From: Bacteroidales bacterium
GTDB taxonomy: Bacteria; Bacteroidota; Bacteroidia; Bacteroidales; UBA4417
DNA: 64,000 bases
Direction of reading: 5' to 3'
Assembly: GCA_038322655.1 (NCBI GenBank)
Contig: JBBQGD010000001.1
Location: 7,871 to 71,870 of the forward strand
Shown here: in pieces, positions 1 through 64,000 of the stretch
How positions within the stretch are numbered: position 1 is the stretch's first letter
Layout: each line of letters opens with the position of its first letter
Program-made: the position numbers and the translations under genes
The notes under the pieces: generated by a model
Database searches by the model: none
Told to the model about the DNA's origin: nothing
Seen by the model: the letters and a program-made list of their open reading frames with translations, nothing else

Positions 1-2
1 CG

Positions 3-1100
3 CAGTATGAAAATTTCATAAAAGATGCTAAAGCAAAATGGCATACATACAAAGATCCAATTCAAGCCTTGTTAAATCCAAATTCACCTGTCCCGGAAAT
101 GGGCATTGAGATGCTTTCAGCCAGGCTTCTGGCCGACGAATGTGATGCCGCAGTAATAACTATTGGCCGCAATGCCGGTGAAGGCGAAGATCGCAAAAAT
201 GTGGAAGGTGACTTTAAGCTTACACAAACCGAATTGAGTATGATTGAATCGGTTTCAGCCGCTTTCCATAAAGTTGGGAAAAAGGTGATTGTAATCCTGA
301 ATATTGGCGGCGTTGTTGAAGTTGCCTCATGGCGTGAAATGCCTGATGCTATTGTACTTGCATGGCAGGGTGGCCAGGAAACCGGCAATTCCATAGCTGA
401 TATTCTTACCGGCAAAGTTAATCCGTCGGGTAAACTAACATCAACTTTTCCGATGAAATATGAAGATGTTCCTTCCGCACGAAACTTTCCCGGCAAACCT
501 ACCGGTAAAAACTCTTCCATTCCCGAAGGAGTTGATTTTGGATGGATTACCGGGTTTATATATCCAACACCGGCCCAAATCAGTTACGAAGAAGGTATTT
601 ATGTAGGATATCGTTATTATGAAACATTTGGTGTAAAACCTGCGTATGAATTTGGATTTGGACTGAGCTATTCGAAGTTTGAATACAGCGGGTTGAAAAT
701 TTCAGCTTCCGAATTTAAAGGGAAGCAATCAGTTTCATTTACCGTGAAAAACTCAGGATCAGTTTCTGGTCGAGAAGTTGTACAACTTTATGTTTCAGCT
801 CCGGCTGGTACTATCGAAAAACCAAAAGCTGAACTCAAAGGATTCGCCAAAACAAAATTATTGCAACCTGGTGAATCACAAACGCTCACTTTAACATTGA
901 CAGCCAGAGATCTATCTTCCTTTAATACTGTAGCTTCAGCATGGATTGCTGATGCAGGTAAGTATGACGTGTTAATAGGTGCCTCGTCAGCTAATATAAA
1001 ACTTACTGGTTCGGTTAATCTCAAAAAAGCCATTGTTTCAGAGAAAGTGAATAATGTTCTGTCGCCGAAAGTTGCAATTAAAGAATTATCAAAAAAATAG
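3..1100 (+). CDS. Glycoside hydrolase family 3 beta-glucosidase, C-terminal portion (5' end outside the window)
   Basis: Frame 3 is open from nt 3 (QYENFIKDAKAKWHTYKDPIQA precedes the ORF-track TTG at 69), so the gene is cut by the window edge. GKVNPSGKLTSTFP, EEGIYVGYRYY, FGFGLSYSKFEY and the Fn3-like tail (GREVVQLYV...ELKGFAKTKLLQPGESQTLTLTL) are typical of GH3 BglX-type C-terminal domains. Confidence 0.85.
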   Translation, partial: QYENFIKDAKAKWHTYKDPIQALLNPNSPVPEMGIEMLSARLLADECDAAVITIGRNAGEGEDRKNVEGDFKLTQTELSMIESVSAAFHKVGKKVIVILNIGGVVEVASWREMPDAIVLAWQGGQETGNSIADILTGKVNPSGKLTSTFPMKYEDVPSARNFPGKPTGKNSSIPEGVDFGWITGFIYPTPAQISYEEGIYVGYRYYETFGVKPAYEFGFGLSYSKFEYSGLKISASEFKGKQSVSFTVKNSGSVSGREVVQLYVSAPAGTIEKPKAELKGFAKTKLLQPGESQTLTLTLTARDLSSFNTVASAWIADAGKYDVLIGASSANIKLTGSVNLKKAIVSEKVNNVLSPKVAIKELSKK

Positions 1101-1155
1101 GAACATAAATCTGGTAGGTCTTTAAGAACTTGTCATCATTTAATAATTGAAAATC

Positions 1156-1190
1156 AAAAACCCTTTCCAGGTAACCGGAAAGGGTTTTCG
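1156..1190. terminator. Probable bidirectional intrinsic terminator between convergent GH3 and mutB
   Basis: An 8-bp GC-rich stem (ccctttcc at 1161-1168, ggaaaggg at 1177-1184) is preceded by an A-run (1156-1160) and followed by a T-run (1185-1188). It lies in the 114-nt gap between two convergent stop codons. Confidence 0.55.
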
Positions 1191-1214
1191 TATGCAATAA
1201 AATCAGATTTTGAG

Positions 1215-3353
1215 TTATTTCCGGCTGCTGATCAAAATTTCAAGCATTTGAATTGCGGCTGCTGGAATTTTGGTTCCCGGACCAAAAATTGCAACTGCTC
1301 CCGCTTCATACAAATAATCATAATCCTGCGATGGAATAACTCCTCCCACAATAACCATAATATCTTCACGGCCGAGTTTTTTCAACTCTTCAATAACTTG
1401 TGGAACCAGGGTTTTGTGTCCTGCAGCAAGACTTGAAACGCCAAGAACATGTACATCATTTTCTACAGCCTGTCGCGCTGCTTCAGCTGGAGTCTGGAAC
1501 AACGGGCCCATATCCACATCGAAGCCAATGTCGGCATAACCGGTGGCTACAACTTTGGCTCCACGGTCGTGGCCATCCTGACCCATTTTAGCAATCATAA
1601 TACGTGGACGGCGGCCATCGAGTGCAGCAAATTCGTCAGCCATTTTGCAGGCTTTCATATATGATTCGTCGCCCTGGCTTTCTGAGGAGTAAACTCCTGA
1701 TATGGATCTGATCACGGCTTTGTACCTCCCATAAACTTTTTCTAATGCACTTGAAATTTCTCCTAACGACGCACGTTTCCGTGCTGCATCAATTGCCAGA
1801 GCAAGCAGGTTGCCTTCCCCGGTTTCGGCACAGCTTGTGAGTGCCTGTAACGAAAGTTGTACTTCATCATTGTTGCGTTCGGCCCTTAGTTTTTTAAGTC
1901 GCTCAATCTGCGATAAGCGAACAGCAGTATTGTCAACTTCAAGTATATCAATCGGATCTTCTTTGGCTAAACGATATTTATTAATACCTACAATAGTATC
2001 CCTGCCTGCGTCAATCTTTGCCTGTTTCCGGGCCGAAGCTTCCTCAATCCGCATTTTCGGGATACCGGTTTCAATAGCTTTCGACATTCCTCCAAGCTCT
2101 TCAACTTCTTGTATCAGTTTCCATGCACTCTGGGCAATTTCATGCGTAAGTGTTTCAACGTAGTAGGAGCCAGCCCATGGATCAACCGCTTTGCAGATGT
2201 TGGTTTCTTCCTGAAGGTAAATCTGTGTGTTACGTGCAATACGTGCCGAGAAATCAGTTGGCAAAGCAATGGCTTCATCCAAAGCGTTTGTATGGAGCGA
2301 CTGGGTATGGCCCAGAGCTGCAGCAAGAGCTTCGACACAGGTACGGGTTACATTGTTGTATGGATCCTGTTCGGTGAGGCTCCATCCTGATGTTTGCGAG
2401 TGGGTACGCAGAGCCATCGATTTCGGATCTTTGGGATTGAACTGCTGAACAATTTTAGCCCAAAGCATCCGCGCTGCACGCATCTTTGCAATTTCCATAA
2501 AATGGTTCATTCCTATTCCCCAGAAAAATGAGAGCCTTGGTGCAAAAGCATCTATGTCAATGCCGGCATCAATACCTTTGCGGATATATTCCAGTCCGTC
2601 AGCAAGGGTATATGCAAGCTCAATATCGGCTGTGGCGCCGGCTTCCTGTATATGGTATCCGCTTATGCTGATTGAATTGAATTTCTTCATATTTTTCGAG
2701 GTGTACTCGAAAATATCAGCGATAATGCGCATACTTGGTGTCGGAGGATAGATGTAAGTGTTCCGGACCATGAATTCTTTCAGGATGTCATTCTGTATGG
2801 TTCCGCTGAGTTTTTCCATTGGAACGCCTTGTTCTTCGGCAGCCACAATATAAAATGCAAGGACAGGGAGCACTGCGCCGTTCATGGTCATCGATACCGA
2901 CATTTTATCCAAAGGAATCTGGTCAAAAAGGATTTTCATGTCGAGGATGGAGTCAATTGCAACACCGGCTTTACCAACATCACCCTCAACCCGCTCATGA
3001 TCGCTGTCGTAACCACGGTGTGTTGCGAGGTCGAAAGCAACTGAAAGCCCCATTTGACCTGCAGCCAGATTACGGCGATAAAAAGCGTTTGATTCTTCTG
3101 CTGTCGAAAAACCGGCATACTGGCGGATAGTCCAGGGTTTCATCACATACATTGTGCTGTACGGGCCACGAAGAAAAGGTGGTAAACCGGCAGCATAATT
3201 AAGATGTTCCATTCCTGTAATATCAGCGCTGGTATATACTGGTTTTACTGAAATTTGTTCATTTGTCATCCATTCAGTTTGTGCTGATGGCTGAATTGCA
3301 GCAGATTTTAGCTTGCTGCTTTTGATATCTATATTTTTAAAATCGGGTCGCAT
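1215..3353 (-). CDS. mutB: Methylmalonyl-CoA mutase, large (catalytic, B12-binding) subunit
   Basis: 712 aa. Substrate-barrel motifs are present ([33 protein letters not shown]). The C-terminal cobalamin domain carries the DxHxxG ligand motif ([13 protein letters not shown]). It starts 53 nt downstream of its paralogous small subunit on the same strand. Confidence 0.95.
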
Positions 3354-3406
3354 CGTTGGATGAGGGATTTTGTGAATTTTATGAGAGTGGTTTGGTAATA
3401 CTTTTA

Positions 3407-5338
3407 CTAGAAAATGCCAAGTTTTTCCTGGAATGTTTCAAGTGTTTGAAGCAGATTACTGCGAACATGAATGAATTCGTCGACACCAACTTGTTTCAGT
3501 GATTCAATTATCTCTTTTGGATAACCGGCAACAACAAGAGCTAACTCCTTGTTTGTTTTCTTCAGTTTGCCTGCAATTTCAGGAACCAACGTGGCATATT
3601 CATCATCGGAACTGCAAACCACAACTATTTCAGCTTTCGAAGCTTTGGCAGCGTTTACTCCTTCGTCGATAGTTGCAAATCCTGAATTGTCCAGAATTTC
3701 GTACCCGGCACATCCAAAGAAATTAGTTGTAAACATAGCCCTTGCCTTACGCATAGACAGGTTCCCGATATTGAAAAGGAATACTGAAGGCTTTTTATTT
3801 CCATCTGCAACAAACTGTTCGGTACTCAGCCTTAGTTGGTCAAAAGCATCAGAGCCACCGAAAAGAACAAGTTTCTTATATGTTGTAAGTGCTTCATCAT
3901 CCTCATCTATCTCTGTTTCATCATCAGCATATAGTTCTTCTTCAAGCATATCATCGTCGTCAGAAAAATCTATTTTTTCAAGCATCTGCTCTGCAGGATT
4001 AGGATATTGATTTGTGCCAAGCTGAACAATACGGCGGTTGGCAATATCATCGAGTCTCAGACCTGCTGATTTCTCCACCTGATCCTGTACATATCCGGAT
4101 TTTACAGCTTCAATCATTCCGCCTTTTTCCTCAATCTGAAGGAATACTTTCCAGGCTGCTTCAGCAATAAGTTGGGTAAGATTTTCAATATAATATGAGC
4201 CTGCTGAAGGATCAATTACTTTATCAAGGTAAACTTCTTCTTTCAGTATAATCTGCTGGTTACGTGCCAGCCTGTTCGAAAACTCATCAGGATCTTTGTA
4301 AAAAGTATCGAAAGGAAGTATGTTGAGAGATTGTGTTCCTCCGATTATGGCCGACATAGCTTCGGTAGTGCTGCGTAAAAGGTTAACATAGGGATCAAAC
4401 AATGTTTTATTCCATGCTGATGTATTGCAATGTATGTGCATCTTCATGGATGTTTGATCAGCCGGTTTATACTGCTCAACAATTTTAGCCCAAAGTAAAC
4501 GTGCAGCCCTGAGCCGGGCAATTTCCATAAAGTAATTGGACCCAACTCCAAACGAAAACATTATACGCTGTGCTGCATCATCAACCGTAACACCTGCAGA
4601 AGTTGCCAGGGCAAGGTACTCATTTCCCGAAGCCAGACTGAAACCCAGTTCCTGAACCAATGTTGCCCCTGCGCTATTAAAATAATGACCGTTTACATTG
4701 ATCACTTTCATTACAGGCATGAGTTCTTTACCAAGTTTAATCATGTTTGCAACCTGGGCCAGGTCATATTTTTCCGATTTCCAGAAATCACCGTTGAGCA
4801 GCAGGTAGCTTAAAGGATCGAAATCAAATGATCCTTTCAATTCCGAAACGGGCAGTTTTTGTGATTTTGCATTTGCTGCAACAATTTTTATCAGGGCAGG
4901 GTATGAGGAAGCTGCACCAAAATGAATTGCAACCTTTGCAGTGTCGATTCCTTTCAGGAGTTCTTCAACATCGTTTTCTGTTTCCAGCCCATCTGCGACT
5001 AACCCAATTCCTGTGGCACCTCGTTTTATCGCGTCAATAGCTAATATGTTAGCTTCCGATTCGTCGTTGGTTTCAATATCCTGCCGGATTTCCCAATTAT
5101 TGGTTATTGACTGGTTGCCCCGAATAAAAGGATATTCTCCCGGCACAGAATTTATGTTTTCTATACCTTGAGTATCCTCATCTCGGTAATAGGGTTTCAC
5201 ATCAAAGCCTTCGGAAGTCTTCCAGACAAGTTTTTTCTGGTAATCGGCGCCTTTCAGATCATCCGTAATGCGTGCTTCCCATTCGGAAGTGCTTACCGGT
5301 GGAAATGTACCGAAAAGTTTATCATAATTCTGATCCAT
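3407..5338 (-). CDS. mutA: Methylmalonyl-CoA mutase, small subunit
   Basis: 643 aa and paralogous to mutB along its length (e.g. [18 protein letters not shown] versus [18 protein letters not shown]). It lacks the DxHxxG histidine in the C-terminal Rossmann-like domain, with [11 protein letters not shown] in its place. This is the usual mutA-mutB order. Confidence 0.85.
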
Positions 5339-5398
5339 AGTTAATTATAAATTGGTCAGCGTGAAAGCCGGGGAACCCCGGATACATTATTTAGCGGG

Positions 5399-5406
5399 CA
5401 AAGGTA
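5399..5406 (-). promoter_or_regulatory. Candidate Bacteroidetes -7 promoter box (TACCTTTG) for mutA-mutB
   Basis: Plus-strand caaaggta is TAccTTTG on the minus strand and matches the Bacteroidetes TAnnTTTG -7 consensus. It sits 60 nt upstream of the mutA ATG. The leader contains the small hairpin ccgggg/ccccgg (5368-5381). Only the -7 element matches. Confidence 0.3.
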
Positions 5407-5532
5407 TAAATATTTGTAAACATGAGCATTCTTTTGTTAATTGAATAACAACTCAACTAAAAAATTAATGTTACATTTACAGGTAAAAAATAAGACTTCC
5501 GAATTTAAGTTAACATTTTATCCATTGCTTTT

Positions 5533-6387
5533 ATGATTATTGCTGTATCAGGTTCAGGAGGGTTTATCGGGAAACAACTCACGCTTTTTTTGCAATCGAA
5601 ACAAAATGAGGTTCGTGCTATTTCCAGGATTAACGAAAATACACCGGTAGCAGAAGTTGCACGGCAGCTTTCAGGAGTTGATGTAGTTATAAATCTTGCG
5701 GGAGCACCTGTAATTGGCCGTTGGACCCAGGCATATAAAAATATTTTGTTCGACAGTCGTATAATTACTACACGTAAAATTGTGGAAGCGATTAGTTTAC
5801 TGGACAAAAAGCCGCAAGTGCTTGTTTCAGCATCGGCTATAGGGATTTATTCGCAGGACGGAGAGCATGCCGAGAACAATTATCATCTGGCTGATGACTA
5901 CCTAGGGCAAATATGCGGTGCCTGGGAATCAGAAGCAAAAAAAGCTACTCCTTTTACCAGGGTCGCTATTACCAGGTTTGGAATCGTTTTGGGTAAAGAA
6001 GGAGGCGCTTTAAAACGAATGCTTCCTTTGTTCCGCATAGGCCTTGGAGGGAAAATAGCATCCGGACGGCAGGGATTCTCCTGGATTCACGTGTATGATG
6101 TAGTTCATGCTATTTATTTTATAATAGGCAATAAAAATGCAGCTGGTGAATTTAACTTCACAGCTCCCGATGTAGTCGACAACAATAAATTCACAAAAGT
6201 ACTGGCCGCAAAGTTAGGGAAACCCGCTATTTTTGCAGTACCTTCCTTTGCGCTAAAATTAGCTTTTGGCGAAGGCTCCATTGCTGTTGCCGGCGGCCAA
6301 TTCGCTATACCACAGCATTTGCTCGAAGCAGGCTATGAATTTAATTTTCCTGAATTGTCGAAAGCCCTCGACGATATTATTGGTTAA
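5533..6387 (+). CDS. TIGR01777-family NAD-dependent epimerase/dehydratase (DUF1731 C-terminus, YfcH-like)
   Basis: 284 aa. There is an N-terminal Rossmann GxxGxxG (VSGSGGFIGKQL) and a C-terminal GGQFAIPQHLLEAGYEFNFPELSKAL typical of the DUF1731 tail. Confidence 0.8.
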   Translation: MIIAVSGSGGFIGKQLTLFLQSKQNEVRAISRINENTPVAEVARQLSGVDVVINLAGAPVIGRWTQAYKNILFDSRIITTRKIVEAISLLDKKPQVLVSASAIGIYSQDGEHAENNYHLADDYLGQICGAWESEAKKATPFTRVAITRFGIVLGKEGGALKRMLPLFRIGLGGKIASGRQGFSWIHVYDVVHAIYFIIGNKNAAGEFNFTAPDVVDNNKFTKVLAAKLGKPAIFAVPSFALKLAFGEGSIAVAGGQFAIPQHLLEAGYEFNFPELSKALDDIIG

Positions 6388-8553
6388 TTAATCAACAATC
6401 GTCATCTCATTCACCAGCCTTTTGGCTCCCGCCATTTTATCGATAATAAACAAACAGTACCGTATATCAAGTGAGATATTACGGCATTGATCAGGATCGT
6501 ACATCAGGTCGCTCATAGTTCCTTCCCAGCAACGGTCGAAATTGATTCCAATCAGTTGTCCATCGGCATTGAGAACGGGACTTCCACTATTGCCACCAGT
6601 TGTGTGGTTTGAAGCAATAAACCCCACATGCATGCTATGGTCTGCATCTGCATACCTGCCATAATCATGAAGTTTGTATAATTCTTTCAACTTAGGTTCA
6701 ACCACGTAATCGTAAATATCGGGATTTTCTTTCTGCATAATTCCGTCGAGTGTGGTAAACCAGTTGTACTGTACAGCATCGGCAGGCTGATATCCATCGA
6801 CCTTTCCATAGGTAACGCGAAGAGTTGAATTTGCATCCGGATAAAAGCGTTTGGTGGGTTGCATCTCCATCTGGCCTGCTATATATATTCGCTGCAGGCT
6901 GTCATTGGTTGCTGAAAAAGAACTGACCAATGGAGAAAATGTATTTTGCCAATAATCATAAATACCGTATGCTAAAATATAAGATGGATCTTTTTCGATC
7001 GTACGGACATTCTTTCGTTTAAAATTATCAAGGAAGGCAAAAAGCTTAACTGAATCAGCAAAAATTGTTTTTTTGTAGAAATTATCAGCCCAGGTATTAA
7101 TATTTCCTTTGAATTTTGCTGTATTCTCCTTAACAACAGGTGCTTGTAAAGAGCTTTGGCATGACGATGAATATGTGCTCATTAAAGTTTCGAAAAGCTG
7201 TTTATCTACCTTGGTGTTATAATTTTTATAGAATGCAGCTGATGATGTTTTTAATGACTCAACAAGTTTAGCTATGTCAGCATCTGTTTTTGATTTATCA
7301 TTACATTGTTTCACCAAAGTGCTGAATCCATAAGCAAATCGTACTTGTTCAATTCCCATTAATCCTTCGGTAAGGTATGTGTAAGCGTTATAAACCGGAA
7401 CATACGCATCATATAATTTCCCGAAAGCAGGCAACAACTGTCCGTATTTTGCATTAGTTTCAGGATTTGACTGCGCCCAACTCTGAAATTCCTTTTCGAA
7501 CTCCTGTTTTTTCTCAATAGCATCAAGGCGTTTGATGCCGCGGCTTTCACCTATCATCTTTTTCCAATAGTTGGCAATTCCGGCTGCTTTGGCTGAATAT
7601 TGTATGCGGGTAAGGCGATCGTTTTCCATTGCTTTGTCAATGATATCAAGACGTTGTTGCCGAAGACTAATTGCAATAGGGTTGTGTTGCAATGCAATCA
7701 TATCAATTGCAGCAGATGGAATGTATTCCTGGGTGGTTCCCGGGAAACCGTAAACAAAAGTAAAATCGCCTTCTTTGATACCTTTTAATGAAATTGTCAG
7801 ATGTTTAGCAGGGTGGTAAGGAACATTATCCTTCGAATAATCGGCAGGATTATTGTCCTTTCCGGCATAAATGCGAAACATGGAAAAATCGCCCGTATGC
7901 CGTGGCCACATCCAATTGTCGGTGTCGCCACCAAATTTACCGATATTTGATGGAGGTGTCCCAACCAGGCGAACATCGGTAAACGTTTCGGTAACAAACA
8001 GATAATATTGGTTTCCTCCATAAAATGGCTTTATCTGTCCTGCATATTTTGTGCCTTTAACCGCCTCTTTTACAAGTACCCTGATATTTAACTGGATTAG
8101 AGAATCACGCACTTTTTGGCTCATATTGTCATTTATGCCCATCAAAGTCTGTTGTGTAACATCTTCCATCCTCACAAGGAATGTTACTTTTAGACCAGGG
8201 TTTGGTAATTCTTCTTCAGCTCGTTGTGCCCAAAATCCATCTGTAAGATAGTCATGCTCAAGTGAACTATGATTCTGTATGCTGCTATACCCGCAATGGT
8301 GGTTTGTAAGTAATAATCCCTGGTCGGAAACCAATTCGCCGGTACAACCTCCTCCGAATAATACTATAGCATCCTTCAGGCTCGAATGGTTTATGGAGTA
8401 GATATCCTCGGCAGTGATGCGCATGCCCATATCGTGCATTTCTTTTTCATTGAGCTGTGATAGCAAAACGGGCAACCATATACCCTCACCGGCACGGCTA
8501 AGATTTGATAATAAGGATAAGGTAAGAAAAAATAGTATGATTTTAATTTTCAT
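6388..8553 (-). CDS. Peptidase family S46 dipeptidyl-peptidase, DPP11-like
   Basis: 721 aa with a signal peptide. The catalytic His context is LLLTNHHCG and the Ser context is TGGNSGSPV. Arg sits 18 residues after the nucleophile Ser (NFDRCWEG), the position I recall as Arg673 in Porphyromonas DPP11 versus Gly666 in DPP7. Confidence 0.85.
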   Translation of the reverse strand: MKIKIILFFLTLSLLSNLSRAGEGIWLPVLLSQLNEKEMHDMGMRITAEDIYSINHSSLKDAIVLFGGGCTGELVSDQGLLLTNHHCGYSSIQNHSSLEHDYLTDGFWAQRAEEELPNPGLKVTFLVRMEDVTQQTLMGINDNMSQKVRDSLIQLNIRVLVKEAVKGTKYAGQIKPFYGGNQYYLFVTETFTDVRLVGTPPSNIGKFGGDTDNWMWPRHTGDFSMFRIYAGKDNNPADYSKDNVPYHPAKHLTISLKGIKEGDFTFVYGFPGTTQEYIPSAAIDMIALQHNPIAISLRQQRLDIIDKAMENDRLTRIQYSAKAAGIANYWKKMIGESRGIKRLDAIEKKQEFEKEFQSWAQSNPETNAKYGQLLPAFGKLYDAYVPVYNAYTYLTEGLMGIEQVRFAYGFSTLVKQCNDKSKTDADIAKLVESLKTSSAAFYKNYNTKVDKQLFETLMSTYSSSCQSSLQAPVVKENTAKFKGNINTWADNFYKKTIFADSVKLFAFLDNFKRKNVRTIEKDPSYILAYGIYDYWQNTFSPLVSSFSATNDSLQRIYIAGQMEMQPTKRFYPDANSTLRVTYGKVDGYQPADAVQYNWFTTLDGIMQKENPDIYDYVVEPKLKELYKLHDYGRYADADHSMHVGFIASNHTTGGNSGSPVLNADGQLIGINFDRCWEGTMSDLMYDPDQCRNISLDIRYCLFIIDKMAGAKRLVNEMTIVD

Positions 8554-8637
8554 CTGATAATGAATTTATGAGTTACGATTTAAGTCTGCAATTCAGATGT
8601 TTGAATTTCAGTTTTCGATCACTTTTAATTATGAATT

Positions 8638-9015
8638 CTATCTTGCGGCAATGGTTTCTATTTCAATCAGAGCTCCCAGCGGAAGCCTCACAACACCATA
8701 GGCTGCCCTGGCTGGGCTGTTTTCGGGGTAATATTTACCATAAACTTCATTCATAGCTGTAAAGTTATCCATATCACTAAGCAGGCAAGTTGATTTAACC
8801 ACATCGGCAAAAGTATAACCAGCCTCAGCCAGTATAGCTCCTATATTTTGCATCACTTGCTCCGTTTGTTCCTTTATACCGCCTTCAATAATTTTTGAAG
8901 TAGAAGTATCAATCGGAATTTGTCCGGAGATGAACAAAATTCCATTAATTTCAACAGCCTGGCTGTATGGCCCGATTGCTTTTGGGGCCTTGTCAGTAAA
9001 AATGATAGTTTTCAT
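8638..9015 (-). CDS. ridA: RidA/YjgF/TdcF-family reactive-intermediate deaminase
   Basis: 125 aa. APKAIGPYSQAV, FISGQIP, ...VRLPLGALIEIETIA is the canonical RidA fold signature. It lies upstream of the S46 gene on the same strand, and no promoter box is seen between them. Confidence 0.9.
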   Translation of the reverse strand: MKTIIFTDKAPKAIGPYSQAVEINGILFISGQIPIDTSTSKIIEGGIKEQTEQVMQNIGAILAEAGYTFADVVKSTCLLSDMDNFTAMNEVYGKYYPENSPARAAYGVVRLPLGALIEIETIAAR

Positions 9016-9037
9016 TATTTCTTATTTTAATAGGGTT

Positions 9038-9045
9038 CAAATGTA
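9038..9045 (-). promoter_or_regulatory. Candidate -7 promoter box (TACATTTG) for ridA (and possibly the S46 peptidase)
   Basis: Plus-strand caaatgta is TAcaTTTG on the minus strand, 22 nt upstream of the ridA ATG (9015). It matches TAnnTTTG. Confidence 0.4.
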
Positions 9046-9252
9046 TAACTTTTTTCAAATTTTTAGCTATAAGTATCAATTATTAAGTAGTTTTCTGCAA
9101 ATTTCATCGTATCTTAGCTAAAAGTAAACATTCAAATACATGGAAAAGTAAAGACTTCAACTAAAAGCTCATTACACATAGCAACTACTAATTATTGAGG
9201 ATGTTAAATAATTTCTATTTTACACATTACTACTTTTAATTTGATTGCTTAA

Positions 9253-11916
9253 ATGAAAAAAGTGTTTGACACATCAAAAATTGTTCACAGAACCAATGGG
9301 AATCCGGAAATGGTAACATTTGATTCCGATAAACCTTTTTTGTGTTTTAACACGGATTTTCAAATTTGTGATTGTAACGAACTTTTTACCAATATATTTA
9401 ATATTGGCAAGAAGGAGGTTCTCTCAATCAACCTGACCAAATACATCCAAAACAACAAATTTATTGAAACGGTGAAGAAAGCCGGAACCAATGGTGTAAG
9501 CACTTTTCATGGTAAAGTAAAATTTGGAACCAGGTTATCGCAAGTATACCTTGAAGCCATATTATTTAGTGCCTATATGGAAAACCTGAATGCAACAGGA
9601 ATAAGATGTTATGTGCTTGAAAGTAATATTGTTACTTCTGAACTAAAAACGAATCAAAGAAGCCAAATTTCTTTTGCGGGATTACAATCTGACTTTTATG
9701 CTTCAGTTTCAGTTCATGATGCAGAAGGCAGGGCTATATACATTTCTCCTTCAATTGAATCATTGCTTGGATATTCCAGTCTTGAGTTTAAGGATATGGA
9801 CCCGTTTTTTCTTGTTTATCCTGAAGATGTGCCAATAGTAAAGAATGCTATTGAACAGTTAAGCAACGGAAGTAATTATCTGAATTCGAGATACAGAATG
9901 GTTCACAAGAACGGGGCAGTTAAATATGTTGAAAGTACCAGTTATTTAATATCGGATGCATCAGGTGCTGCAAATCATATTGTAAATGTTACCTGGGATC
10001 TGAGTTCACAACAGGGGATTTCGCAGGCACTCCGGATTAGTGAGCAAAAGTACTATAGGTTGGTGATGAATCTGCCAATCGGTGTCTCAATGATAAGTCC
10101 CAACGGACAGTTGTTGGAGGCAAATGAATCCATGCGGAAAATTATGCGCATACCCACGGAATTACCACTTTCAGAATTAAATTTTTTGAGTTTTGATGTA
10201 ATGAATAAATCTGGCATCGGTGCACAATTTCGTCGGTGTATCGAAATTAAAGAAATCGTGGATGGTGAAGTATCAATAAAATTATCCAGCAAAACATCAG
10301 TGAAATTCCTTGCTTATAATTTTGTCCCGATTCTTAATTTAAATGGTGAAATAGAATCGGTTATAGGATATGTGAGCGATCTCACGCAACAAAAGAAAGC
10401 AGAAAGAGATAGCCTCGAGCGGGCTGATTTTCTTAATCTGGTAATTAATGCTATCAAAACTCCCTTCTTTGTAAAGGATGAAGATCATAAATGGGTGATA
10501 CTGAATAACGCTGCTGTCGATATGATGGGACATCCACGCGAAGCCCTGATAGGGAAATCGGATTATGACCTTTACCCCATGGAGCAGGCAGATGTATTCT
10601 GGAAATACGATGAACTGGTTTTCAAGCAGGGAAGCAGTAGTAACGAAGAAAAGATAACATGGCATAACGGATCAATCCATACTATCTTGACTCATAAGCA
10701 ATTATATATTGAGAAGCCGCTGGGGAAACGATTTATTGTAGGAACAATTCATGATATTACGCGTTATAAAAATATTGAAGAAGAACTCCGTGCCAGCGAA
10801 AAGAAATACCATGAACTGTTTGATAACGCCAATGATTTTATTCTGACAACCGACATTGATGGTAATATCACTAATGCAAACCATACACTCCTCAGATATC
10901 TTAAAACTGACATTAAATCTATTACTAAACTAAATGTTTTTAATCTCATAAAAGAAGATCAGGTAGGCTTTGCAAATGAAATCAAAGTAAAAATGTTGAA
11001 TGGGGTATCCAATCTGACTTTCGATATTAAGGCTTATGGAGTCGACAAGCGGGACATTATATATGAGGTTAAGGCAAGTTTGATTTCCCGGAACGGCCTG
11101 CCAGTTGGCTTACAATGCCTATTTAGTGATATTACCAAACACAAAGAAGCTCGTATGGCACTTGAAAAATATAATGCAAGCCTGCTTGAGCTAAATGAAA
11201 CTAAAGATAAGTTCTTTAGTATTATAGCACATGATCTGCGAAATCCATTCAGCAGCCTGATGGGATTTTCGGAAATGCTGCTGGAGGACCTGGAAGAAAA
11301 TTCACAGGATGAAATCAGGGAATCGCTGAAAATGATCTATAGTGTTGCAAAAAACTCATTTAACCTGCTTGAGAACTTGCTTGCATGGTCCAGACTGGAA
11401 ACAGGACATATGCCTTTTGTGCAAGATCGGGTTGTATTAACTGACTCAATTGAGGAAATAATAAATGTTCTTTTCAGCATGGCTTATCGGAAAAAAATCA
11501 GGATCAGCAATCTGGTTGAACCTGAAATTATACTATCTGCTGATAAAAATATGTTAAATATTATACTGAATAACCTGGTAATGAATGCTATAAAGTTTAC
11601 GCCTAATGGTGGACATATAAAAATTTATGCCCAACCTGATATATCAGAACCCGGATCAGGTAGGGATTTAATAAAAATCTCGGTTGCTGATACTGGTATC
11701 GGGATGAATGATGAATTGAGAGAAAAATTGTTTGTTTCCAATCGTCTGGTCTCAAACCCCGGAACTGAAAAAGAACAAGGATCTGGCTTAGGGCTTTTAA
11801 TAACAAGTGAAATGATTGAAAAGCATGGTGGTAAAATTATGGTTGAAAGTTCACCTGGCAATGGTGCAATATTTTCTTTTCTTATTCCGGCATATCATGA
11901 TTCAGCTAATTCATGA
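9253..11916 (+). CDS. Cytoplasmic multi-PAS sensor histidine kinase (no receiver)
   Basis: 887 aa with about five PAS-like repeats. H-box is FFSIIAHDLRNPF, N-box NLVMNAIKFT, G1 DTGIGM, G2 GSGLGL. No TM segment and no REC domain. Confidence 0.9.
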   Translation: MKKVFDTSKIVHRTNGNPEMVTFDSDKPFLCFNTDFQICDCNELFTNIFNIGKKEVLSINLTKYIQNNKFIETVKKAGTNGVSTFHGKVKFGTRLSQVYLEAILFSAYMENLNATGIRCYVLESNIVTSELKTNQRSQISFAGLQSDFYASVSVHDAEGRAIYISPSIESLLGYSSLEFKDMDPFFLVYPEDVPIVKNAIEQLSNGSNYLNSRYRMVHKNGAVKYVESTSYLISDASGAANHIVNVTWDLSSQQGISQALRISEQKYYRLVMNLPIGVSMISPNGQLLEANESMRKIMRIPTELPLSELNFLSFDVMNKSGIGAQFRRCIEIKEIVDGEVSIKLSSKTSVKFLAYNFVPILNLNGEIESVIGYVSDLTQQKKAERDSLERADFLNLVINAIKTPFFVKDEDHKWVILNNAAVDMMGHPREALIGKSDYDLYPMEQADVFWKYDELVFKQGSSSNEEKITWHNGSIHTILTHKQLYIEKPLGKRFIVGTIHDITRYKNIEEELRASEKKYHELFDNANDFILTTDIDGNITNANHTLLRYLKTDIKSITKLNVFNLIKEDQVGFANEIKVKMLNGVSNLTFDIKAYGVDKRDIIYEVKASLISRNGLPVGLQCLFSDITKHKEARMALEKYNASLLELNETKDKFFSIIAHDLRNPFSSLMGFSEMLLEDLEENSQDEIRESLKMIYSVAKNSFNLLENLLAWSRLETGHMPFVQDRVVLTDSIEEIINVLFSMAYRKKIRISNLVEPEIILSADKNMLNIILNNLVMNAIKFTPNGGHIKIYAQPDISEPGSGRDLIKISVADTGIGMNDELREKLFVSNRLVSNPGTEKEQGSGLGLLITSEMIEKHGGKIMVESSPGNGAIFSFLIPAYHDSANS

Positions 11917-12575
11917 TAATGGAAATCATTTTAGCTCCTCAGTTCATTCCGATATCAGAAATCTTTTTTCATAATATTATTGTGCAGAACAAGTTCAATT
12001 TTATTTTCCTGCCATGTTTCGATATGAAAATTTATAAAATTGACCTCTCATTTGTCTTTTCATTCATTTAAAAAACTTAATCATCAATTTTGTAACAGAG
12101 CTACTGTAAATGGTTGATAATTTGTTGAAAACAATTTTTTTCGGGCCTTGAATAAATTAAAATATTTCCTATTTTTACTTCTTGCATTAAGATGTGGGAA
12201 TCATTCATTGTATGAATTAAAAAAACAGATTATTCCATTTGGAGCTGCAATTCCTGGTTCGGATATTTGTGTTTTTGATGTAAATTGTGCTGATACTAAT
12301 ATGGTAAAATGATTAGAAAAAGCAGCTGATTTTCTTATTTTGAAGTAAGTGAAGTGTTTTTGGGTCAAAAGTGTCCCGAAATGGCCTTTTATGATTGAAT
12401 GACATCAATAGCATATACATAGTGAAAGTGTTTTTTTTAGCTATGTAATAGCCTGTATAATAAGTATATAATATTTTAAGTGCAAATTTTATTCACCTTG
12501 GCAGGGTTGTTGATTTTCGGTTACCTGCGTTTTCCTGACAAAGGGAAAAACTAGGTTACTATTATAGCTCATTGT

Positions 12576-14615
12576 ATGGACGAAAACTTTACTAAAGAAA
12601 ATTTATCATCAGTGTCAGAGATTTCAGTTTACCAACTTGTAAACGCTCTATCTGACGCTGCTTTTATTTGTGATCGTACCGGGCGTGTAGAAGCTTGTTC
12701 CGATCAGGCTATTACTTTCTTCGATATAATTGATAAAACAAAAATTATCGGAAGCAGTTTTCAATCATTCATTGCTTATGAGGCGATTGATGAAGCTTAT
12801 TTTATGTTTCTTAATACTGTAAATGAACCTGTTAAGCTGGAAACAGTAATTTTTCCAGTTAAAAGAGGTTTGAGTGAAATATTTAAAGCTTCAATCACAT
12901 TTTCTCCGATTATTAATGATACAATATCCGGGAAGCATACTCTTGTTACATTCCGCGAAGCCCCGTCAGTTGATTCAGAAGTCGCAGTTCTACGTAAAAA
13001 AGACGTCAGGCTTTCACGTTTATTTGAGATATTAGGAAGTAACAAAGACCGGGCAGTAAGCAGAGCCATAAGCCTGGTGTCCCAGATTGGCGAAACTCTT
13101 GGAGCTGTATACTGTACTTATAGTCACTTCGAAAATGGTGAATTGTCTCCTGTCGCATCCTGGGAATCCCCATTTAATATAGGAATCACATCCCATTTAT
13201 TCAATAAACATATTTTCGATTACTTAACAGACCACAACGAAAGCCTTACTTTAATTCGTAAACCATTATTAGCGGAGTTTCTGAAATTGGAACCTTCTTA
13301 CAATCAGGAATCAGGTGTCAAAACGATCTTGGGATTTACTATTATGGAAAATAAGGAAGTTGATGGGATGATAACGGTAGTTTTCACATTCAACTATTCT
13401 CTTTCAACCTCTGATACGCAATTTTTACAATCAATAAGTTCAATTATTGAAAATGAAAATAGTACTGTAAAGAATGTAGTTCCATCGTCGGAGATTTTAT
13501 TTCGGGAAATGATCGATAGATTTATTGATCCCGTCTTTATTATTTCATCCGAAGGACTTATTATGGAAGTGAACAAAGGTGCTGTTAAGTGTTTTGGCTA
13601 TGATCGGCTGGAGTTGATAGGACAACCACATCTGCTTATCTCAGCTGAAGAAGAATATAACAATGCGATGATTCATCAGCGGTTAGAAAAAGCCTTCGGC
13701 ACAGAACCTCAAAGGTTTGAGTGGCTGATGAAACATAAAAGTGGTGAAATAATTTCAATGGAAGCCAATTTAACCAAAAGTACTTATCATGATCATGAAG
13801 TGGTAATTGTTATAGCCCGTGACTTAACTGACACTAAAAAAGTTGTCAATGAATTAAAGGATCATAACAATGAGCTCGAAGAATCTAATTTAAGTAAAGA
13901 TAAGTTTTTCGCCATATTTGCTCACGACCTGAAAAATCCTTTCCAAGGGTTACTTGGTTTCATCGATTTGCTTTATGAAGACCTGGATGATCTTAGTAAT
14001 GAGCAGGTAAAAGAATATTTATCAAATGTCAGGAATGCATCGTACCATACATATGCATTACTCGAGAATTTACTTGAATGGTCGAGGATACAAAGCGGGA
14101 AAATGCCTTTTACCCCTACCGTGTTTGATATACAAGACGAAATCAGTTCGGTTATAAGCGTTCTTGAAAATAATGCCACACAAAAGGATATCAAACTTAT
14201 TAATGAAGTGGAACCGAATATCATGGTCGAAGGAGACCGGAATATGATTCACTCTATAATTCAGAACCTGGTTACTAATTCCATCAAATTTTCAAATTCC
14301 AATGGGCGTGTAGTACTCAGAGTCCGTCTGCCCCAGACTTATATGAACCTTAAGGGATCAGCAGAACAGGGTGAAAGACAGTGGCTCGAGGTAAGCGTAT
14401 CGGACAATGGTATTGGTATACCGGAAGAAATTCTGCCTAAGCTATTCAAACTGAATGGTAAGTTTTCCAGTACTGGAACTGCCAACGAACCGGGTACAGG
14501 TCTCGGGTTGGTATTGTGCCACGAAATGGTTGAGAAAAACGGAGGCCGGATATGGGCCGAAAGCATCCCCGGACAAGGCACAACCTTTGTCTTTACAATT
14601 CCTCTAAGCAGATAA
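12576..14615 (+). CDS. PAS/GAF-like sensor histidine kinase (no receiver)
   Basis: 679 aa. H-box is FFAIFAHDLKNPF, N-box QNLVTNSIKFS, G1 DNGIGI, G2 GTGLGL. The PAS core is DPVFIISSEGLIMEVNKGAVKCFGY. Confidence 0.9.
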   Translation: MDENFTKENLSSVSEISVYQLVNALSDAAFICDRTGRVEACSDQAITFFDIIDKTKIIGSSFQSFIAYEAIDEAYFMFLNTVNEPVKLETVIFPVKRGLSEIFKASITFSPIINDTISGKHTLVTFREAPSVDSEVAVLRKKDVRLSRLFEILGSNKDRAVSRAISLVSQIGETLGAVYCTYSHFENGELSPVASWESPFNIGITSHLFNKHIFDYLTDHNESLTLIRKPLLAEFLKLEPSYNQESGVKTILGFTIMENKEVDGMITVVFTFNYSLSTSDTQFLQSISSIIENENSTVKNVVPSSEILFREMIDRFIDPVFIISSEGLIMEVNKGAVKCFGYDRLELIGQPHLLISAEEEYNNAMIHQRLEKAFGTEPQRFEWLMKHKSGEIISMEANLTKSTYHDHEVVIVIARDLTDTKKVVNELKDHNNELEESNLSKDKFFAIFAHDLKNPFQGLLGFIDLLYEDLDDLSNEQVKEYLSNVRNASYHTYALLENLLEWSRIQSGKMPFTPTVFDIQDEISSVISVLENNATQKDIKLINEVEPNIMVEGDRNMIHSIIQNLVTNSIKFSNSNGRVVLRVRLPQTYMNLKGSAEQGERQWLEVSVSDNGIGIPEEILPKLFKLNGKFSSTGTANEPGTGLGLVLCHEMVEKNGGRIWAESIPGQGTTFVFTIPLSR

Positions 14616-15143
14616 CTCTGATATATCTTTTATAATTACATATTGCAGATAGCATGGTAACAAGCTATCAATAATTATATTATTCTTTTTGTTTCATCTG
14701 AATCACCCAGTCCTACTCCGTAATCAGTGTTAAAATTATATTCAGTTTAAAGTTGATAAATTCCTGCCTGAATTTTCCATTCCGCTAATGTATTGTTAAT
14801 CAATATTTCATTTCATTTTAGTGGTGAACTGATGAAGAGTTTATATCCGAGTTTCAAAAGAATAATCGGGAGTAAAAAGATACCATCTGTTTTACAGGGA
14901 AACCCGGGTTTATATTTCTAAAAAGTATTGTCAACAAACAAACTTTTTGGAGTAAATAGCTGTGTTCTGGTAAATTCAAAGTTTAATTTTTTTCAATTCC
15001 TAAGTTCATGGTGCATACAAATGAACATAAAATCAAATAATTAGTTTTATGTATTGAATATTGGCATCTTTTTTTGATCTTTTTTATGATCTTTGTAAGA
15101 TTTTGAAGTACTTTTTTATTTAGATAAATATAAAAAATCATTC

Positions 15144-16352
15144 ATGCTAGATCTGTCAGATAGTAATAAACCCACATTTCCGGAAAAACGAAATGTTGAT
15201 TTCTCAATACTACTTTCACAGCCTGACAGTACCGTTTGGGATCTCATATTCGATTCAATGCCTGAAATGGTAGCGTTGATTGACCTTAAAAATATAGTCG
15301 TTAAAGCTAATAAAGCGATGCGTCATAGGGTCAATATAGGTGATACCAGTTTAATTGGCTACTCTTGTAATAAACTGATGCACGATGATGGATGTACTAT
15401 ATCAAATTGTCCGCATTTAAATATGATCAATGACAGGAAACCCCATGCCATTGAAATGTTTGAACCCAAATTTGGACTTTATCTCGAAATTAGTACTACT
15501 CCTATATTTGATTCACATAATAATTTATTAGGAAGTCTTCACATCGCCCGTGATATTTCATTACAAAAGGAATCTGAAGCCAGGCTAAGGAAATATAATA
15601 AAGAATTGGAAGAGCTTAATAACAGCAAAGATAAATTTTTTAGTATTGTTGCTCATGATCTACGCAGTCCTTTCCAGGGAATGCTTGGTTTTACCGACCT
15701 TATTCTCGACGATCTCAATTTCCTTAGTAAGGAAGAGATCAAGGATTATCTTCAAAAAGTTCGTGATTCGGCCTACAGTACATTTGCTTTACTCGAAAAT
15801 CTTTTGGATTGGTCGCGGATGCAAACCGGAAGACTGGAATATAAACCTTCAGAATTTAATTTGCATGAAGATTTAACATCGGTTATTAATTTACTTATCT
15901 CAAATGCACAGAGTAAAAATATTAACATTGTTAATAATCTGAATGAAGGATATATAGTGTTTGCTGACAGGCGCATGGTGCATTCGATTTTGCTGAACCT
16001 GATGACAAATGCCATTAAATTTACTTTCCCTGGAGGGACTGTATTATTTGATGCGAAATTAAAAGAGTTGAATGAAAGTAATTCCGCTAATGATCCTCAA
16101 TTCACCAATAGAAAGCATTTGGAAATTAGTGTTACCGATACCGGAGTTGGGCTTTCACCTGAAGGTTTGATGAAGATTTTTAACAATGATGAACCTTTCA
16201 CATTAGCAGGCACCTCCAACGAAAATGGCGCAGGCCTTGGTCTTAAGCTGGTTAAAGAAATGGCTGAAAAGCAAGGAAGCAATTTAACTATTAGCAGTCA
16301 GGAAGGAAAAGGCTCAGTATTTACTTTTACGTTACCTCTTGCTGATAAATAA
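15144..16352 (+). CDS. Single-PAS sensor histidine kinase with a Cys/His-rich PAS core
   Basis: 402 aa. H-box is FFSIVAHDLRSPF, N-box LNLMTNAIKFT, G1 DTGVGL, G2 GAGLGL. The PAS domain carries C75-x4-H80-x3-C84-x4-C89-P-H91. Confidence 0.9.
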   Translation: MLDLSDSNKPTFPEKRNVDFSILLSQPDSTVWDLIFDSMPEMVALIDLKNIVVKANKAMRHRVNIGDTSLIGYSCNKLMHDDGCTISNCPHLNMINDRKPHAIEMFEPKFGLYLEISTTPIFDSHNNLLGSLHIARDISLQKESEARLRKYNKELEELNNSKDKFFSIVAHDLRSPFQGMLGFTDLILDDLNFLSKEEIKDYLQKVRDSAYSTFALLENLLDWSRMQTGRLEYKPSEFNLHEDLTSVINLLISNAQSKNINIVNNLNEGYIVFADRRMVHSILLNLMTNAIKFTFPGGTVLFDAKLKELNESNSANDPQFTNRKHLEISVTDTGVGLSPEGLMKIFNNDEPFTLAGTSNENGAGLGLKLVKEMAEKQGSNLTISSQEGKGSVFTFTLPLADK

Positions 16353-16499
16353 CTGATATAGCCAATATAGATTCACCATGTAAAATGATGGTTTCTGAGA
16401 AGAATTAACTGGACCAGGATAGAAAAGCAATTTCTTTTTCTATTCCTTATCTAAAGCAAATTCACCTGGGAATACTCACATTGCCAATAACTCCATGTG

Positions 16500-19268
16500 T
16501 TACAGGTTATCCCTGAAGTCTTTCTTTTTGGTGAGTTTTAAGTCCTGAAGCAAGGATGATTTGGCATTTATCTGGAAGTTCCAGCTTTTCTGAGTTCCGT
16601 AAGGAATCCAGCTAAAACGCATTTCCCAGCAATGAAGGTTTCGGTAAATAGTTATTTGAGTAAAGGAAAAATCTTTCTGTTGAAAGTCGTAACCTGTCTG
16701 CATTGAAAACTTCCATTTGTCTGTTACATTTATATCGCCTGATCCTCCTAATGTTTGGATATAGGTACGTTTAATCTGTCCTGTTTCCAAAACAGGAACA
16801 CTTGTGTACCTGAAGTTGTAATCAAAACGCAATGTCCATGGATTATCCCAATCAATATATAAATTCGGATTGGTTTTAAGATCCGTAATTTCTTCATTTG
16901 AAGCGGAAGAAGGTGCCTTCTTTTTAGCAGTCGTTTGTTTGGGCTTCAACTCGTATCCGAAACTTAGATTCCACCCGGCATTTATAAAACGAAGCAGTTT
17001 TTTGTTCATCGAATACTGCGACTTATTGATTACAGGCCCTGGTACTGAATTATAGAATGGACTTGTATAGGAATTCCACATTGTATATCCGTAATATGGC
17101 TGTGAATATAATCCATAAGGACTGTAAGAACTTGAATAGCTGACCTGTATCTTTTTGAATAATGTTGTGCGTGCCGACAGATTGATGTTTGACCAGCGAA
17201 GCGAATCCTTAGCCAGATCGTACGAAGTTGATATATTGAAATTGTCGATCAGCATTATTTTTTGAGTTCCGGTGACTGTGTCTTTAAGCGAACGCACTTT
17301 CATCTCAAGGTTGTTACCGAGTGCAAAACTAATTGCCCCTGATTTTTGGCTTGGAGGTTGACCTGAAATATTGTTTCCTTCGAAAATGGAATATAGACTT
17401 GTAGTCCCTTTTGAGTCAGTCTGAACGGTTCGCCAATATCCAAGTTGTTCAGTACCAAAATCAGGGACATAACTAAACCCAACTGAGGGCCTTATCACAT
17501 GCCTGATAGCACGGACCGGACCTTTTTTGAATTGCTTCATCCCATAAATGGTTGTGCTGAGCGAGGAGTTAAAGCTATAATCGCGAGCAGTAGTAAATCC
17601 AATAATAGTATCAACATTGATATACCCGTAAGTTGATAATCCGTTATTGACAATTGTATCATTGACCCAGGTTTTGCGAATAGTTTTTGTGTACCACCGT
17701 TCGTTATAATTAATACCATTACTCCAGGAGAAATATTTCATCACTTTAAATGATCCGCTAATAGGTATGGTATGTTTCATTCCATTTACAAACTTATTGC
17801 CAATGCCTGGTTTGAAAATCAATGAATCAGGACTGCTAAGATCATTTCGCATGATCATGCTGTAGTTAACATTGATGGATTCATACCATGCAGCTGGACC
17901 GGTAGGATTTTTCTTTTTAAATGGATAAATCCTGTTAACACTGAACGATAAACTTGGTAATGATAAATTTACCAGCTTGGTTTGCGTGTTTTGGCTGTGG
18001 GTGGCGCTGGTTGTGAGATTACCCCATGTTCCAAGCCGCATATCGTATGATACACTCGATGAAAATGTATTTGTAAGATAATCGTTAACAGTTGATGGAT
18101 TATATTTATTGTAACTGCTTGATCCGAAGTTAACACTTGCGCCGAAAACGGAATTAGGGCGTGCTTTTGTATCCTGACGGTGCGACCAGGATACAAAAAA
18201 ATCACTTTTATTGTAATAATCGGGATCGCCTAGTGTACCATAAATGGTTACTGCATATTTTAAACTGAAATTGCCTGAATATTTGTATCGTTTTTTATAA
18301 GTAAAAACTGGCTTTAGGGCCCAGCCTCCACGCGAATATATATCACCTGTAAGTTTTAAATCAAAATAATCGTTCATTCCAAAATAGTAACCTCCATCTT
18401 CAAGGAAATAACCGCGGTTGGCCGATTCTCCGTATTTAGGAATGATCAAACCTGAACTACGCCCCTTTTTATTAGGAAAGAGACCGAAAGGAAGCGCTAT
18501 AGGGAGGGGAACCCCTTCAATGGTTATCCAGGCGGGGCCAGTTACAATCATATTGCCACTCAACACTTTGGCTCTGGTAAATTTTAATGAAAAATGCGGA
18601 TGATCAGGCAGATCGCAGGTGGTATATTCACCCCTACCCACATCAGTTACACTGTCATTAATTTTCTTGATAACAGTTCCATGTATATACCCCTCACCTT
18701 CCTTGGTAATTACATCTTGAATCAATCCTTTTTTTGTGGTAAAATTATAAGCAATCTCTTTCGATTTAAAACTTAAATCGCCCTGTTTAAATTCGGGTGT
18801 CCCGACGGGATTGCCCAATGAATCCTGGGTGGCATAAGCATGAATAGTATTATCATCGAAACTGATCGAAATTATAGCTGCTTTTAGTTTAATATCCTCA
18901 TATTCAATACTTGCATTCCCATACATCCAGACCATCTTGTTTTTCAGATCCATGCTCAACGAATCTTCCGAAGCGTAATCAATTTTAGCACTAAGCATAA
19001 ATTTATTTGTTTTTGCTTCGGCCGAAATTGTATCATTGGATACTAAGAGTGAGTCGGGGACGTTTATATTCAAGGTATCCGGTTTCAGTATCCCGGAGGT
19101 ATCCGGCGCATCAGCAAGAATTGTATCAGGATGTATTGCATCCCTTACACTAATTTGGCCGGATGGTGTATTTCCGGATAAAAACATACCTGCCTGTACT
19201 GAAAATATTGCAGACAGTACAAGTATAACGGTTATTAACCAGTGCTTTGTTTGTAACTTCGGTACCAA
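16500..19268 (-). CDS. Large outer-membrane LptD/OstA-like protein (putative LPS assembly protein)
   Basis: 922 aa with a signal peptide (VILVLSAIFSVQA). An OstA-like N-terminal segment is followed by a long Tyr/Ser/Asn/Gly-rich beta-strand-type region. From memory it resembles the Bacteroidota putative LptD family. It neighbours the amidase and MlaD-like genes. Confidence 0.65.
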   Translation of the reverse strand: MVPKLQTKHWLITVILVLSAIFSVQAGMFLSGNTPSGQISVRDAIHPDTILADAPDTSGILKPDTLNINVPDSLLVSNDTISAEAKTNKFMLSAKIDYASEDSLSMDLKNKMVWMYGNASIEYEDIKLKAAIISISFDDNTIHAYATQDSLGNPVGTPEFKQGDLSFKSKEIAYNFTTKKGLIQDVITKEGEGYIHGTVIKKINDSVTDVGRGEYTTCDLPDHPHFSLKFTRAKVLSGNMIVTGPAWITIEGVPLPIALPFGLFPNKKGRSSGLIIPKYGESANRGYFLEDGGYYFGMNDYFDLKLTGDIYSRGGWALKPVFTYKKRYKYSGNFSLKYAVTIYGTLGDPDYYNKSDFFVSWSHRQDTKARPNSVFGASVNFGSSSYNKYNPSTVNDYLTNTFSSSVSYDMRLGTWGNLTTSATHSQNTQTKLVNLSLPSLSFSVNRIYPFKKKNPTGPAAWYESINVNYSMIMRNDLSSPDSLIFKPGIGNKFVNGMKHTIPISGSFKVMKYFSWSNGINYNERWYTKTIRKTWVNDTIVNNGLSTYGYINVDTIIGFTTARDYSFNSSLSTTIYGMKQFKKGPVRAIRHVIRPSVGFSYVPDFGTEQLGYWRTVQTDSKGTTSLYSIFEGNNISGQPPSQKSGAISFALGNNLEMKVRSLKDTVTGTQKIMLIDNFNISTSYDLAKDSLRWSNINLSARTTLFKKIQVSYSSSYSPYGLYSQPYYGYTMWNSYTSPFYNSVPGPVINKSQYSMNKKLLRFINAGWNLSFGYELKPKQTTAKKKAPSSASNEEITDLKTNPNLYIDWDNPWTLRFDYNFRYTSVPVLETGQIKRTYIQTLGGSGDINVTDKWKFSMQTGYDFQQKDFSFTQITIYRNLHCWEMRFSWIPYGTQKSWNFQINAKSSLLQDLKLTKKKDFRDNL

Positions 19269-19438
19269 TTATGTAGAAAAAGAGGTTAACATGCTAATTT
19301 TGTACTAGATTGTAAAGATTAATTAATGTCTTTGCTGAATAAAATCCAGGTTGAATTATGTTAAACTTCTGGGTATTAATTTTTTATACTAATCGTTAGT
19401 ATTCTTTACAACGTTGCAAAGCTAAACAAAATCAGGTG

Positions 19439-20599
19439 ATGACAGAAAAACGTAAGTATCAGAGATTTCTTATTCTTTGCCTTTTATGCTTTTTTGTGAA
19501 TTTTGTAAGTGCTCAAAAGGTGAATACTATAGTTCTTGATGCCGGTCATGGTGGTCATGATACTGGTGCTCTGGGTAAAAATTCGCGTGAAAAGGATATT
19601 GCTTTAGCAATTGTCCTGAAGTTAAGTGATTATATCCACAAAAATATGAAGGATGTGAAGGTGATCCTGACCCGCAAGGATGATACCTTTGTTGAATTAT
19701 ATCGCAGAGCCCGCATCGCCAACGAAAATAATGCTGACTTGTTTATTTCTGTACATTGTAATTCGACAAAATCACCTTATGCATATGGTGTTGAAACGTT
19801 TGTGATGGGACTTCATAAAAGTGATGCCAACCTGGCGGTAGCAAAAGCTGAGAATGCTGCCATCTTGCTCGAAGATAATTATGTTGAGAAATATGATGGT
19901 TTTGACCCCAATTCGCCTGAAGGCAATATATTTTTCAGTATGATGCAAAATGCATTTCTTGACAAAAGCCTTGATTTTGCAGGAAGTGTGCAGCACCAAC
20001 TCGTTGATGTCCTTCGTATGCCAAACCGGGGAGTTAAACAGGCCGGATTTTTGGTTTTATACAAAACGGCTATGCCAGGAGTATTGATTGAAACCGGTTT
20101 TTTGAGCAACCCGAAAGAAGAAAAAAATCTTTTATCTGATAATGGTCAGGATGAGATAGCACAAGCCATTTTCAACGCATTATTTAATTATAAAAATCAG
20201 ATAGAAAAGAACTCAATCGTACGCGAAAATGTCGACACTTTAGCCGCGGGTAAATCAATAACTGATAATTCTAAAAATACTGTAAACTCAAGATTGGGTA
20301 ATGCACCAACAAAACCGGATAGTCCGGAGGTTGTTTCATTTCGTGTGCAATTTGCTCTGTATTCAAAAGCCAAGCCTGTTGATTCAAAATTATTCAGTGG
20401 CATTGATGATCTAAAAATGTATTATCATGGAGGATCTTATAAGTATACTTCCGGTGATTTTAATACCATGGAGGACGCTTTACAAAGGCGTAAAGAAATG
20501 ATCACGAAAGGATACAAAGATGCTTTTGTTGTTGCATTTAAGGGTGATGAACGCATTACAAATGACGAAGCAAGGCGACTAACTGAAAAAAAGTATTAA
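19439..20599 (+). CDS. N-acetylmuramoyl-L-alanine amidase (Amidase_3) with C-terminal SPOR domain
   Basis: IVLDAGHGGHDTGA, ADLFISVHCNS and GVLIETGFLSNPKEE are Amidase_3 signatures. The C-terminal FRVQFALYS...GDFNTMEDALQRRKEMITKGYKDAFVVAF is SPOR-like. The ORF-track start at 19436 is GTG immediately followed by ATG at 19439. Confidence 0.85.
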   Translation: MTEKRKYQRFLILCLLCFFVNFVSAQKVNTIVLDAGHGGHDTGALGKNSREKDIALAIVLKLSDYIHKNMKDVKVILTRKDDTFVELYRRARIANENNADLFISVHCNSTKSPYAYGVETFVMGLHKSDANLAVAKAENAAILLEDNYVEKYDGFDPNSPEGNIFFSMMQNAFLDKSLDFAGSVQHQLVDVLRMPNRGVKQAGFLVLYKTAMPGVLIETGFLSNPKEEKNLLSDNGQDEIAQAIFNALFNYKNQIEKNSIVRENVDTLAAGKSITDNSKNTVNSRLGNAPTKPDSPEVVSFRVQFALYSKAKPVDSKLFSGIDDLKMYYHGGSYKYTSGDFNTMEDALQRRKEMITKGYKDAFVVAFKGDERITNDEARRLTEKKY

Positions 20600-20624
20600 A
20601 TTTGTCAAAATTTCAGTAAAAACA

Positions 20625-21635
20625 ATGAAAATAAGTCGTGAGCTTAAGATAGGGGCCTTTGGTATTGTTACATTAACACTTTTCATTATTAGTGTTAACT
20701 TTATAAAGGGCAAAGATATCTTTCACAGAAACCGTACTTTTTATGCAGTGTATGAAACAACGTCAGGCATTCAGGATGCTGCGCCGGTTTCAGTAAGCGG
20801 ACTTGAAGTAGGGAAAGTGACTGATATGAGGTTTCTGTCAAAAAATTCAAATAAAATATTGCTCGAACTTACTGTTTATAAAGATGTAGCTATTCCGTCA
20901 AATTCAGTTGCGCGCATTTTCAGCCTTGATTTGCTAGGAACTAAAAACGTCGAAATTGTATTTGGCAATTCAAAAACTGAAGCCCAGAACGGTGATACAT
21001 TGATCGGTGGATCGCAAATGTCGCTTACAGAGGAAGTTAACAAACAAGTTGCTCCTATTAAACTGAAAGCTGAAAACCTGCTTTCTTCACTTGATACAAT
21101 GGTTACCGTACTTCAGGCAGTTTTTAATTCGGAAACACGCAAAAATCTTATTGCATCCTTTTCAAGTATCCGGACAACGTTAAAGAATCTCGAAAATACA
21201 TCATACAGCGTGGATACATTGGTTTATGGCCAGCGAAAAAGGCTGGAACGTATCATGTTTAATGTTGAATCAATAACTGAAACATTTCGTAAGAATGATG
21301 AAAATATTTCAAATATACTTTCAAACTTTTCAGCGATAAGCGATACTCTGGCAAAATCCAACCTGGCAGCCACACTTGCTAATGTGAACAGTGTGCTTTC
21401 CAGGGTTGAATCGATTACGACCAAGATCGACAAAGGTGAAGGATCTATCGGTTTGCTTGTGAACGATCAGAAATTGTATAATAATTTGAATAATTCTGCT
21501 GCTCAGCTTAATGCACTTATTGAGGATATGAAGTCAAATCCATATCGTTATGTTAATTTTTCTGTATTCCCGCCATCCAGGAAAAGGATGATCTATGAAG
21601 CGCCAGCTCCGGCTCCGGAGAAAGAAAATAAATGA
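20625..21635 (+). CDS. MlaD/MCE-family protein
   Basis: 336 aa. An N-terminal TM (LKIGAFGIVTLTLFIISVNF) is followed by an MCE core (V.VSGLEVGKVTDM) and a helical C-terminus. It starts 25 nt after the amidase stop, so it is probably co-transcribed. Confidence 0.8.
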   Translation: MKISRELKIGAFGIVTLTLFIISVNFIKGKDIFHRNRTFYAVYETTSGIQDAAPVSVSGLEVGKVTDMRFLSKNSNKILLELTVYKDVAIPSNSVARIFSLDLLGTKNVEIVFGNSKTEAQNGDTLIGGSQMSLTEEVNKQVAPIKLKAENLLSSLDTMVTVLQAVFNSETRKNLIASFSSIRTTLKNLENTSYSVDTLVYGQRKRLERIMFNVESITETFRKNDENISNILSNFSAISDTLAKSNLAATLANVNSVLSRVESITTKIDKGEGSIGLLVNDQKLYNNLNNSAAQLNALIEDMKSNPYRYVNFSVFPPSRKRMIYEAPAPAPEKENK

Positions 21636-21845
21636 AAAACATGCGAGTGACAAACAGACTGGAAATCTGTATAGCAAACGGTTCTGGATTGAATTATAAA
21701 AAATTGAACTAAACTAATCAATCCGCGGAGGGCTGATATCAAACTACTAAACTTCTGGAAACAATTCCCATTCTTTAAACTTTATGCTAAACACCGCAAA
21801 GGTTTTTGAACCATTCAAACAAAACACCTTTGTTCAAATTTTTAT

Positions 21846-23459
21846 TTATTTGACACGTTGCTCCTTTAGATCTAATAAATCTTTTGCCGCATCTTTCTCC
21901 GGCTCATTACCTGGCTCCTTAGCCGGTTCTATTTTATTTTCATTCACAAACCGTAAAACATCAAGCCTGTTGAGCGGCCTTGAATTTGATCGCCAGTTGA
22001 AACCCTTGAGAATACGTTGGTCAGAAGGTACATCCTTGTCAGGAAACATATTGCCACTGGGCTTATCATAATAAACAATTTGTTCAATTTTATTGCCTTT
22101 AATATATAACCTCATCCGGCTACCGGAAGCTTTGTTCACTCCAATAAGTGCTTTATCTTCTTCACGCACATAATACACTGTTTCGGCATTACCGTTTACA
22201 TCAATACTTGATAATTCGTTGTTCACAAAATGTCCTATCATATTTTTACCCCTGATCTGGTTAAAAGTAGTGGTTGAATCCATTGAAACGATAAACGCAG
22301 TGGTGTTCATATATATCTCTCTGACACGGTTTTTGCCGGTTAGGATCTTAATGGTGTCAGCAGTAAGTTGATTTTCACCTGACCACAATACAGGAATGTG
22401 GTACATGCTGATAAGAGAATCGGCAAAATTGTAGTGTAGTGAATCGCATGCCCCTTGTATATCCTTACGGTAGAATCGGGTGTTGTGGTATGCAAATAAT
22501 GCCTTAGTCTCGTTGTTAGTAGTATCAAAAGTTGCTTTCAGAGTATCGGCATGAAGGTAAAGCGTATCTTTTTTGTCACCCATCATAGCAATAGCTTCGT
22601 TGGTGAAAAGTGTATAACCTTTGGTTCGCCAGTACTCGGCAAAGTTCCCTTTAATAATAACGTCCTGGACAGTATCAGTCATTTTTACATGGTTAACTGC
22701 TTTCCCATAATGGAGTTTCTCATTATAATACAAGCTGTCGCCAGTTAAGCGACGGTTATCATCAACCAACAAAGCATTGCTGCTGAACCTCGATTTGCTG
22801 GTCTCACGGTTGTATTCGCCATCTTCACAATACAAATAATTATCCTTGCCTTTAAGTATTGTTGGCCCAAGGAAATAGGAAATTCTGGAAACGGTATTGT
22901 ATTTCAGCGTGTCACAATTGATTTTGTATTCAGGGTTTTTCAAAACTACATCATCTCTGAAATACATCATCTTTTGGTTGGTATAGTAATAACACCTTTT
23001 ACTCGTAAGCACATTATCGCCATTCACCATTTTACCACCGGTAGTGTAGTTTGCAATACCCGTGTTACGGTCAAATATCATCAAATCAGTGGTGAGTGTG
23101 GTTTGCTTATCAACGAGTTTTACATCATCGCGGACGGTGGCTATTTTGGTATTGCCATCGTAATGGAGAAATTTTCCATATAAGTTTAATGTATCGCTCG
23201 ATTTAATCCGAACATGACCATAGCAGTCCATAGTGTTGGTTGATTCATATAACCAGGCACTGTCGCAATATAAGTAGGCGCCTTCATGTTCGAACACAGG
23301 ATTGTTGAGTGCCCGTGTCATATCGCCTAACTGGCTCGAATGCCTGAGTTCACCGGCGGTCATTTGAATGCGCATTCGCTGGGCCCGGGCGGATTGATAT
23401 CCAAATGCCAGTACAGATAGTGTAATGAGAAATACGATAAAGGCGTTTTTTTTTGGCAT
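21846..23459 (-). CDS. OstA-like (LptA-related) periplasmic/envelope protein
   Basis: Repeated OstA-type beta-jellyroll segments (YLYCDSAWLYE..., LHADTLKATFD..., QLTADTIKIL...). I prefer the start at MPKKNAFIVFLITLSVLAFGYQSARAQ (signal peptide) because a TAnnTTTG box at 23479-23486 lies inside the ORF-track extension to 23540. Confidence 0.65.
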   Translation of the reverse strand: MPKKNAFIVFLITLSVLAFGYQSARAQRMRIQMTAGELRHSSQLGDMTRALNNPVFEHEGAYLYCDSAWLYESTNTMDCYGHVRIKSSDTLNLYGKFLHYDGNTKIATVRDDVKLVDKQTTLTTDLMIFDRNTGIANYTTGGKMVNGDNVLTSKRCYYYTNQKMMYFRDDVVLKNPEYKINCDTLKYNTVSRISYFLGPTILKGKDNYLYCEDGEYNRETSKSRFSSNALLVDDNRRLTGDSLYYNEKLHYGKAVNHVKMTDTVQDVIIKGNFAEYWRTKGYTLFTNEAIAMMGDKKDTLYLHADTLKATFDTTNNETKALFAYHNTRFYRKDIQGACDSLHYNFADSLISMYHIPVLWSGENQLTADTIKILTGKNRVREIYMNTTAFIVSMDSTTTFNQIRGKNMIGHFVNNELSSIDVNGNAETVYYVREEDKALIGVNKASGSRMRLYIKGNKIEQIVYYDKPSGNMFPDKDVPSDQRILKGFNWRSNSRPLNRLDVLRFVNENKIEPAKEPGNEPEKDAAKDLLDLKEQRVK

Positions 23460-23478
23460 AATGTGTAACAATCGGTGG

Positions 23479-23486
23479 CAAAGGTA
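23479..23486 (-). promoter_or_regulatory. Candidate -7 promoter box (TACCTTTG) for the OstA-like gene
   Basis: Plus-strand caaaggta is TAccTTTG on the minus strand, 19 nt upstream of the ATG at 23459. Confidence 0.4.
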
Positions 23487-23624
23487 AGTAATACAGGCAA
23501 ATAGTTGGACTGATCTAATTGATATTTCAGGTTTTACCATACTTTAACAATCAACTGGGTTTAAAGAATAATCATCAATTACAAATTTTTAAAATATATA
23601 TCTTGTATGAATAAAAGATATTTC

Positions 23625-23632
23625 TACATTTG
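23625..23632 (+). promoter_or_regulatory. Candidate -7 promoter box (TACATTTG) for gatE-gatD
   Basis: tacatttg matches TAnnTTTG. It overlaps the ORF-track TTG start (23630) and lies 24 nt upstream of the ATG at 23657. Confidence 0.45.
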
Positions 23633-23656
23633 GACCGGTTTAAACTTTTCTTTCCA

Positions 23657-25624
23657 ATGGCTCATACTATAGATCCAACTCTTAATTACGAAGAAACCAA
23701 ACACAAAACAGGGTATGTTCCACGCCTCGGATGCCCGCAGGAAACATACGACCGTATTGGCTTTATGTCGGGGCTGGAGGTCCACCAACAGCTCAAAACC
23801 GGGCAAAAACTATTCTGCCGATGCCCGACCGGCATATACCAGAAACCGGGTGATTTTGATGCTGAGGTGATCAGGCACATGAGGCCAACCCTAAGCGAAT
23901 TAGGCGAATACGATGGCACTGCACTTATGGAATTTAAAACCCGTAAGGAAATTATATATCGCTTAAAAAGTAAGACAACCTGTACTTACGAAATAGATGA
24001 TACACCTCCTTTCCCGCTCAACCGTGAAGCATTGGCAATTGCTATCGAGATTTCCCTGGTGTCGAAACTGAATATAGTTGGCGAAGTGCATATAACCCGC
24101 AAACAATACCTGGATGGCAGCATCCCAACTGGGTTTCAGCGAACGGCAATCATAGGCGTTGAAGGCGAAATCCCACTCAGGAATAAAAAAGTACGGCTTA
24201 TTCAGCTTAGCCTCGAAGAAGATTCATGCCGCGAAGTCAGCGATATAGGACATACACGTGTGTATCGGACCGACCGTCTCGGGATGCCGCTGATTGAAAC
24301 TGTCACCTATCCGGACATGACTAATCCCGACGAAGTGAAGGAAGCCTGTAACTACATTCGTTTCCTGGGCCGTAGTACAGGCAAAGTCCGCACCGGAATA
24401 GGAGCAGGCCGCCAGGATGTAAATGTAAGTTGCAAAGGCGGCACCCGTGTCGAGATAAAAGGTGTTGCTCACAGCCGCTGGATTCCTGAGCTCACGCATA
24501 ACGAATGTTTTCGCCAATGGGCATTGTTATCCATTCGTGAAATACTGAACAAGCGTTTCTCTGACTCTAAATCCTGGAAGCCGGCACATATTTTACTGGA
24601 TTTACATTCGTTTAATTCAAAAAATGGTTTTACAAAGGATGCAAAAGCCTACGGATTAAAACTTGTAGCAATAAACTTACCTGGTTTTAGTGGAATACTT
24701 TCCCATTTTACACAACCAGGCAAAGTATTCGCCAATGAACTCAGCGAACGGCTAAAAGTTATAGCATGTATTGAATTACCAAATATGTCTCACAGCGAAG
24801 AACCTGAACCCCTGTTCACAGAAACTGATTGGGATAAAATTCATGTTCTTCTTAATCCTGCAGAAAATGATGCGCAGCTGATTATCCGGGGACCTGAAGA
24901 AGATATAAAAACAGCAATTGAAACCATTGAGGAACGTTGCCGGATGGCATTTATCGGTGTGCCTCCCGAAACCCGTAAATCATTCGAAAATGGAACTACT
25001 ATTTTCGAACGCGTGCTTCCGGGAGCTGATCGCATGTATCCTGATACGGATTCTGCTCCCATTCCCCTTGAAAATGATTATATCGAATCATTGGGTAATA
25101 ATCTTCCTGAGGAAGTTGTTTCTCGCTACCAACGCCTGAAAAAATGGAATATTCCTGAAGATTGCTACACATATATTTTCAAGAAGAACCTTTTCCCACT
25201 GATAGAAAGAATCACTAACGAACTGGATATAAGTCCGGCATTTGTTGGAAAATTTTTCGGACACGCAGTAAAATGGGTGGAAGGCCAATTCAAACCGGCA
25301 GCTGAATTTGATTATAAGATCATTTATGCTTTGCTGCGTTTTATCAGGAAAAATAACCTTGATCTGAATATAGCGCGACGTATGCTACCGCAGGTGTACA
25401 AATATCCTAAAATGGAATTCGAATCGGTGCTTACCAGCATAGGATTTAAACCATACACTAAAGATCAGATTGTTTCGAAAGTTCCTTTCCTCAGGAATAA
25501 ATTTGCTGAAATACGGCTTTCCAAAGGTTCAGATGTTGAATATAATTGGATTATGGGTCAATTACGCCGGCAGGCTGAAGGGAATATGAGCATGGAGGAG
25601 TTGCGTGAGGCTCTCAGGGGCTAG
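23657..25624 (+). CDS. gatE: Glu-tRNA(Gln) amidotransferase subunit E, archaeal GatDE type
   Basis: Full-length resemblance to archaeal GatE as I recall it: GLEVHQQL...KLFCRCP, MRPTLSELGEYD, DGSIPTGFQRTAIIG, LSLEEDSCRE, RTDRLGMPLIETVT, GAGRQDVNVS..GGTRVEIKGV, then an inserted domain followed by GVPPETRKSFENGTTIFERVLPGADRMYPDTDSAPIPL and a helical tail. The start is taken at ATG 23657 (MAHTIDP). Confidence 0.85.
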   Translation: MAHTIDPTLNYEETKHKTGYVPRLGCPQETYDRIGFMSGLEVHQQLKTGQKLFCRCPTGIYQKPGDFDAEVIRHMRPTLSELGEYDGTALMEFKTRKEIIYRLKSKTTCTYEIDDTPPFPLNREALAIAIEISLVSKLNIVGEVHITRKQYLDGSIPTGFQRTAIIGVEGEIPLRNKKVRLIQLSLEEDSCREVSDIGHTRVYRTDRLGMPLIETVTYPDMTNPDEVKEACNYIRFLGRSTGKVRTGIGAGRQDVNVSCKGGTRVEIKGVAHSRWIPELTHNECFRQWALLSIREILNKRFSDSKSWKPAHILLDLHSFNSKNGFTKDAKAYGLKLVAINLPGFSGILSHFTQPGKVFANELSERLKVIACIELPNMSHSEEPEPLFTETDWDKIHVLLNPAENDAQLIIRGPEEDIKTAIETIEERCRMAFIGVPPETRKSFENGTTIFERVLPGADRMYPDTDSAPIPLENDYIESLGNNLPEEVVSRYQRLKKWNIPEDCYTYIFKKNLFPLIERITNELDISPAFVGKFFGHAVKWVEGQFKPAAEFDYKIIYALLRFIRKNNLDLNIARRMLPQVYKYPKMEFESVLTSIGFKPYTKDQIVSKVPFLRNKFAEIRLSKGSDVEYNWIMGQLRRQAEGNMSMEELREALRG

Positions 25625-25670
25625 GAATTGGAATTTGTGGATGAAATATTACTTAAAATTAGAATTAGAA

Positions 25671-27056
25671 ATGACTGACGATATTTTTCAGGGATACAAA
25701 GGTGCAGCACTCGAAGTACTTAAAAAATACAATGTGCGGGTATGGGGCCAGGCAATTATTAAAACCAGCAGGGGAGAGTTTACCGGAACAGTGCTTCCCC
25801 GATCCGAAAACGATGATGACAAGCATATTGTCATGAAGATTCCTACTGGTTATAACATTGGTCTCGATGTAGCCACAATTACCGGTATGAAAGAGACCGG
25901 GTATAAAAAAGCTAATTACAAAATTCCTGAAAAAGAATTCCCATACACAGAAGGATTACCCAAAGTGAAACTGATAGGTACAGGCGGTACCATCGCTTCA
26001 CGACTCGATTACCGGACAGGAGCAGTTATTCCGGCATTTTCACCAGGTGAGTTATACGGTGCTGTCCCGGAACTAGCCTCCATTTGTAATCTCACTACTG
26101 AAAAAGTTTTTGCTGTATTCAGCGAAAATATGTCACCTGATCATTATAAAAAACTAGCCGTTGCTATCGGTAAGGAAATAGAAGCCGGAGTTGATGGAAT
26201 TGTTATAGGTCATGGTACTGATACACTGCATCACACTGCTGCTGCGCTCACTTTTATGGTACAAAATTCTCCGGTGCCAATCGTGCTGGTGGGTTCACAG
26301 CGTTCAAGCGACCGTCCAAGTTCGGATGCAGCTCTCAATCTGATGCATGCCTGCACGGCTGCCGGCCATGGGGATATTGCGGAGGTTATGATATGTATGT
26401 TCGGACCAACCAGCGACGAATATGGTTTCCTTCACAGAGGCACCCGTGTACGTAAGATGCATTCGTCGTATCGGTCCACTTTCAGGACTATCGGCGATAC
26501 ACCTCTGGCAACAATTACCCGCAAAGGGCTCAAACCTATAAAGGAAGAATACAACCACCGGCGAAAGGACCGAAAAGTTACCATTTTACCATTTTTTGAG
26601 GAAAAAGTATCAATTGTATATTATTACCCTAATATGCAACCTGATATTATTGATTCGTTGGTTGAACACGGATACCGGGGCATTATAATTGCAGGTACAG
26701 GACTCGGACATGTAAATAAACCACTTTATCCTGCCATCGAAAGGGCAGCCAAAGCAGGCGTTGCCGTTTATATGACTGTACAAACATTATGGGGTTATGT
26801 ACACATGTTTGTGTATGATACAGGCCGCGACCTGATGGCAAAAGGAGTTGTGCCGGCTGAAAATATGTTACCGGAGGTTGCTTATATTAAATTAGGGTGG
26901 GCTCTAGGCCAAACCAGCGACCTGGAAGAAGTAAAAAGGCTGATGCTTACACCGGTTAATGATGAAACAACTCCCCGTGAACCGTATAATGGCTACCTCA
27001 TATACCAGGGAGGAGTGCCTGAAGTAGAAGAATTTATAAAGAAAGTTCACAAATAG
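25671..27056 (+). CDS. gatD: Glu-tRNA(Gln) amidotransferase subunit D, archaeal GatDE type (asparaginase-like)
   Basis: The N-terminal small domain (VRVWGQAIIKTSRGEFTGTVLPR...IVMKIPTGYNIGLDV) is followed by a type-I asparaginase core with both Thr motifs (IGTGGTIASRLDY and IGHGTDTLHHTAAAL) and RVRKMHSS. The start is taken at MTDDIF (25671). ATG 25641 is an alternative. The ORF-track start 25605 overlaps gatE. Confidence 0.85.
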   Translation: MTDDIFQGYKGAALEVLKKYNVRVWGQAIIKTSRGEFTGTVLPRSENDDDKHIVMKIPTGYNIGLDVATITGMKETGYKKANYKIPEKEFPYTEGLPKVKLIGTGGTIASRLDYRTGAVIPAFSPGELYGAVPELASICNLTTEKVFAVFSENMSPDHYKKLAVAIGKEIEAGVDGIVIGHGTDTLHHTAAALTFMVQNSPVPIVLVGSQRSSDRPSSDAALNLMHACTAAGHGDIAEVMICMFGPTSDEYGFLHRGTRVRKMHSSYRSTFRTIGDTPLATITRKGLKPIKEEYNHRRKDRKVTILPFFEEKVSIVYYYPNMQPDIIDSLVEHGYRGIIIAGTGLGHVNKPLYPAIERAAKAGVAVYMTVQTLWGYVHMFVYDTGRDLMAKGVVPAENMLPEVAYIKLGWALGQTSDLEEVKRLMLTPVNDETTPREPYNGYLIYQGGVPEVEEFIKKVHK

Positions 27057-27102
27057 ATAAGCCGGTATATATAGAATTGTTTAAAACAGATCACAACAAG
27101 TC

Positions 27103-30100
27103 TCAAATATTTGTTTTTTGAAGTAATTTATTGATTGATCCGAGTAATCTGTTCTTGCTAATAGGCTTCACTATGTAATCGTTGCAACCGGCCAACCTGG
27201 CTTCATTTTCATCATCTGATGAAATTAATCCGGAAAGAGCAATGATGGGCAGTTGCGGCAACATCTTCCGAATGAGCCTGGTGGATTCAAAACCATCCAT
27301 ATCAGGCATTTTCATATCCGTAAGCAGGATACATAGCTCAGGTGAATTTCTGCAAATCTCAATAGTTTCGATACCATTATGGGATCTGATAACTTTAAAA
27401 TCTGCTTTTTTAAGTACAATTTCCAGGTATTTGTAGTTGGAATCATCATCCTCGGCAACAAGTACTACACGTTGCCCGGCTGTTGTCAATTTTTCAGCAG
27501 GATTGATAACACCGGAACCTGTTTCATTTTCAGGTATAGTAAAGCAAAAGGTTGATCCTTCAGTATTTGTTGATTCAACCCATATATCACCTCCCAGACA
27601 TTTTACAAATCCCATGGCTATGGATAAGCCTAATCCACTGCCTTCATATTCACGCGAAGCTGATAAATCGGCTTGCCTGAAAATTTCAAATATTACAGGT
27701 AAAGTTTCTTCAGAAATCCCGGTGCCTGTGTCGCTTACTGAGAATAGGTGATTATCGTTTTTAAACTCATATGCGATGGTGACAGATCCGTCTTTTGTAA
27801 ATTTTATCGCATTATCTACCAGATGTGAAAATATTTTCGTAAGCAGAACGTCGTCAGTTTCAATTCGGAAATTATCGTCATGTGCTTTTTTAATGACATC
27901 CAATTTAAGGTTACGTGAGTGTAATGACTCAATAGTCTGATCAATTATTTTATTCAGAAAACTGCGAAGATTGAAAGAGCGTTTGTTAGTTTCAATGATT
28001 CCCGACACAATCATTGAAATATCCATATAGTTTGTAATGGTATTTATAAGCCTCGAACTGCTTTTTCTGATCATTTTATTGAACTCTATCCGGTCTTCTT
28101 CCGAACTGTCCATTCGGGTAATCATTTCGCTGAATCCTATAATGCCATTCAGCGGCGTTCGAAGTTCGTGAGTAATGTTCTGGAGAAAAGCAGATTTGAG
28201 CTTATCGTTGGCTTCAGCATATTCCTTGGCTTTCAATAATTCTTCCCTGGCTTGTTTACGTTCAGTAATATTGCGGAATACGCCTTGCAGAATATGTCGC
28301 CCGTTAAGCATTATGGTATTGGCAAGTATTTCTACCGGGATTTCAGTACCATCTGATCGGAGAATTATATTTTCATTTGGTTGAAGATTTTCTGCCTGTT
28401 GTTCTTTTTCTGAATCTTGACGGAAAGTTGCTTTTGAATATTCAATATTTCTAGATGGATGAATCATCGTCTGATGAAGTGTCTTGATTTCATCCAACGG
28501 ACGTCCAAGCATTCTGCAAGCAGCAGTATTTGCATCAATCAGCATTCCGGTTTCTATGTCGGCCAATATGATTGCATCGGGCGAAGCTTCAAAGAGTTCC
28601 CTGTATCTTTCTTCACTTTCCTGTAAAGCTGTTTCTGCCTGTAAACGATTTGAAATGTCCTCTTTTATAGCAAGATAATGGGTTACCTTACCTTCAGCAT
28701 CATTGATAGGCAATATCGTAGAGCTTTCATAGAAATACTCGCCATTTTTCTTCTTGTTAAGAAGAATGCCTTTCCACTCTTTCCCTTTTTTAATGGTATT
28801 CCACATCGATTTATATTCTTTCTCTGAGGTTTTTCCAGATTTGAATACAGATGTGTTTTGCCCGATCAATTCTTCAATTTTATACCCCGAAATTTTACAA
28901 CCTGCAGGATTGATATATTCTATTTTCCCTTGAAGATCAGTTATGATAATTGTATTTGGACTTTGCTGAACAACTGCTGAAAGTTTATGGAGTTCTTGTT
29001 CGGTATGATAACGTTTGCTGATATCCCGGCTCATCCCTCTGTAACCGATCAGTTTCCCTGCAGTGTCATAAACAGGAACGCCACTGGTTTCAAAATATAC
29101 CAGGTGCCCGTCTTTGTGTTTAAATTTATTTACCAATAAGTAAAAAGGCCTTGTACTTTGATCCTGTGATTGAATATCAATATTGATTTCGTTTAAGAGG
29201 TCATCAGAAATTAAGTCGTAAGGCGATTTTCCAATGGCTTCCCCGGGTGTATATCCCAGTATAGCTTCAATTTGCGGACTTACATACGTATAAATGCTGT
29301 CTTTATTTGTTTCCCATATAATATCAGAAGTCGATTCAACTAATGATTTGTATTTCTCTTCACTTTGCCTGAGTGTTTCTTCCGACTTTTTTCGATCTGT
29401 AATATTGCGGTAGATGGATTGATACGTTCCGTCGGGCATCATTTTGGTATGCATTTCAACAGGGATGGTATTTCCTTCTGGTTGAAGTAATTCCCGCTCA
29501 TTAATTACTGTTTTGCCTTTGTTGAGTAAATCGTATCTCAAAGGCTTTTCTTTCATTAAATCAGGTTTGAATAATTCCGTTATGTTTTTTCCTATCAGGT
29601 TTTTTAGTGATCGGCCGGTAAGCTTTTGCATGTAGGTATTTGCCTCGACTATGATGCCCTCGGGCGAACCTACCAGAATCCCGTCAACAGCAAGTTCAAT
29701 GAGTTCGCGGAATTTTCTTTCGCTTGTTTGCAGGGCAGTTTCTGCCAATTTTCGCTCAGTAATATCCTGAGCCATGGCAATATTTACCTTTTTGCCAAAA
29801 TAAGTGCTACCTATAACCCGAACTTCTTTTGGGAAAATTTCACCATTTGAACGCAGTCCCCAAAACTCAAATTGCTGTGGCTCGCCTGCAAAAGCAAGCT
29901 TAACCATAGCAGTTATGGCAAGAATGTTATTTTTGCCCGGAGCTGATACAAACAGTGGATTTTTACCAATCAATACTTCGCGGGGATAGCCATACATTTT
30001 TATAGCACCTTCATTTACATCTAAAAAGGTACCCTCTTCATCCTGTATGTAAATGGCATCTGTAACATTATTGAATAATTCCTGATAGCTGATTTCAGTA

Positions 30101-30987
30101 GCAGAATGTGTTTCCCATGCCTGTTTAATTTGGGTTAAGTCGGTAAATGAAGCAAGCATACATACAGGTTGATCCGAAGAATCTTTGACCATGCTTGCTG
30201 AAGACTGTACGTCAAATAATTCCCCGTTTTTTTTCAAGGCAATCATTTCACCGGTCCAGCTTCCATTTTTTCTTACAGACTTAATGACTTCATCTGCTTT
30301 CTCAATATTTTGCCAGAAACTTGTAACCGGATTTCCTGCTATTTCAGTTAATGAATTGTATCCCCATAATTTGATAAATGCCGGGTTCACGTATGTAAGT
30401 ATTCCCTGGAGGTCGGAAATAGCCATAGCATGTGTGGATGATTCTATGGCCCAATCTTTAATGCGGATGGCTTCTTCGGTTTGTTTTCTCAAAGTCACAT
30501 CTGTCCATGTGCAATGTACTTGTTTTAGGTTTCCGTTTTCATCCAAGCTGGACTTCGCAATAAAATTTACAAAAATTTGAGTCCTGTTCTTGCATATCAT
30601 CTCAAGTTCAAGCTCATGAATTTCATCTGATTTTTTAAAATCCGAGAAACATGTTTTTATTAATTCATCCGATTGAGGGGTAAGGAACTCTGTAAAAGGG
30701 TGGCCTATAACTTCTTCAAGCTTATAGCCCAATGTAATAAGCCATGCAGGATTGACATCAATAAAATATCCGTTGGCTTCTAAGGCCTGGTAATTAATCG
30801 GGGCGTTGTGGTATAAATCCCAAAAGCTAATTTCTTTGTCAAAACCTGCATTTATGGCTGGGGTATTCTTCGATGATCCATCATCAATACTTTTTTTTAG
30901 TGTTGTATAGGCAAGTTTTAGATCTTGTAACTCGTTATGGAGTTTTTCATAAGCTTCATCTTTATTTTCTTTATATCGGCTCATCAA
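27103..30987 (-). CDS. Hybrid sensor histidine kinase: about 7 PAS, HisKA, HATPase, C-terminal receiver
   Basis: 1294 aa. H-box is AFLQNITHELRTPLNG, N-box SHLVDNAIKFT, G1 DTGTGI, G2 GSGLGL. REC shows VLVAEDDD...LLTDMKMPDMDG...IVKP. No TM segment. It starts 11 nt after the upstream kinase stop. Confidence 0.9.
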   Translation of the reverse strand: MMSRYKENKDEAYEKLHNELQDLKLAYTTLKKSIDDGSSKNTPAINAGFDKEISFWDLYHNAPINYQALEANGYFIDVNPAWLITLGYKLEEVIGHPFTEFLTPQSDELIKTCFSDFKKSDEIHELELEMICKNRTQIFVNFIAKSSLDENGNLKQVHCTWTDVTLRKQTEEAIRIKDWAIESSTHAMAISDLQGILTYVNPAFIKLWGYNSLTEIAGNPVTSFWQNIEKADEVIKSVRKNGSWTGEMIALKKNGELFDVQSSASMVKDSSDQPVCMLASFTDLTQIKQAWETHSATEISYQELFNNVTDAIYIQDEEGTFLDVNEGAIKMYGYPREVLIGKNPLFVSAPGKNNILAITAMVKLAFAGEPQQFEFWGLRSNGEIFPKEVRVIGSTYFGKKVNIAMAQDITERKLAETALQTSERKFRELIELAVDGILVGSPEGIIVEANTYMQKLTGRSLKNLIGKNITELFKPDLMKEKPLRYDLLNKGKTVINERELLQPEGNTIPVEMHTKMMPDGTYQSIYRNITDRKKSEETLRQSEEKYKSLVESTSDIIWETNKDSIYTYVSPQIEAILGYTPGEAIGKSPYDLISDDLLNEINIDIQSQDQSTRPFYLLVNKFKHKDGHLVYFETSGVPVYDTAGKLIGYRGMSRDISKRYHTEQELHKLSAVVQQSPNTIIITDLQGKIEYINPAGCKISGYKIEELIGQNTSVFKSGKTSEKEYKSMWNTIKKGKEWKGILLNKKKNGEYFYESSTILPINDAEGKVTHYLAIKEDISNRLQAETALQESEERYRELFEASPDAIILADIETGMLIDANTAACRMLGRPLDEIKTLHQTMIHPSRNIEYSKATFRQDSEKEQQAENLQPNENIILRSDGTEIPVEILANTIMLNGRHILQGVFRNITERKQAREELLKAKEYAEANDKLKSAFLQNITHELRTPLNGIIGFSEMITRMDSSEEDRIEFNKMIRKSSSRLINTITNYMDISMIVSGIIETNKRSFNLRSFLNKIIDQTIESLHSRNLKLDVIKKAHDDNFRIETDDVLLTKIFSHLVDNAIKFTKDGSVTIAYEFKNDNHLFSVSDTGTGISEETLPVIFEIFRQADLSASREYEGSGLGLSIAMGFVKCLGGDIWVESTNTEGSTFCFTIPENETGSGVINPAEKLTTAGQRVVLVAEDDDSNYKYLEIVLKKADFKVIRSHNGIETIEICRNSPELCILLTDMKMPDMDGFESTRLIRKMLPQLPIIALSGLISSDDENEARLAGCNDYIVKPISKNRLLGSINKLLQKTNI

Positions 30988-30998
30988 CTTTTTATTTT

Positions 30999-33900
30999 TT
31001 AAGTAGCATTTTTTACTGTAAAGTAGAATGTACTACCTATTTCCTCTTCACTTTCAACCCAGATTTTTCCGCCGTTTTTTTCGACAAATTCTTTGCACAG
31101 TATAAGTCCAAGCCCGGTAGAGAGCTCACCATCTGTTCCTTTTGTTTTATAATTTGCATCAATAATGAAAAGCTTTTTTATCATTTCTGTTTTTATTCCT
31201 GTTCCTGTATCGTTTACTGAAACAGTAACGAAATGGTCTTCTGCAGCAGAAGCTGATATCCGGACAAAACCTCCGGTAGGTGTAAATTTTACAGCGTTAG
31301 AGAGTAAGTTGCGGATAATGGTAAGCAGCATATGAGAATCAGCGATCACATGAAGGTTTTCGGGAATTTCAATTTGTATATCTATTTCTTTCAGTTTTGC
31401 ATTATCCGAAATAATATTGGTGCAGTTATTTACGATCGGAAGGAGTTGCAAAGTTTCAGGCTCAAACCTTGTTACATCACGGTGTAACAGTGACCACTCA
31501 AGCAGGTTTTCGAGCAACTGATACAAGTTGATAGCTGAGGTCCGCATATATGATACAATAGACTTCAACTCCTCTTTTGGAAGGGTATCGACTTCTTCGT
31601 CGAGTATTTCGGTAAATCCAAGAAAAGCAGTAAACGGACTTCGCAGATCGTGAGCTATGATAGAGAAAAATTTGTCTTTGCTGTTATTTAATGCCTGGAG
31701 ATCTGCTGCATTTTTTTGCATCTGATCTTCAAATCTCTTTTGTTCGGTCAGGTCAATAATAACGCCTCTTGTTCCAATGCTTCTGTTTCCAGATATGATC
31801 GGAACTGAATGGATAGAGAAAGGAAAGGTCGCACCACTTTTTGTTATGCCAGTCATGCTTGCCCGATCCGATTTTTGGGGACCAAAAACAGCTTCCATGT
31901 GTAAACGAATCTCATCACGGTTTTCGGGAGATACAAGTTGATCAATCAGGCTATCTGCATTAAGGTCCTCTTGTTGGTAACCAAAAAGCTGCAATCCGGT
32001 ATCATTTAAATAGATAAGTTTGCCACTGTAATCAGCCTCATAAATAGTTTCGGGAAGTAGCTCAACAAGGTCCTGGAATTTTTGTCTGCTCTCGGTAAGG
32101 GCTTGTTCAATACGTTTCCGTTCAATAATTTCTTTCTCCAATCTCGAATTATGCAATTTCTGAACATTAATTCTTATTATACCAGATATAATCAACCCTA
32201 TCGAAATTAGCACCAGAAGCAGAAACCACCATGTAAAATAATAAGGATTTGTTATTCGGATTGTTGCTGACCGTTTGATATCACTCCATACTCCTGAAAA
32301 ATTACGGGCTTGTACACAGAAAGTATATATGCCTGGTTTCAGCCCAATATATTTGACTTTACCAATCATGGGCTGTGTTATGTCCTGCCAATCCTTATCG
32401 AAACCTTCGAGTTTGTATTTGTACTCAATCAAATTTTCATTATAAAAGGAAATTCCCCTGAATTGGAAAATCAAAGTATTATCAGAATATTTGATCCTGC
32501 TTTGCTGTTTTAAACCATGCTGAATACCTCTGCTGTCTTCGGCGTAAAGCAGGTCGATTACCGGTGTTGGAATTGTTGTTTTATCGAATCCGGGTTCAAA
32601 ACAGGATAGTCCCCGATCAGTACCGACCCATATTCGGCCTTTTGAGTCTTCTATGCCAGCAGAGCGGTTTGTTTCCCATCCTGCGAGGCCGTTGAAGGCA
32701 TTGTAAATGGTGATTTTACGATCTCCGTCCCATCTGTATACACCATTATCGGAACCAATCCAAAAAAATCCGATATGATCCTGGAAAATGAAGAAAACAG
32801 GGTTGCTGATTTCTATTCCATTTTTCCTGAACTTAATAATACTGTCATTTTCAATTATATACAAACCATGTATAGTGCCAACAAACTCAACACCTTTTTT
32901 GTCCTTGTAATATGAATATACATCGTCAGCTTTTTTATCGGCGGGTGAAGGAATTCTTTTAACTACAGTATCGTTGACATACCAAAGTCCATTTGATCCT
33001 GCAAGAAATAGTCCTCCGTCATCTGCAAGGAATATTTTGCGTAATGTAGCATGGATTTTCTCCATGTGCTTATATTCAATAAAAATGCCATTTCGTAAAT
33101 TGAAAAGTTTTCCGTCGACGATTGCCCAGATCCTGCCGGCTTTATCCTGGAGAACTGCCGAGGTATTTCTGCGGTTGTCTTTTTTATACCAGGTAATATT
33201 CCCGTTGGGCTGTAATCTGGCCAGGCCCAATACAACAGATGTGAACCAGATATTACCGGACTTGTCTTTCATCATATCAGCCACACGCGTATTCTGTAGC
33301 TTTGAATCAGGGAAAACTATTGTTTTATACAAATTATCTGAGTTGAAGATTGAAAGACCATTATTATGACCTAGTACTATTCTTCCGTCATTCATCTCAG
33401 TAATGGCTGATACTTCATTCTCATACATACCGTTTTTCTCACGATATATTTTAAGGTTTAAATTATTAAACTTACTTATTCCCCTGGTATCGGTGAACCA
33501 TACATTTTGTTCGCGATCGATAAATACCGAAGTTGCTCCATGTGAAGTAAATCCGTTATTAACCATCAGAGGAACTGCAATATCTGTTGATTTTAAAATA
33601 TAATATTTAGCCCAGATGTTTCCAAAGAAAATATTTCCTTGATCATCGACTGATATGTAAGCGTTGTAATAAATCGTTGGATGTGGCAACTGAAACTTAG
33701 TACTGACTTTGGTAAATGTATTATTCTGAATATATCCGACCCATTTTTCACTTAAAACCCATAACTTAAAATCCGGAGTACTTTTATTTTGAATGCTGAT
33801 CGATATAATGTCTTCACTATTAGGTTTAAGAAGTGTAATTAAACTTGTATCTATTTTGCCGTTTTCGCAAATTAATATCCCTTTTTTCGTCGCCAGATAA

Positions 33901-34439
33901 AATTTGTTCTGTTTCCCGATAACTGTATTCACGTAATTATCCGGTTCATTTTCAGATATTTTAAAATGTGTCCATTTATTGTTCTCATAAATGTAGAACC
34001 CGTCGGAGCATCCGATACAAACAACCGGGTAATTATTTTTGTAGATGATATCGAACGAGTTACTCAGGTAATTCTCTGTCCCTTTTTGTAGAGAAGGTAG
34101 TTTAAGCCACTGGTTATCATAAAAATAAACGATTGAATCTTTTGTGTATTGGGGCATCGCCCATATTATTCCTTTATCATCGATTCTTATTTTTTTGTAA
34201 CGCTTATCCGGTAACCCGCTGGTATTGTCAAAGTTTGTAAAACTAAAACCATCATATTTCGATATACCGAAATTGGTTGCAAACCACATAATGCCTGTGC
34301 TGTCCTGGCAGGCATCATTAATACTACGGGTTGGCAAACCATCACTTATGGTGTATGTCTTTATGAAATACTCCTGCGAAAAGCTTAACTGAATTATAGA
34401 AATAAATAAAATAAGAAATATGAATTTCTTGACTTTCAT
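30999..34439 (-). CDS. Periplasmic beta-propeller/Y_Y_Y sensor histidine kinase (no receiver, no HTH)
   Basis: Signal peptide is MKVKKFIFLILFISIIQLSFSQ (the start at 34439 is preferred over 34466). About 700 aa of two-component-regulator-propeller repeats (W..T..G...F) and a Y_Y_Y-like segment (YKYKLEGFDKDWQ) precede the TM (WWFLLLVLISIGLIISGII). One PAS follows. H-box is FFSIIAHDLRSPF and G2 is STGLGL. Confidence 0.85.
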   Translation of the reverse strand: MKVKKFIFLILFISIIQLSFSQEYFIKTYTISDGLPTRSINDACQDSTGIMWFATNFGISKYDGFSFTNFDNTSGLPDKRYKKIRIDDKGIIWAMPQYTKDSIVYFYDNQWLKLPSLQKGTENYLSNSFDIIYKNNYPVVCIGCSDGFYIYENNKWTHFKISENEPDNYVNTVIGKQNKFYLATKKGILICENGKIDTSLITLLKPNSEDIISISIQNKSTPDFKLWVLSEKWVGYIQNNTFTKVSTKFQLPHPTIYYNAYISVDDQGNIFFGNIWAKYYILKSTDIAVPLMVNNGFTSHGATSVFIDREQNVWFTDTRGISKFNNLNLKIYREKNGMYENEVSAITEMNDGRIVLGHNNGLSIFNSDNLYKTIVFPDSKLQNTRVADMMKDKSGNIWFTSVVLGLARLQPNGNITWYKKDNRRNTSAVLQDKAGRIWAIVDGKLFNLRNGIFIEYKHMEKIHATLRKIFLADDGGLFLAGSNGLWYVNDTVVKRIPSPADKKADDVYSYYKDKKGVEFVGTIHGLYIIENDSIIKFRKNGIEISNPVFFIFQDHIGFFWIGSDNGVYRWDGDRKITIYNAFNGLAGWETNRSAGIEDSKGRIWVGTDRGLSCFEPGFDKTTIPTPVIDLLYAEDSRGIQHGLKQQSRIKYSDNTLIFQFRGISFYNENLIEYKYKLEGFDKDWQDITQPMIGKVKYIGLKPGIYTFCVQARNFSGVWSDIKRSATIRITNPYYFTWWFLLLVLISIGLIISGIIRINVQKLHNSRLEKEIIERKRIEQALTESRQKFQDLVELLPETIYEADYSGKLIYLNDTGLQLFGYQQEDLNADSLIDQLVSPENRDEIRLHMEAVFGPQKSDRASMTGITKSGATFPFSIHSVPIISGNRSIGTRGVIIDLTEQKRFEDQMQKNAADLQALNNSKDKFFSIIAHDLRSPFTAFLGFTEILDEEVDTLPKEELKSIVSYMRTSAINLYQLLENLLEWSLLHRDVTRFEPETLQLLPIVNNCTNIISDNAKLKEIDIQIEIPENLHVIADSHMLLTIIRNLLSNAVKFTPTGGFVRISASAAEDHFVTVSVNDTGTGIKTEMIKKLFIIDANYKTKGTDGELSTGLGLILCKEFVEKNGGKIWVESEEEIGSTFYFTVKNAT

Positions 34440-35073
34440 TTTTATACAAGATTTCAGATACATCATGTTCAGAATAATAAAATAGTTTTAATGAACTGAG
34501 TCCATTTTAATTGAAATTGTTTTTGTCTGGCTGTTAGTGCTAAGTAATATTTAGGAAGTAATTAGTTAAGTGATGTTATAAAACTGATTTGCACCGGATT
34601 TTGTGTCTTAAAACCAAGCTGATTTCAAAAGTAAACCAATGGATTATCACGATTTCATTATCCCGGGAATGTTTTCTTCTATTAAGTTTTGTACAAAAAT
34701 AATTAATTATTCCGCTTTGTGCAATATGACAGGTAGTTTTTATACTTTGCCATAGCGAAATCTGTGGAAATCAGGAATTTCTGACTAACCCTACAATTTC
34801 CGATTGGATAGCGTGATTAAAACTTTCTGATTGATTAAGTGTTAAATTTATAGTGCATGTAGAAGTCACTGATTTGAAAAAATAATTCCTCTCAAATTTA
34901 ATGTCTGGATTATTTTGGTAGTCAATGTAACTTACATGATTTTAACACAAAGCCATTGTTGAACTACAACAAATGTATTTAATGTATGTTTGAGAATAAT
35001 CCGGCAAAATGGCTCATAAATTTTTACCAACAATAAGAAACTACTATTAAATCATGTTGTTTGCCTTCTTATA

Positions 35074-37095
35074 ATGACACATTCTAACCAACTTATACAC
35101 GAAACAAGTCCTTATTTGTTGCAGCATGCCCATAATCCCGTAAACTGGCTTCCTTATGGGAATGAAGCTTTTGCAGAGGCACAGCGTGCAAATAAGCCAA
35201 TGCTTATAAGTATTGGATATTCATCGTGCCATTGGTGCCATGTAATGGAACATGAGTCGTTCGAGAATACGGAAATTGCGAAGCTGATGAACGATTATTT
35301 TGTTTGTGTTAAAGTGGACAGGGAAGAGAGACCTGATGTGGACCATGTATATATGGACGCAGTGCAACAGATACATGGCAGCGGAGGCTGGCCTTTGAAT
35401 TGTTTTGCATTGCCTGATGGAAGGCCTTTTTGGGGTGGCACCTATTTCAGGCCGGAACAGTGGACACAATTGATCAAAAATATTCACGAACTATTTCATA
35501 ACAGGAATGCTGATCTGAAACAACAGGCTGATGAAGTTTCCGAAGGTCTTGCCAGGCAAAATTATCTTCTGAGTGAAGAGTCCGGAAACTTCACTGGTTC
35601 ATTTGATTTTGTGGCAATATTTGACATATTGCGTCATGCTTTTGATTGCGTAAAAGGAGGGATGAGCGGATCTCTGAAGTTTCCTATGCCTGTTGTCCTA
35701 AATTTTATATTGCAGTATTATAACAGTCAAAATGATACAAATGCAATAACATTCATCGATCTCTCCCTGCAGAAGATGGCTTGTGGAGGTATTTACGACC
35801 AGGCAGGCGGAGGTTTCGCCAGGTATTCAACCGATAGCGACTGGAAAGTACCACATTTCGAAAAGATGCTTTATGACAATGCGCAACTGGTTGGCCTTTA
35901 TTCAAAAGCTTTTCTAAAGACGGGAAACAAGCTTTACAAAGATGTTATTGAACAAACAATTGAGTTTTTAAACAGGGAGCTTAAGGCGCCCGAAGGCGTT
36001 TTTTATTCTGCACTTGATGCGGATAGCGAGGGGGAAGAAGGATTGTTCTATAGCTGGACATCGGAGGAATTCAAAGAAGCATTGGGCCATTACGCTGAAT
36101 TAGCTGGCGAATATTATGGTATTGATGCTCAAGGTTTATGGGAGAACGGGCGAAATATCTTACTTCGTCCTGATAGTGATGATGTATTTGCACAACAGCA
36201 TTTCCTGTCGGCGGACGAATTGGCAGCATTAACCGTTTTTTTTAGTGCCCAGTTGCTCAAAGTACGCTCGAAGCGAATTAGTCCGGGCCTGGATGATAAA
36301 ATGCTCGTTGCATGGAATTCGCTTATGATCAGTGCCTTGATTAATGCTTATGTTGCACTTGATCGTAATGCATTCCTGGAGTCGGCGATCCAGGTTGGCA
36401 GTTTTATAATTAATAATCTGAAACGCTCCGAGAATGGACTTTTCCACACATGGAAAAATGGAAAGTCACAGATCAATGCCTTTCTTGATGATTATGCATT
36501 TACTTGTGAAGCATTTTTAAAACTTTATACTGTAACTACTGATATACAATGGCTGCATGAAGCAGAGAAACTTGCATTTTATGCTGTGGAGCATTTTTAC
36601 GATTCCCTTTCTGGATTTTTCTGGTATTCTGAAAATGAGGATAAACAGGTTTTTGCCCGAAAAATCGAGATCTATGATGGCGTAGTCCCATCCGGGAATT
36701 CTGCAATGGCACATGTTTTAAACTCACTTGGAATTTTCCTTCACAATACCGGTTATACTGAAAAAGCACGCCGGATGCTGATCTCAATGGAGAACCGGAT
36801 ATCTCGTTATCCGGCAGCATACGCAAACTGGGCTTCTCTTGCTTTAGTTGTTGAAAAAGAGCAATATGTAATAGCTGTGGTTGGTCAGGATGCTGTTTCG
36901 GTGATTAAGAAACTCGAGGAAAGAAACTTTCCCGGTACACTTATTTTCGGGAGCCTGATAAAAAGCGACCTGCCTTATTTTGAAAACCGGTTGATTGAAG
37001 GAAAAACGCTGATATATATATGTTCCGGCACTTTTTGTATGGAGCCTGTGGAAACTGTAGATGACGCAGTTTTATTGATAGGGAAAAGTAAATGA
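35074..37095 (+). CDS. Thioredoxin-domain protein, DUF255/YyaL family (thioredoxin fold plus six-hairpin glycosidase-like domain)
   Basis: 673 aa. [51 protein letters not shown] and [12 protein letters not shown] are the characteristic family motifs. Confidence 0.85.
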
Positions 37096-37197
37096 GGCTA
37101 AATTATTTTGACGGTTTAACACTTTAGCTCTGATCGCAACTTCAGCATTCCAGGGTCCAGCCTATCAGAAATAGCTGAAACTTAAACTTTACTGGTA

Positions 37198-38955
37198 TCA
37201 ATCGTTCGAGAAATCTTTTACTAATTTTCGATATGCTGAAAAAACATTGGCCCGTGATACAAATCCAACGTATTTTCCATCTTTAACTACCGGGAGATTA
37301 TAATGAGATGTTTCGGCAAATTTCTGAGCAACCTCTTCCATCGTGGCATTTTTATCAACAAGGGTATCAGGCATATACATCAGGTTCCGGATATATACAG
37401 TATCATAATGCTCGTGTTCAAAAATAATATGCCTGATTTCGTTGATAAAAATAACACCCAGGAAATTGTTTTCATCATCAATTACCGGGAAAACGTTTCG
37501 CTGCGATTTGGCAACCAGTTTTACAAATTCTCTCAAAGTTATGTCAGGGCTGGTAGTTATAAAGTCTTTTTCAATCAGTTTTTCGATTGAAAGGCGGGAC
37601 AATACTGCTTTATCCTTATCGTGTGTAATCAGTTCTCCTGTTTCGGCAAGGCGTTTTGTATAAATGGAATGAGGCTCAAACGGAATAATAGTAAGGTAAG
37701 CAACAATACTTGTAATTATTAGCGGAACAAAAAACTGGTAACCACCGGTGATTTCGGCAATAAGGAATATAGCTGTAAGTGGTGCGTGCATTACTGCAGC
37801 CATTACACCTGCCATACCGGCGAGCGCAAAATTGTTTTCAGGCAAGCGACCGTTCATAAAAAAATTCACAGCCTTACTCATAAAAAAACCTGTAACTCCG
37901 CCCATAAAAAGAGATGGAGCAAACACACCGCCTACGCCGCCACCGCCAGTGGTGGCCGACATGGCAACTACTTTAAAAATCAAAACCAGGATAAGGAAAA
38001 ACAAAAGCAGGAAATAATTGCTTCCCATAGCTGAAAAAATACTTCCGTCAAGTACTTTCATCCCGTTCCCGTCTAACAGGTTATTGAGCGTGATATATCC
38101 TTCACCAAATAAAGGTGGAAATAGAAATATTAAAACACTGGCAATAGTTCCTCCTGCCAGCAACCTTACCATGCTGTTGTTTATCCGGCGGAATTGCTTT
38201 TCGATCGATAGGCTTGCCTGTGTGAAGTAAATAGAGACAATACCGCAAAGCAAACCCAGAATGGCATAAAATGGCAGGTTCTGAAGCGTAAATGGATTTG
38301 CCGTTACCTCAAATGTGAACAAAACACCGTTTCCCATAAAGAAATACGCCATAATCGCACCTGATACAGCCGAAATCAGGAGTGGGATCAGGCTTGCCAT
38401 AGTAAGATCGAGCATAAGTATTTCAAGTGAGAATATTACGCCGGCAATGGGAGCCTTGAAAATTCCTGCTATAGCACCTGACGCGCCACACCCGACTAAA
38501 AGCGTAATAGTTTTATAATCAAGACGCAGGTATCGGCCCAGGTTCGACCCAATGGCTGACCCTGTTAACACAATCGGTGCCTCAAGCCCCACACTACCTC
38601 CGAAACTCACTGTTATAGTACTTGCAATCATCGAAGTGTACATGTTGTGTGCCTTAATCATACTGTTGCTCTTCGAAATGGATTGCAATATCCGGCTTAT
38701 CCCATGCCCGATATTATCTTTCACCAGGTATTTGACATAGAAATAGGTAAGAAGAATGCCGGCAAATGGAAGTACAAGGTATAATAAGTTGAAACTTTTA
38801 ATTGAAATAAGACCGATTACTAACGAATGACTTAGATGAACGGCATTTTTGAGTAAAACGGCAGCCAGACCGCCTATAATTCCTGTAATCAGGCTGAGTA
38901 TCAATATGAAATTATGCGGAGAAATGTGTCGCAGTCTCCACGAATGAATCTTCAT
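37198..38955 (-). CDS. ClC-family chloride channel/antiporter with C-terminal CBS pair
   Basis: ClC motifs are present (GGSVGLEAPIVLTG with the gating Glu, GIFKAPIAG, GVFAPSLFMGG) with about 10 TM helices. Two CBS repeats are at the C-terminus. The start at MKIHSW (38955) is preferred because the TAnnTTTG box at 38985-38992 is only 8 nt from the ORF-track ATG at 38976. Confidence 0.85.
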   Translation of the reverse strand: MKIHSWRLRHISPHNFILILSLITGIIGGLAAVLLKNAVHLSHSLVIGLISIKSFNLLYLVLPFAGILLTYFYVKYLVKDNIGHGISRILQSISKSNSMIKAHNMYTSMIASTITVSFGGSVGLEAPIVLTGSAIGSNLGRYLRLDYKTITLLVGCGASGAIAGIFKAPIAGVIFSLEILMLDLTMASLIPLLISAVSGAIMAYFFMGNGVLFTFEVTANPFTLQNLPFYAILGLLCGIVSIYFTQASLSIEKQFRRINNSMVRLLAGGTIASVLIFLFPPLFGEGYITLNNLLDGNGMKVLDGSIFSAMGSNYFLLLFFLILVLIFKVVAMSATTGGGGVGGVFAPSLFMGGVTGFFMSKAVNFFMNGRLPENNFALAGMAGVMAAVMHAPLTAIFLIAEITGGYQFFVPLIITSIVAYLTIIPFEPHSIYTKRLAETGELITHDKDKAVLSRLSIEKLIEKDFITTSPDITLREFVKLVAKSQRNVFPVIDDENNFLGVIFINEIRHIIFEHEHYDTVYIRNLMYMPDTLVDKNATMEEVAQKFAETSHYNLPVVKDGKYVGFVSRANVFSAYRKLVKDFSND

Positions 38956-38984
38956 ATAAAATTTGCTTCCGGGCATATAAATGG

Positions 38985-38992
38985 CAAAAATA
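38985..38992 (-). promoter_or_regulatory. Candidate -7 promoter box (TATTTTTG) for the ClC gene
   Basis: Plus-strand caaaaata is TAttTTTG on the minus strand, 29 nt upstream of ATG 38955. Confidence 0.35.
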
Positions 38993-39059
38993 GGAATATT
39001 TACTGAGATGTTTAGTTATCCCGGATTCAGGTATGATTTTTTCTTAGAAACAAAAAGCC

Positions 39060-42000
39060 TTATTTTAGTACCAATGAGTATTCGATGATCTCTAGTAATT
39101 TTGTTTTGCTCACTGGTTTTGTAACATACTCATTACAGCCTGATGTAAGTGCTTTGTTTTCATCTTCAGGGGTTACATGTGCAGTAAGAGCTATAATAGG
39201 TATATCGGGCATGAAAGTCCTGATTTGCTTTGTTGCTTCAAAGCCATCCATCAAAGGCATTTTAATATCCATAAGTACTAAGCTGATGTCCGGATGATTA
39301 CGGCAGATGTCTACAGCTTCGATGCCGTTTTCGGCCCGAAGGACCTGGTATGAAGCATAAAGTAATACTATTTCAATGTATTTGAAATTGGAATCATCGT
39401 CTTCGGCAACCAGGATTAATGGTTTATTTTCTTGCTCTATTAGTTTTGGAGTATCACTAATTTTTGGAAGTGTGCGAATCGGATTTTCAGAAAAAGGAAG
39501 TGTAAAATAGAATTTTGAACCTTTACCTCTTTCGGTATCAATGCGCAGGTTGCCACCGAGTAATTTAACCAGGCCGTTCGCTATGGTAAGTCCAAGTCCG
39601 CTTCCTTCATATCCTCGTGTCGACGAAACATCGGCCTGCATAAAAGCATCGAAAATAATATTCAATGCTTCGGGCTTAATCCCGGAGCCTGTATCACTTA
39701 CAGAGAATATTATTTCCGTATCATTTATTTCATAGCCAAGGGTAATTGCCCCTTTTTGAGTGAATTTAAAGGCATTGTCAAGTAAATGCGTAATTATCTT
39801 TCTAAGTTTTTCTATATCAGTATTTAGTATAACCGGATCATTAGAAATAGGTTTCAGGGTAGTTAGTTCAATATTTTTAAGTGTAGCGTTCTCAGTAAAA
39901 TCATTGTATATTTCTTTGATTAATTTATCGATATTCGATGGCCGCCTGATGATTTCGAGGGTTCCTGAAACGAGCAACGAAATATCCATATAGCTGTTAA
40001 TGGTATTAAGCAGACGTTTGCTGCTTTTTTTAATAACAGAAAAGAATAGTTCATGTTCTTCAGGACTTGTATCAGGGTTCAGGGTCATTTCGGTAAACCC
40101 AAGTATGCCATTCAAAGGTGTTCGTATTTCGTGTGAAATATTATTGATAAATGCTGTCTTTAACCTATCACCTGCATCTGCTTTATCAAATGCTTCCTTC
40201 ATATCAAGAATTGATTTCTGGCGCTGGATGGAAAGGCTTACCTGACCGGCAATGAATTCAAGTAATTTAAGGTCATTTTCATTGTAGGTATTTGAATTAT
40301 GGTAATCCTGAATAACAATGGCGCCATATGGTTTGCCATTTAAAGTTAAAGGAACTCCAAGCCAAATTTCGGAATAGGTGCCAATAAGATTAATCTCGCC
40401 GGTTTCAACAAGTTTTTTATATTCCTCATACTTAAGCATGAGTGATTTATTGTGTTTAATCACATAACCGGTCAGAGACTTTTCAGCAGGCCATTCGGAA
40501 ATAGTATCTCTCTCATCGCTTTCAGAAGCCGTGGAAAGCATGTCAGTATCTTCGTGGTAAAAAGCAATATAAAAGTTTTTTGTATTTATTATTGTGCTTA
40601 ATTCATTTTTAACGATTTCAAGTAATTGATTTACATCATTAGTTTCGAACACCTGCTTCGAAATATTGAATATAACATGTTGAATATCTTCTTTGTGCTT
40701 CTGCTCAGTAACATCTTCTTTTATTCCAAGGAAGTGCGCTATTTCTCCATTTGGATTTGTAATCGGCGAAATGGATGCACGTTCCCAATAGAGTTCTCCG
40801 TTTTTCCTGCGGTTATGAAACACGCCTTTCCATTCGTTGCCCGATTTTATAGTGTCCCACATTACCTCATATTCTTTGGGCGTGGTTTCATCCGATTTAA
40901 GGATACGGGGATTTACGCCGACAAGTTCCTCCAGAGTGTAACCTGATATCAGGCAGGCGGCCGGATTAGCATATTCGATTGTGCCATCGGTATCAGTAAC
41001 TAAAATTGATTCAGGACTCTGTTCTACTACCTGGGACAGTTTCTGAAACTCCTGTTCAGCTCTTTTTCGCTCTGTTAAATCAACAATATGGGTAATGAAA
41101 AATTTTGGATTATTTAATTCGTCACACACCAGCGAAACGAAAACATAGGCCCAGATAATTTTTTTATTTTTCGATATATATCGTTTTTCGAACGATGCAT
41201 TTTCAATTTTGCCGGCAACTATTTTCTTAAGGAATTCTACGCCGATTGTAAGATCATCAGGATGGGTTATATCATTAAAATGCAAATGTTTCATCTCTTC
41301 CTCAGTATACCCAAACAGTTTGGTGAAGGCAACATTTATTTTTTGAAAAATTCCGTCTAAGCCTATGATATTCATGCTGGTTGCTGCGTAATCAAAAGCA
41401 TGTCGAAAGCGGGTCTCGCTCTCAAATAAAGCAGTTTCGGATTTCTTTTGTTCGGTTATATCTATAAATACACAATAGGTTTGCCTGAATGACCCGTCCG
41501 GATTGTACCCGATGCAACCTTCATAGGACACTATGATATACTCTCCCGTTTTCTTCCTGAGCTTAAAAAGTGTTTTTTCAAGGTATCCTCTTTTCTTAAA
41601 AGCCGGGAAATTGATTTTAAACAGCTCAACAGAGTCAGGATGCATAAAATCACCAAACCATTTACCTATTACTTCCTCCCTGGTATATCCAAGTGTTTTT
41701 CCCCACATGGGATTGATATCGATTAAACAACCATCATTGTCCAACGATTGGTATGCAATGGGTGCGTTTTCGTAAAGTGCACGGAATTTCTCTTCACTAA
41801 TACGTTGGGATTCTTCTGCTTCTTCTTTCTTTTTCTTTTGTTCAAGGTTATTAAGCGCAAGTCCAAGGTCATTAGAAATTTCAATAAAAAGGGATATTTC
41901 TTCTTCATTTGTAACCAACTCGTTTGGCATCGAAACTGCAAGATACCCATGAAGTCTTTCGTGGTATTGCACTTTGCTGATGAGAGTGCCTTTATCAGGA

Positions 42001-42716
42001 TAAAACTTATATAGGGGACAATCCTTACATTTCTGGTTGTTATGAATTGAGTAGATTTGGTTGATTTCATTATTCAAGGTCTCTAGACAGAGAGGTAAAA
42101 AGCCTTCTTTAAATTGATCAGCAAATGTTTCGGCATTTTCATCTAATCCTGCTGATGAAACATCAAGAAATGTTCCCTGCTGGTCGACAATAAGAAACCA
42201 GGCGCTTGAATATGTCCTTGTTGAAATGAGTGTCTGGCAGGTTTTCTGCAACAACTCCTCGCGGGATTCGGCCCTGACGATAAGTTGATTTACATCACGT
42301 ATGGCTTTCAGAATTTCATTCAGGTGGAGTATATGTCTTTCCATCCGGTTTTTATGCAAAGCCATTTCAATGTTCGAATGTAACTCGCGTTCCTGAAAAG
42401 GTTTTAAAATGTATCCGAATGGTTCGGTTATTTTGGCACGCTCCAGAATATTGGTATCGGAAAAAGCAGTAATGTATATAACAGGTATTTGATACTTTTC
42501 CTTTATTTCAGTAGCAAGCTGAATTCCGTCTTTATTCCCTTTCAGGAATATATCCATGAGTATAAGGTCAGGTATACCTGATTTCAGGCATGTATAAAAA
42601 GCATCAGCTGACGATGCAATACCTGTGACTTGATACCCCATATTTTTGAGGGTATTTTTCAAATCTTCAGCAGTAATTCTTTCGTCTTCTACAAGCAGGA
42701 TCTTAGTTTTACTCAT
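39060..42716 (-). CDS. REC-GAF-PAS(x3)-GAF-HisKA-HATPase-REC hybrid histidine kinase
   Basis: 1218 aa. The N-terminal receiver shows ILLVEDE...LILMDIFL...ITAFS...ILKP. H-box is AFINNISHEIRTPLNG, G1 DTGSGI, G2 GSGLGL. The C-terminal receiver shows LVAEDDD...LVLMDIKMPLMDG...VTKP. Its ATG overlaps the upstream kinase stop (ATGA at 42713-42716). Confidence 0.9.
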   Translation of the reverse strand: MSKTKILLVEDERITAEDLKNTLKNMGYQVTGIASSADAFYTCLKSGIPDLILMDIFLKGNKDGIQLATEIKEKYQIPVIYITAFSDTNILERAKITEPFGYILKPFQERELHSNIEMALHKNRMERHILHLNEILKAIRDVNQLIVRAESREELLQKTCQTLISTRTYSSAWFLIVDQQGTFLDVSSAGLDENAETFADQFKEGFLPLCLETLNNEINQIYSIHNNQKCKDCPLYKFYPDKGTLISKVQYHERLHGYLAVSMPNELVTNEEEISLFIEISNDLGLALNNLEQKKKKEEAEESQRISEEKFRALYENAPIAYQSLDNDGCLIDINPMWGKTLGYTREEVIGKWFGDFMHPDSVELFKINFPAFKKRGYLEKTLFKLRKKTGEYIIVSYEGCIGYNPDGSFRQTYCVFIDITEQKKSETALFESETRFRHAFDYAATSMNIIGLDGIFQKINVAFTKLFGYTEEEMKHLHFNDITHPDDLTIGVEFLKKIVAGKIENASFEKRYISKNKKIIWAYVFVSLVCDELNNPKFFITHIVDLTERKRAEQEFQKLSQVVEQSPESILVTDTDGTIEYANPAACLISGYTLEELVGVNPRILKSDETTPKEYEVMWDTIKSGNEWKGVFHNRRKNGELYWERASISPITNPNGEIAHFLGIKEDVTEQKHKEDIQHVIFNISKQVFETNDVNQLLEIVKNELSTIINTKNFYIAFYHEDTDMLSTASESDERDTISEWPAEKSLTGYVIKHNKSLMLKYEEYKKLVETGEINLIGTYSEIWLGVPLTLNGKPYGAIVIQDYHNSNTYNENDLKLLEFIAGQVSLSIQRQKSILDMKEAFDKADAGDRLKTAFINNISHEIRTPLNGILGFTEMTLNPDTSPEEHELFFSVIKKSSKRLLNTINSYMDISLLVSGTLEIIRRPSNIDKLIKEIYNDFTENATLKNIELTTLKPISNDPVILNTDIEKLRKIITHLLDNAFKFTQKGAITLGYEINDTEIIFSVSDTGSGIKPEALNIIFDAFMQADVSSTRGYEGSGLGLTIANGLVKLLGGNLRIDTERGKGSKFYFTLPFSENPIRTLPKISDTPKLIEQENKPLILVAEDDDSNFKYIEIVLLYASYQVLRAENGIEAVDICRNHPDISLVLMDIKMPLMDGFEATKQIRTFMPDIPIIALTAHVTPEDENKALTSGCNEYVTKPVSKTKLLEIIEYSLVLK

Positions 42717-44803
42717 TTCGGATACGGATTAAAAGTAATTGTAAATATAGTACCTTTTTTGTTATCAACTTCAATTTCTCCATCCAACTGTTCTGTTGCA
42801 AGGATCCGGATCAGGTAAAGACCCAATGATGATGAATCTGTAAACTGTATATCATTTGGCAAGCCTATTCCGTTATCGCCTGCGCTTATTTGCAATTTTT
42901 TATCTGGCAAGGACTTAACAGTGATAAAAATTTCAGGCCTGGGTTCGAAAATATAGTTCGTGGGAAATGCATATTTGAGGCTGTTTGAAATAATTTCATT
43001 TAATATTAGCCCACAGGGTATGGCATAGATAAGAGGAATATTTACATTCTCAATTTCTGTGTGAATTTGTATCTTTTTCTGGTCGGTGAGGTATGCCCGG
43101 AAAAGCTCAGCCAGCAGCGAACCCGAATACTCTTTTAGGTTTATCTCTGCATAGTTTCCTGTTTGATATAGTTTTTCGTGAACCAGGGCAATGGATCGTA
43201 TTCTGTTTCGCGATTGCTCCAGGGTTTCTTTAATTGTTTTGTTGTCAATTTTATTAGCCTGCAGGTTAAGTAGGCTCGAAACCACCTGTAAGTTGTTTTT
43301 TACACGGTGATGTACTTCGCGAAGCAAAATTTCCTTCTCTTTCAGTGTTGCAAGAAGTAAATCTTCAGCTTTTTTGCGTTCGGTGATATCTCGGGCAACA
43401 GTGATGACCTTTTTTAATTGAGATAGCTCAAAAGTACTGCTCGAAATTTCGACAGGAAACAGGGTGCCATTCTTCTTTTTATGAAATTGTTCACCGGAAA
43501 TTAGTTCGTTATCACTGTTTGTGGAATCATTCTGAGTTGGTAATGACGATAATTCTGAACCCTTCATGGTTTTTAACTCTACATCCGAATAGCCATATTG
43601 TTCTGATGCTTTACGGTTAACCTCTTCAATAAGGCCTGTATTGCCATCGGTTAAAAATATAGCATCGGGTATAGCGTTGTAAACTGCAACTTGTTTATCA
43701 AGATTAGCTTTCAGTGTGGCGGCAAGCTGAGAGGAAAGTTTTAACCGGTATCGGTTTTTAAGAAGCAATACTGCCAAAAAAAAGATTAGTAAACTTATAA
43801 GTGTACCTCCAAACAGGACAAGAATTACATCCTGGTGAAAATAAAAGGAAGAAATATCCATAGCCTTTGAAAAATATAAGGTCCAGTTTTTACCTTTAAA
43901 GACAAAGGGTAATTTCAATCTTAATATTTTCGAATCAACATATTTCTTTTTACTAATGGTTTGGCTGTCAAATAATAGCGCTTCAGGGAGTATGCTGTCA
44001 TTGTCATAAATCTGCATTCGTATATTCTCTTTCAGCTTTTTTTCAGAATTACCAAGTACTCCTGACATAAAATTATTTATCCTGTATGCGCTATAAGCCC
44101 ATCCTTTAATTGCTTTTCGCCGCTCAGCTATTGTATTGATGGGCATCCCTGAACGATAAACCGGAACATACATTAACGTTCCGGCCTGTATATCCTTATT
44201 GGTTTCCTGAACCAGCGTAACTTTGTCTGCCAGGGAAGCAATATTTGAATCGCAGGCCTTATTCATGGCCTTACGCCGGATTGAATCTGAATACATATCA
44301 TACCCAAAAGCTTCCTTGTTACGACCCGAAAATGGCTCTATATATATAATTGTGGTATATATTCTCCGTGGTCCGGCCGGTTTAATGCTATAGTCAGGGA
44401 AACCTGATTTACGGATATTTTGTTCGTGTTTCATCAATAAGCTGCTGTCCACTATCATTGCATATCCTAATCCCTGAGACTCAGGTAGAAGTACTTGTAT
44501 TTTCTGATTGGTAAAAAAAACATTCCACTCTTGTCGCGTAACTGTATCGCTGGCTTCGATAAAAGCGGCGCCGGTTCTGAGTACTGCTTCATGTGCATAG
44601 AGCCTGGCATTCACATTGGCCTTAATATCACTACATTCGAACGAAAAGTCTTGCAGGGCGTTTCTTTCAATTTCTTGTTTGGTATTATACGTGTAAATAC
44701 CTGTTAAGGTCAATGCAACGAATAGAATTATCCATGCACTTATTAAATTAATGATTGATTTTGACTTTATTTTATGCCCTGAATCAGGCTTTGTTTCTGT
44801 CAT
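42713..44803 (-). CDS. CHASE-domain, PAS, HisKA_2-type sensor histidine kinase
   Basis: 696 aa. TM1 is IINLISAWIILFVALTLTGIY. A roughly 290-aa extracytoplasmic CHASE-like domain follows (EPFSGRNKEAFGYDMYSDSIRRKAMNKA...GTLMYVPVY). TM2 is VILVLFGGTLISLLIFFLAVLLL. One PAS follows. The H-box EVHHRVKNNLQVVSSLLNLQ is typical of HisKA_2. The ATPase shows NEIISNSLKYAF, DNGIGLP and SLGLYLI. Confidence 0.85.
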   Translation of the reverse strand: MTETKPDSGHKIKSKSIINLISAWIILFVALTLTGIYTYNTKQEIERNALQDFSFECSDIKANVNARLYAHEAVLRTGAAFIEASDTVTRQEWNVFFTNQKIQVLLPESQGLGYAMIVDSSLLMKHEQNIRKSGFPDYSIKPAGPRRIYTTIIYIEPFSGRNKEAFGYDMYSDSIRRKAMNKACDSNIASLADKVTLVQETNKDIQAGTLMYVPVYRSGMPINTIAERRKAIKGWAYSAYRINNFMSGVLGNSEKKLKENIRMQIYDNDSILPEALLFDSQTISKKKYVDSKILRLKLPFVFKGKNWTLYFSKAMDISSFYFHQDVILVLFGGTLISLLIFFLAVLLLKNRYRLKLSSQLAATLKANLDKQVAVYNAIPDAIFLTDGNTGLIEEVNRKASEQYGYSDVELKTMKGSELSSLPTQNDSTNSDNELISGEQFHKKKNGTLFPVEISSSTFELSQLKKVITVARDITERKKAEDLLLATLKEKEILLREVHHRVKNNLQVVSSLLNLQANKIDNKTIKETLEQSRNRIRSIALVHEKLYQTGNYAEINLKEYSGSLLAELFRAYLTDQKKIQIHTEIENVNIPLIYAIPCGLILNEIISNSLKYAFPTNYIFEPRPEIFITVKSLPDKKLQISAGDNGIGLPNDIQFTDSSSLGLYLIRILATEQLDGEIEVDNKKGTIFTITFNPYPK

Positions 44804-44829
44804 ATATTAATAATTGATAGTAGGATTTC

Positions 44830-44837
44830 CAAAGATA
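44830..44837 (-). promoter_or_regulatory. Candidate -7 promoter box (TATCTTTG) for the CHASE-kinase operon
   Basis: Plus-strand caaagata is TAtcTTTG on the minus strand, 26 nt upstream of the ATG at 44803. Confidence 0.4.
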
Positions 44838-45510
44838 GAGAATTATAAATGGCAGACTGAAATTTTTCATTCTTGCTACCTTATTTCAATAGGAGACAGA
44901 GGAAATTTCGAAAAACTAAGCTGAAATTTAAACAGTCCCTGAAATAATCCATTTTGATTATACTATACAATTCAGGTATTGAAAAAATATCAAATTTTAG
45001 TTTGATCTTACATTTCTGAACTCGTTAAGTTATTATTCCCGATAAAAAATTTGTAAAGTTATTTTACTTACTATTAAACCTTTTACAAGGTATGATTATT
45101 ATCGAATATAATACAGTACTTTTACATAAAGATTCTTCCGGTCAGTTTGAAATACCAACATAAAGCAGAGTTTGAAAATATAATTTTTTTAGCATACTTA
45201 TACGGTCCGGCCCATGGGACAATTTGAGCAACGTTAAAATGCTTTTGGCTAAAGTGATGCGTTTACAAGTTGAATGCAGCTTTTAAAAACTTTATAGTCA
45301 AAATTCCCTATCCGCTTTTTGTTTTAGCAAGCTAAAAAACTGAAAAGTTGTGGTTACATTTATTAACCCCTGGTTATTAATCTATGCAAGGGTATAAATA
45401 TAATGCTTTGAACATGGAGAAAGATATAACGGAAGAGTTCCGATAACTTCTTCAAATCCGGGAAACGGTAGTATGAAAAAAAATATTCAATAGCTTGCAA
45501 ATAAATCAAT

Positions 45511-48500
45511 ATGAAATCTGCTGCTAAAATTAAAACACCTGTAAGCAATTTGAAAGAGGGTACTCAATTCAGCGACATTTTCGACCAGGAAGACATTCAG
45601 CGTTTACAGGATGCTTTTTCAGATGCTACCGGAGTAGCATCAATCATTACGTTGCCTGATGGAAAACCTATAACCCGACAAAGTAATTTTTGCCGTTTAT
45701 GCGATGAATATTTACGGAAGAATGACCATAGTTTGCCTGAATGTATGAATGCCATTGCCGTATCAGAAGTACAAGACTTTGCAAACGCGGTTATTCGGCA
45801 TTGCAGGTGCGGAGGTATGTATAATTTCAGTGTCAGAATAACAGTAAGCGGGATACATCTGGGTAACTGGATAATCGGACAGGTTCGTAGTGAGGAAACA
45901 GATGAAAAGAAACTGTTACAGTATGCTGACGAGTCAGGTGTTAACAGGCAGGATTTCCTGGAAGCTTTCGGCGAAGTCAGTGTTATGTCAATTGAACAGT
46001 TTAAAAAGGTGGCGAAAATGCTTTCAATATTCGTGCGCGATCTTTCTGAGAAAGCATATAATAACCTTCATTTAAAAATGCGCATAGCTGAGTCGGAAAA
46101 AACTATGCAGCAAATGCAGCAAGCTGCTGAAAATATTTCTGTTACACTCAATTCCATTGGTGATGCTGTAATAACTACTGATCATAAAGGACTGATTAGC
46201 TCTATAAACCCTGTAGCTGAAAACCTTTGTGGCTGGATTGAAACTGAAGCTATCGGTAGACCGCTATCTGAGGTTTTTAAGATTATTAGTGATAAGACCA
46301 GTGAGCCTGTCGAAGATCCTGTAAACCAGGTTTTGCGAAGCGGCAAAATTGTTGGACATACAAATCATACAATTCTGATTTCCCGCAACGGGAAAGAATA
46401 CCAGATATTTGATAGTGCAGCACCTATCAAAAATAGAGATGGAAGCATTCGGGGCGTGGTTTTAGTTTTTTCAGATGTTACTGAAAAGTATATAGCTCAA
46501 AAAAAAGTTGAAGAAAGCGAAACAAAATTCAGGAATGTTTTTGAAAATTCAGTTAATGGGAAATCTATAACCACTTTAGACGGAAAGTTGAAAACTAATA
46601 AAGCTTTCCGCCAGATGTTAGGCTACACCGAAAATGAATTAGCAGATCGGAATTGGAGAGAAATTACCCACCCGGATGATATCAGCCAAAATGAGAAAAT
46701 TACTTCTTTAATACTTACTGGTGAAAAAACTACTGCACGTTGGGTGAAAAGATATATTCATAAAAATGGAAACATAATTTGGGCTGATATTAATACTACA
46801 TTACAACGTGATAAAGATGGAAATCCAGAATATTTTATTACAGCAGTCAACGATATCAGTGAACGTATTCAGATTGAAGAAACTCTGCAGAAGGAACGCT
46901 TGCTGTTTCGCACCATTATCGACAATATTCCGGATTCAATTTATTCGAAGGACTTGTATGGCCGCAAAACTCTGGCTAATACTGCTGAAGTTCATTTATT
47001 AAGAGCACCATCAGAGGCTGAGGTTATAGGTAACGATGATTTTTCATTTTACCCAAAGGAGGTGGCCGAAAGATATAAAGCGGACGATCAGTCAGTGCTG
47101 ACAACAGGTTTGCCTATACTTAACCGTGAAGAATGTATATATGATAATCAAGGTCATAGAAAATGGCTGCTATCCTCAAAAATTCCTTTAAGGGATAAAG
47201 ACAACCGGGTTATCGGTCTGGCAGGTATCGGACGCGATATTACTGAGCGCAAACTGGCAGAGGAAGCTGTGAATGAAAGCGAGGAAAAATACCGCTTGAT
47301 TTTCGATAACTCGCCTTTGGGAATATTATCATTTGATGATAAAGGCGTTATAGTTGCCTGCAATAATAGTTTTGCTGATATTATTGGTACAACTGTTGAA
47401 AAATTGGTGAACCTCAATATGCTTGCCCTCGCCGACAAAAAAATGGTTTCGTGTATAGAACTGGCACTAAAAGGGAACATTGGATTGTATGAGGATGTTT
47501 ACCAGTCAGTTATCTCAAAAAAGAGAGTGCCGGTCAGAGCGTTATTTACACCAATCAAAATTGGTGAAAAGCAATTTCGTGGTGGTGTGGGAATTATTGA
47601 AGATATAACTGAACGAAAGCGTGCTGAAGAGGCTTTACTTGTGAGTAAAGAAAAGTACCGGGCTATTTTTGAAAATATACAGGACGTTTTTTACCAAACC
47701 GATCTTGAAGGAACAGTCCTCGAAATAAGTCCTTCCATAAAGTACTTTGGTGAGTTTGAAAGTGCTGATATAATTGGAAAGAATGTTTCTCAGTTATATT
47801 ATAATCCCGACGAGAGAGAATTTTTTTTATCAGAAATAAAAAAAAGAGGCGATCTCAGAGACTATGAGGCAATATTAAAAACCAAAACGGGCACTAAAAT
47901 ATATGTGTCGGTAAACGCTATTTTAATACCTGATGCCGATGGAAAGCCACATCATATTGATGGAGCGATAAGAGATATTACGACACGAAAAAAAGCTGAA
48001 ATGGCTTTGCAGAAAAGTGGGTCTGTATATCGTAACCTGGTTCAGAGAATGCCCGATGGCGTTTATAAAAGTACTCCTGAAGGTAAATTTGTTGATGTTA
48101 ATCCCGCCATGGTGAGGATGTTGGGCTACTCAAGTAAAGAAGAACTTATGGCCATTGATATTAAGAAAGAATTGTATTTTGATCCAACAGACCGCGAAAG
48201 CCTGGTATTGCAGGAACAACTGGAGGAAATGGGAGTTTACCGCCTGAAAAAGAAAGACGGATCCGAAATCTGGGTCGAAGATCATGGTTGGTACACTAAG
48301 GATGAAAAAGGGAAAATAAATTTCCATGAAGGGATAATGAGGGATATAACCGAGCGCTACCGGGCAGATAAAGCGCTTCGGGAGAGTGAAGACCAAAACC
48401 GGGCCATACTGCAAACTGCTATGGATGGATTTTGGATGGATGATCAAGAAGGGAATCTGCTTCAGGTTAACGAAACTTATTGTCGCATGAGCGGATATAG

Positions 48501-50682
48501 TGAGCAGGAATTGCTTTCAATGAAGATATTCGATTTTGATGCTCTTGAAAATGAGGAGGATTTAAGAGCTCACAATAGTAAAATTATTGAACAGGGCGAA
48601 TCCAGATTCGAAACAAAGCACTTGCGAAAGGATGGAAGCATTTTTGATGTAGAAGTAAGTGTAAAGTACCAGCCTATAAACGGAGGCCGATTTGTAACAT
48701 TTTTACATGATATCACCGAGCGTAAGAAAGCTGAAACAGCATTGCAGAAAAGCGAAAAATTATTTCAAACCCTGGCTGAAGCTTCTCCTGTCGGGATATT
48801 TAAAACAAGACCTGATGGATACACTACCTATGTGAATCCAAAATGGACTGAGTTCTCAGGTTTGTCCTTCGAAAATGCGTTGGGTGATGGTTGGTTAGAT
48901 GCTGTTCACCCTGATGATAAAACTAAAGTGGGTGATGGATGGCAACTGGCGACCAGGAACCTGAAATCATCATATTCCGAATACCGGTTTCTTAGACCTG
49001 ACGGAACAAATGTTTGGATTATCGGGCAGGCCATTCCTGAGATGAACCCGGAAAATGAAATCATAGGTTATATTGGTACTATCAGTGACAACACTGAACG
49101 TAAACTTGCTGAAGAAGCATTAAAGGAAAGTGAACGGTTTTTGAAGGAAACACAGAATATTGCTAATCTGGGCACATATAACCTGGATATTACAACAGGA
49201 AAGTGGACCAGTTCCGAAATTCTAAACAGAATATTTGGCATCGATACTGATTATGACAGATCATATGAAGGATGGACTTCAATAATTCATCCTGAATGGC
49301 AAAAAATAATGACTGATTATTTTAATTTGGAAGTGATAGGACAAAAAGTCAATTTCGATAAAATATATAAAATTATAAGGCATAATGACAAAGAGGGACG
49401 TTGGGTTCATGGAATTGGTAGGTTAAAACTTGATCAGAACAACCATCCACTTACATTGTTGGGTACTATACGTGATATTACGCAACAAAAGCAATCGGAA
49501 CAGGAATTATTGAATGCCAAAGAAAAGGCAGAAGAAAGCGACAAGTTAAAATCAGCTTTCCTTGCAAATATGAGCCACGAAATCCGTACACCCATGAACG
49601 GTATACTTGGTTTTGCCGAGTTGTTGAAAACTCCTGATCTTTCTGGTGCAGAACAAATGGAGTATATCCGCATTATTAAAAAGAGTGGTGAGCGTATGCT
49701 CAATATCATTAATGATATTGTTGATATCTCAAAGATTGAATCCGGACTTATGCAGGTTAATGTTTCGGAAACCAAAGTGAATGAACAAACTGATTTTATT
49801 TATACTTTTTTTAAGCCTGAGGTTGAGATAAAAGGAGTGAGGTTGATCCGCAGCAATGGGCTGCCCGATGACAGGGCTATCATTGCAACTGACAAAGAAA
49901 AAATATATGCCATACTCACCAATCTGGTAAAGAATGCCATAAAATTTACAAGTAAAGGCTCCATTGAATTCGGGTATGTTAAAAAGGGAGAATTTCTTGA
50001 GTTTTATGTTAAAGACACAGGTCATGGCATTCCGGCTGACCGGCAGAAAGCCATATTTGACAGGTTTATACAAGCCGATATAGCCGATAAGCTTGCTTTC
50101 CAGGGTGCAGGGCTGGGTTTATCCATTTCTAAAGCTTATGTCGAAATGCTGGGGGGTAAAATATGGGTTGAAAGTAAAGAGGACAAAGGCTCTGCATTTT
50201 ATTTTACTATTCCCTTTACTACTGAATCAGAACAGAATTCCTCAATTGATACTGATATGTTAAAAAAAGAAGACAAGCAGATTAAGAAGCTCAAGATTTT
50301 AATTGTTGAAGACGATGAAACATCCGAAATGCTCATTTCGATAGCAGTCAGAATGGCAGGCCGTGAAATTCTGAACGTAAAATCAGGAATTGAAGCTATT
50401 AAAACCTGCCGCAATAACCCCGACATTGATTTAATTCTTATGGATGTAAAAATGCCTGAAATGGACGGTTACGAAGCAACAAGACAAATTCGTCAATTCA
50501 ACAAAGACGTTTACATTATTGCGCAAACCGCTTTTGGGTTAGTTGAGGAAAGACAAAAGGCATTAGATGCCGGTTGTAATGATTACATCTCCAAACCCCT
50601 TGATATAGCCCTTCTCAGGATGTTGATCCTGGAGCAATTTGACCCTGAAAACCAGAGCAGAAACTCCACTGGATTAAAATAA
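45511..50682 (+). CDS. PocR-domain, about 9 PAS, HisKA-HATPase-REC hybrid histidine kinase (1723 aa)
   Basis: The N-terminal PocR-like sensory domain shows LQDAFSDATGVASIITLPDGKPI...FCRLC...C...HCRCGGMYNFSVRITVSGIHLGNWIIGQV. By eye, nine PAS caps are followed by DIT/DIS-ERK linkers. H-box is AFLANMSHEIRTPMNG and G2 is GAGLGL. REC shows ILIVEDDE...LILMDVKMPEMDG...ISKP. Confidence 0.9.
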   Translation: MKSAAKIKTPVSNLKEGTQFSDIFDQEDIQRLQDAFSDATGVASIITLPDGKPITRQSNFCRLCDEYLRKNDHSLPECMNAIAVSEVQDFANAVIRHCRCGGMYNFSVRITVSGIHLGNWIIGQVRSEETDEKKLLQYADESGVNRQDFLEAFGEVSVMSIEQFKKVAKMLSIFVRDLSEKAYNNLHLKMRIAESEKTMQQMQQAAENISVTLNSIGDAVITTDHKGLISSINPVAENLCGWIETEAIGRPLSEVFKIISDKTSEPVEDPVNQVLRSGKIVGHTNHTILISRNGKEYQIFDSAAPIKNRDGSIRGVVLVFSDVTEKYIAQKKVEESETKFRNVFENSVNGKSITTLDGKLKTNKAFRQMLGYTENELADRNWREITHPDDISQNEKITSLILTGEKTTARWVKRYIHKNGNIIWADINTTLQRDKDGNPEYFITAVNDISERIQIEETLQKERLLFRTIIDNIPDSIYSKDLYGRKTLANTAEVHLLRAPSEAEVIGNDDFSFYPKEVAERYKADDQSVLTTGLPILNREECIYDNQGHRKWLLSSKIPLRDKDNRVIGLAGIGRDITERKLAEEAVNESEEKYRLIFDNSPLGILSFDDKGVIVACNNSFADIIGTTVEKLVNLNMLALADKKMVSCIELALKGNIGLYEDVYQSVISKKRVPVRALFTPIKIGEKQFRGGVGIIEDITERKRAEEALLVSKEKYRAIFENIQDVFYQTDLEGTVLEISPSIKYFGEFESADIIGKNVSQLYYNPDEREFFLSEIKKRGDLRDYEAILKTKTGTKIYVSVNAILIPDADGKPHHIDGAIRDITTRKKAEMALQKSGSVYRNLVQRMPDGVYKSTPEGKFVDVNPAMVRMLGYSSKEELMAIDIKKELYFDPTDRESLVLQEQLEEMGVYRLKKKDGSEIWVEDHGWYTKDEKGKINFHEGIMRDITERYRADKALRESEDQNRAILQTAMDGFWMDDQEGNLLQVNETYCRMSGYSEQELLSMKIFDFDALENEEDLRAHNSKIIEQGESRFETKHLRKDGSIFDVEVSVKYQPINGGRFVTFLHDITERKKAETALQKSEKLFQTLAEASPVGIFKTRPDGYTTYVNPKWTEFSGLSFENALGDGWLDAVHPDDKTKVGDGWQLATRNLKSSYSEYRFLRPDGTNVWIIGQAIPEMNPENEIIGYIGTISDNTERKLAEEALKESERFLKETQNIANLGTYNLDITTGKWTSSEILNRIFGIDTDYDRSYEGWTSIIHPEWQKIMTDYFNLEVIGQKVNFDKIYKIIRHNDKEGRWVHGIGRLKLDQNNHPLTLLGTIRDITQQKQSEQELLNAKEKAEESDKLKSAFLANMSHEIRTPMNGILGFAELLKTPDLSGAEQMEYIRIIKKSGERMLNIINDIVDISKIESGLMQVNVSETKVNEQTDFIYTFFKPEVEIKGVRLIRSNGLPDDRAIIATDKEKIYAILTNLVKNAIKFTSKGSIEFGYVKKGEFLEFYVKDTGHGIPADRQKAIFDRFIQADIADKLAFQGAGLGLSISKAYVEMLGGKIWVESKEDKGSAFYFTIPFTTESEQNSSIDTDMLKKEDKQIKKLKILIVEDDETSEMLISIAVRMAGREILNVKSGIEAIKTCRNNPDIDLILMDVKMPEMDGYEATRQIRQFNKDVYIIAQTAFGLVEERQKALDAGCNDYISKPLDIALLRMLILEQFDPENQSRNSTGLK

Positions 50683-50751
50683 CCCAGGTTTTTCTTTTTT
50701 CTCATATTGTAAATATGGAGAAATGAGATAATATAACCCAATATTCCTCTT

Positions 50752-53700
50752 ATGCAAAAAATGAGAAAAGCTATTCGATTTATTTTCGCTGATGATGAGG
50801 ATTTCTCACTTGAGAACCGCCTTTTTTTATCTTCAGTTATAGTCGGGATACTTACGAGTTTTACAGGATCAATATTTAATTTTATACTGGTTACTTCCCT
50901 CACTGCTGTGATTATTCCTTTGTTGCTGACGGTATTGCTGTTAGTCATTTATTATTTTGCAAGGTTTAAAAAAATAATTGAACCTATAATGATTCCTATT
51001 ATACCCCTTGCGTTCGTTGCAATTTCAACAATATGGGTTTTTAACGGCGGAATAAACGGTTCAAATATTATGCCTGCTTTTGTGATTTTAATTCTTGGAT
51101 TAATAGTATATCCTGATAAACTCAAGAAATATGTCATTCTGCTCTTTATAACGCTTTTTGGATTTGTGTACATTCTCCAGTTATACCGGCCTGACTTAAT
51201 AGTGAACTTCACTTCGCAAACAGAACGTTGGATTGATTCACTATTTACCCTGATGTATACCTCATATTTTATTTTTTTAATTATAAAATATGTTCACAAA
51301 CAATACACTGCCGAAAGGTTTAAATCCGAAGAAAGCGAAAGGAAATACCGTGAATTATTCGAAAATTCACCTGATGCCATTGCTATTTATATGGATGGGA
51401 AACTTCAGGTTGTAAATAAGGAAAGCATGCGATTAATGGCAGCATCGAGTGCAGACGAATTAATAGGTAAACCGGTAATGCAGTTTGTACATCCGGATTT
51501 TCGCGCTATGGTCGGTATGCAAATGAAAAAAGCAGTAGACAAAAAAACGATTTTACAAGCCGTCGAAGAAAAATTTATACGACTTGACGGTTCAATCGTT
51601 GATGTCGAAGTGAAAGCCATGCCAATCACCCTTGATACTAAACCGGCAGTGCAATTAATAATCCGCGATATTACTGAGCGTAAACTAATTGAAAATGCAG
51701 TAAGAGAAAGCGAGGAGAAATACCGTATTTTATTCAGGGATTCGCCGGATGCTTATCTGATAATTTCAGATGGAATTTTTGTTGACTGTAATAAAGCAAC
51801 AGAGATATTGATGCGGGCCGACAGAACACAAATTATTGGAAAGTCACCTAATGCACTATCTCCTGAATTTCAACCTGATGGAAAAACTTCAGCGCAAAAA
51901 GTGAAAGAAAAGATAAGTGAGGCCTTTCTGTCGGGTAAAATCTCTTTTGAATGGTTGCATAGCCGGCCCGATGGTTCAGATCTATTTGTTGAAGTATCTA
52001 TTGCAGCTATAATGCAGGACGGCATGCAAGTTTTGTTTACCACATGGCGTGATATAAGTGAACGAAAAACAATAGAAAAAGAATTATTTAAACTCCGGAA
52101 TGCAATTAACAGATCCGGAGAAATTGTTTTTATGACGGATAAAAAAGGGGTTTTTACATTTGTTAATCCCGGATTTACTACTGTTTATGGGTATACAGCA
52201 AGCGAAGTTATTGGGAAGCAAACGCCGCGTATTCTTAACAGCATTATTAAGAATAGTGATGTGAATAAAATATTCTGGAATACCTTGTTGCAAGGTCAGG
52301 ATGTTAAAGGGGAAAGTAAGAATAAAAACAAAGATGGTTCTATTATTGAAATTGAGGGATCAGCAAATGCAATTTTTGATGAAAATAAGAATCTTATTGG
52401 TTTTCTGGGAATTCAACGCGACATTACCGAACGTAAACATGCACAAGATGACTTGATAAAAAGTGAGAACTTTTTAAAAGAAGCCCAGATTATCGCCAGC
52501 CTTGGAATTTATACCTTAGATTTAGCCTCCGGTTATTGGGAAAGTTCCGAAATTCTTGATACTATTTTTGGAATTAATGCTGATTATGATAAATCAGTTG
52601 AAGGATGGACTTCGGTTATACATCCTGATTGGCAAAAAATAATGAGCGAATATTTTAGCCAGGAAGTAATTGGCAGAAAAGCCGATTTTGATAAAGAATA
52701 TAAAATCATCCGGCAAAATGATGGTGAAGAGCGTTGGGTTCATGGAATCGGAAGACTCAAATTTGATGAAAACCAGAATCCGGTTTCCATGGTGGGTACC
52801 ATTCACGATATTACCGATCGAAAAAATACAGAACAAGAGCTAACTAAAGCCAAGGAACATGCCGAGGAAAGTGACCGCCTTAAATCTGCTTTCCTGGCCA
52901 ATATGAGTCACGAAATCCGTACCCCGATGAATGGCATTCTCGGATTTGCAGAACTTCTAAAAATGCCTGGCCTTACCGGTGAGAAACAACATGAATATAT
53001 TGGCATTATCAAAAAAAGCGGCGAGCGCATGTTGAACATTATCAACGATATTATTGATATTTCTAAGATTGAATCCGGCCAGATGCAGGTTTTAATTTCG
53101 GAGGCTAATATAAACGAGCAGATTGATTACCTGTATGCTTTTTTTAAGCCTGAGGCAGAAAATAAAAACATTCAGCTGAGTTGCCGGTGTGGCTTGCCTA
53201 CTGACGAGAGCATTATTAAAACAGACAAGGAAAAAGTATTTGCCATACTTACAAACCTGGTGAAAAATGCCATTAAATACACAGATTCAGGTACAATTGA
53301 ATTTGGATATGGTTTAAAAACAGAAGTGCTGGCATCCGGTGATGAAGTATTGCCAAACGTACTCCAGTTCTATGTGAAAGATACCGGTATAGGCATTCCG
53401 GGCGACAGGCAACAAGCTATCTTCGACCGTTTTATCCAGGCTGATATTGCCGATACACGTGCTTTCCAGGGCGCTGGCCTGGGATTGTCAATATCTAAAG
53501 CATATATTGAAATGCTTGGGGGTGGAATTTGGGTTGAAAGCGAAGAGGGCAAAGGATCAACCTTTTATTTTACTATTCCTTACAATCATGTTCTAAAAGT
53601 AAAACCTGTTGAGGCTGCTATTTCTTCACAGCAAGAAACTGTGGATAAGACAAAAAAAATAAAAGTACTGGTTGTTGAAGATGATAAAACTTCTGTGATG

Positions 53701-54015
53701 CTGCTTTTGCTGCTTTTAAAAGAATTCAGCAGGGAAACACTGGTAGTATCAACAGGTACCGATGCTATTGAGGACTGTCGCCTCTACCCGGATATTGACC
53801 TTGTGATGATGGATATTAAAATGCCGGTAATGGACGGGTACGAGGCTGCCAGGCAAATACGTCAATTCAACAAGGATATTGTTATCATAGCACAAACGGC
53901 TTATGGACTGAGCGGTGATGAAGATAAGGCTATTGCTGCGGGTTGCAACGATTATATAACAAAGCCGTTGGACATCATCACTTTTAAGGGATTAATACAG
54001 AAATATTTTAAATAA
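50752..54015 (+). CDS. Polytopic-membrane (about 6 TM), 4 PAS, HisKA-HATPase-REC hybrid histidine kinase
   Basis: 1087 aa. The N-terminal 190 aa contain about six hydrophobic helices. Four PAS repeats follow. The H-box, CA and REC are near-identical to both neighbours. It starts 69 nt after the upstream kinase. Confidence 0.9.
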   Translation: MQKMRKAIRFIFADDEDFSLENRLFLSSVIVGILTSFTGSIFNFILVTSLTAVIIPLLLTVLLLVIYYFARFKKIIEPIMIPIIPLAFVAISTIWVFNGGINGSNIMPAFVILILGLIVYPDKLKKYVILLFITLFGFVYILQLYRPDLIVNFTSQTERWIDSLFTLMYTSYFIFLIIKYVHKQYTAERFKSEESERKYRELFENSPDAIAIYMDGKLQVVNKESMRLMAASSADELIGKPVMQFVHPDFRAMVGMQMKKAVDKKTILQAVEEKFIRLDGSIVDVEVKAMPITLDTKPAVQLIIRDITERKLIENAVRESEEKYRILFRDSPDAYLIISDGIFVDCNKATEILMRADRTQIIGKSPNALSPEFQPDGKTSAQKVKEKISEAFLSGKISFEWLHSRPDGSDLFVEVSIAAIMQDGMQVLFTTWRDISERKTIEKELFKLRNAINRSGEIVFMTDKKGVFTFVNPGFTTVYGYTASEVIGKQTPRILNSIIKNSDVNKIFWNTLLQGQDVKGESKNKNKDGSIIEIEGSANAIFDENKNLIGFLGIQRDITERKHAQDDLIKSENFLKEAQIIASLGIYTLDLASGYWESSEILDTIFGINADYDKSVEGWTSVIHPDWQKIMSEYFSQEVIGRKADFDKEYKIIRQNDGEERWVHGIGRLKFDENQNPVSMVGTIHDITDRKNTEQELTKAKEHAEESDRLKSAFLANMSHEIRTPMNGILGFAELLKMPGLTGEKQHEYIGIIKKSGERMLNIINDIIDISKIESGQMQVLISEANINEQIDYLYAFFKPEAENKNIQLSCRCGLPTDESIIKTDKEKVFAILTNLVKNAIKYTDSGTIEFGYGLKTEVLASGDEVLPNVLQFYVKDTGIGIPGDRQQAIFDRFIQADIADTRAFQGAGLGLSISKAYIEMLGGGIWVESEEGKGSTFYFTIPYNHVLKVKPVEAAISSQQETVDKTKKIKVLVVEDDKTSVMLLLLLLKEFSRETLVVSTGTDAIEDCRLYPDIDLVMMDIKMPVMDGYEAARQIRQFNKDIVIIAQTAYGLSGDEDKAIAAGCNDYITKPLDIITFKGLIQKYFK

Positions 54016-54024
54016 TAGCTTGAA

Positions 54025-57000
54025 ATGGCGGACTACGAAAACAAAACTAAAGCAGAACTCATAAAGGAGTTAGAGGAAATTCAAAAGGAATATAAAACAT
54101 TAAATGCTTCACATAAAATACATAACTTACATTCGATCAAGCAAGTTGAAGGAACTTTAAAAGAGGGTGAAGCATGTTTTAACAAATTTCTCGGAAATAA
54201 TTATGCGATAATTCTTTTTGTCAACCCTGCTAACAACCGGATCGTTTTTGCAAATGATTCAGCAATTCAATTTTATGGTTGGGAAAAGGAAGAATTGTTG
54301 CAAATGACTATTGATCAGATCAACACTTTAACTCCGGATGAAATAAGACTCAAAATAGCAGAAGCCATAAAGAAAAAACAGAATTATTTTGTTTTCAGAC
54401 ATCAGGTTGCCGATGGAAGTATTCGCGATGTGGAAGTTTTCCAAAATAAACTCGAGGTGAATAACGAAATCATTTTTTCACTCATAGTTCATGATATTAC
54501 TGCTCGCGTACTGGCCGAAGAAGAAATCACAAACAAGGAATTGCAATTAAAGCAGATTATTGATTCTGCAGGTGATGCCATGTTTCTGGCTGATTTTGAA
54601 ACTCAGCGGATAATCATGGTAAACAGGTTGGCTTGCGAAAGCCTGGGATATTCAAATGAAGAATTATTAAATAAAAAGATTATTGAAATAAGTTCAAATT
54701 ATAAAACCGAAGTTGAAATTGCAGCAATATGGCATAAAATGAAAATCGGGAAACCAATAACCATTAAAAGTATTCATAAACGCAAAGATGGAAGTGCTTT
54801 CCCTGTTGAAGTGCGGAGTAGTTTCCTTATTCAAAATGGCAAAAAGACCATTCTTGGGTTTGCCCGCGATATTTCAGATCGTTTAAGAAATGAACAATTA
54901 CTGAAAGCCAATGAATTCAAATTCAGGACATTTGCTGATTTTACTATTGATTGGGAGTATTGGGAGAATGAAAATAACAGTATCAGCTATATGTCACCTT
55001 CCTGCCTGAAAATGACGGGTTACACGCAGGATGAATTTATTTCTGATCCTTCCCTGTTAGAAAAAATTATCCATCCTGATGATCGGAATTTTTCAACTGT
55101 ACATCATTTTATGACATGTAAATTTGAAAACAGGGATATGATTAATACTATGGAATTCCGGATTATCAGGAAGGATGGTTCTGTTATAAACATTTTTCAC
55201 ATCTGCAGACCGATTTTTGATGATGATCAGAAATTTGTCGGTCGTCGTATAACAAACAGAGATATAACAGAAAGAAAGGTTAAAGATAAGGCATTGCGTG
55301 AAAGTGAGGCTCTTTACCGCAATCTGGTCGAAGTTCTGCCTGATGGCATTTACAAAAGTACGCACAATGGTGTTTTTGTTGATGTTAATCCGGCAATGGT
55401 TAACATGCTGGGGTATGATAGCAAAGACGAATTAATGGCAATTGATATAAAATCCCAATTATATTTTGAGGTTGAAGATCGTGAAGACGTTGAATTAAAA
55501 GAAAACATTTTGGAAATAGGGACCCATCGGATGAAGAAAAAAGATGGTTCCGAAATCTGGGTCGAAGACCGTGGATGGTTAACCTCGGACAAAACCACAA
55601 ACATAATTTATCATGAAGGTATTATGCGCGATGTTACTGATCGCAGAAAAGCTGAGGAACAACTTACCAAGCTCTCGACTGCTATTGAACAAAGCCCCGT
55701 TTCTGTGGTAATTACTGATACCAATGGGAATATTGAATATGGCAATCCAAAAGTTGCTGAAGTGACAGGTTACAAACTTGAAGAAATAATTGGTAAAAAT
55801 ACCCGGATATTCAATTCAGGGGAAAAACCAAAAGCTGAATATCAAAATCTCTGGGCTACAATATCTTCAGTCAAAGTATGGTCGGGCGAATTTCATAACC
55901 GCAAAAAAAATGGCGAATTATACTGGGAGCAGGCATCCATATCTCCTATTCTCAATGAAGAAGGTGGAATTACCCATTATCTGGCTGTAAAAGAAGATAT
56001 AACCGAAAGAAAAAGAGCTGAACAAATACAACAAACCATATATACAATTTCAAATGCAGCGCTGACATCCATTGAATTAGATGAATTAATTAAAATCATC
56101 AGCATTCAACTTGGCAAACTGCTCGATACATCCAATTTTTATATCGCCTTCTACAACGAAGATAGCGGCATGCTTTCCACCAAGTTCGAGAATGATGAAA
56201 AAGACCTCATTGATTCATGGTCAGCTGAAAAGTCAGTAACGGGTTATGTTATCAGGAATCAGAAATCGCTGCTTGCATTTGATACGGATATAACAAAACT
56301 ACTCGAAGCCGGTGAAATAGACATGATAGGCACTCCTTCAAAAGTCTGGTTGGGGGTCCCGCTATTTATTGATAAAAAAGTAATTGGTGCTGTTGTAGTC
56401 CAGGATTATGAGAACAGGGATGCATACAATGAACAGGATAAAATGATGCTTGAATTTATTGCTGACCAGATTAGTATGGCTATTCATCGAAAAAAAGCAG
56501 AGGAAGATTTAATTTCTGCACTTGAAAAAGCTGAAGAAGCAGATCGTTTAAAGTCCGCTTTCCTTGCCAATATGAGCCACGAAATCCGGACCCCCATGAA
56601 TGGGATCCTTGGTTTTGCTGAGTTGCTCAAAATGCCTGGTCTTACTGGAAACCAGCAGCAAGAGTATATTGATATTATAAAAAAAAGTGGCGAACGTATG
56701 CTTAATATCATAAATGATATTATTGATATTTCGAAAATAGAGTCAGGATTGGTTGAGATTCTGAATAAAGAATCGAATATAAATGAGCAAATTCAATTTA
56801 TTTATAATTTTTTTGAACTTCAGGCTAAAAGTAAAGGAATCAAGTTGAATTTTACTAACAAATTTGCAGCACACGAAGTCATTATTTTTACCGACCAGGA
56901 AAAACTTTATGCCATACTTACAAACCTGGTTAAAAATGCCATTAAATATACTGACCGAGGTTCGATAGAATTAGGATTTGAAATTATAACTCTGAAGCCT

Positions 57001-57675
57001 GCTGAACCCGTGCTTGAATTTTATGTAAAAGATACCGGAATCGGTATTCCTGTTGACAGACAAAAAGCGATTTTTGATCGTTTTATCCAGGCCGATATTG
57101 CCGATACCAGGGCCTTTCAGGGAGCCGGGTTAGGCTTGTCGATTGCTAAAGCATATGTTGAAATGCTTGGAGGCAAAATGTGGGTCGAAAGCGAAGAAGG
57201 CGCCGGTTCAACATTCTATTTTACTATTCCTTATAATCCTGTTCAGAAAGTAAAAACGCTTGTACAAGATTCAGCTCTGCCTGCCGGGGAAAGAGATGAG
57301 GTTAAAAAACTGAAGGTATTGATTGTAGAAGATGATGAGATATCTGTTATGCTGCTGATGCTGATGTTGAAACCGTTCAGCAGGAAAACTTTAATAACAG
57401 ATACAGGAGTTGAAGCTATCGAGATTTGTCGGAGCAACCCGGATATCGACCTGGTTTTAATGGACATCAAAATGCCTGTAATGGACGGGTACGAAGCCAC
57501 CAGGCAGATACGGAAATTTAATAAAGAAGTAGTTATTATTGCACAAACAGCCTATGGACTGAGTGGTGACGAGGAAAAGGCGATGGCAGCCGGAAGCAAT
57601 GGTTATATTGCGAAGCCACTGGATCTATCTGTTTTAAAGGGACTGATACAATCACATTTTGATAATATCAGTTGA
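54025..57675 (+). CDS. 5 PAS, GAF, HisKA-HATPase-REC hybrid histidine kinase
   Basis: 1216 aa with no TM segment. The GAF segment is [16 protein letters not shown]...[22 protein letters not shown]. H-box is [16 protein letters not shown]. REC shows VLIVEDDE...[13 protein letters not shown]...IAKP. It starts 9 nt after the upstream kinase stop. Confidence 0.9.
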   Translation: [1216 protein letters not shown]

Positions 57676-57909
57676 TAATAAAATTAGTATACTGCTTCTA
57701 TGCACTAAATAATACGTTTTATTTTTTATGAGCATGACGTGCTTTAAACAAACTCCACTATTCCTGTTGAAAAGGGCCGATTTAGGATTCAGTGATCGAT
57801 TAATAATAGAACCTCATTTTTCAATCCGGTATCTTCTTATACCAATCGAATTGACTTTTTAATTTTTTCTTTTCTATCAGGGTTAAATGAAATACAAATA
57901 TGGAAGCTT

Positions 57910-59592
57910 TTATGATAATGAATGAAGTGTAAAATGAAATGAACTTCCTTTTTCTTCTTCACTTTCGGCCCATATTTTCCCACCTTGTTTTTCAACCAAC
58001 TCCTTGCACATTATCAGCCCAAGTCCTGATGAAAGCTCACCTTCAGTGCCTTTGCGGTTTATTTTTGCCGAAAGGCTGAATAAATTTTCAAGTATAGCTT
58101 TGTTCATACCTATACCATCATCTTTAACTGAAATTGTAACGTTGGATGCTTCAGTTTCCTTAGCATTTATTTCAATCTGGCCTCCTTTTGGGGTGAATTT
58201 TATTGAATTTGATATCAGGTTCCTTAAGATTGTTTCAGTCATTTGGTTATCCACCATTACATTGATAGTATCCGGAACGTTATTTACCAGGGTTATTTTC
58301 TTCGCTTTGGCAGATTCCTGGAGCAGGTTAATGCATTTTTGAACCGGTTTATTCAGTACAATTGTTTGAGGGTTGTAAATGCTGTTCCCCCGCTGAAGTT
58401 GCGACCACTCAAGCAATCCCTGGAGTAACTGAACTATACTGCTGGCTGAAGTATGAATGGATTGTGCGATTTCCCTGATATGGTCCTTTGAAAAACTATC
58501 TATTTCAGCCGTTATCATTCCGGTTAATCCAAGAATCCCATTCATAGGGCTTCGTAGATCATGCGAAACAATTGAAAATAATTTATCCTTTTCAACATTA
58601 AGCTTCTCCAGGCTTTTGTTTTTATTGATAATTTCTCTTTCAGCCAGTTTGCGGGCCGAAATATCTGATAGAATTACAGCAAAATGATTTTCACTGGATT
58701 GATATATTTCAGCTGTATAAAATATTTTCAACTCACGCGAATACGACTCAAAATGAACAGGCTTTCCCGTTATTGCAACTTCAGTATATTTCTGTATAGT
58801 TTTTTGGGATATGGTTGGAACAACTTCCAGAATTGTTTTGCCAAGCACATTTTCTTTTCTGAAGCCGGTTAGTTGTTCATATTTTTCATTTAAGTACGTA
58901 AACCGGTAATTATATGGTTTACCTTCATTGTTAAAGACAATTTTATGAACTGCAAGGCCCTGGTTCATGTTGGTAACCAGCGACCGGAACTGAAGTTCAC
59001 TCGAAGCAAGCTCATCCAGAAGTTCAGTATTGTCTTCCTGGTCTTTCAGTATCTTACCGATAATTAATGTAGCCAGGGGGTAAATGCCAAGTATAGTGAA
59101 AGTCAAGGTTTTAAAGGCAATAATCCGCATTCCGGAAGGAATAGTAATTAAAAGTATAAGCATGGCCAGATGCACTACCAGCCCAAATATATACAGATTA
59201 ACTGTAGTTATGGGTTTATGCATTTTCTGCTTTCTATAGTAAAAAATCAAACCGATAAGGTATGATGAAACTATAACTGAAACTCCTGTTATCAATCCTC
59301 CTCCACCCAGGTAAACCCGGTAAAGTAACGCAATAAGTGTCGCAATCAGCCCGGCAACAGGACCAAAGAAGAGTGTACACAGGCTTAGAACCACACTACG
59401 TCCATCGAAAATAATTCCGACTGAAAGCTCAAATGGATTAAGCATTCCGATTAAAGCAACTGCACCGAAAAGCAGGCCTTGCGAAATGATCCCGGGTATC
59501 GTTTTCCGCTTCCAGTATGTAACAATAAATCCTGATAATGTGCTTACCGCAATAAGTAGCGATAATTTAAATATAAGCTCGATAATTATCAT
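57910..59592 (-). CDS. 5TMR-LYT (LytS-type membrane domain), PAS, HisKA-HATPase sensor kinase
   Basis: 560 aa. The N-terminal membrane module with DGRSVVLSL...FFGPVAGLIA and a second half repeat resembles the 5TM receptor domain of LytS/YhcK. One PAS follows. H-box is LFSIVSHDLRSPMNG and G2 is SSGLGL. No REC. Confidence 0.85.
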   Translation of the reverse strand: MIIIELIFKLSLLIAVSTLSGFIVTYWKRKTIPGIISQGLLFGAVALIGMLNPFELSVGIIFDGRSVVLSLCTLFFGPVAGLIATLIALLYRVYLGGGGLITGVSVIVSSYLIGLIFYYRKQKMHKPITTVNLYIFGLVVHLAMLILLITIPSGMRIIAFKTLTFTILGIYPLATLIIGKILKDQEDNTELLDELASSELQFRSLVTNMNQGLAVHKIVFNNEGKPYNYRFTYLNEKYEQLTGFRKENVLGKTILEVVPTISQKTIQKYTEVAITGKPVHFESYSRELKIFYTAEIYQSSENHFAVILSDISARKLAEREIINKNKSLEKLNVEKDKLFSIVSHDLRSPMNGILGLTGMITAEIDSFSKDHIREIAQSIHTSASSIVQLLQGLLEWSQLQRGNSIYNPQTIVLNKPVQKCINLLQESAKAKKITLVNNVPDTINVMVDNQMTETILRNLISNSIKFTPKGGQIEINAKETEASNVTISVKDDGIGMNKAILENLFSLSAKINRKGTEGELSSGLGLIMCKELVEKQGGKIWAESEEEKGSSFHFTLHSLS

Positions 59593-59779
59593 TGAATGTA
59601 GTTTGAAGTTGAGTATTCAGGCAATCAAATATCCTGATAGCGGTGTTTAGACGGATTGTGATTTTTTTTTGTCACTTTTTTGTAAATTTACACTTTCATT
59701 CAACCTCACCAGAAAGTAAACATAAGGTAAGAATGATTTTAAGCAAACTGTTTTTGGAATTTCAACAGCCACAGTTAAA

Positions 59780-61282
59780 TTATTGTGATTGAGGTAAGGT
59801 AAAATTAAATGTACTTCCTTGCCCTTCAGTACTGTCGGCCCATATTTTTCCACCCTGCTTTTCAACAAACTCTTTACAAAGAATCAGTCCCAGTCCTGTT
59901 GACGGCTCGCCTTCGGTACCTTTCCTGTTTATGTTTTCAGTAAGTATAAAAAGTTTGCTATGTATATCCGGATTCATTCCTATGCCGTAGTCTTTCACTG
60001 AAACCTGCAATATATTATTTTCGGTTTTAGCAGCTGATATTTCTACAATACTGTTTTTAAAAGAAAATTTGATGGCATTCGAAATCAAATTCCTTACAGT
60101 GGTTTCAAGCATATGTATATCTGCAAATACTACATGATGATCAGCAATATTGATTTGAAGTTCAATCCCTTTTTTATTGGCAGCATCTTTCATCAGCTCA
60201 ATGCTTTTATTCAACGACGTCTTAAGAAACATGGGCTGCGGTTCGAATTTAATTTTACCGCGCTGCATTTTTGACCATTCGAGCAGGTTTTCGATCAGCC
60301 GGTAAATATTGACCGCCGACGAACGCATTGTAGTTGCTATTTCTTTAAGCTCGAATGCTGATAAACTCTCAATATCCTCAGCCATTATACCTGTCAGGCC
60401 AAGGAATCCATTCATAGGACCCCGCAGGTCGTGGGCAATAATGGAAAAGAACTTGTCTTTTTCAGCACTGCTTGCATTGAGTAATTCATTTTTCAACCTC
60501 AGTTCTTCTTCTGATTTTTTACGCTGGGTAATTTCTTTCGAGATACAGGTAACCCACAAAATATCACCCCTTATGTCTTTTATCGGGTCAGCCATAGTGA
60601 TGTAATAATTCTCTTCTCCCAGTGGATTAACAACCTTTACTTCAATTTCACCTTTTTCTCCTGTTTGGAATACTTTCCGCACTAGCCTGAGCCTTTTTTC
60701 AGCTTCATCATGTGGAAAAATATCAAAAGGAGTTTTGCCTATTATTTCCTCAGGTTTTTTCCCGAACTGAACCGCAAAAGCATCATTTACAAACCTGTAC
60801 GATTCATCTGGATTAAAACTAAAAATCGGGTCGCTGGAGTACTGAACAAGTAAGCGGTATTTTTCTTCACTTATCCGCAATGCTTCTTCCGCTTTTTTGC
60901 GTTCGGTCATTTCGCGACCGACAGCAATTACAACTTTTTGTCCGAACCACATGCCTGGGGTAAGGCTTATTTCTTTTGGGAAAACCGAACCGTCTTTTCG
61001 TAAACCCCAAAATTCGAATCTAACTGTCTTTCCGTTGTATGCTTCCTTTATATAACTGATAGTCTGATCCAGATCGTTTAAGCCGGGTGCAGATAAAAAC
61101 CCTGGATTTTTACCAATAAAATATTCCTTGTCATAACCATACAATCTTTCAGCAGCAGCGTTAACATCCAAAAAATGTCCTTCTTTGTCCATAATATAAA
61201 TAGCATCGTTCAGGCTGTTGATTATTCCCTTGTACGTGCTTTCAGATAATGTAAGTTTTGATTCAGATTCTTCAGCTTTCAT
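59780..61282 (-). CDS. Cytoplasmic 2-PAS sensor histidine kinase (no receiver)
   Basis: 500 aa. H-box is FFSIIAHDLRGPMNG, N-box RNLISNAIKFS, G1 DYGIGM, G2 STGLGL. Confidence 0.9.
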   Translation of the reverse strand: MKAEESESKLTLSESTYKGIINSLNDAIYIMDKEGHFLDVNAAAERLYGYDKEYFIGKNPGFLSAPGLNDLDQTISYIKEAYNGKTVRFEFWGLRKDGSVFPKEISLTPGMWFGQKVVIAVGREMTERKKAEEALRISEEKYRLLVQYSSDPIFSFNPDESYRFVNDAFAVQFGKKPEEIIGKTPFDIFPHDEAEKRLRLVRKVFQTGEKGEIEVKVVNPLGEENYYITMADPIKDIRGDILWVTCISKEITQRKKSEEELRLKNELLNASSAEKDKFFSIIAHDLRGPMNGFLGLTGIMAEDIESLSAFELKEIATTMRSSAVNIYRLIENLLEWSKMQRGKIKFEPQPMFLKTSLNKSIELMKDAANKKGIELQINIADHHVVFADIHMLETTVRNLISNAIKFSFKNSIVEISAAKTENNILQVSVKDYGIGMNPDIHSKLFILTENINRKGTEGEPSTGLGLILCKEFVEKQGGKIWADSTEGQGSTFNFTLPQSQ

Positions 61283-61940
61283 AAAATCAGATACTAGTAA
61301 TTAGACACATGGATATCAATATAAAATTGACCAGTAGGAAAACTGGCCTTATCAAAACTATTTTTTCCGGAACAAACACATTCATCCGTTGATGGAGAAA
61401 AGACATACTCCTTCTGCGTCACCGGAAATCGTGACTATCTCTTCTGAATCAATGCTCAAATAGCATTTTTTCTTACCTCAACACCCTCATATCCAAATAC
61501 AATCCTGAAGTAATCATCATCCTGGTAAACCCTGATTAGTAAAGTTATTTGCATTTACATGCACTTTACTTCAAGCTAATTCCAATTGGAGGTCATTCAA
61601 AAAAGTATTTGAACGAATACAATTACCATGATGTAGGTTTACAGCTCAAATAAATAACATCAGTGGCAAAAGTCAAATTTATTTAGAGTTCAAATATAAT
61701 GAATGTTCTTTGTAATAAAACACAAATAATTTCAAAATAAAATTCGAGTATTTTAAAAACCTGCTAACAGTATAAAAATTCTGTTTCAATGTATTTCCAG
61801 AGTAATAGAACATCTTCAGGTAATACGCAAATGAAAATGATTGTATTTATCATCCTTGCCTAATGAAGAAGGTTAAATTGTTGTTGATTATTTCTGTATA
61901 ACTTATCACCTTACCGGGGAATCGTCATATCAAAATTCTG

Positions 61941-61948
61941 TAATTTTG
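61941..61948 (+). promoter_or_regulatory. Candidate -7 promoter box (TAATTTTG) for xth-ompA-like genes
   Basis: taattttg matches TAnnTTTG and lies 19 nt upstream of the xth ATG (61968). Confidence 0.45.
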
Positions 61949-61967
61949 CATTCGAAACAGGAGATAT

Positions 61968-62732
61968 ATGAAGATTATCACTTATAATGTCAATGGAATA
62001 CGGGCTGCAATAAGCAAAGGCTTACTTGAATGGCTGCAAGCTACCAACCCGGACATAGTTTGCTTTCAGGAAATAAAAGCCCAGGTCGAACAGATTCCAG
62101 TGATTGAGTTCGAAGCTTTAGGCTACCATACTTATTGGTTCCCGGCTGAAAAGAAGGGGTATAGCGGTGTTGCCATATTATCCAAAACTGAGCCAGATAA
62201 AGTTGTGTATGGGATGGGTATCGAAAAATATGATTTTGAAGGACGGCTTATCCGCGCCGATTATGGCGATAAAAGTGTGATTTCGGTATATCACCCTTCA
62301 GGGACAACCGGTGATCATAGGCAAGCTTTTAAAATGCAATGGCTTGCTGATTTTCAGAACTACATTCTTGAATTAAAAAAAACACGTCCAAACCTTATAA
62401 TTTCAGGTGATTATAACATATGTCACCGTGCAATCGACATCCATGACCCGATTCGCAATGCCACCAGCAGTGGCTTTCTCCCCGAAGAACGCGAATGGGT
62501 GACCGGATTCCTTAATTGCGGATTTATCGATTCGTTCAGGTATTTTGTGAAGGAGCCTCATCATTATACCTGGTGGAGCTATCGTTCCGGCGCCCGCAGC
62601 AGAAACCTTGGCTGGCGCATCGATTATCATATGGTAAGTGATGAACTTGAACAAAATATGCAGCGTGCTGCCATATTGCCATTGGCTGTTCATTCCGATC
62701 ATTGCCCGTCGCTATTGGAAATAAATTTTTAA
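61968..62732 (+). CDS. xth: Exodeoxyribonuclease III (AP endonuclease, EEP fold)
   Basis: 254 aa. Motifs are MKIITYNVNGIRA, DIVCFQEIK, YSGVAILSK, GDYNICH, WWSYR, GWRIDY and SDHCP. Confidence 0.92.
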   Translation: MKIITYNVNGIRAAISKGLLEWLQATNPDIVCFQEIKAQVEQIPVIEFEALGYHTYWFPAEKKGYSGVAILSKTEPDKVVYGMGIEKYDFEGRLIRADYGDKSVISVYHPSGTTGDHRQAFKMQWLADFQNYILELKKTRPNLIISGDYNICHRAIDIHDPIRNATSSGFLPEEREWVTGFLNCGFIDSFRYFVKEPHHYTWWSYRSGARSRNLGWRIDYHMVSDELEQNMQRAAILPLAVHSDHCPSLLEINF

Positions 62733-62769
62733 AGTCCCATTATCATTACAAATTCTTTAACTTTTTTCT

Positions 62770-63729
62770 ATGAATACAACACCGTTTACTAAAATTATCA
62801 GGCTATCGGTTATTGTGCTGCTTGCAACAACATTCGTTTCCTGCGTTTCAACAAAAAAATACGACGCACTTACAGCCACATGCAACCATGAAATTTCAAG
62901 CCTGAATGCAAAGGTTGATGGCCTCAACACCAAGGTGAATGAACTTACATCCGAGAACCAGCGGTATAAGAAAGATCAGGCACAACTCATAGCTGACACT
63001 TCCCGTTTGGGATCAAATCTGCGTGTTCTTACTGCCGAGTATAATGAACTCGATCAGGCTCATGAATTGCTCAAGGTACAGTTTGCAGCTAATTTTGAAG
63101 ATGCTGCAAAAGCTATGACTGAGTTAAAAGCTTTACAGGATAGCTTGCTGGCAAGGGAAGATCGTGTAAATGCTATGCAGAAGGAACTGGATATTAAAGG
63201 CAAAAATCTTGCTGACCTGCAGATGGCTATTCACAAAAAAGATTCAATCACCAATGCAATTCGCAAAGCTGTAGCTGATGCTTTGATGGGTTTTGAAGGT
63301 AAAGGACTTACCGTTCATATGAAGGATGGTAAAGTGTATGTTTCACTCGAAGAGAAACTGCTTTTTGCCTCCGGTAAATGGGATGTAAGTAAAGATGGTA
63401 TTTCTGCACTTAAAAATCTCGCCAAAGTGCTTCAGGACAATCCGGATATCAATATTCTTATTGAAGGTCATACTGATAATGTACCGTTAAACAGTCAGAA
63501 CCAGGTAGCAGACAATTGGGATCTGAGTGTAATGCGTGCAACCTCAATAGTGAAAATTATTCTTGCCAATGGTAAGATTGATCCAATCAGGCTTGTAGCC
63601 TCGGGTCGGGGTGAATTTTTGCCTGTGGAGCCTAATACTTCAGCTGCTAACAAAGCCAAAAACCGTAGGACTGAGATAATCCTTTCGCCCAAACTTGATG
63701 AACTCATGCAGATTATCGGAAGTAAATAA
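62770..63729 (+). CDS. OmpA-family (OmpA/MotB C-terminal domain) lipoprotein with coiled-coil N-terminal half
   Basis: The signal peptide has a lipobox-like Cys (LLATTFVSC). A heptad-rich segment follows. The C-terminal OmpA-like domain shows ILIEGHTDNVP..., NWDLSVMRATSIV, ASGRGEF.P and NRRTEIIL. It starts 37 nt after xth. Confidence 0.85.
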   Translation: MNTTPFTKIIRLSVIVLLATTFVSCVSTKKYDALTATCNHEISSLNAKVDGLNTKVNELTSENQRYKKDQAQLIADTSRLGSNLRVLTAEYNELDQAHELLKVQFAANFEDAAKAMTELKALQDSLLAREDRVNAMQKELDIKGKNLADLQMAIHKKDSITNAIRKAVADALMGFEGKGLTVHMKDGKVYVSLEEKLLFASGKWDVSKDGISALKNLAKVLQDNPDINILIEGHTDNVPLNSQNQVADNWDLSVMRATSIVKIILANGKIDPIRLVASGRGEFLPVEPNTSAANKAKNRRTEIILSPKLDELMQIIGSK

Positions 63730-63803
63730 TCCGTAACATTATTTTAAAGCGTAAATTTGTACTGCATTATGCAAGCAGGCAAATATCATATTTCAGAATA
63801 AAC

Positions 63804-63834
63804 CAGGGATTGCTGATCATATCAGCAATCCCTG
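63804..63834 (+). terminator. Perfect 14-bp inverted repeat downstream of the OmpA-family gene (possible terminator hairpin)
   Basis: cagggattgctgat (63804-63817), a 3-nt loop cat, then atcagcaatccctg (63821-63834). It lies 75 nt after the stop codon. No T-tract follows, so terminator function is uncertain. Confidence 0.4.
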
Positions 63835-63852
63835 ATTGTGTGTAAAAGAATC

Positions 63853-63928
63853 AACCATGCAAAAAGACCATTAGTGTTTTAATCAGGATGAACAGGCTTA
63901 TGCCTGAAAAAATTTTGCATGGTTTTTT
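63853..63928 (+). terminator. Nested inverted repeats ending in a T-tract (terminator or small structured RNA)
   Basis: The outer 12-bp stem pairs aaccatgcaaaa (63853-63864) with ttttgcatggtt (63913-63924). It encloses an inner hairpin of caggc (63893-63897) and gcctg (63902-63906) and is followed by tttt (63925-63928). Confidence 0.35.
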
Positions 63929-64000
63929 CTGACACAGATCATAGTTTTAATAAATGATTAATATTGAAGAAGAGTACAATGGCAAACCAAACCAACGCAA

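Follow-up and report, generated by a model that had tools for sequence, protein, structure and literature searches.

In a 64,000-nucleotide stretch of DNA (hereafter, the window) from a Bacteroidales (Lentimicrobiaceae-like) bacterium, two neighbouring open reading frames (ORFs) encode full-length members of the GatE and GatD families, and the two products probably make up a functional GatDE heteromer that acts as a tRNA-dependent amidotransferase. Judging from its archaeal counterpart, this enzyme would most likely convert Glu-tRNA(Gln) into Gln-tRNA(Gln). GatDE is known in the literature as a classic "archaeal signature" protein; the genes described here are resident in a bacterial genome and belong to a bacterial clade that spans several phyla.

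The gatE-gatD locus

An earlier note, made from the sequence without database searches, had placed both ORFs at the positions listed in Table 1, and both were found there. All of the motifs that it quoted were recovered, namely GLEVHQQL, KLFCRCP, LSLEEDSCRE, GAGRQDVNVS, TRVEIKGV and GVPPETRKS...RMYPDTDSAPIPL in GatE, and intact GTGGTIAS and GHGTDT in GatD. The ATG of gatE at 23657 agrees with homologue lengths of 655–657 aa, and in gatD conservation sets in exactly at the ATG at 25671. The TAnnTTTG box reported upstream of gatE was read directly from the letters as TACATTTG; 24 nt separate it from the gatE ATG, inside a 116-bp divergent intergenic region shared with an OstA-like gene. Being a consensus match, it is only a candidate promoter element. 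In a sigma-70 scan, the number of sites was not above that in shuffled sequence. The flanking genes encode LptD_2, OstA_2, MCE/MlaD, Amidase_3, OmpA and S46/Dpp7 proteins, in agreement with the envelope-gene neighbourhood proposed earlier except for the SPOR domain ascribed to the neighbouring amidase, for which there was no match at E ≤ 1e-4.

Table 1. Coordinates of the gatE-gatD pair, its protein domains and the upstream box in the window.
Feature	Position	Strand	Extent	Description
TACATTTG	23625..23632	+		match to Bacteroidota -7 promoter consensus TAnnTTTG
gatE	23657..25624	+	655 aa + stop	Glu-tRNA(Gln) amidotransferase subunit E (putative tRNA-dependent kinase/transamidase)
GatE cradle domain, N-terminal part	23744..24556	+	residues 30-300	Mg2+ ligands His43, Glu188, Glu214; first-base-pair loop 242-251
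GatE insertion domain	24557..24946	+	residues 301-430	AspRS/GAD-like; covered by GatE equivalog and PDB alignments
GatE cradle domain, C-terminal part	24947..25096	+	residues 431-480	ETR and RMYPDTD motifs
GatE helical and YqeY-like tail region	25097..25621	+	residues 481-655	kept but strongly diverged in Bacteroidota
gatD	25671..27056	+	461 aa + stop	Glu-tRNA(Gln) amidotransferase subunit D (putative asparaginase-type glutaminase, ammonia supply)
GatD N-terminal domain	25761..25877	+	residues 31-69	PF18195 GatD_N, 39.9 bits (cut-off 25.7)
GatD asparaginase core	25962..26945	+	residues 98-425	N and C domains; Pfam PF00710 and PF17763

Family assignment and catalytic residues

GatE matched NF003107 (472.4 bits; cut-off 456; E = 2e-141) and TIGR00134 (407.5 bits; cut-off 319.55) over the full length, the equivalog match placing residues 30–654 on model positions 4–624. 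Archaeal GatDE structures were the best PDB matches by sequence (2d6f_C, E = 3e-85; 1zq1_C, E = 2e-82), and 1zq1_C and 2d6f were also the top Foldseek matches of an AF2 model (pLDDT 82; target-normalised TM about 0.8), aligned over about 506–561 columns; AspRS fold matches were weak. The Mg2+-binding catalytic residues described in Methanothermobacter thermautotrophicus GatE (His15, Glu157 and Glu184) correspond to His43, Glu188 and Glu214, which are strictly conserved throughout Bacteroidota, the remaining bacteria and archaea. R440, R452, R459, Y461, T464 and D465 showed no variation across clades. The cradle domain is split by an AspRS/GAD-like insertion, a feature that tells GatE from GatB; the insertion is 23–28% identical to those of other clades, and matches to Pfam GAD (PF02938) were found in relatives of the window protein.

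A GatB identity was rejected, because the score with the best GatB model (123 bits) is far below its cut-off of 338, the protein carries the insertion domain, and the corresponding loop has the length seen in GatE, without the 3-10 turn insertion. GatB of GatCAB (Staphylococcus aureus, 3IP4; Thermotoga maritima, 3AL0) is a GatE paralogue in which the cradle chemistry is the same and a YqeY-like tail is also found; Tyr151 and Pro157 are common to GatB and to bacterial and Asgard-type GatE, and in bacteria GatCAB carries out the reaction proposed here for GatDE. However, GatB has no insertion domain, its partners are the amidase-family GatA and GatC instead of the asparaginase-type GatD, and its 3-10 turn and Lys-rich tail motif are both missing from the window GatE.

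GatD matched NF003217 (499.2 bits; cut-off 310; E = 7e-150) and TIGR02153 (497.8 bits; cut-off 324) over the full length. Its best PDB matches by sequence were again archaeal GatDE structures (1zq1_A, E = 2e-116), and it shares 47% identity with Pyrococcus abyssi GatD. The nucleophile Thr107, the Thr183-Asp184 pair and Lys262 correspond to P. abyssi T102, T178, D179 and K256, and none of these residues varied among 59 GatD of Bacteroidota, two from bacteria of other groups and the P. abyssi protein. Type I L-asparaginase (AnsA; TIGR00519) has the same fold and catalytic residues as the GatD core, and GatD scored 375.7 bits (cut-off 260.5) with that subfamily model. In contrast to AnsA, GatD carries the extra GatD_N domain, scores higher with the GatD equivalog (499 bits) and adjoins gatE. 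Among asparaginases, the GatD_N domain is specific to GatD.

The annotation of the ORFs as full-length GatE and GatD was thus borne out by sequence family and by a proper alignment in which all of the known catalytic residues are kept in both proteins and, in the case of GatE, by the predicted fold as well. The pair has the same two subunits as archaeal GatDE (M. thermautotrophicus, 2D6F; P. abyssi, 1ZQ1) and the same domain order, i.e. cradle, AspRS-like insertion, helical domain and YqeY-like tail in GatE, and N-terminal domain and type I asparaginase core in GatD, with identical Mg2+ ligands and Thr/Thr-Asp-Lys residues. It differs from the archaeal systems in that its host is a diderm bacterium and its proteins fall in a separate bacterial clade.

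Long residence of gatDE in the genome

The bacterial genes are also distinguished from archaeal gatDE by their adjacency, which was observed in 7/7 loci of other bacterial phyla and in most Bacteroidota loci (61 of 80, two more being ended by the end of the contig); in about 10 Bacteroidota loci no gatD was present within 10 kb of gatE. Many independent assemblies of Bacteroidales/Lentimicrobiaceae, one of them a complete chromosome of 5.47 Mb (L005), show the same flanking genes on either side of the pair, and the OstA-MlaD-amidase-LptD block beside gatE persists even where GatE identity is 65–67%. Measured against locus L001, gatE has a dN/dS of 0.060 and gatD one of 0.019; the dS values of the pair (0.81 and 0.93) were similar to those of neighbouring genes (0.70 and 0.87). 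GatD is 77–98% identical in genomes in which OstA is 37–90% identical. The G+C content of gatE and gatD is about 5–6 points above the window average and equals that of other conserved genes such as mutB; hand counts made earlier proved exact (32/60 in gatE at 23701–23760 and 32/60 in mutB at 1501–1560). Both G+C content and codon usage of the two genes are inside the host range. These data indicate that the gatDE operon is not a recent acquisition and has long resided in the genome under strong purifying selection. The earlier note had argued for a resident operon, as opposed to contamination or a recent insertion, and synteny, dN/dS, matching dS and composition strongly support that view.

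A bacterial GatDE clade

Relatives of the pair are encoded in at least 571 species-representative genomes, complete chromosomes among them. The window GatE fell in a separate bacterial GatE clade (100/100 NJ bootstrap), the members of which come from Bacteroidota (Lentimicrobiaceae/Bacteroidales), Calditrichia, Latescibacteria, Krumholzibacteria, Aminicenantes and Desulfobacterota-type metagenome-assembled genomes and stand in bacterial gene contexts, with gatE followed by gatD as in the window. GatE identity was 65–91% within Bacteroidota, 43–55% to other bacterial phyla and 32–37% to archaea, and the nearest archaeal sequences were Heimdall-, Thor- and Asgard-like. The distribution of gatDE among bacteria is patchy.

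Mis-binned or chimeric archaeal DNA, or a horizontal insertion of very recent date that might be decaying, would accord with the reputation of GatDE as an archaeal protein and with the raised G+C of the two genes. This explanation is refuted by the flanks shared with independent assemblies and a complete chromosome, the separate clade, the low identity to archaeal GatE and GatD, the neighbour-like dS, the mutB-like G+C and the host-like codon usage; both ORFs are, besides, undamaged and subject to purifying selection. We regard the probability of this explanation as negligible.

Because the bacterial clade is shared by several mostly uncultured phyla and its closest archaeal relatives are of the Asgard type, the most economical account is an old transfer from archaea to bacteria, after which the pair was inherited vertically and spread through bacteria. 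Alternatively, the bacterial clade might lie outside archaeal GatE as a deep sister lineage. The GatB-rooted GatE tree did not place the root and is compatible with a nested as well as with a sister position.

Bacterial relatives bear automatic GatE/GatD names in GenBank and IMG. The novelty claimed for the pair is therefore lower at the database level than first assumed, since a large multi-phylum clade is already annotated in this way. None of the papers found describes bacterial GatDE, and all of them, with reviews as late as 2022, call GatDE exclusively archaeal. The phrase "occurs only in Archaea" is a statement of distribution in the literature and not a molecular criterion, and the bacterial context and spread of GatE depart from it.

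Remodelling of the GatE tail

In archaeal GatE, the tail module is proposed to read the tRNA D-loop, and a GXXAXGX tail motif and an LMG..M...RG+.DG pocket have been implicated in tRNA discrimination. The tail of the window GatE gave no match to Pfam GatB_Yqey (PF02637), and Bacteroidota tails are 12–16% identical to those of other bacteria and 12–20% to those of archaea. The helical and YqeY-like domain was detected by hhalign, which aligned Bacteroidota tails collinearly with archaeal and other bacterial tails over 176–178 columns (98.8% and 98.5% probability), and is helical in the model (pLDDT about 90). The narrow margin of GatE over the NF003107 cut-off fits a diverged tail.

The window tail reads SKGSDVEYNW-IMGQLRRQAEGN, the pocket motif being replaced by IMGQLRRQAEGN. 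Whereas GatE from bacteria outside Bacteroidota keep a Pfam GatB_Yqey tail and an LMG..M...RG+..G pocket, those of Bacteroidota do not, and GXXAXGX is missing from all bacterial members. The GXXAXG pattern occurred in 0/115 Bacteroidota, 0/97 other bacteria and, in its strict form, 11/63 archaeal representatives, and is therefore a weak marker. The absence of the motif and of the conserved pocket from the window GatE concerns a sub-feature that lies outside the criteria of the curated models. The first-base-pair loop also differs from that of the archaeal enzyme, with Ala250-Gly251 where archaea have Thr-Ile. We infer that the remodelled Bacteroidota tail and these two loop residues may represent a re-tuning of recognition to bacterial tRNA(Gln).

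Proposed function

If the complex resembles the archaeal one, two GatE subunits would assemble on a GatD dimer (α2β2). GatE would take Glu-tRNA(Gln) and phosphorylate the glutamate side chain, using ATP/Mg2+ via His43, Glu188 and Glu214; GatD would hydrolyse Gln or Asn with Thr107 as the nucleophile and Thr183-Asp184-Lys262 as the triad; and the ammonia would pass through an internal tunnel from GatD to GatE to give Gln-tRNA(Gln). For archaeal GatDE, the tRNA must have A1-U72 and a D-loop of the archaeal kind; neither is expected in bacterial tRNA(Gln), of which the species studied have U1-A72. This requirement, the missing tail motifs and the loci without a nearby gatD count against the canonical role.

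The altered pocket motif and first-base-pair loop of Bacteroidota would also suit a changed or broadened specificity, by which the enzyme would also act on Asp-tRNA(Asn), or on it in place of Glu-tRNA(Gln), to give Asn-tRNA(Asn) in the manner of bacterial GatCAB, or serve one tRNA isoacceptor only; the strong purifying selection that persists on the tail (dN/dS 0.057) fits a specificity that is new but constrained. We consider this unlikely, because the residues of the catalytic pocket are the same as in archaeal GatE, strict GXXAXG is infrequent in archaea themselves, and the AspRS-like insertion domain, which according to published modelling would clash with non-discriminating AspRS, is kept.

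No genes for non-discriminating GluRS, GlnRS or GatCAB were found by tBLASTN within the window or 84 loci, and no tRNA-Gln gene was found within the window or 60 loci scanned with ARAGORN. In Bacteroidota, GlnRS is usual and GatCAB is often present. If the genome also has GlnRS, the need for GatDE lacks an explanation, and the enzyme could be a redundant back-up or a repurposed one that is dispensable for routine translation, for example a stress-specific route to Gln-tRNA beside GlnRS/GatCAB, or a kinase/amidase acting on a non-tRNA substrate. The patchy distribution and the absence of a linked pathway partner from all loci inspected (0/90) point in the same direction. Such a role is nevertheless improbable in view of the very strong constraint, seen in the dN/dS of gatD and in the conservation of GatD relative to OstA, the retention of all tRNA-enzyme domains and the pairing of gatE with gatD across phyla.

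The favoured reading thus remains a working GatDE that probably makes Gln-tRNA(Gln). More tentatively, in Lentimicrobiaceae-type Bacteroidales, and perhaps in other phyla of the clade, GatDE might have taken the place of GatCAB and/or GlnRS and might now serve as the principal, or even the sole, route to Gln-tRNA(Gln). For this, both the tail and the first-base-pair loop would have had to be reshaped to fit bacterial tRNA(Gln).

Implications

The presumed absence of GatDE from bacteria has been built into accounts of Gln-tRNA synthesis and of the evolution of tRNA(Gln) identity, and co-evolution of GatDE with archaeal-type tRNA(Gln) has been proposed to explain why archaea never gained GlnRS. 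A large, well-conserved and vertically inherited bacterial GatDE clade contradicts archaeal exclusivity and shows that gatDE is unsuitable as a marker of archaea in metagenome binning. The clade adds data on whether GatDE predates the split between archaea and bacteria, and a deep-sister position, if true, would be of direct relevance to the proposed presence of GatDE in LUCA. Bacterial GatDE also offers a natural experiment on how an amidotransferase suited to A1-U72 and to the D-loops of archaea comes to work with the tRNAs of bacteria; its tail domain and first-base-pair loop are clear candidate sites of adaptation.

Identification of the gatE-gatD pair

The earlier note had read two adjacent ORFs as full-length GatE and GatD, and both ORFs were found on the plus strand of the window, together with all of the GatE and GatD motifs that it quoted. 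We placed the gatE start at 23657 because homologues measure 655-657 aa, and the gatD start at 25671 because GatD conservation sets in at that ATG; with these starts, the genes are separated by 46 nt. The TAnnTTTG box reported ahead of gatE is present and agrees with the consensus. With no Rfam match anywhere in the window, gatE is not preceded by a leader or riboswitch, and a sigma-70 promoter scan of the window returned sites no more often than in shuffled sequence. The positions of these and other features are listed in the table.

Positions of the gatE-gatD pair and of other features in the window and in related loci
Feature	Position	Strand	Details
TACATTTG	window 23625-23632		24 nt upstream of the gatE ATG; read from the sequence
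gatE	window 23657-25624	+	655 aa; ORF 23630/23657-25624
GatE N-terminal extension	window 23657-23743	+	residues 1-29
gatD	window 25671-27056	+	461 aa; ORF 25605/25671-27056
N-acetylmuramoyl-L-alanine amidase	window 19436-20599		Amidase_3 at residues 32-249
Sensor histidine kinases	window 9253-16352, 27103-34466, 39060-61282		twelve in 64 kb
Multi-PAS hybrid kinases	window 45511-57675		three in succession; 1723, 1087 and 1216 aa
gatE, gatD, hpf, hprK, ptsH, ptsI	L083 13486-17075	same strand	non-Bacteroidota bacterium
gatE without nearby gatD	about 10001-11960 or at another position		loci L033, L034, L035, L039, L045, L047, L049, L053, L060, L071

Along its whole length, GatE exceeded the cut-offs of the curated equivalog models NF003107 (472 bits; cut-off, 456) and TIGR00134 (407 bits; cut-off, 320), and GatD exceeded those of NF003217 (499 bits; cut-off, 310) and TIGR02153 (498 bits; cut-off, 324). 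The highest-scoring GatB model reached 123 bits, with every GatB cut-off at 315 or higher, and this rules out GatB as the identity of the first protein. Pfam assigned GatB_N to GatE, and GatD_N, Asparaginase and Asparaginase_C to GatD; the GatD_N match and the GatD equivalog matches rule out an ordinary asparaginase. The closest solved structures were two archaeal GatDE complexes, both for GatE (2d6f_C, E=3e-85; 1zq1_C, E=2e-82) and for GatD (1zq1_A, E=2e-116). An AlphaFold2 model of GatE (pLDDT 82, pTM 0.76) aligned to GatE chains with a target-normalised TM-score of about 0.8, full-length GatB ranking next, and its weak AspRS fold matches are consistent with the AspRS-like insertion domain. 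With these matches and the catalytic residues retained, the full-length annotation of both proteins stands.

Catalytic residues and predicted loops

Mg2+ is coordinated in Methanothermobacter thermautotrophicus GatE by His15, Glu157 and Glu184, and GatD works with a nucleophilic Thr plus a triad of Thr, Lys and Asp (PMC2330236). The counterparts of these Mg2+ ligands in the window GatE, His43, Glu188 and Glu214, did not vary among 6 Bacteroidota, 30-31 other bacterial and 82-83 archaeal representatives, nor did some twenty further active-site residues. Thr107, Thr183-Asp184 and Lys262 of GatD were the same in all 59 Bacteroidota GatD compared, in two GatD from other bacteria and in the Pyrococcus abyssi protein. 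The evidence as a whole supports an active window GatDE. As in the archaeal mechanism, GatE would phosphorylate Glu-tRNA(Gln), and GatD would use Gln or Asn as the source of ammonia, which would be channelled from GatD to GatE to give Gln-tRNA(Gln).

Four segments of the GatE model had pLDDT values below 50 (residues 74-94, 110-116, 150-160 and 455-463), and they overlap some of the best-conserved motifs, RHMRPTLSELGEYDGTALMEF, QYLDGSIPTG and PGADRMYPD. These segments probably correspond to loops of the active site or for tRNA binding, which would become ordered only with substrate or GatD.

Residence of gatDE in the host genome

The window encodes LptD_2, OstA_2, MCE/MlaD, Amidase_3, OmpA and S46/Dpp7 peptidase proteins around the pair, so that the bacterial envelope neighbourhood described earlier was recovered, except for the SPOR domain ascribed to the amidase: at E<=1e-4, Pfam found no SPOR match in this protein, which carries Amidase_3 alone and a C-terminal stretch of about 130 residues without any match. 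A methylmalonyl-CoA mutase gene is also encoded in the window. Sensor histidine kinases are unusually dense there; besides the multi-PAS hybrid kinases, one of which has a PocR sensory domain, they include a CHASE-domain kinase and a Y_Y_Y/propeller kinase.

A relative is encoded in at least 571 genomes of a species-representative collection. The best 80 of these belong without exception to Bacteroidales, Lentimicrobiaceae or other Bacteroidota, and include the chromosomes OY762227.1 and OY759717.1. Carriers with complete or near-complete sequence also comprise JAXHMP010000001.1 and the 5.98-Mb contig ctg13255c of ERZ25042269. gatD follows gatE in 61 of the 80 loci, and two more end at a contig edge. 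In about ten Bacteroidota genomes, no gatD was found within 10 kb on either side of gatE, with 3.6-10 kb of downstream sequence present; in these, gatD is either elsewhere in the genome, as at the Asgard locus L086, or missing.

The upstream OstA-MlaD-amidase-LptD block was kept in loci with 65-67% identity in GatE and 37-45% in OstA. Relative to the closest locus, dN/dS was 0.060 for gatE, 0.057 for the gatE tail alone and 0.019 for gatD. The corresponding dS values of gatE (0.81) and gatD (0.93) were comparable to those of ostA (0.87) and mlaD (0.70), and gatDE therefore diverged in step with its neighbours. gatE and gatD have G+C contents of 0.438 and 0.442, above the window mean (0.383) and similar to those of conserved genes such as mutB (0.457), and their codon usage resembles the host's; the hand-counted G+C of two 60-nt stretches in the earlier note was exact on recount. 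The recurrence of the flanks in other genomes and the neighbour-like dS rule out a chimeric contig or contamination and, with the codon usage, bear out the proposal that the pair is resident and not a recent insertion.

Within the same genomes, GatD is consistently much better conserved than GatE (77-98% versus 65-91% identity), in line with their dN/dS values. GatD is also the closer of the two to its archaeal counterpart, with 47% identity to archaeal GatD against 32-37% for GatE and archaeal GatE.

A distinct bacterial GatE clade

When 1.84 billion cluster representatives were searched exhaustively, 610 matches were obtained at E<=1e-30, in three tiers. The Bacteroidota tier (one representative, 63% identity to the window GatE) was labelled Bacteroidales/Lentimicrobiaceae, labelled members of the middle tier (43-55%) were bacterial only, and those of the lower tier (37% or less) were archaeal. 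Sources named in the middle tier, and in a profile search seeded there, were Deltaproteobacteria/Desulfaltia, CSSED10-310, Calditrichia, Latescibacteria, Krumholzibacteria, Aminicenantes and one 'Clostridiales' MAG. In each of seven middle-tier neighbourhoods gatD directly follows gatE, and the genes around them are plainly bacterial, among them Mur ligases, MraZ, Lnt, SecA, DnaA, FtsEX, RodZ, RND/OEP efflux and sigma-54 activators. At one non-Bacteroidota locus (L083), the pair is directly followed by genes for a ribosome hibernation factor (hpf), HprK, PtsH and PtsI, a translation and carbon-status neighbourhood not seen at the other loci.

In a neighbour-joining (NJ) tree of 120 full-length GatE sequences, built with Kimura distances, 37 bacterial and 83 archaeal representatives were split at 100/100 bootstraps, and the Bacteroidota subclade was likewise recovered at 100/100.

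The closest archaeal GatE came from Heimdallarchaeota, Thorarchaeota and one cluster with an Asgard-like neighbourhood (TRAP-beta, STT3, Spt4, Rpb5 and PolB), in which gatE has no gatD neighbour. Tyr151 and Pro157 are common to bacterial GatE, Asgard-side GatE and GatB; at these positions, Val and Thr occur in most other archaea. A count of shared states favoured neither side, with GatB carrying the bacterial state in two columns, the archaeal state in two and neither in seven. When an NJ tree was rooted with three GatB cradle fragments from PDB alignments, every root placement had at most 8/60 bootstraps, so that this tree does not tell archaea-to-bacteria transfer from a deeper origin. We prefer transfer as the more economical history, because the bacterial distribution is patchy.

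Remodelled parts with a proposed role in tRNA reading

In the cradle, the window GatE shares 55-60% identity with other bacterial GatE and 42-44% with archaeal GatE; the respective figures are 16% and 20% in the helical domain, and 12% and 12% in the tail. The Pfam GatB_Yqey match is gone from Bacteroidota GatE, but is kept by other bacterial GatE. Profile-profile comparison nevertheless found the Bacteroidota helical/tail region homologous and collinear (98.8% and 98.5% probability, 176-178 columns, 17-18% identity), which rules out a full swap of the tail for an unrelated domain; the same tail region compared between other bacteria and archaea gave E=4e-44 and 32% identity. The region is modelled as confident helices.

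A helix of the GatE tail has been proposed as the dock for the tRNA D-loop (PMC2811023). In this helix, archaea have the motif G..A... LMG..M...RGK.DGK, other bacteria have DP.KK.RY LMG..M...RGR..GK and Bacteroidota have SKG.DVEHNW IMGQLRRQAEGNMSM; every version is conserved inside its own clade. The basic loop next to the first base pair has the length seen in archaeal GatE, and the GatB-type 3-10 turn is therefore absent. In this loop, the window GatE has Ala250-Gly251 where archaeal GatE has Thr/Ser-Ile/Val. We infer that the tail and loop changes are an adaptation in tRNA recognition.

At the N-terminus of Bacteroidota GatE, about 29 residues form an extension without a counterpart in archaeal GatE and with only about 10% identity to other bacterial GatE. 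A confident helix is predicted at residues 7-18, and residues 11-40 form a block with pLDDT above 90.

Role and significance

In the bacterium, GatDE could be the sole route to Gln-tRNA(Gln), be redundant with GlnRS or GatCAB, or have a broadened specificity. By tBLASTN with Escherichia coli queries, neither the window nor any of 84 loci contained a GlnRS, GluRS or GatB-like gene, and an ARAGORN scan of the window and 60 loci was negative for tRNA-Gln.

Every paper retrieved, from 2008 to 2022, calls GatDE exclusively archaeal or an archaeal signature protein (PMC2330236, 2008; PMC2811023, 2009; PMC8007984, 2021; PMC8762117, 2022; PMC9499178, 2022), in line with the earlier note. That note tied novelty to GatDE not being already widespread and characterised in Bacteroidota: wide spread was found, and a prior description was not found in the literature searched. 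Coverage of that literature is incomplete and an earlier report possible, so that the missing description is absence of evidence. GenBank (PGAP) and IMG already label bacterial proteins as GatE and GatD. The GatDE reaction and the database names of the bacterial genes are thus already known; what we class as new is the occurrence of this enzyme outside its expected domain of life, in a clade of its own whose tRNA-recognition module has been remodelled. As a whole, the observation of the earlier note is confirmed and its interpretation supported, and bacterial GatDE bears on the field of tRNA and aminoacyl-tRNA synthetases and on questions of early evolution.

Follow-up and report, generated by a model that had tools for sequence, protein, structure and literature searches.

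The window analyzed in this work, a 64-kb stretch of Lentimicrobiaceae (Bacteroidales) DNA, encodes twelve sensor histidine kinases (K1 to K12), seven of which follow one another without other genes between positions 39060 and 61282. The Pfam scan detected HisKA or HisKA_2 together with HATPase_c in all seven ORFs of this run, with the gene boundaries exactly as originally predicted, and the kinase-coding share of the run is ~95%. Five further kinases are encoded at 9253-11916, 12576-14615, 15144-16352, 27103-30987 and 30999-34466. The twelve genes total 34,287 bp and occupy 54% of the window, in line with the earlier figure of about 34 kb, and the roughly forty PAS repeats counted by eye correspond to 41 PAS domains (i-E<0.01), including 25 within the seven-gene run, found with a profile built iteratively from the window's own sequences. 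Pfam and hydropathy analyses likewise confirmed the diversity of predicted input modules: CHASE (K7), PocR (K8), 5TM-5TMR_LYT (K11), a Reg_prop/Y_Y_Y propeller (K5), GAF (twice in K6 and in K10) and, in K9, a 5-6 TM domain detected by hydropathy, residues 1-200 of which match no Pfam family. HisKA passed the Pfam cut-off in 11 proteins, in which the H-[DE]-[LI]-[RK]-x-P box aligns with EnvZ H243 and the H, N, G1, F and G2 boxes are all intact; in K7, HisKA_2 motifs are present with equivalents of the N, G1 and G2 boxes. The transmitters sort into three classes, namely HisKA_2, hybrid (39-48% identity between subgroups) and non-hybrid (36-52%). The run is real, non-random and conserved. A 125-aa ORF at 8638-9015 encodes RidA.

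The left end of the run is formed by two minus-strand genes, K7 (42713..44803) and K6 (39060..42716). K7 is a membrane kinase with the order TM, CHASE (residues 87-278), TM, PAS, HisKA_2 and HATPase_c, in which CHASE and HisKA_2 score 184.5 and 96.9 bits and the hydrophobic segments span residues 12-30 and 326-344; its homologues in related assemblies are 44-84% identical. K6 is a soluble hybrid kinase, in which Pfam recognizes two Response_reg, two GAF_2, three PAS, HisKA and HATPase_c domains, arranged as REC, GAF, three PAS, GAF, HisKA, HATPase_c and REC. The C-terminal REC (39084..39416, minus strand; residues 1101-1211) carries D1150, and the protein ends 7 residues later. The N-terminal REC (42357..42704, minus strand; residues 5-120) had been overlooked in the original prediction. 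It aligns with CheY and has an intact acidic pocket (E10/D11), D55, T83 and K105, all invariant among orthologues, and is a candidate phospho-acceptor for K7. The following GAF domain (41847..42269, minus strand; GAF_2 27.7 bits, profile positions 2-135/136) contains Cys160, Cys210, Cys230 and Cys233, which are invariant in the orthologue alignment and kept down to 41% identity in a second alignment. In the AF2 model built for the head of K6 (pLDDT 85), a helix at residues 109-148 joins REC to GAF, and this REC-helix-GAF model matches, along its entire length, the REC-GAF head of 6OAQ, a dual-sensor histidine kinase (TM 0.76, E 2e-15). K6 combines in one polypeptide an N-terminal REC with an intact site, a REC alpha5 that is extended in the model as a long signaling helix, and a complete kinase core, and is assigned by this architecture to the Rec-controlled kinases, the class of LvrB and ExsG.

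The stop codon of K7 (TGA) and the start codon of K6 (ATG) share the ATGA at 42713..42716 (minus strand). The same 4-bp overlap occurs in loci L002, L005, L010 and L092; in L003 the two genes overlap by 38 bp. Ten of the 11 loci examined (the window, L002, L003, L005, L006, L007 from Accumulibacter, L009, L010 from Kapaibacterium, L011 and L092) have a REC-first gene as the next one downstream of the CHASE/HisKA_2 kinase, L008 being the sole locus in which the kinase is without such a neighbor; in L010 the chain after the kinase/REC-first pair runs on to a REC-sigma54-HTH regulator. The N-terminal REC of K6 matches the RECs that follow HisKA_2 kinases in L007 and L009 at 110-127 bits (45-51% identity) and all C-terminal RECs at only 18-47 bits, by which it is assigned to the REC subfamily encoded after HisKA_2 kinases. 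Its closest solved structures in PDB include REC-PAS-GGDEF receivers and PhyR receivers. Because of the REC-first gene order, the REC subfamily and the fold match of the head, K6 is identified from sequence as a visible partner of K7. For K7, the claim of a run without a visible output partner is therefore incorrect, and the alternative offered with it, kinase-kinase regulation as the output, is supported for the K7-K6 pair only, where translational coupling and a REC type that follows HisKA_2 kinases agree with it. Adjacency kept among close relatives could, however, be plain synteny.

The genes were assigned to short predicted transcription units: K7-K6, K8-K9-K10, K12-K11 and, further to the left, K5-K4. 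TAnnTTTG is the -7 promoter consensus of Bacteroidota (Bacteroides). A match to it, TATCTTTG, is located at 44830..44837 on the minus strand, 26 nt upstream of the K7 ATG, and is retained in the aligned sequences of L002, L003 and L092; the motif TAGTTTTG lies 78 nt upstream of K12. Such boxes precede K5, K7 and K12 and were found before none of K4, K6, K9, K10 and K11, so that among the window kinases they occur only ahead of the first genes of the predicted units; upstream of K8 no TAnnTTTG box was found. Scans for sigma-70 promoters and terminators gave no signal above chance level, and hence the operon structure was derived exclusively from gene spacing and the TAnnTTTG motif. K8 is probably the first gene of the K8-K9-K10 operon and K12 of the K12-K11 unit. 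The divergent promoter region between K7 and K8 contains a conserved palindrome.

The plus-strand unit comprises three hybrid kinases: K8 (45511..50682; soluble, with PocR, nine PAS, HisKA, HATPase_c and REC), K9 (50752..54015; membrane-bound, with the unclassified 5-6 TM domain, four PAS, HisKA, HATPase_c and REC) and K10 (54025..57675; soluble, with five PAS, GAF, HisKA, HATPase_c and REC). The gaps are 69 bp between K8 and K9 and 9 bp between K9 and K10. The sensor half of K10 resembles K6 (40% identity over 940 aa), and its transmitter is 71% identical to that of K9 and 64% to that of K8. Mutual identity of the three transmitters is 64-71%, compared with 77-89% for orthologues across genomes, and the genes are old tandem paralogues. 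DHp helix 1 is identical in all three kinases and helix 2 nearly so, while their RECs are 60-73% conserved. These nearly identical DHp domains and similar RECs suggest that three inputs (PocR, the 6-TM domain and PAS/GAF) probably converge on one shared downstream partner; since the DHp helices are near-identical, heterodimers or shared partners are plausible.

Two non-hybrid kinases close the run on the minus strand: K11 (57910..59592), a membrane protein with 5TM-5TMR_LYT, PAS, HisKA and HATPase_c, and K12 (59780..61282), a soluble protein with two PAS, HisKA and HATPase_c; the K11 transmitter is 52% identical to that of K12 and 47% to that of K5. Outside the originally reported coordinates lies a further pair of the array's system, K5-K4 (27103..34466, minus strand), in which the Reg_prop/Y_Y_Y membrane non-hybrid K5 is followed after 11 bp by the soluble hybrid K4 with seven PAS domains; the pair is kept in L002 and L092 at gaps of 10-14 bp. 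K1, K2 and K3 (9253..16352, plus strand) are soluble non-hybrid kinases with PAS and GAF-like domains, and their transmitters are 41-46% identical to one another.

Pfam searches of all twelve proteins found no Hpt, HTH, GGDEF or EAL domain at E<=0.01. The six-frame scan with a REC profile yielded six RECs in the window, all within the five hybrids K4, K6, K8, K9 and K10 and all with a complete acidic pocket, Asp, Thr/Ser and Lys, and no stand-alone REC in any frame; the intergenic ORFs of the window contain no REC and, at E<=1, no Hpt. The hybrids have an intact C-terminal REC site with neither a fused nor a nearby Hpt, and since each stops 7-20 residues past this REC, there is no room for one. 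In all these respects the original description of kinases lacking output domains, an Hpt end and a local regulator proved accurate. The negative result for the window is meaningful because Pfam detects Hpt in a comparable hybrid kinase of L007. Hpt was also not found among the Lentimicrobiaceae loci examined. The view of REC-ending hybrids as unusual was not upheld, as they are not anomalous in this phylum: a published census could detect an HPt in only ~50% of Bacteroidetes species, mostly in stand-alone form (PMC4558063). Fused Hpt is uncommon in Bacteroidota. The best PDB matches of the K10 C-terminal REC are AHK5, RcsC, SLN1, CRE1 and Spo0F, all receivers of Hpt-dependent relays. All five C-terminal RECs are relay-type receivers, and their phosphoryl groups would most likely go to an Hpt protein and to response regulators whose genes lie outside the window.

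Synteny of the array extends to four related Lentimicrobiaceae assemblies (L002, L003, L092 and partly L005), and its gene order recurs in independent assemblies from ENA, JGI and Logan. K8 orthologues are present in L002, L003 and L092, and in L092 the third slot of the K8 operon holds a MASE8 hybrid instead. The non-kinase neighbors, a CLC channel and a DUF255 gene, are also conserved. Kinase-dense loci were found elsewhere in Accumulibacter, Ignavibacteriales and 5 of 36 metagenome loci that had been anchored on hybrid kinases. The original prediction was to be weakened if such arrays were routine in relatives and had known cognate regulators; the first of these applies, as the array does recur in relatives, whereas cognate regulators are not known for any of the kinase-dense loci. 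Its description as a dedicated signal-integration locus is a matter of interpretation, and much of the adjacency is due to old tandem duplication, as the paralogue and orthologue identities of the K8-K10 transmitters indicate. Overall, the sensor kinases form a conserved cluster that arose by duplication, with components all of known kinds.

Taken together, these data point, with somewhat better than even probability, to a cluster built by duplication that combines a K7-to-K6 step, a partner shared by K8-K10, and Hpt and regulators at unlinked sites. K7 is proposed as the top of a two-tier cascade, and it is most likely that this CHASE/HisKA_2 membrane kinase phosphorylates Asp55 in the N-terminal REC of K6. 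K6 would merge this phosphoryl input with ligand or redox cues sensed by its GAF and PAS domains before autophosphorylating and transferring the phosphoryl group to its own C-terminal REC. From the C-terminal RECs of K4, K6, K8, K9 and K10, phosphoryl groups would proceed through an Hpt protein to response regulators, both presumed to be encoded at unlinked sites. Domain content, catalytic motifs, the gene overlap, the conservation of the gene pair and the array, the REC subfamily and the fold of the K6 head are shown by the analysis, whereas all phosphotransfer steps, the operons and the unlinked Hpt and regulators are inferred, and the assumed Hpt may itself be absent, since about half of Bacteroidetes species have no detectable HPt (PMC4558063).

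If no Hpt relay exists, the C-terminal RECs would be end points, acting as intramolecular regulators, as phosphate sinks or by direct control of a partner when phosphorylated. The absence of Hpt from the window and the related loci, its patchy detection in the phylum (PMC4558063) and hybrids that stop right past REC are consistent with such a role, which we nevertheless consider unlikely: the REC active sites are complete, the RECs are most similar to receivers of known Hpt-dependent relays, and their conservation among K8-K10 suggests a surface for a shared external partner. Moreover, Hpt domains are short, divergent and usually stand-alone in this phylum, and thus their absence from 64 kb says little. 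A distinctly improbable reading treats the array as a largely self-contained multikinase computer, in which K8-K10 form heterodimers or cross-phosphorylate one another's RECs and the hybrid C-terminal RECs return phosphoryl groups to the DHp domains of the small non-hybrids K11 and K12, serving as Spo0B/ChpT-like phosphotransferases; many inputs would then be cut to one decision without a canonical Hpt protein in Lentimicrobiaceae.

The array order kept in L002, L003 and L092, the likely kinase-to-kinase link from K7 to K6, the DHp specificity helices common to K8-K10 and the palindrome between K7 and K8 might also be expected if the complete 22-kb array, or even the full set of twelve kinases, formed a dedicated signal-integration device acting through mutual control on a single unlinked output, and multikinase networks are known. 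However, three transmitter classes argue for several partners rather than one, the non-kinase neighbors are equally syntenic, a MASE8 hybrid replaces the third member of the K8 operon in L092, and K11 and K12 lack any tie to the other kinases, which makes a device of this scope quite unlikely. The idea that the run arose as an artefact of assembly or annotation, or is a set of decaying, functionless pseudogenes from a duplication burst, deserves hardly any credence. The assembly does come from an uncultured genome and repeated PAS modules can mislead assemblers, but the seven ORFs are intact (500-1723 aa) with complete catalytic motifs, the gene order is repeated in independent ENA, JGI and Logan assemblies, and orthologues are closer than paralogues, as purifying selection predicts.

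The preferred reading, a duplicated kinase cluster with a K7-to-K6 step, offers a wiring scheme, concrete enough to be tested, for one portion of a sensor locus of very high density from an anaerobic and uncultured lineage of the Bacteroidales. No component represents a new kind. The CHASE/HisKA_2 kinase with a REC-first protein is a module recurring across distant phyla. The locus also cautions that having no regulator nearby is not anomalous where a kinase itself bears the receiving domain. The signal destination of five Hpt-less hybrids is a general question in a phylum whose Hpt proteins frequently escape detection, and the locus would be a compact system for addressing it.

The array can be compared with several known systems. 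In HTCSs of Bacteroides, a periplasmic sensor, typically Reg_prop/Y_Y_Y, is combined with a histidine kinase, a REC and an AraC-type HTH in one polypeptide. K5 similarly has a periplasmic Reg_prop/Y_Y_Y sensor followed by a kinase core. Its assignment as an HTCS was rejected, as Pfam shows only Reg_prop/Y_Y_Y, PAS, HisKA and HATPase_c: unlike an HTCS, K5 is without a fused REC and AraC-type HTH, and a separate soluble hybrid, K4, comes next.

Rec-controlled kinases are an established class, represented by the chains from LvrA through LvrB to LvrC in Leptospira (PMC13269768) and from BphP1 through ExsG to ExsF in Rhizobium/Agrobacterium (PMC3899027). There, as proposed for K7 and K6, the second kinase is encoded next to the upstream sensor kinase, is phosphorylated by it at an N-terminal REC and then signals onward. 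In the K6 model the REC runs on into a long helix, as in LvrB. Unlike in LvrB and ExsG, the N-terminal REC of K6 is separated from its DHp by a GAF, three PAS domains and another GAF, and a C-terminal REC is added. The proposed upstream kinase K7 is of the HisKA_2 type and K6 of the HisKA type, whereas ExsG, the Rec-HK of its system, is HWE-type. REC phosphorylation inhibits the kinase in the ExsG system (PMC3899027) and activates it in LvrB (PMC13269768). The dual-sensor REC-GAF(cyanobacteriochrome)-HK (PDB 6OAQ/6OAP/6OB8; Shin et al. 2019 PNAS, as cited in PMC13269768) shares the predicted fold of the K6 REC-long helix-GAF head over ~300 residues and likewise combines phosphoryl and GAF-sensed inputs in one kinase, as proposed for K6. 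The identity is only 17-18%, however, and K6 differs in its GAF, which carries four conserved cysteines instead of a bilin pocket, in the three PAS and second GAF before DHp, and in the C-terminal REC.

In the alphaproteobacterial general stress response, HWE/HisKA_2 kinases work with PhyR, their substrate (PMC5964349), and with the FATGUY receivers SdrG and MrrA (PMC5964349, PMC9981736); FATGUY receivers (SdrG, MrrA, Sma0114 and CckA-REC) carry PFxFATG[G/Y] at beta4 and the next loop (PMC9981736). The resemblance to K7-K6 lies in the pairing of a HisKA_2 kinase with a receiver from a separate subfamily, and the N-terminal REC of K6 matches PhyR receivers. The motif match is partial: in the K6 segment IPVIYITAFSD (PV[IV]F[LS]TAY in relatives), the P, aromatic, T and final aromatic positions agree, whereas F2, A and G differ. 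The K6 receiver, moreover, comes from another phylum and is fused to a kinase rather than single-domain or sigma-like. Finally, the Pseudomonas kinases GacS, RetS, LadS and PA1611 are hybrids of common descent feeding one pathway (PMC8498467, PMC8175716), and such related hybrids retain the ability for cross-phosphotransfer (PMC8175716). The array similarly contains several hybrid kinases of common descent, proposed here to feed one pathway; the Pseudomonas kinases, however, are scattered, GacS has its own Hpt and the GacA/Rsm output is known, whereas the array kinases are contiguous and Hpt-less.

Twelve histidine kinases, numbered K1 to K12 from left to right, occupy 34,287 of the 64,000 bp of the window, as the original prediction of about 34 kb had it. 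ORF listing and Pfam scans placed the proposed uninterrupted run of seven kinases exactly at 39060-61282. It comprises K6 (39060-42716, minus strand), a hybrid kinase, i.e. one with a C-terminal receiver domain (REC); the membrane CHASE-PAS-HisKA_2 kinase K7 (42713-44803, minus strand); the hybrids K8 (45511-50682), K9 (50752-54015) and K10 (54025-57675) on the plus strand; and the non-hybrid kinases K11 (57910-59592) and K12 (59780-61282) on the minus strand. HisKA or HisKA_2 together with HATPase_c was detected by Pfam in all seven ORFs. Outside the run, Pfam identified HisKA and HATPase_c in K1 (9253-11916), K2 (12576-14615) and K3 (15144-16352), all on the plus strand, as well as the hybrid K4 (27103-30987) and the non-hybrid K5 (30999-34466), both on the minus strand. 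With a PAS profile derived from the window's own proteins, 41 PAS domains were counted (25 of them inside the K6-K12 run), in line with the roughly forty estimated by eye, and domain scans recovered every input module that had been listed (CHASE, PocR, 5TMR-LYT, a 6-TM domain, propeller/Y_Y_Y and GAF). The catalytic boxes are intact in all kinases, and the active sites in all RECs. The transmitters, or kinase cores, fall into three classes: HisKA_2 (K7), hybrid (K4, K6 and K8-K10) and non-hybrid (K1-K3, K5, K11 and K12), which argues against one output common to the entire locus. Rfam and tRNA scans of the window gave no matches.

The hybrids had been described as stopping just after REC, and the window as devoid of stand-alone response regulator and Hpt genes; both descriptions were borne out. 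K4, K6, K8, K9 and K10 end 7-20 residues past the C-terminal REC, a six-frame scan with a REC profile found exactly six RECs, all within these five hybrids, and the intergenic ORFs of the window contain neither REC nor Hpt. Pfam found no match to HTH, GGDEF, EAL or Hpt in the kinases. The negative result for Hpt is not a failure of sensitivity, since Pfam detects this domain in a comparable hybrid kinase of the Accumulibacter locus L007; a phmmer search of all six frames of the window with the single L007 Hpt sequence, a weak test, also gave no match. Hybrids that lack a fused Hpt are nothing unusual in Bacteroidota, and in a census of Bacteroidetes HPt was detectable in only ~50% of species, mostly as stand-alone proteins (PMC4558063). 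The C-terminal REC of K10 shows its best resemblance to receivers of Hpt-dependent relays. The outputs of the hybrids are likely unlinked, as had been proposed, although the Hpt-less ends from which this was argued are ordinary in Bacteroidota.

The claim that the run has no visible output partner fails for K7, whose probable partner is K6 with its N-terminal REC. K6 carries two RECs, one at each terminus, in the Pfam order REC, GAF, three PAS, GAF, HisKA, HATPase_c and REC, and its start codon shares the sequence ATGA with the stop codon of K7. Eleven loci with a CHASE/HisKA_2 kinase were examined (the window, L002, L003, L005 to L011 and L092), and in 10 of them the kinase gene is directly followed by a REC-first gene, the sole exception being L008 (Ignavibacteriales). 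This neighbor is a K6 orthologue in the window and in the related Lentimicrobiaceae assemblies L002, L003, L005 and L092, a REC-GAF-PAS protein followed by a kinase in L006, a REC-PAS-HisKA-HATPase protein in L007, a REC-PAS-PAS protein in L009, where a second HWE kinase is likewise trailed by a REC-PAS protein, and a REC protein of 200 aa in L011. In L010 (Candidatus Kapaibacterium, GCA_046328995.1, 6001-12889), the CHASE-HisKA_2 kinase gene has a 4-bp overlap with a gene for a REC-PAS-HisKA-HATPase protein, and a gene for a REC-sigma54 activator-HTH_8 protein lies 80 bp downstream.

The L010 locus represents a compact complete version of the proposed cascade and is a useful model of components that may be missing next to the Lentimicrobiaceae pair. 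L006 is the Bacteroidales-like relative furthest from the window, and its counterpart of K6 is apparently split (13358-17969) into a 469-aa REC-GAF-PAS protein with a K6-type REC (80% identical) and a 987-aa kinase, which has its own N-terminal REC-like domain without the acidic pocket residues. L005 contains a second pair of a kinase and a REC-first kinase (1271-8516, minus strand), formed by a 4HB_MCP-HAMP-GAF-HisKA-HATPase-REC protein that overlaps by 11 bp with a 1427-aa protein of the REC-PAS...HK-REC type; the latter has a K8-K10-type transmitter (64-67% identical), and the pair adjoins a CheR methyltransferase gene.

The N-terminal REC of K6 is 45-51% identical (110-127 bits) to RECs downstream of HisKA_2 kinases in other phyla, versus only 18-47 bits to the window's C-terminal RECs and to other N-terminal RECs. 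Its nearest solved relatives are REC-PAS-GGDEF receivers, the ANTAR regulator Rv1626 and several PhyR receivers, and its FATGUY-like segment is only partial. A search with the REC-GAF head found this REC subfamily fused to many outputs, and stand-alone REC-GAF(-PAS) proteins matching the head at 58-68% identity. An AlphaFold model of K6 residues 1-304 (pLDDT 85) runs from REC through a 40-residue helix into a GAF domain. Over its full length it best matches PDB entries 6OAQ/6OAP (TM 0.76), a dual-sensor histidine kinase in which REC and GAF together control the kinase (Shin et al. 2019, cited in PMC13269768). The N-terminal GAF domain contains the cysteines C160, C210 and C230-x-x-C233 (window 42018-42239, minus strand). 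All four are invariant in four orthologues and persist among REC-GAF homologues as distant as 41% identity, a pattern that suggests a metal or Fe-S/redox site.

The genes K8, K9 and K10 are separated by gaps of 69 bp and 9 bp, and their transmitter-plus-REC modules share 64-71% mutual identity. Their L002 orthologues are closer (83% identity for K8 and 77% for K9), so the triplication predates the split of these genomes; concerted evolution or gene conversion among the three genes was ruled out on the same grounds. Helix 1 of the DHp domain is identical in the three proteins and helix 2 nearly so, from which a common partner is predicted, while heterodimers are allowed. Cross-phosphotransfer is known to be kept by related hybrid kinases (PMC8175716). 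K10 pairs a K6-like sensor half (40% identity over 940 aa) with a transmitter of the K8/K9 type. Residues 1-200 of K9 (window 50752-51350, plus strand) form a membrane domain of 5-6 helices, an unclassified membrane sensor module that matched no Pfam family at E<=1. In L092, a MASE8 hybrid occupies the third slot of the PocR unit, the position of K10 rather than that of K9.

The -7 promoter consensus of Bacteroidota is TAnnTTTG. This box was found in the 200 nt before K5, K7 and K12 (background 0.12 per 200 nt) and was absent from the same interval upstream of K4, K6, K9, K10 and K11; the box before K7 is kept in four genomes. Scans for sigma-70 promoters and intrinsic terminators stayed at chance level and are uninformative for a Bacteroidota genome. 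The divergent intergenic region between K7 and K8 contains an inverted repeat, TGTAAAGTTATTTTACT (45052-45068), one of just two conserved islands in an otherwise diverged 700-bp region of the four-genome alignment. L002 and L003 contain it as the perfect palindrome TGTAAA-N5-TTTACA, from which the copies of the window and L092 each deviate at one position. With 13 matches against 9.1 +/- 3.0 expected, the palindrome shows no enrichment in the window, and its support as a candidate operator for a regulator comes solely from conservation across the four genomes.

Assignment to Lentimicrobiaceae comes from a methylmalonyl-CoA mutase encoded at the window's left end, whose best named matches are a Lentimicrobiaceae MAG protein (96% identity) and one from Lentimicrobium sp. 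(87%), and LptD, OstA and an S46 peptidase are consistent with a Gram-negative Bacteroidales genome. K7 is 68%, 59%, 56% and 49% identical to its counterparts in L002, L003, L092 and L005, respectively, all four found via K7 homologues. L002, L003 and L092 keep the arrangement of the window: a PocR kinase and two hybrids divergent from the CHASE kinase and REC-first hybrid, then DUF255, a Y_Y_Y kinase and a PAS hybrid. L005 keeps the K7-K6 pair and its right-hand neighbors, with a different left side, and the K5-K4 pair (11-bp spacing) is kept in L002 and L092. Since its order recurs in independent assemblies, the array is real and old. Between the K7-K6 and K5-K4 pairs lie a gene for a ClC-type channel with CBS domains (37198-38976, minus strand) and one for a thioredoxin-like DUF255 protein (35074-37095, plus strand). 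A separate TAnnTTTG box precedes the channel gene by 16 nt. Both genes are present in L003 and L005, the channel only in L002 and DUF255 only in L092; no functional link of either to the kinases is evident. GatE and GatD are the subunits of a Glu-tRNA(Gln) amidotransferase that is generally considered archaeal. Adjacent genes for both (23630-27056, plus strand; 472 bits for GatE at a cut-off of 456 and 499 bits for GatD at a cut-off of 310, NCBIfam equivalog) are flanked by LPS-transport genes, and could have been acquired horizontally or belong to a bacterial GatDE that has received too little notice.

Seven kinases cannot have come to lie in a row by chance placement, and tandem duplication with retained synteny explains much of the row. 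The run is the longest among the loci examined. Other loci are also dense in kinases: kinase genes cover 70% of the Accumulibacter locus and 66% of the Ignavibacteriales locus, both found only via K7 homology. In a small, biased metagenome sample anchored on the generic hybrid-kinase patterns VLMDIKM and KIL[LI]VEDE, five of 36 loci of at least 12 kb were at least 50% kinase-coding, one of them with six kinases in 19 kb; these loci, from a scan with the K6 alignment, carry unrelated hybrid kinases rather than orthologues and give only a rough background. The original prediction had offered both kinase-kinase regulation and a dedicated signal-integration locus. Signaling from K7 to K6 is likely, but the locus is a conserved paralogue cluster and not demonstrably one unified integration device.

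The REC-first neighbor pattern, the REC subfamily, the fold of the K6 head and the existence of Rec-controlled kinases as an established class argue for a two-tier cascade, in which phosphotransfer would proceed from K7 to K6. That class includes LvrA -> LvrB -> LvrC (PMC13269768) and BphP1 -> ExsG -> ExsF (PMC3899027). All parts of the locus belong to known kinds; modest new details are the four-cysteine GAF head of K6 and the recurrence of a module in which a REC-first gene follows a CHASE/HisKA_2 kinase.
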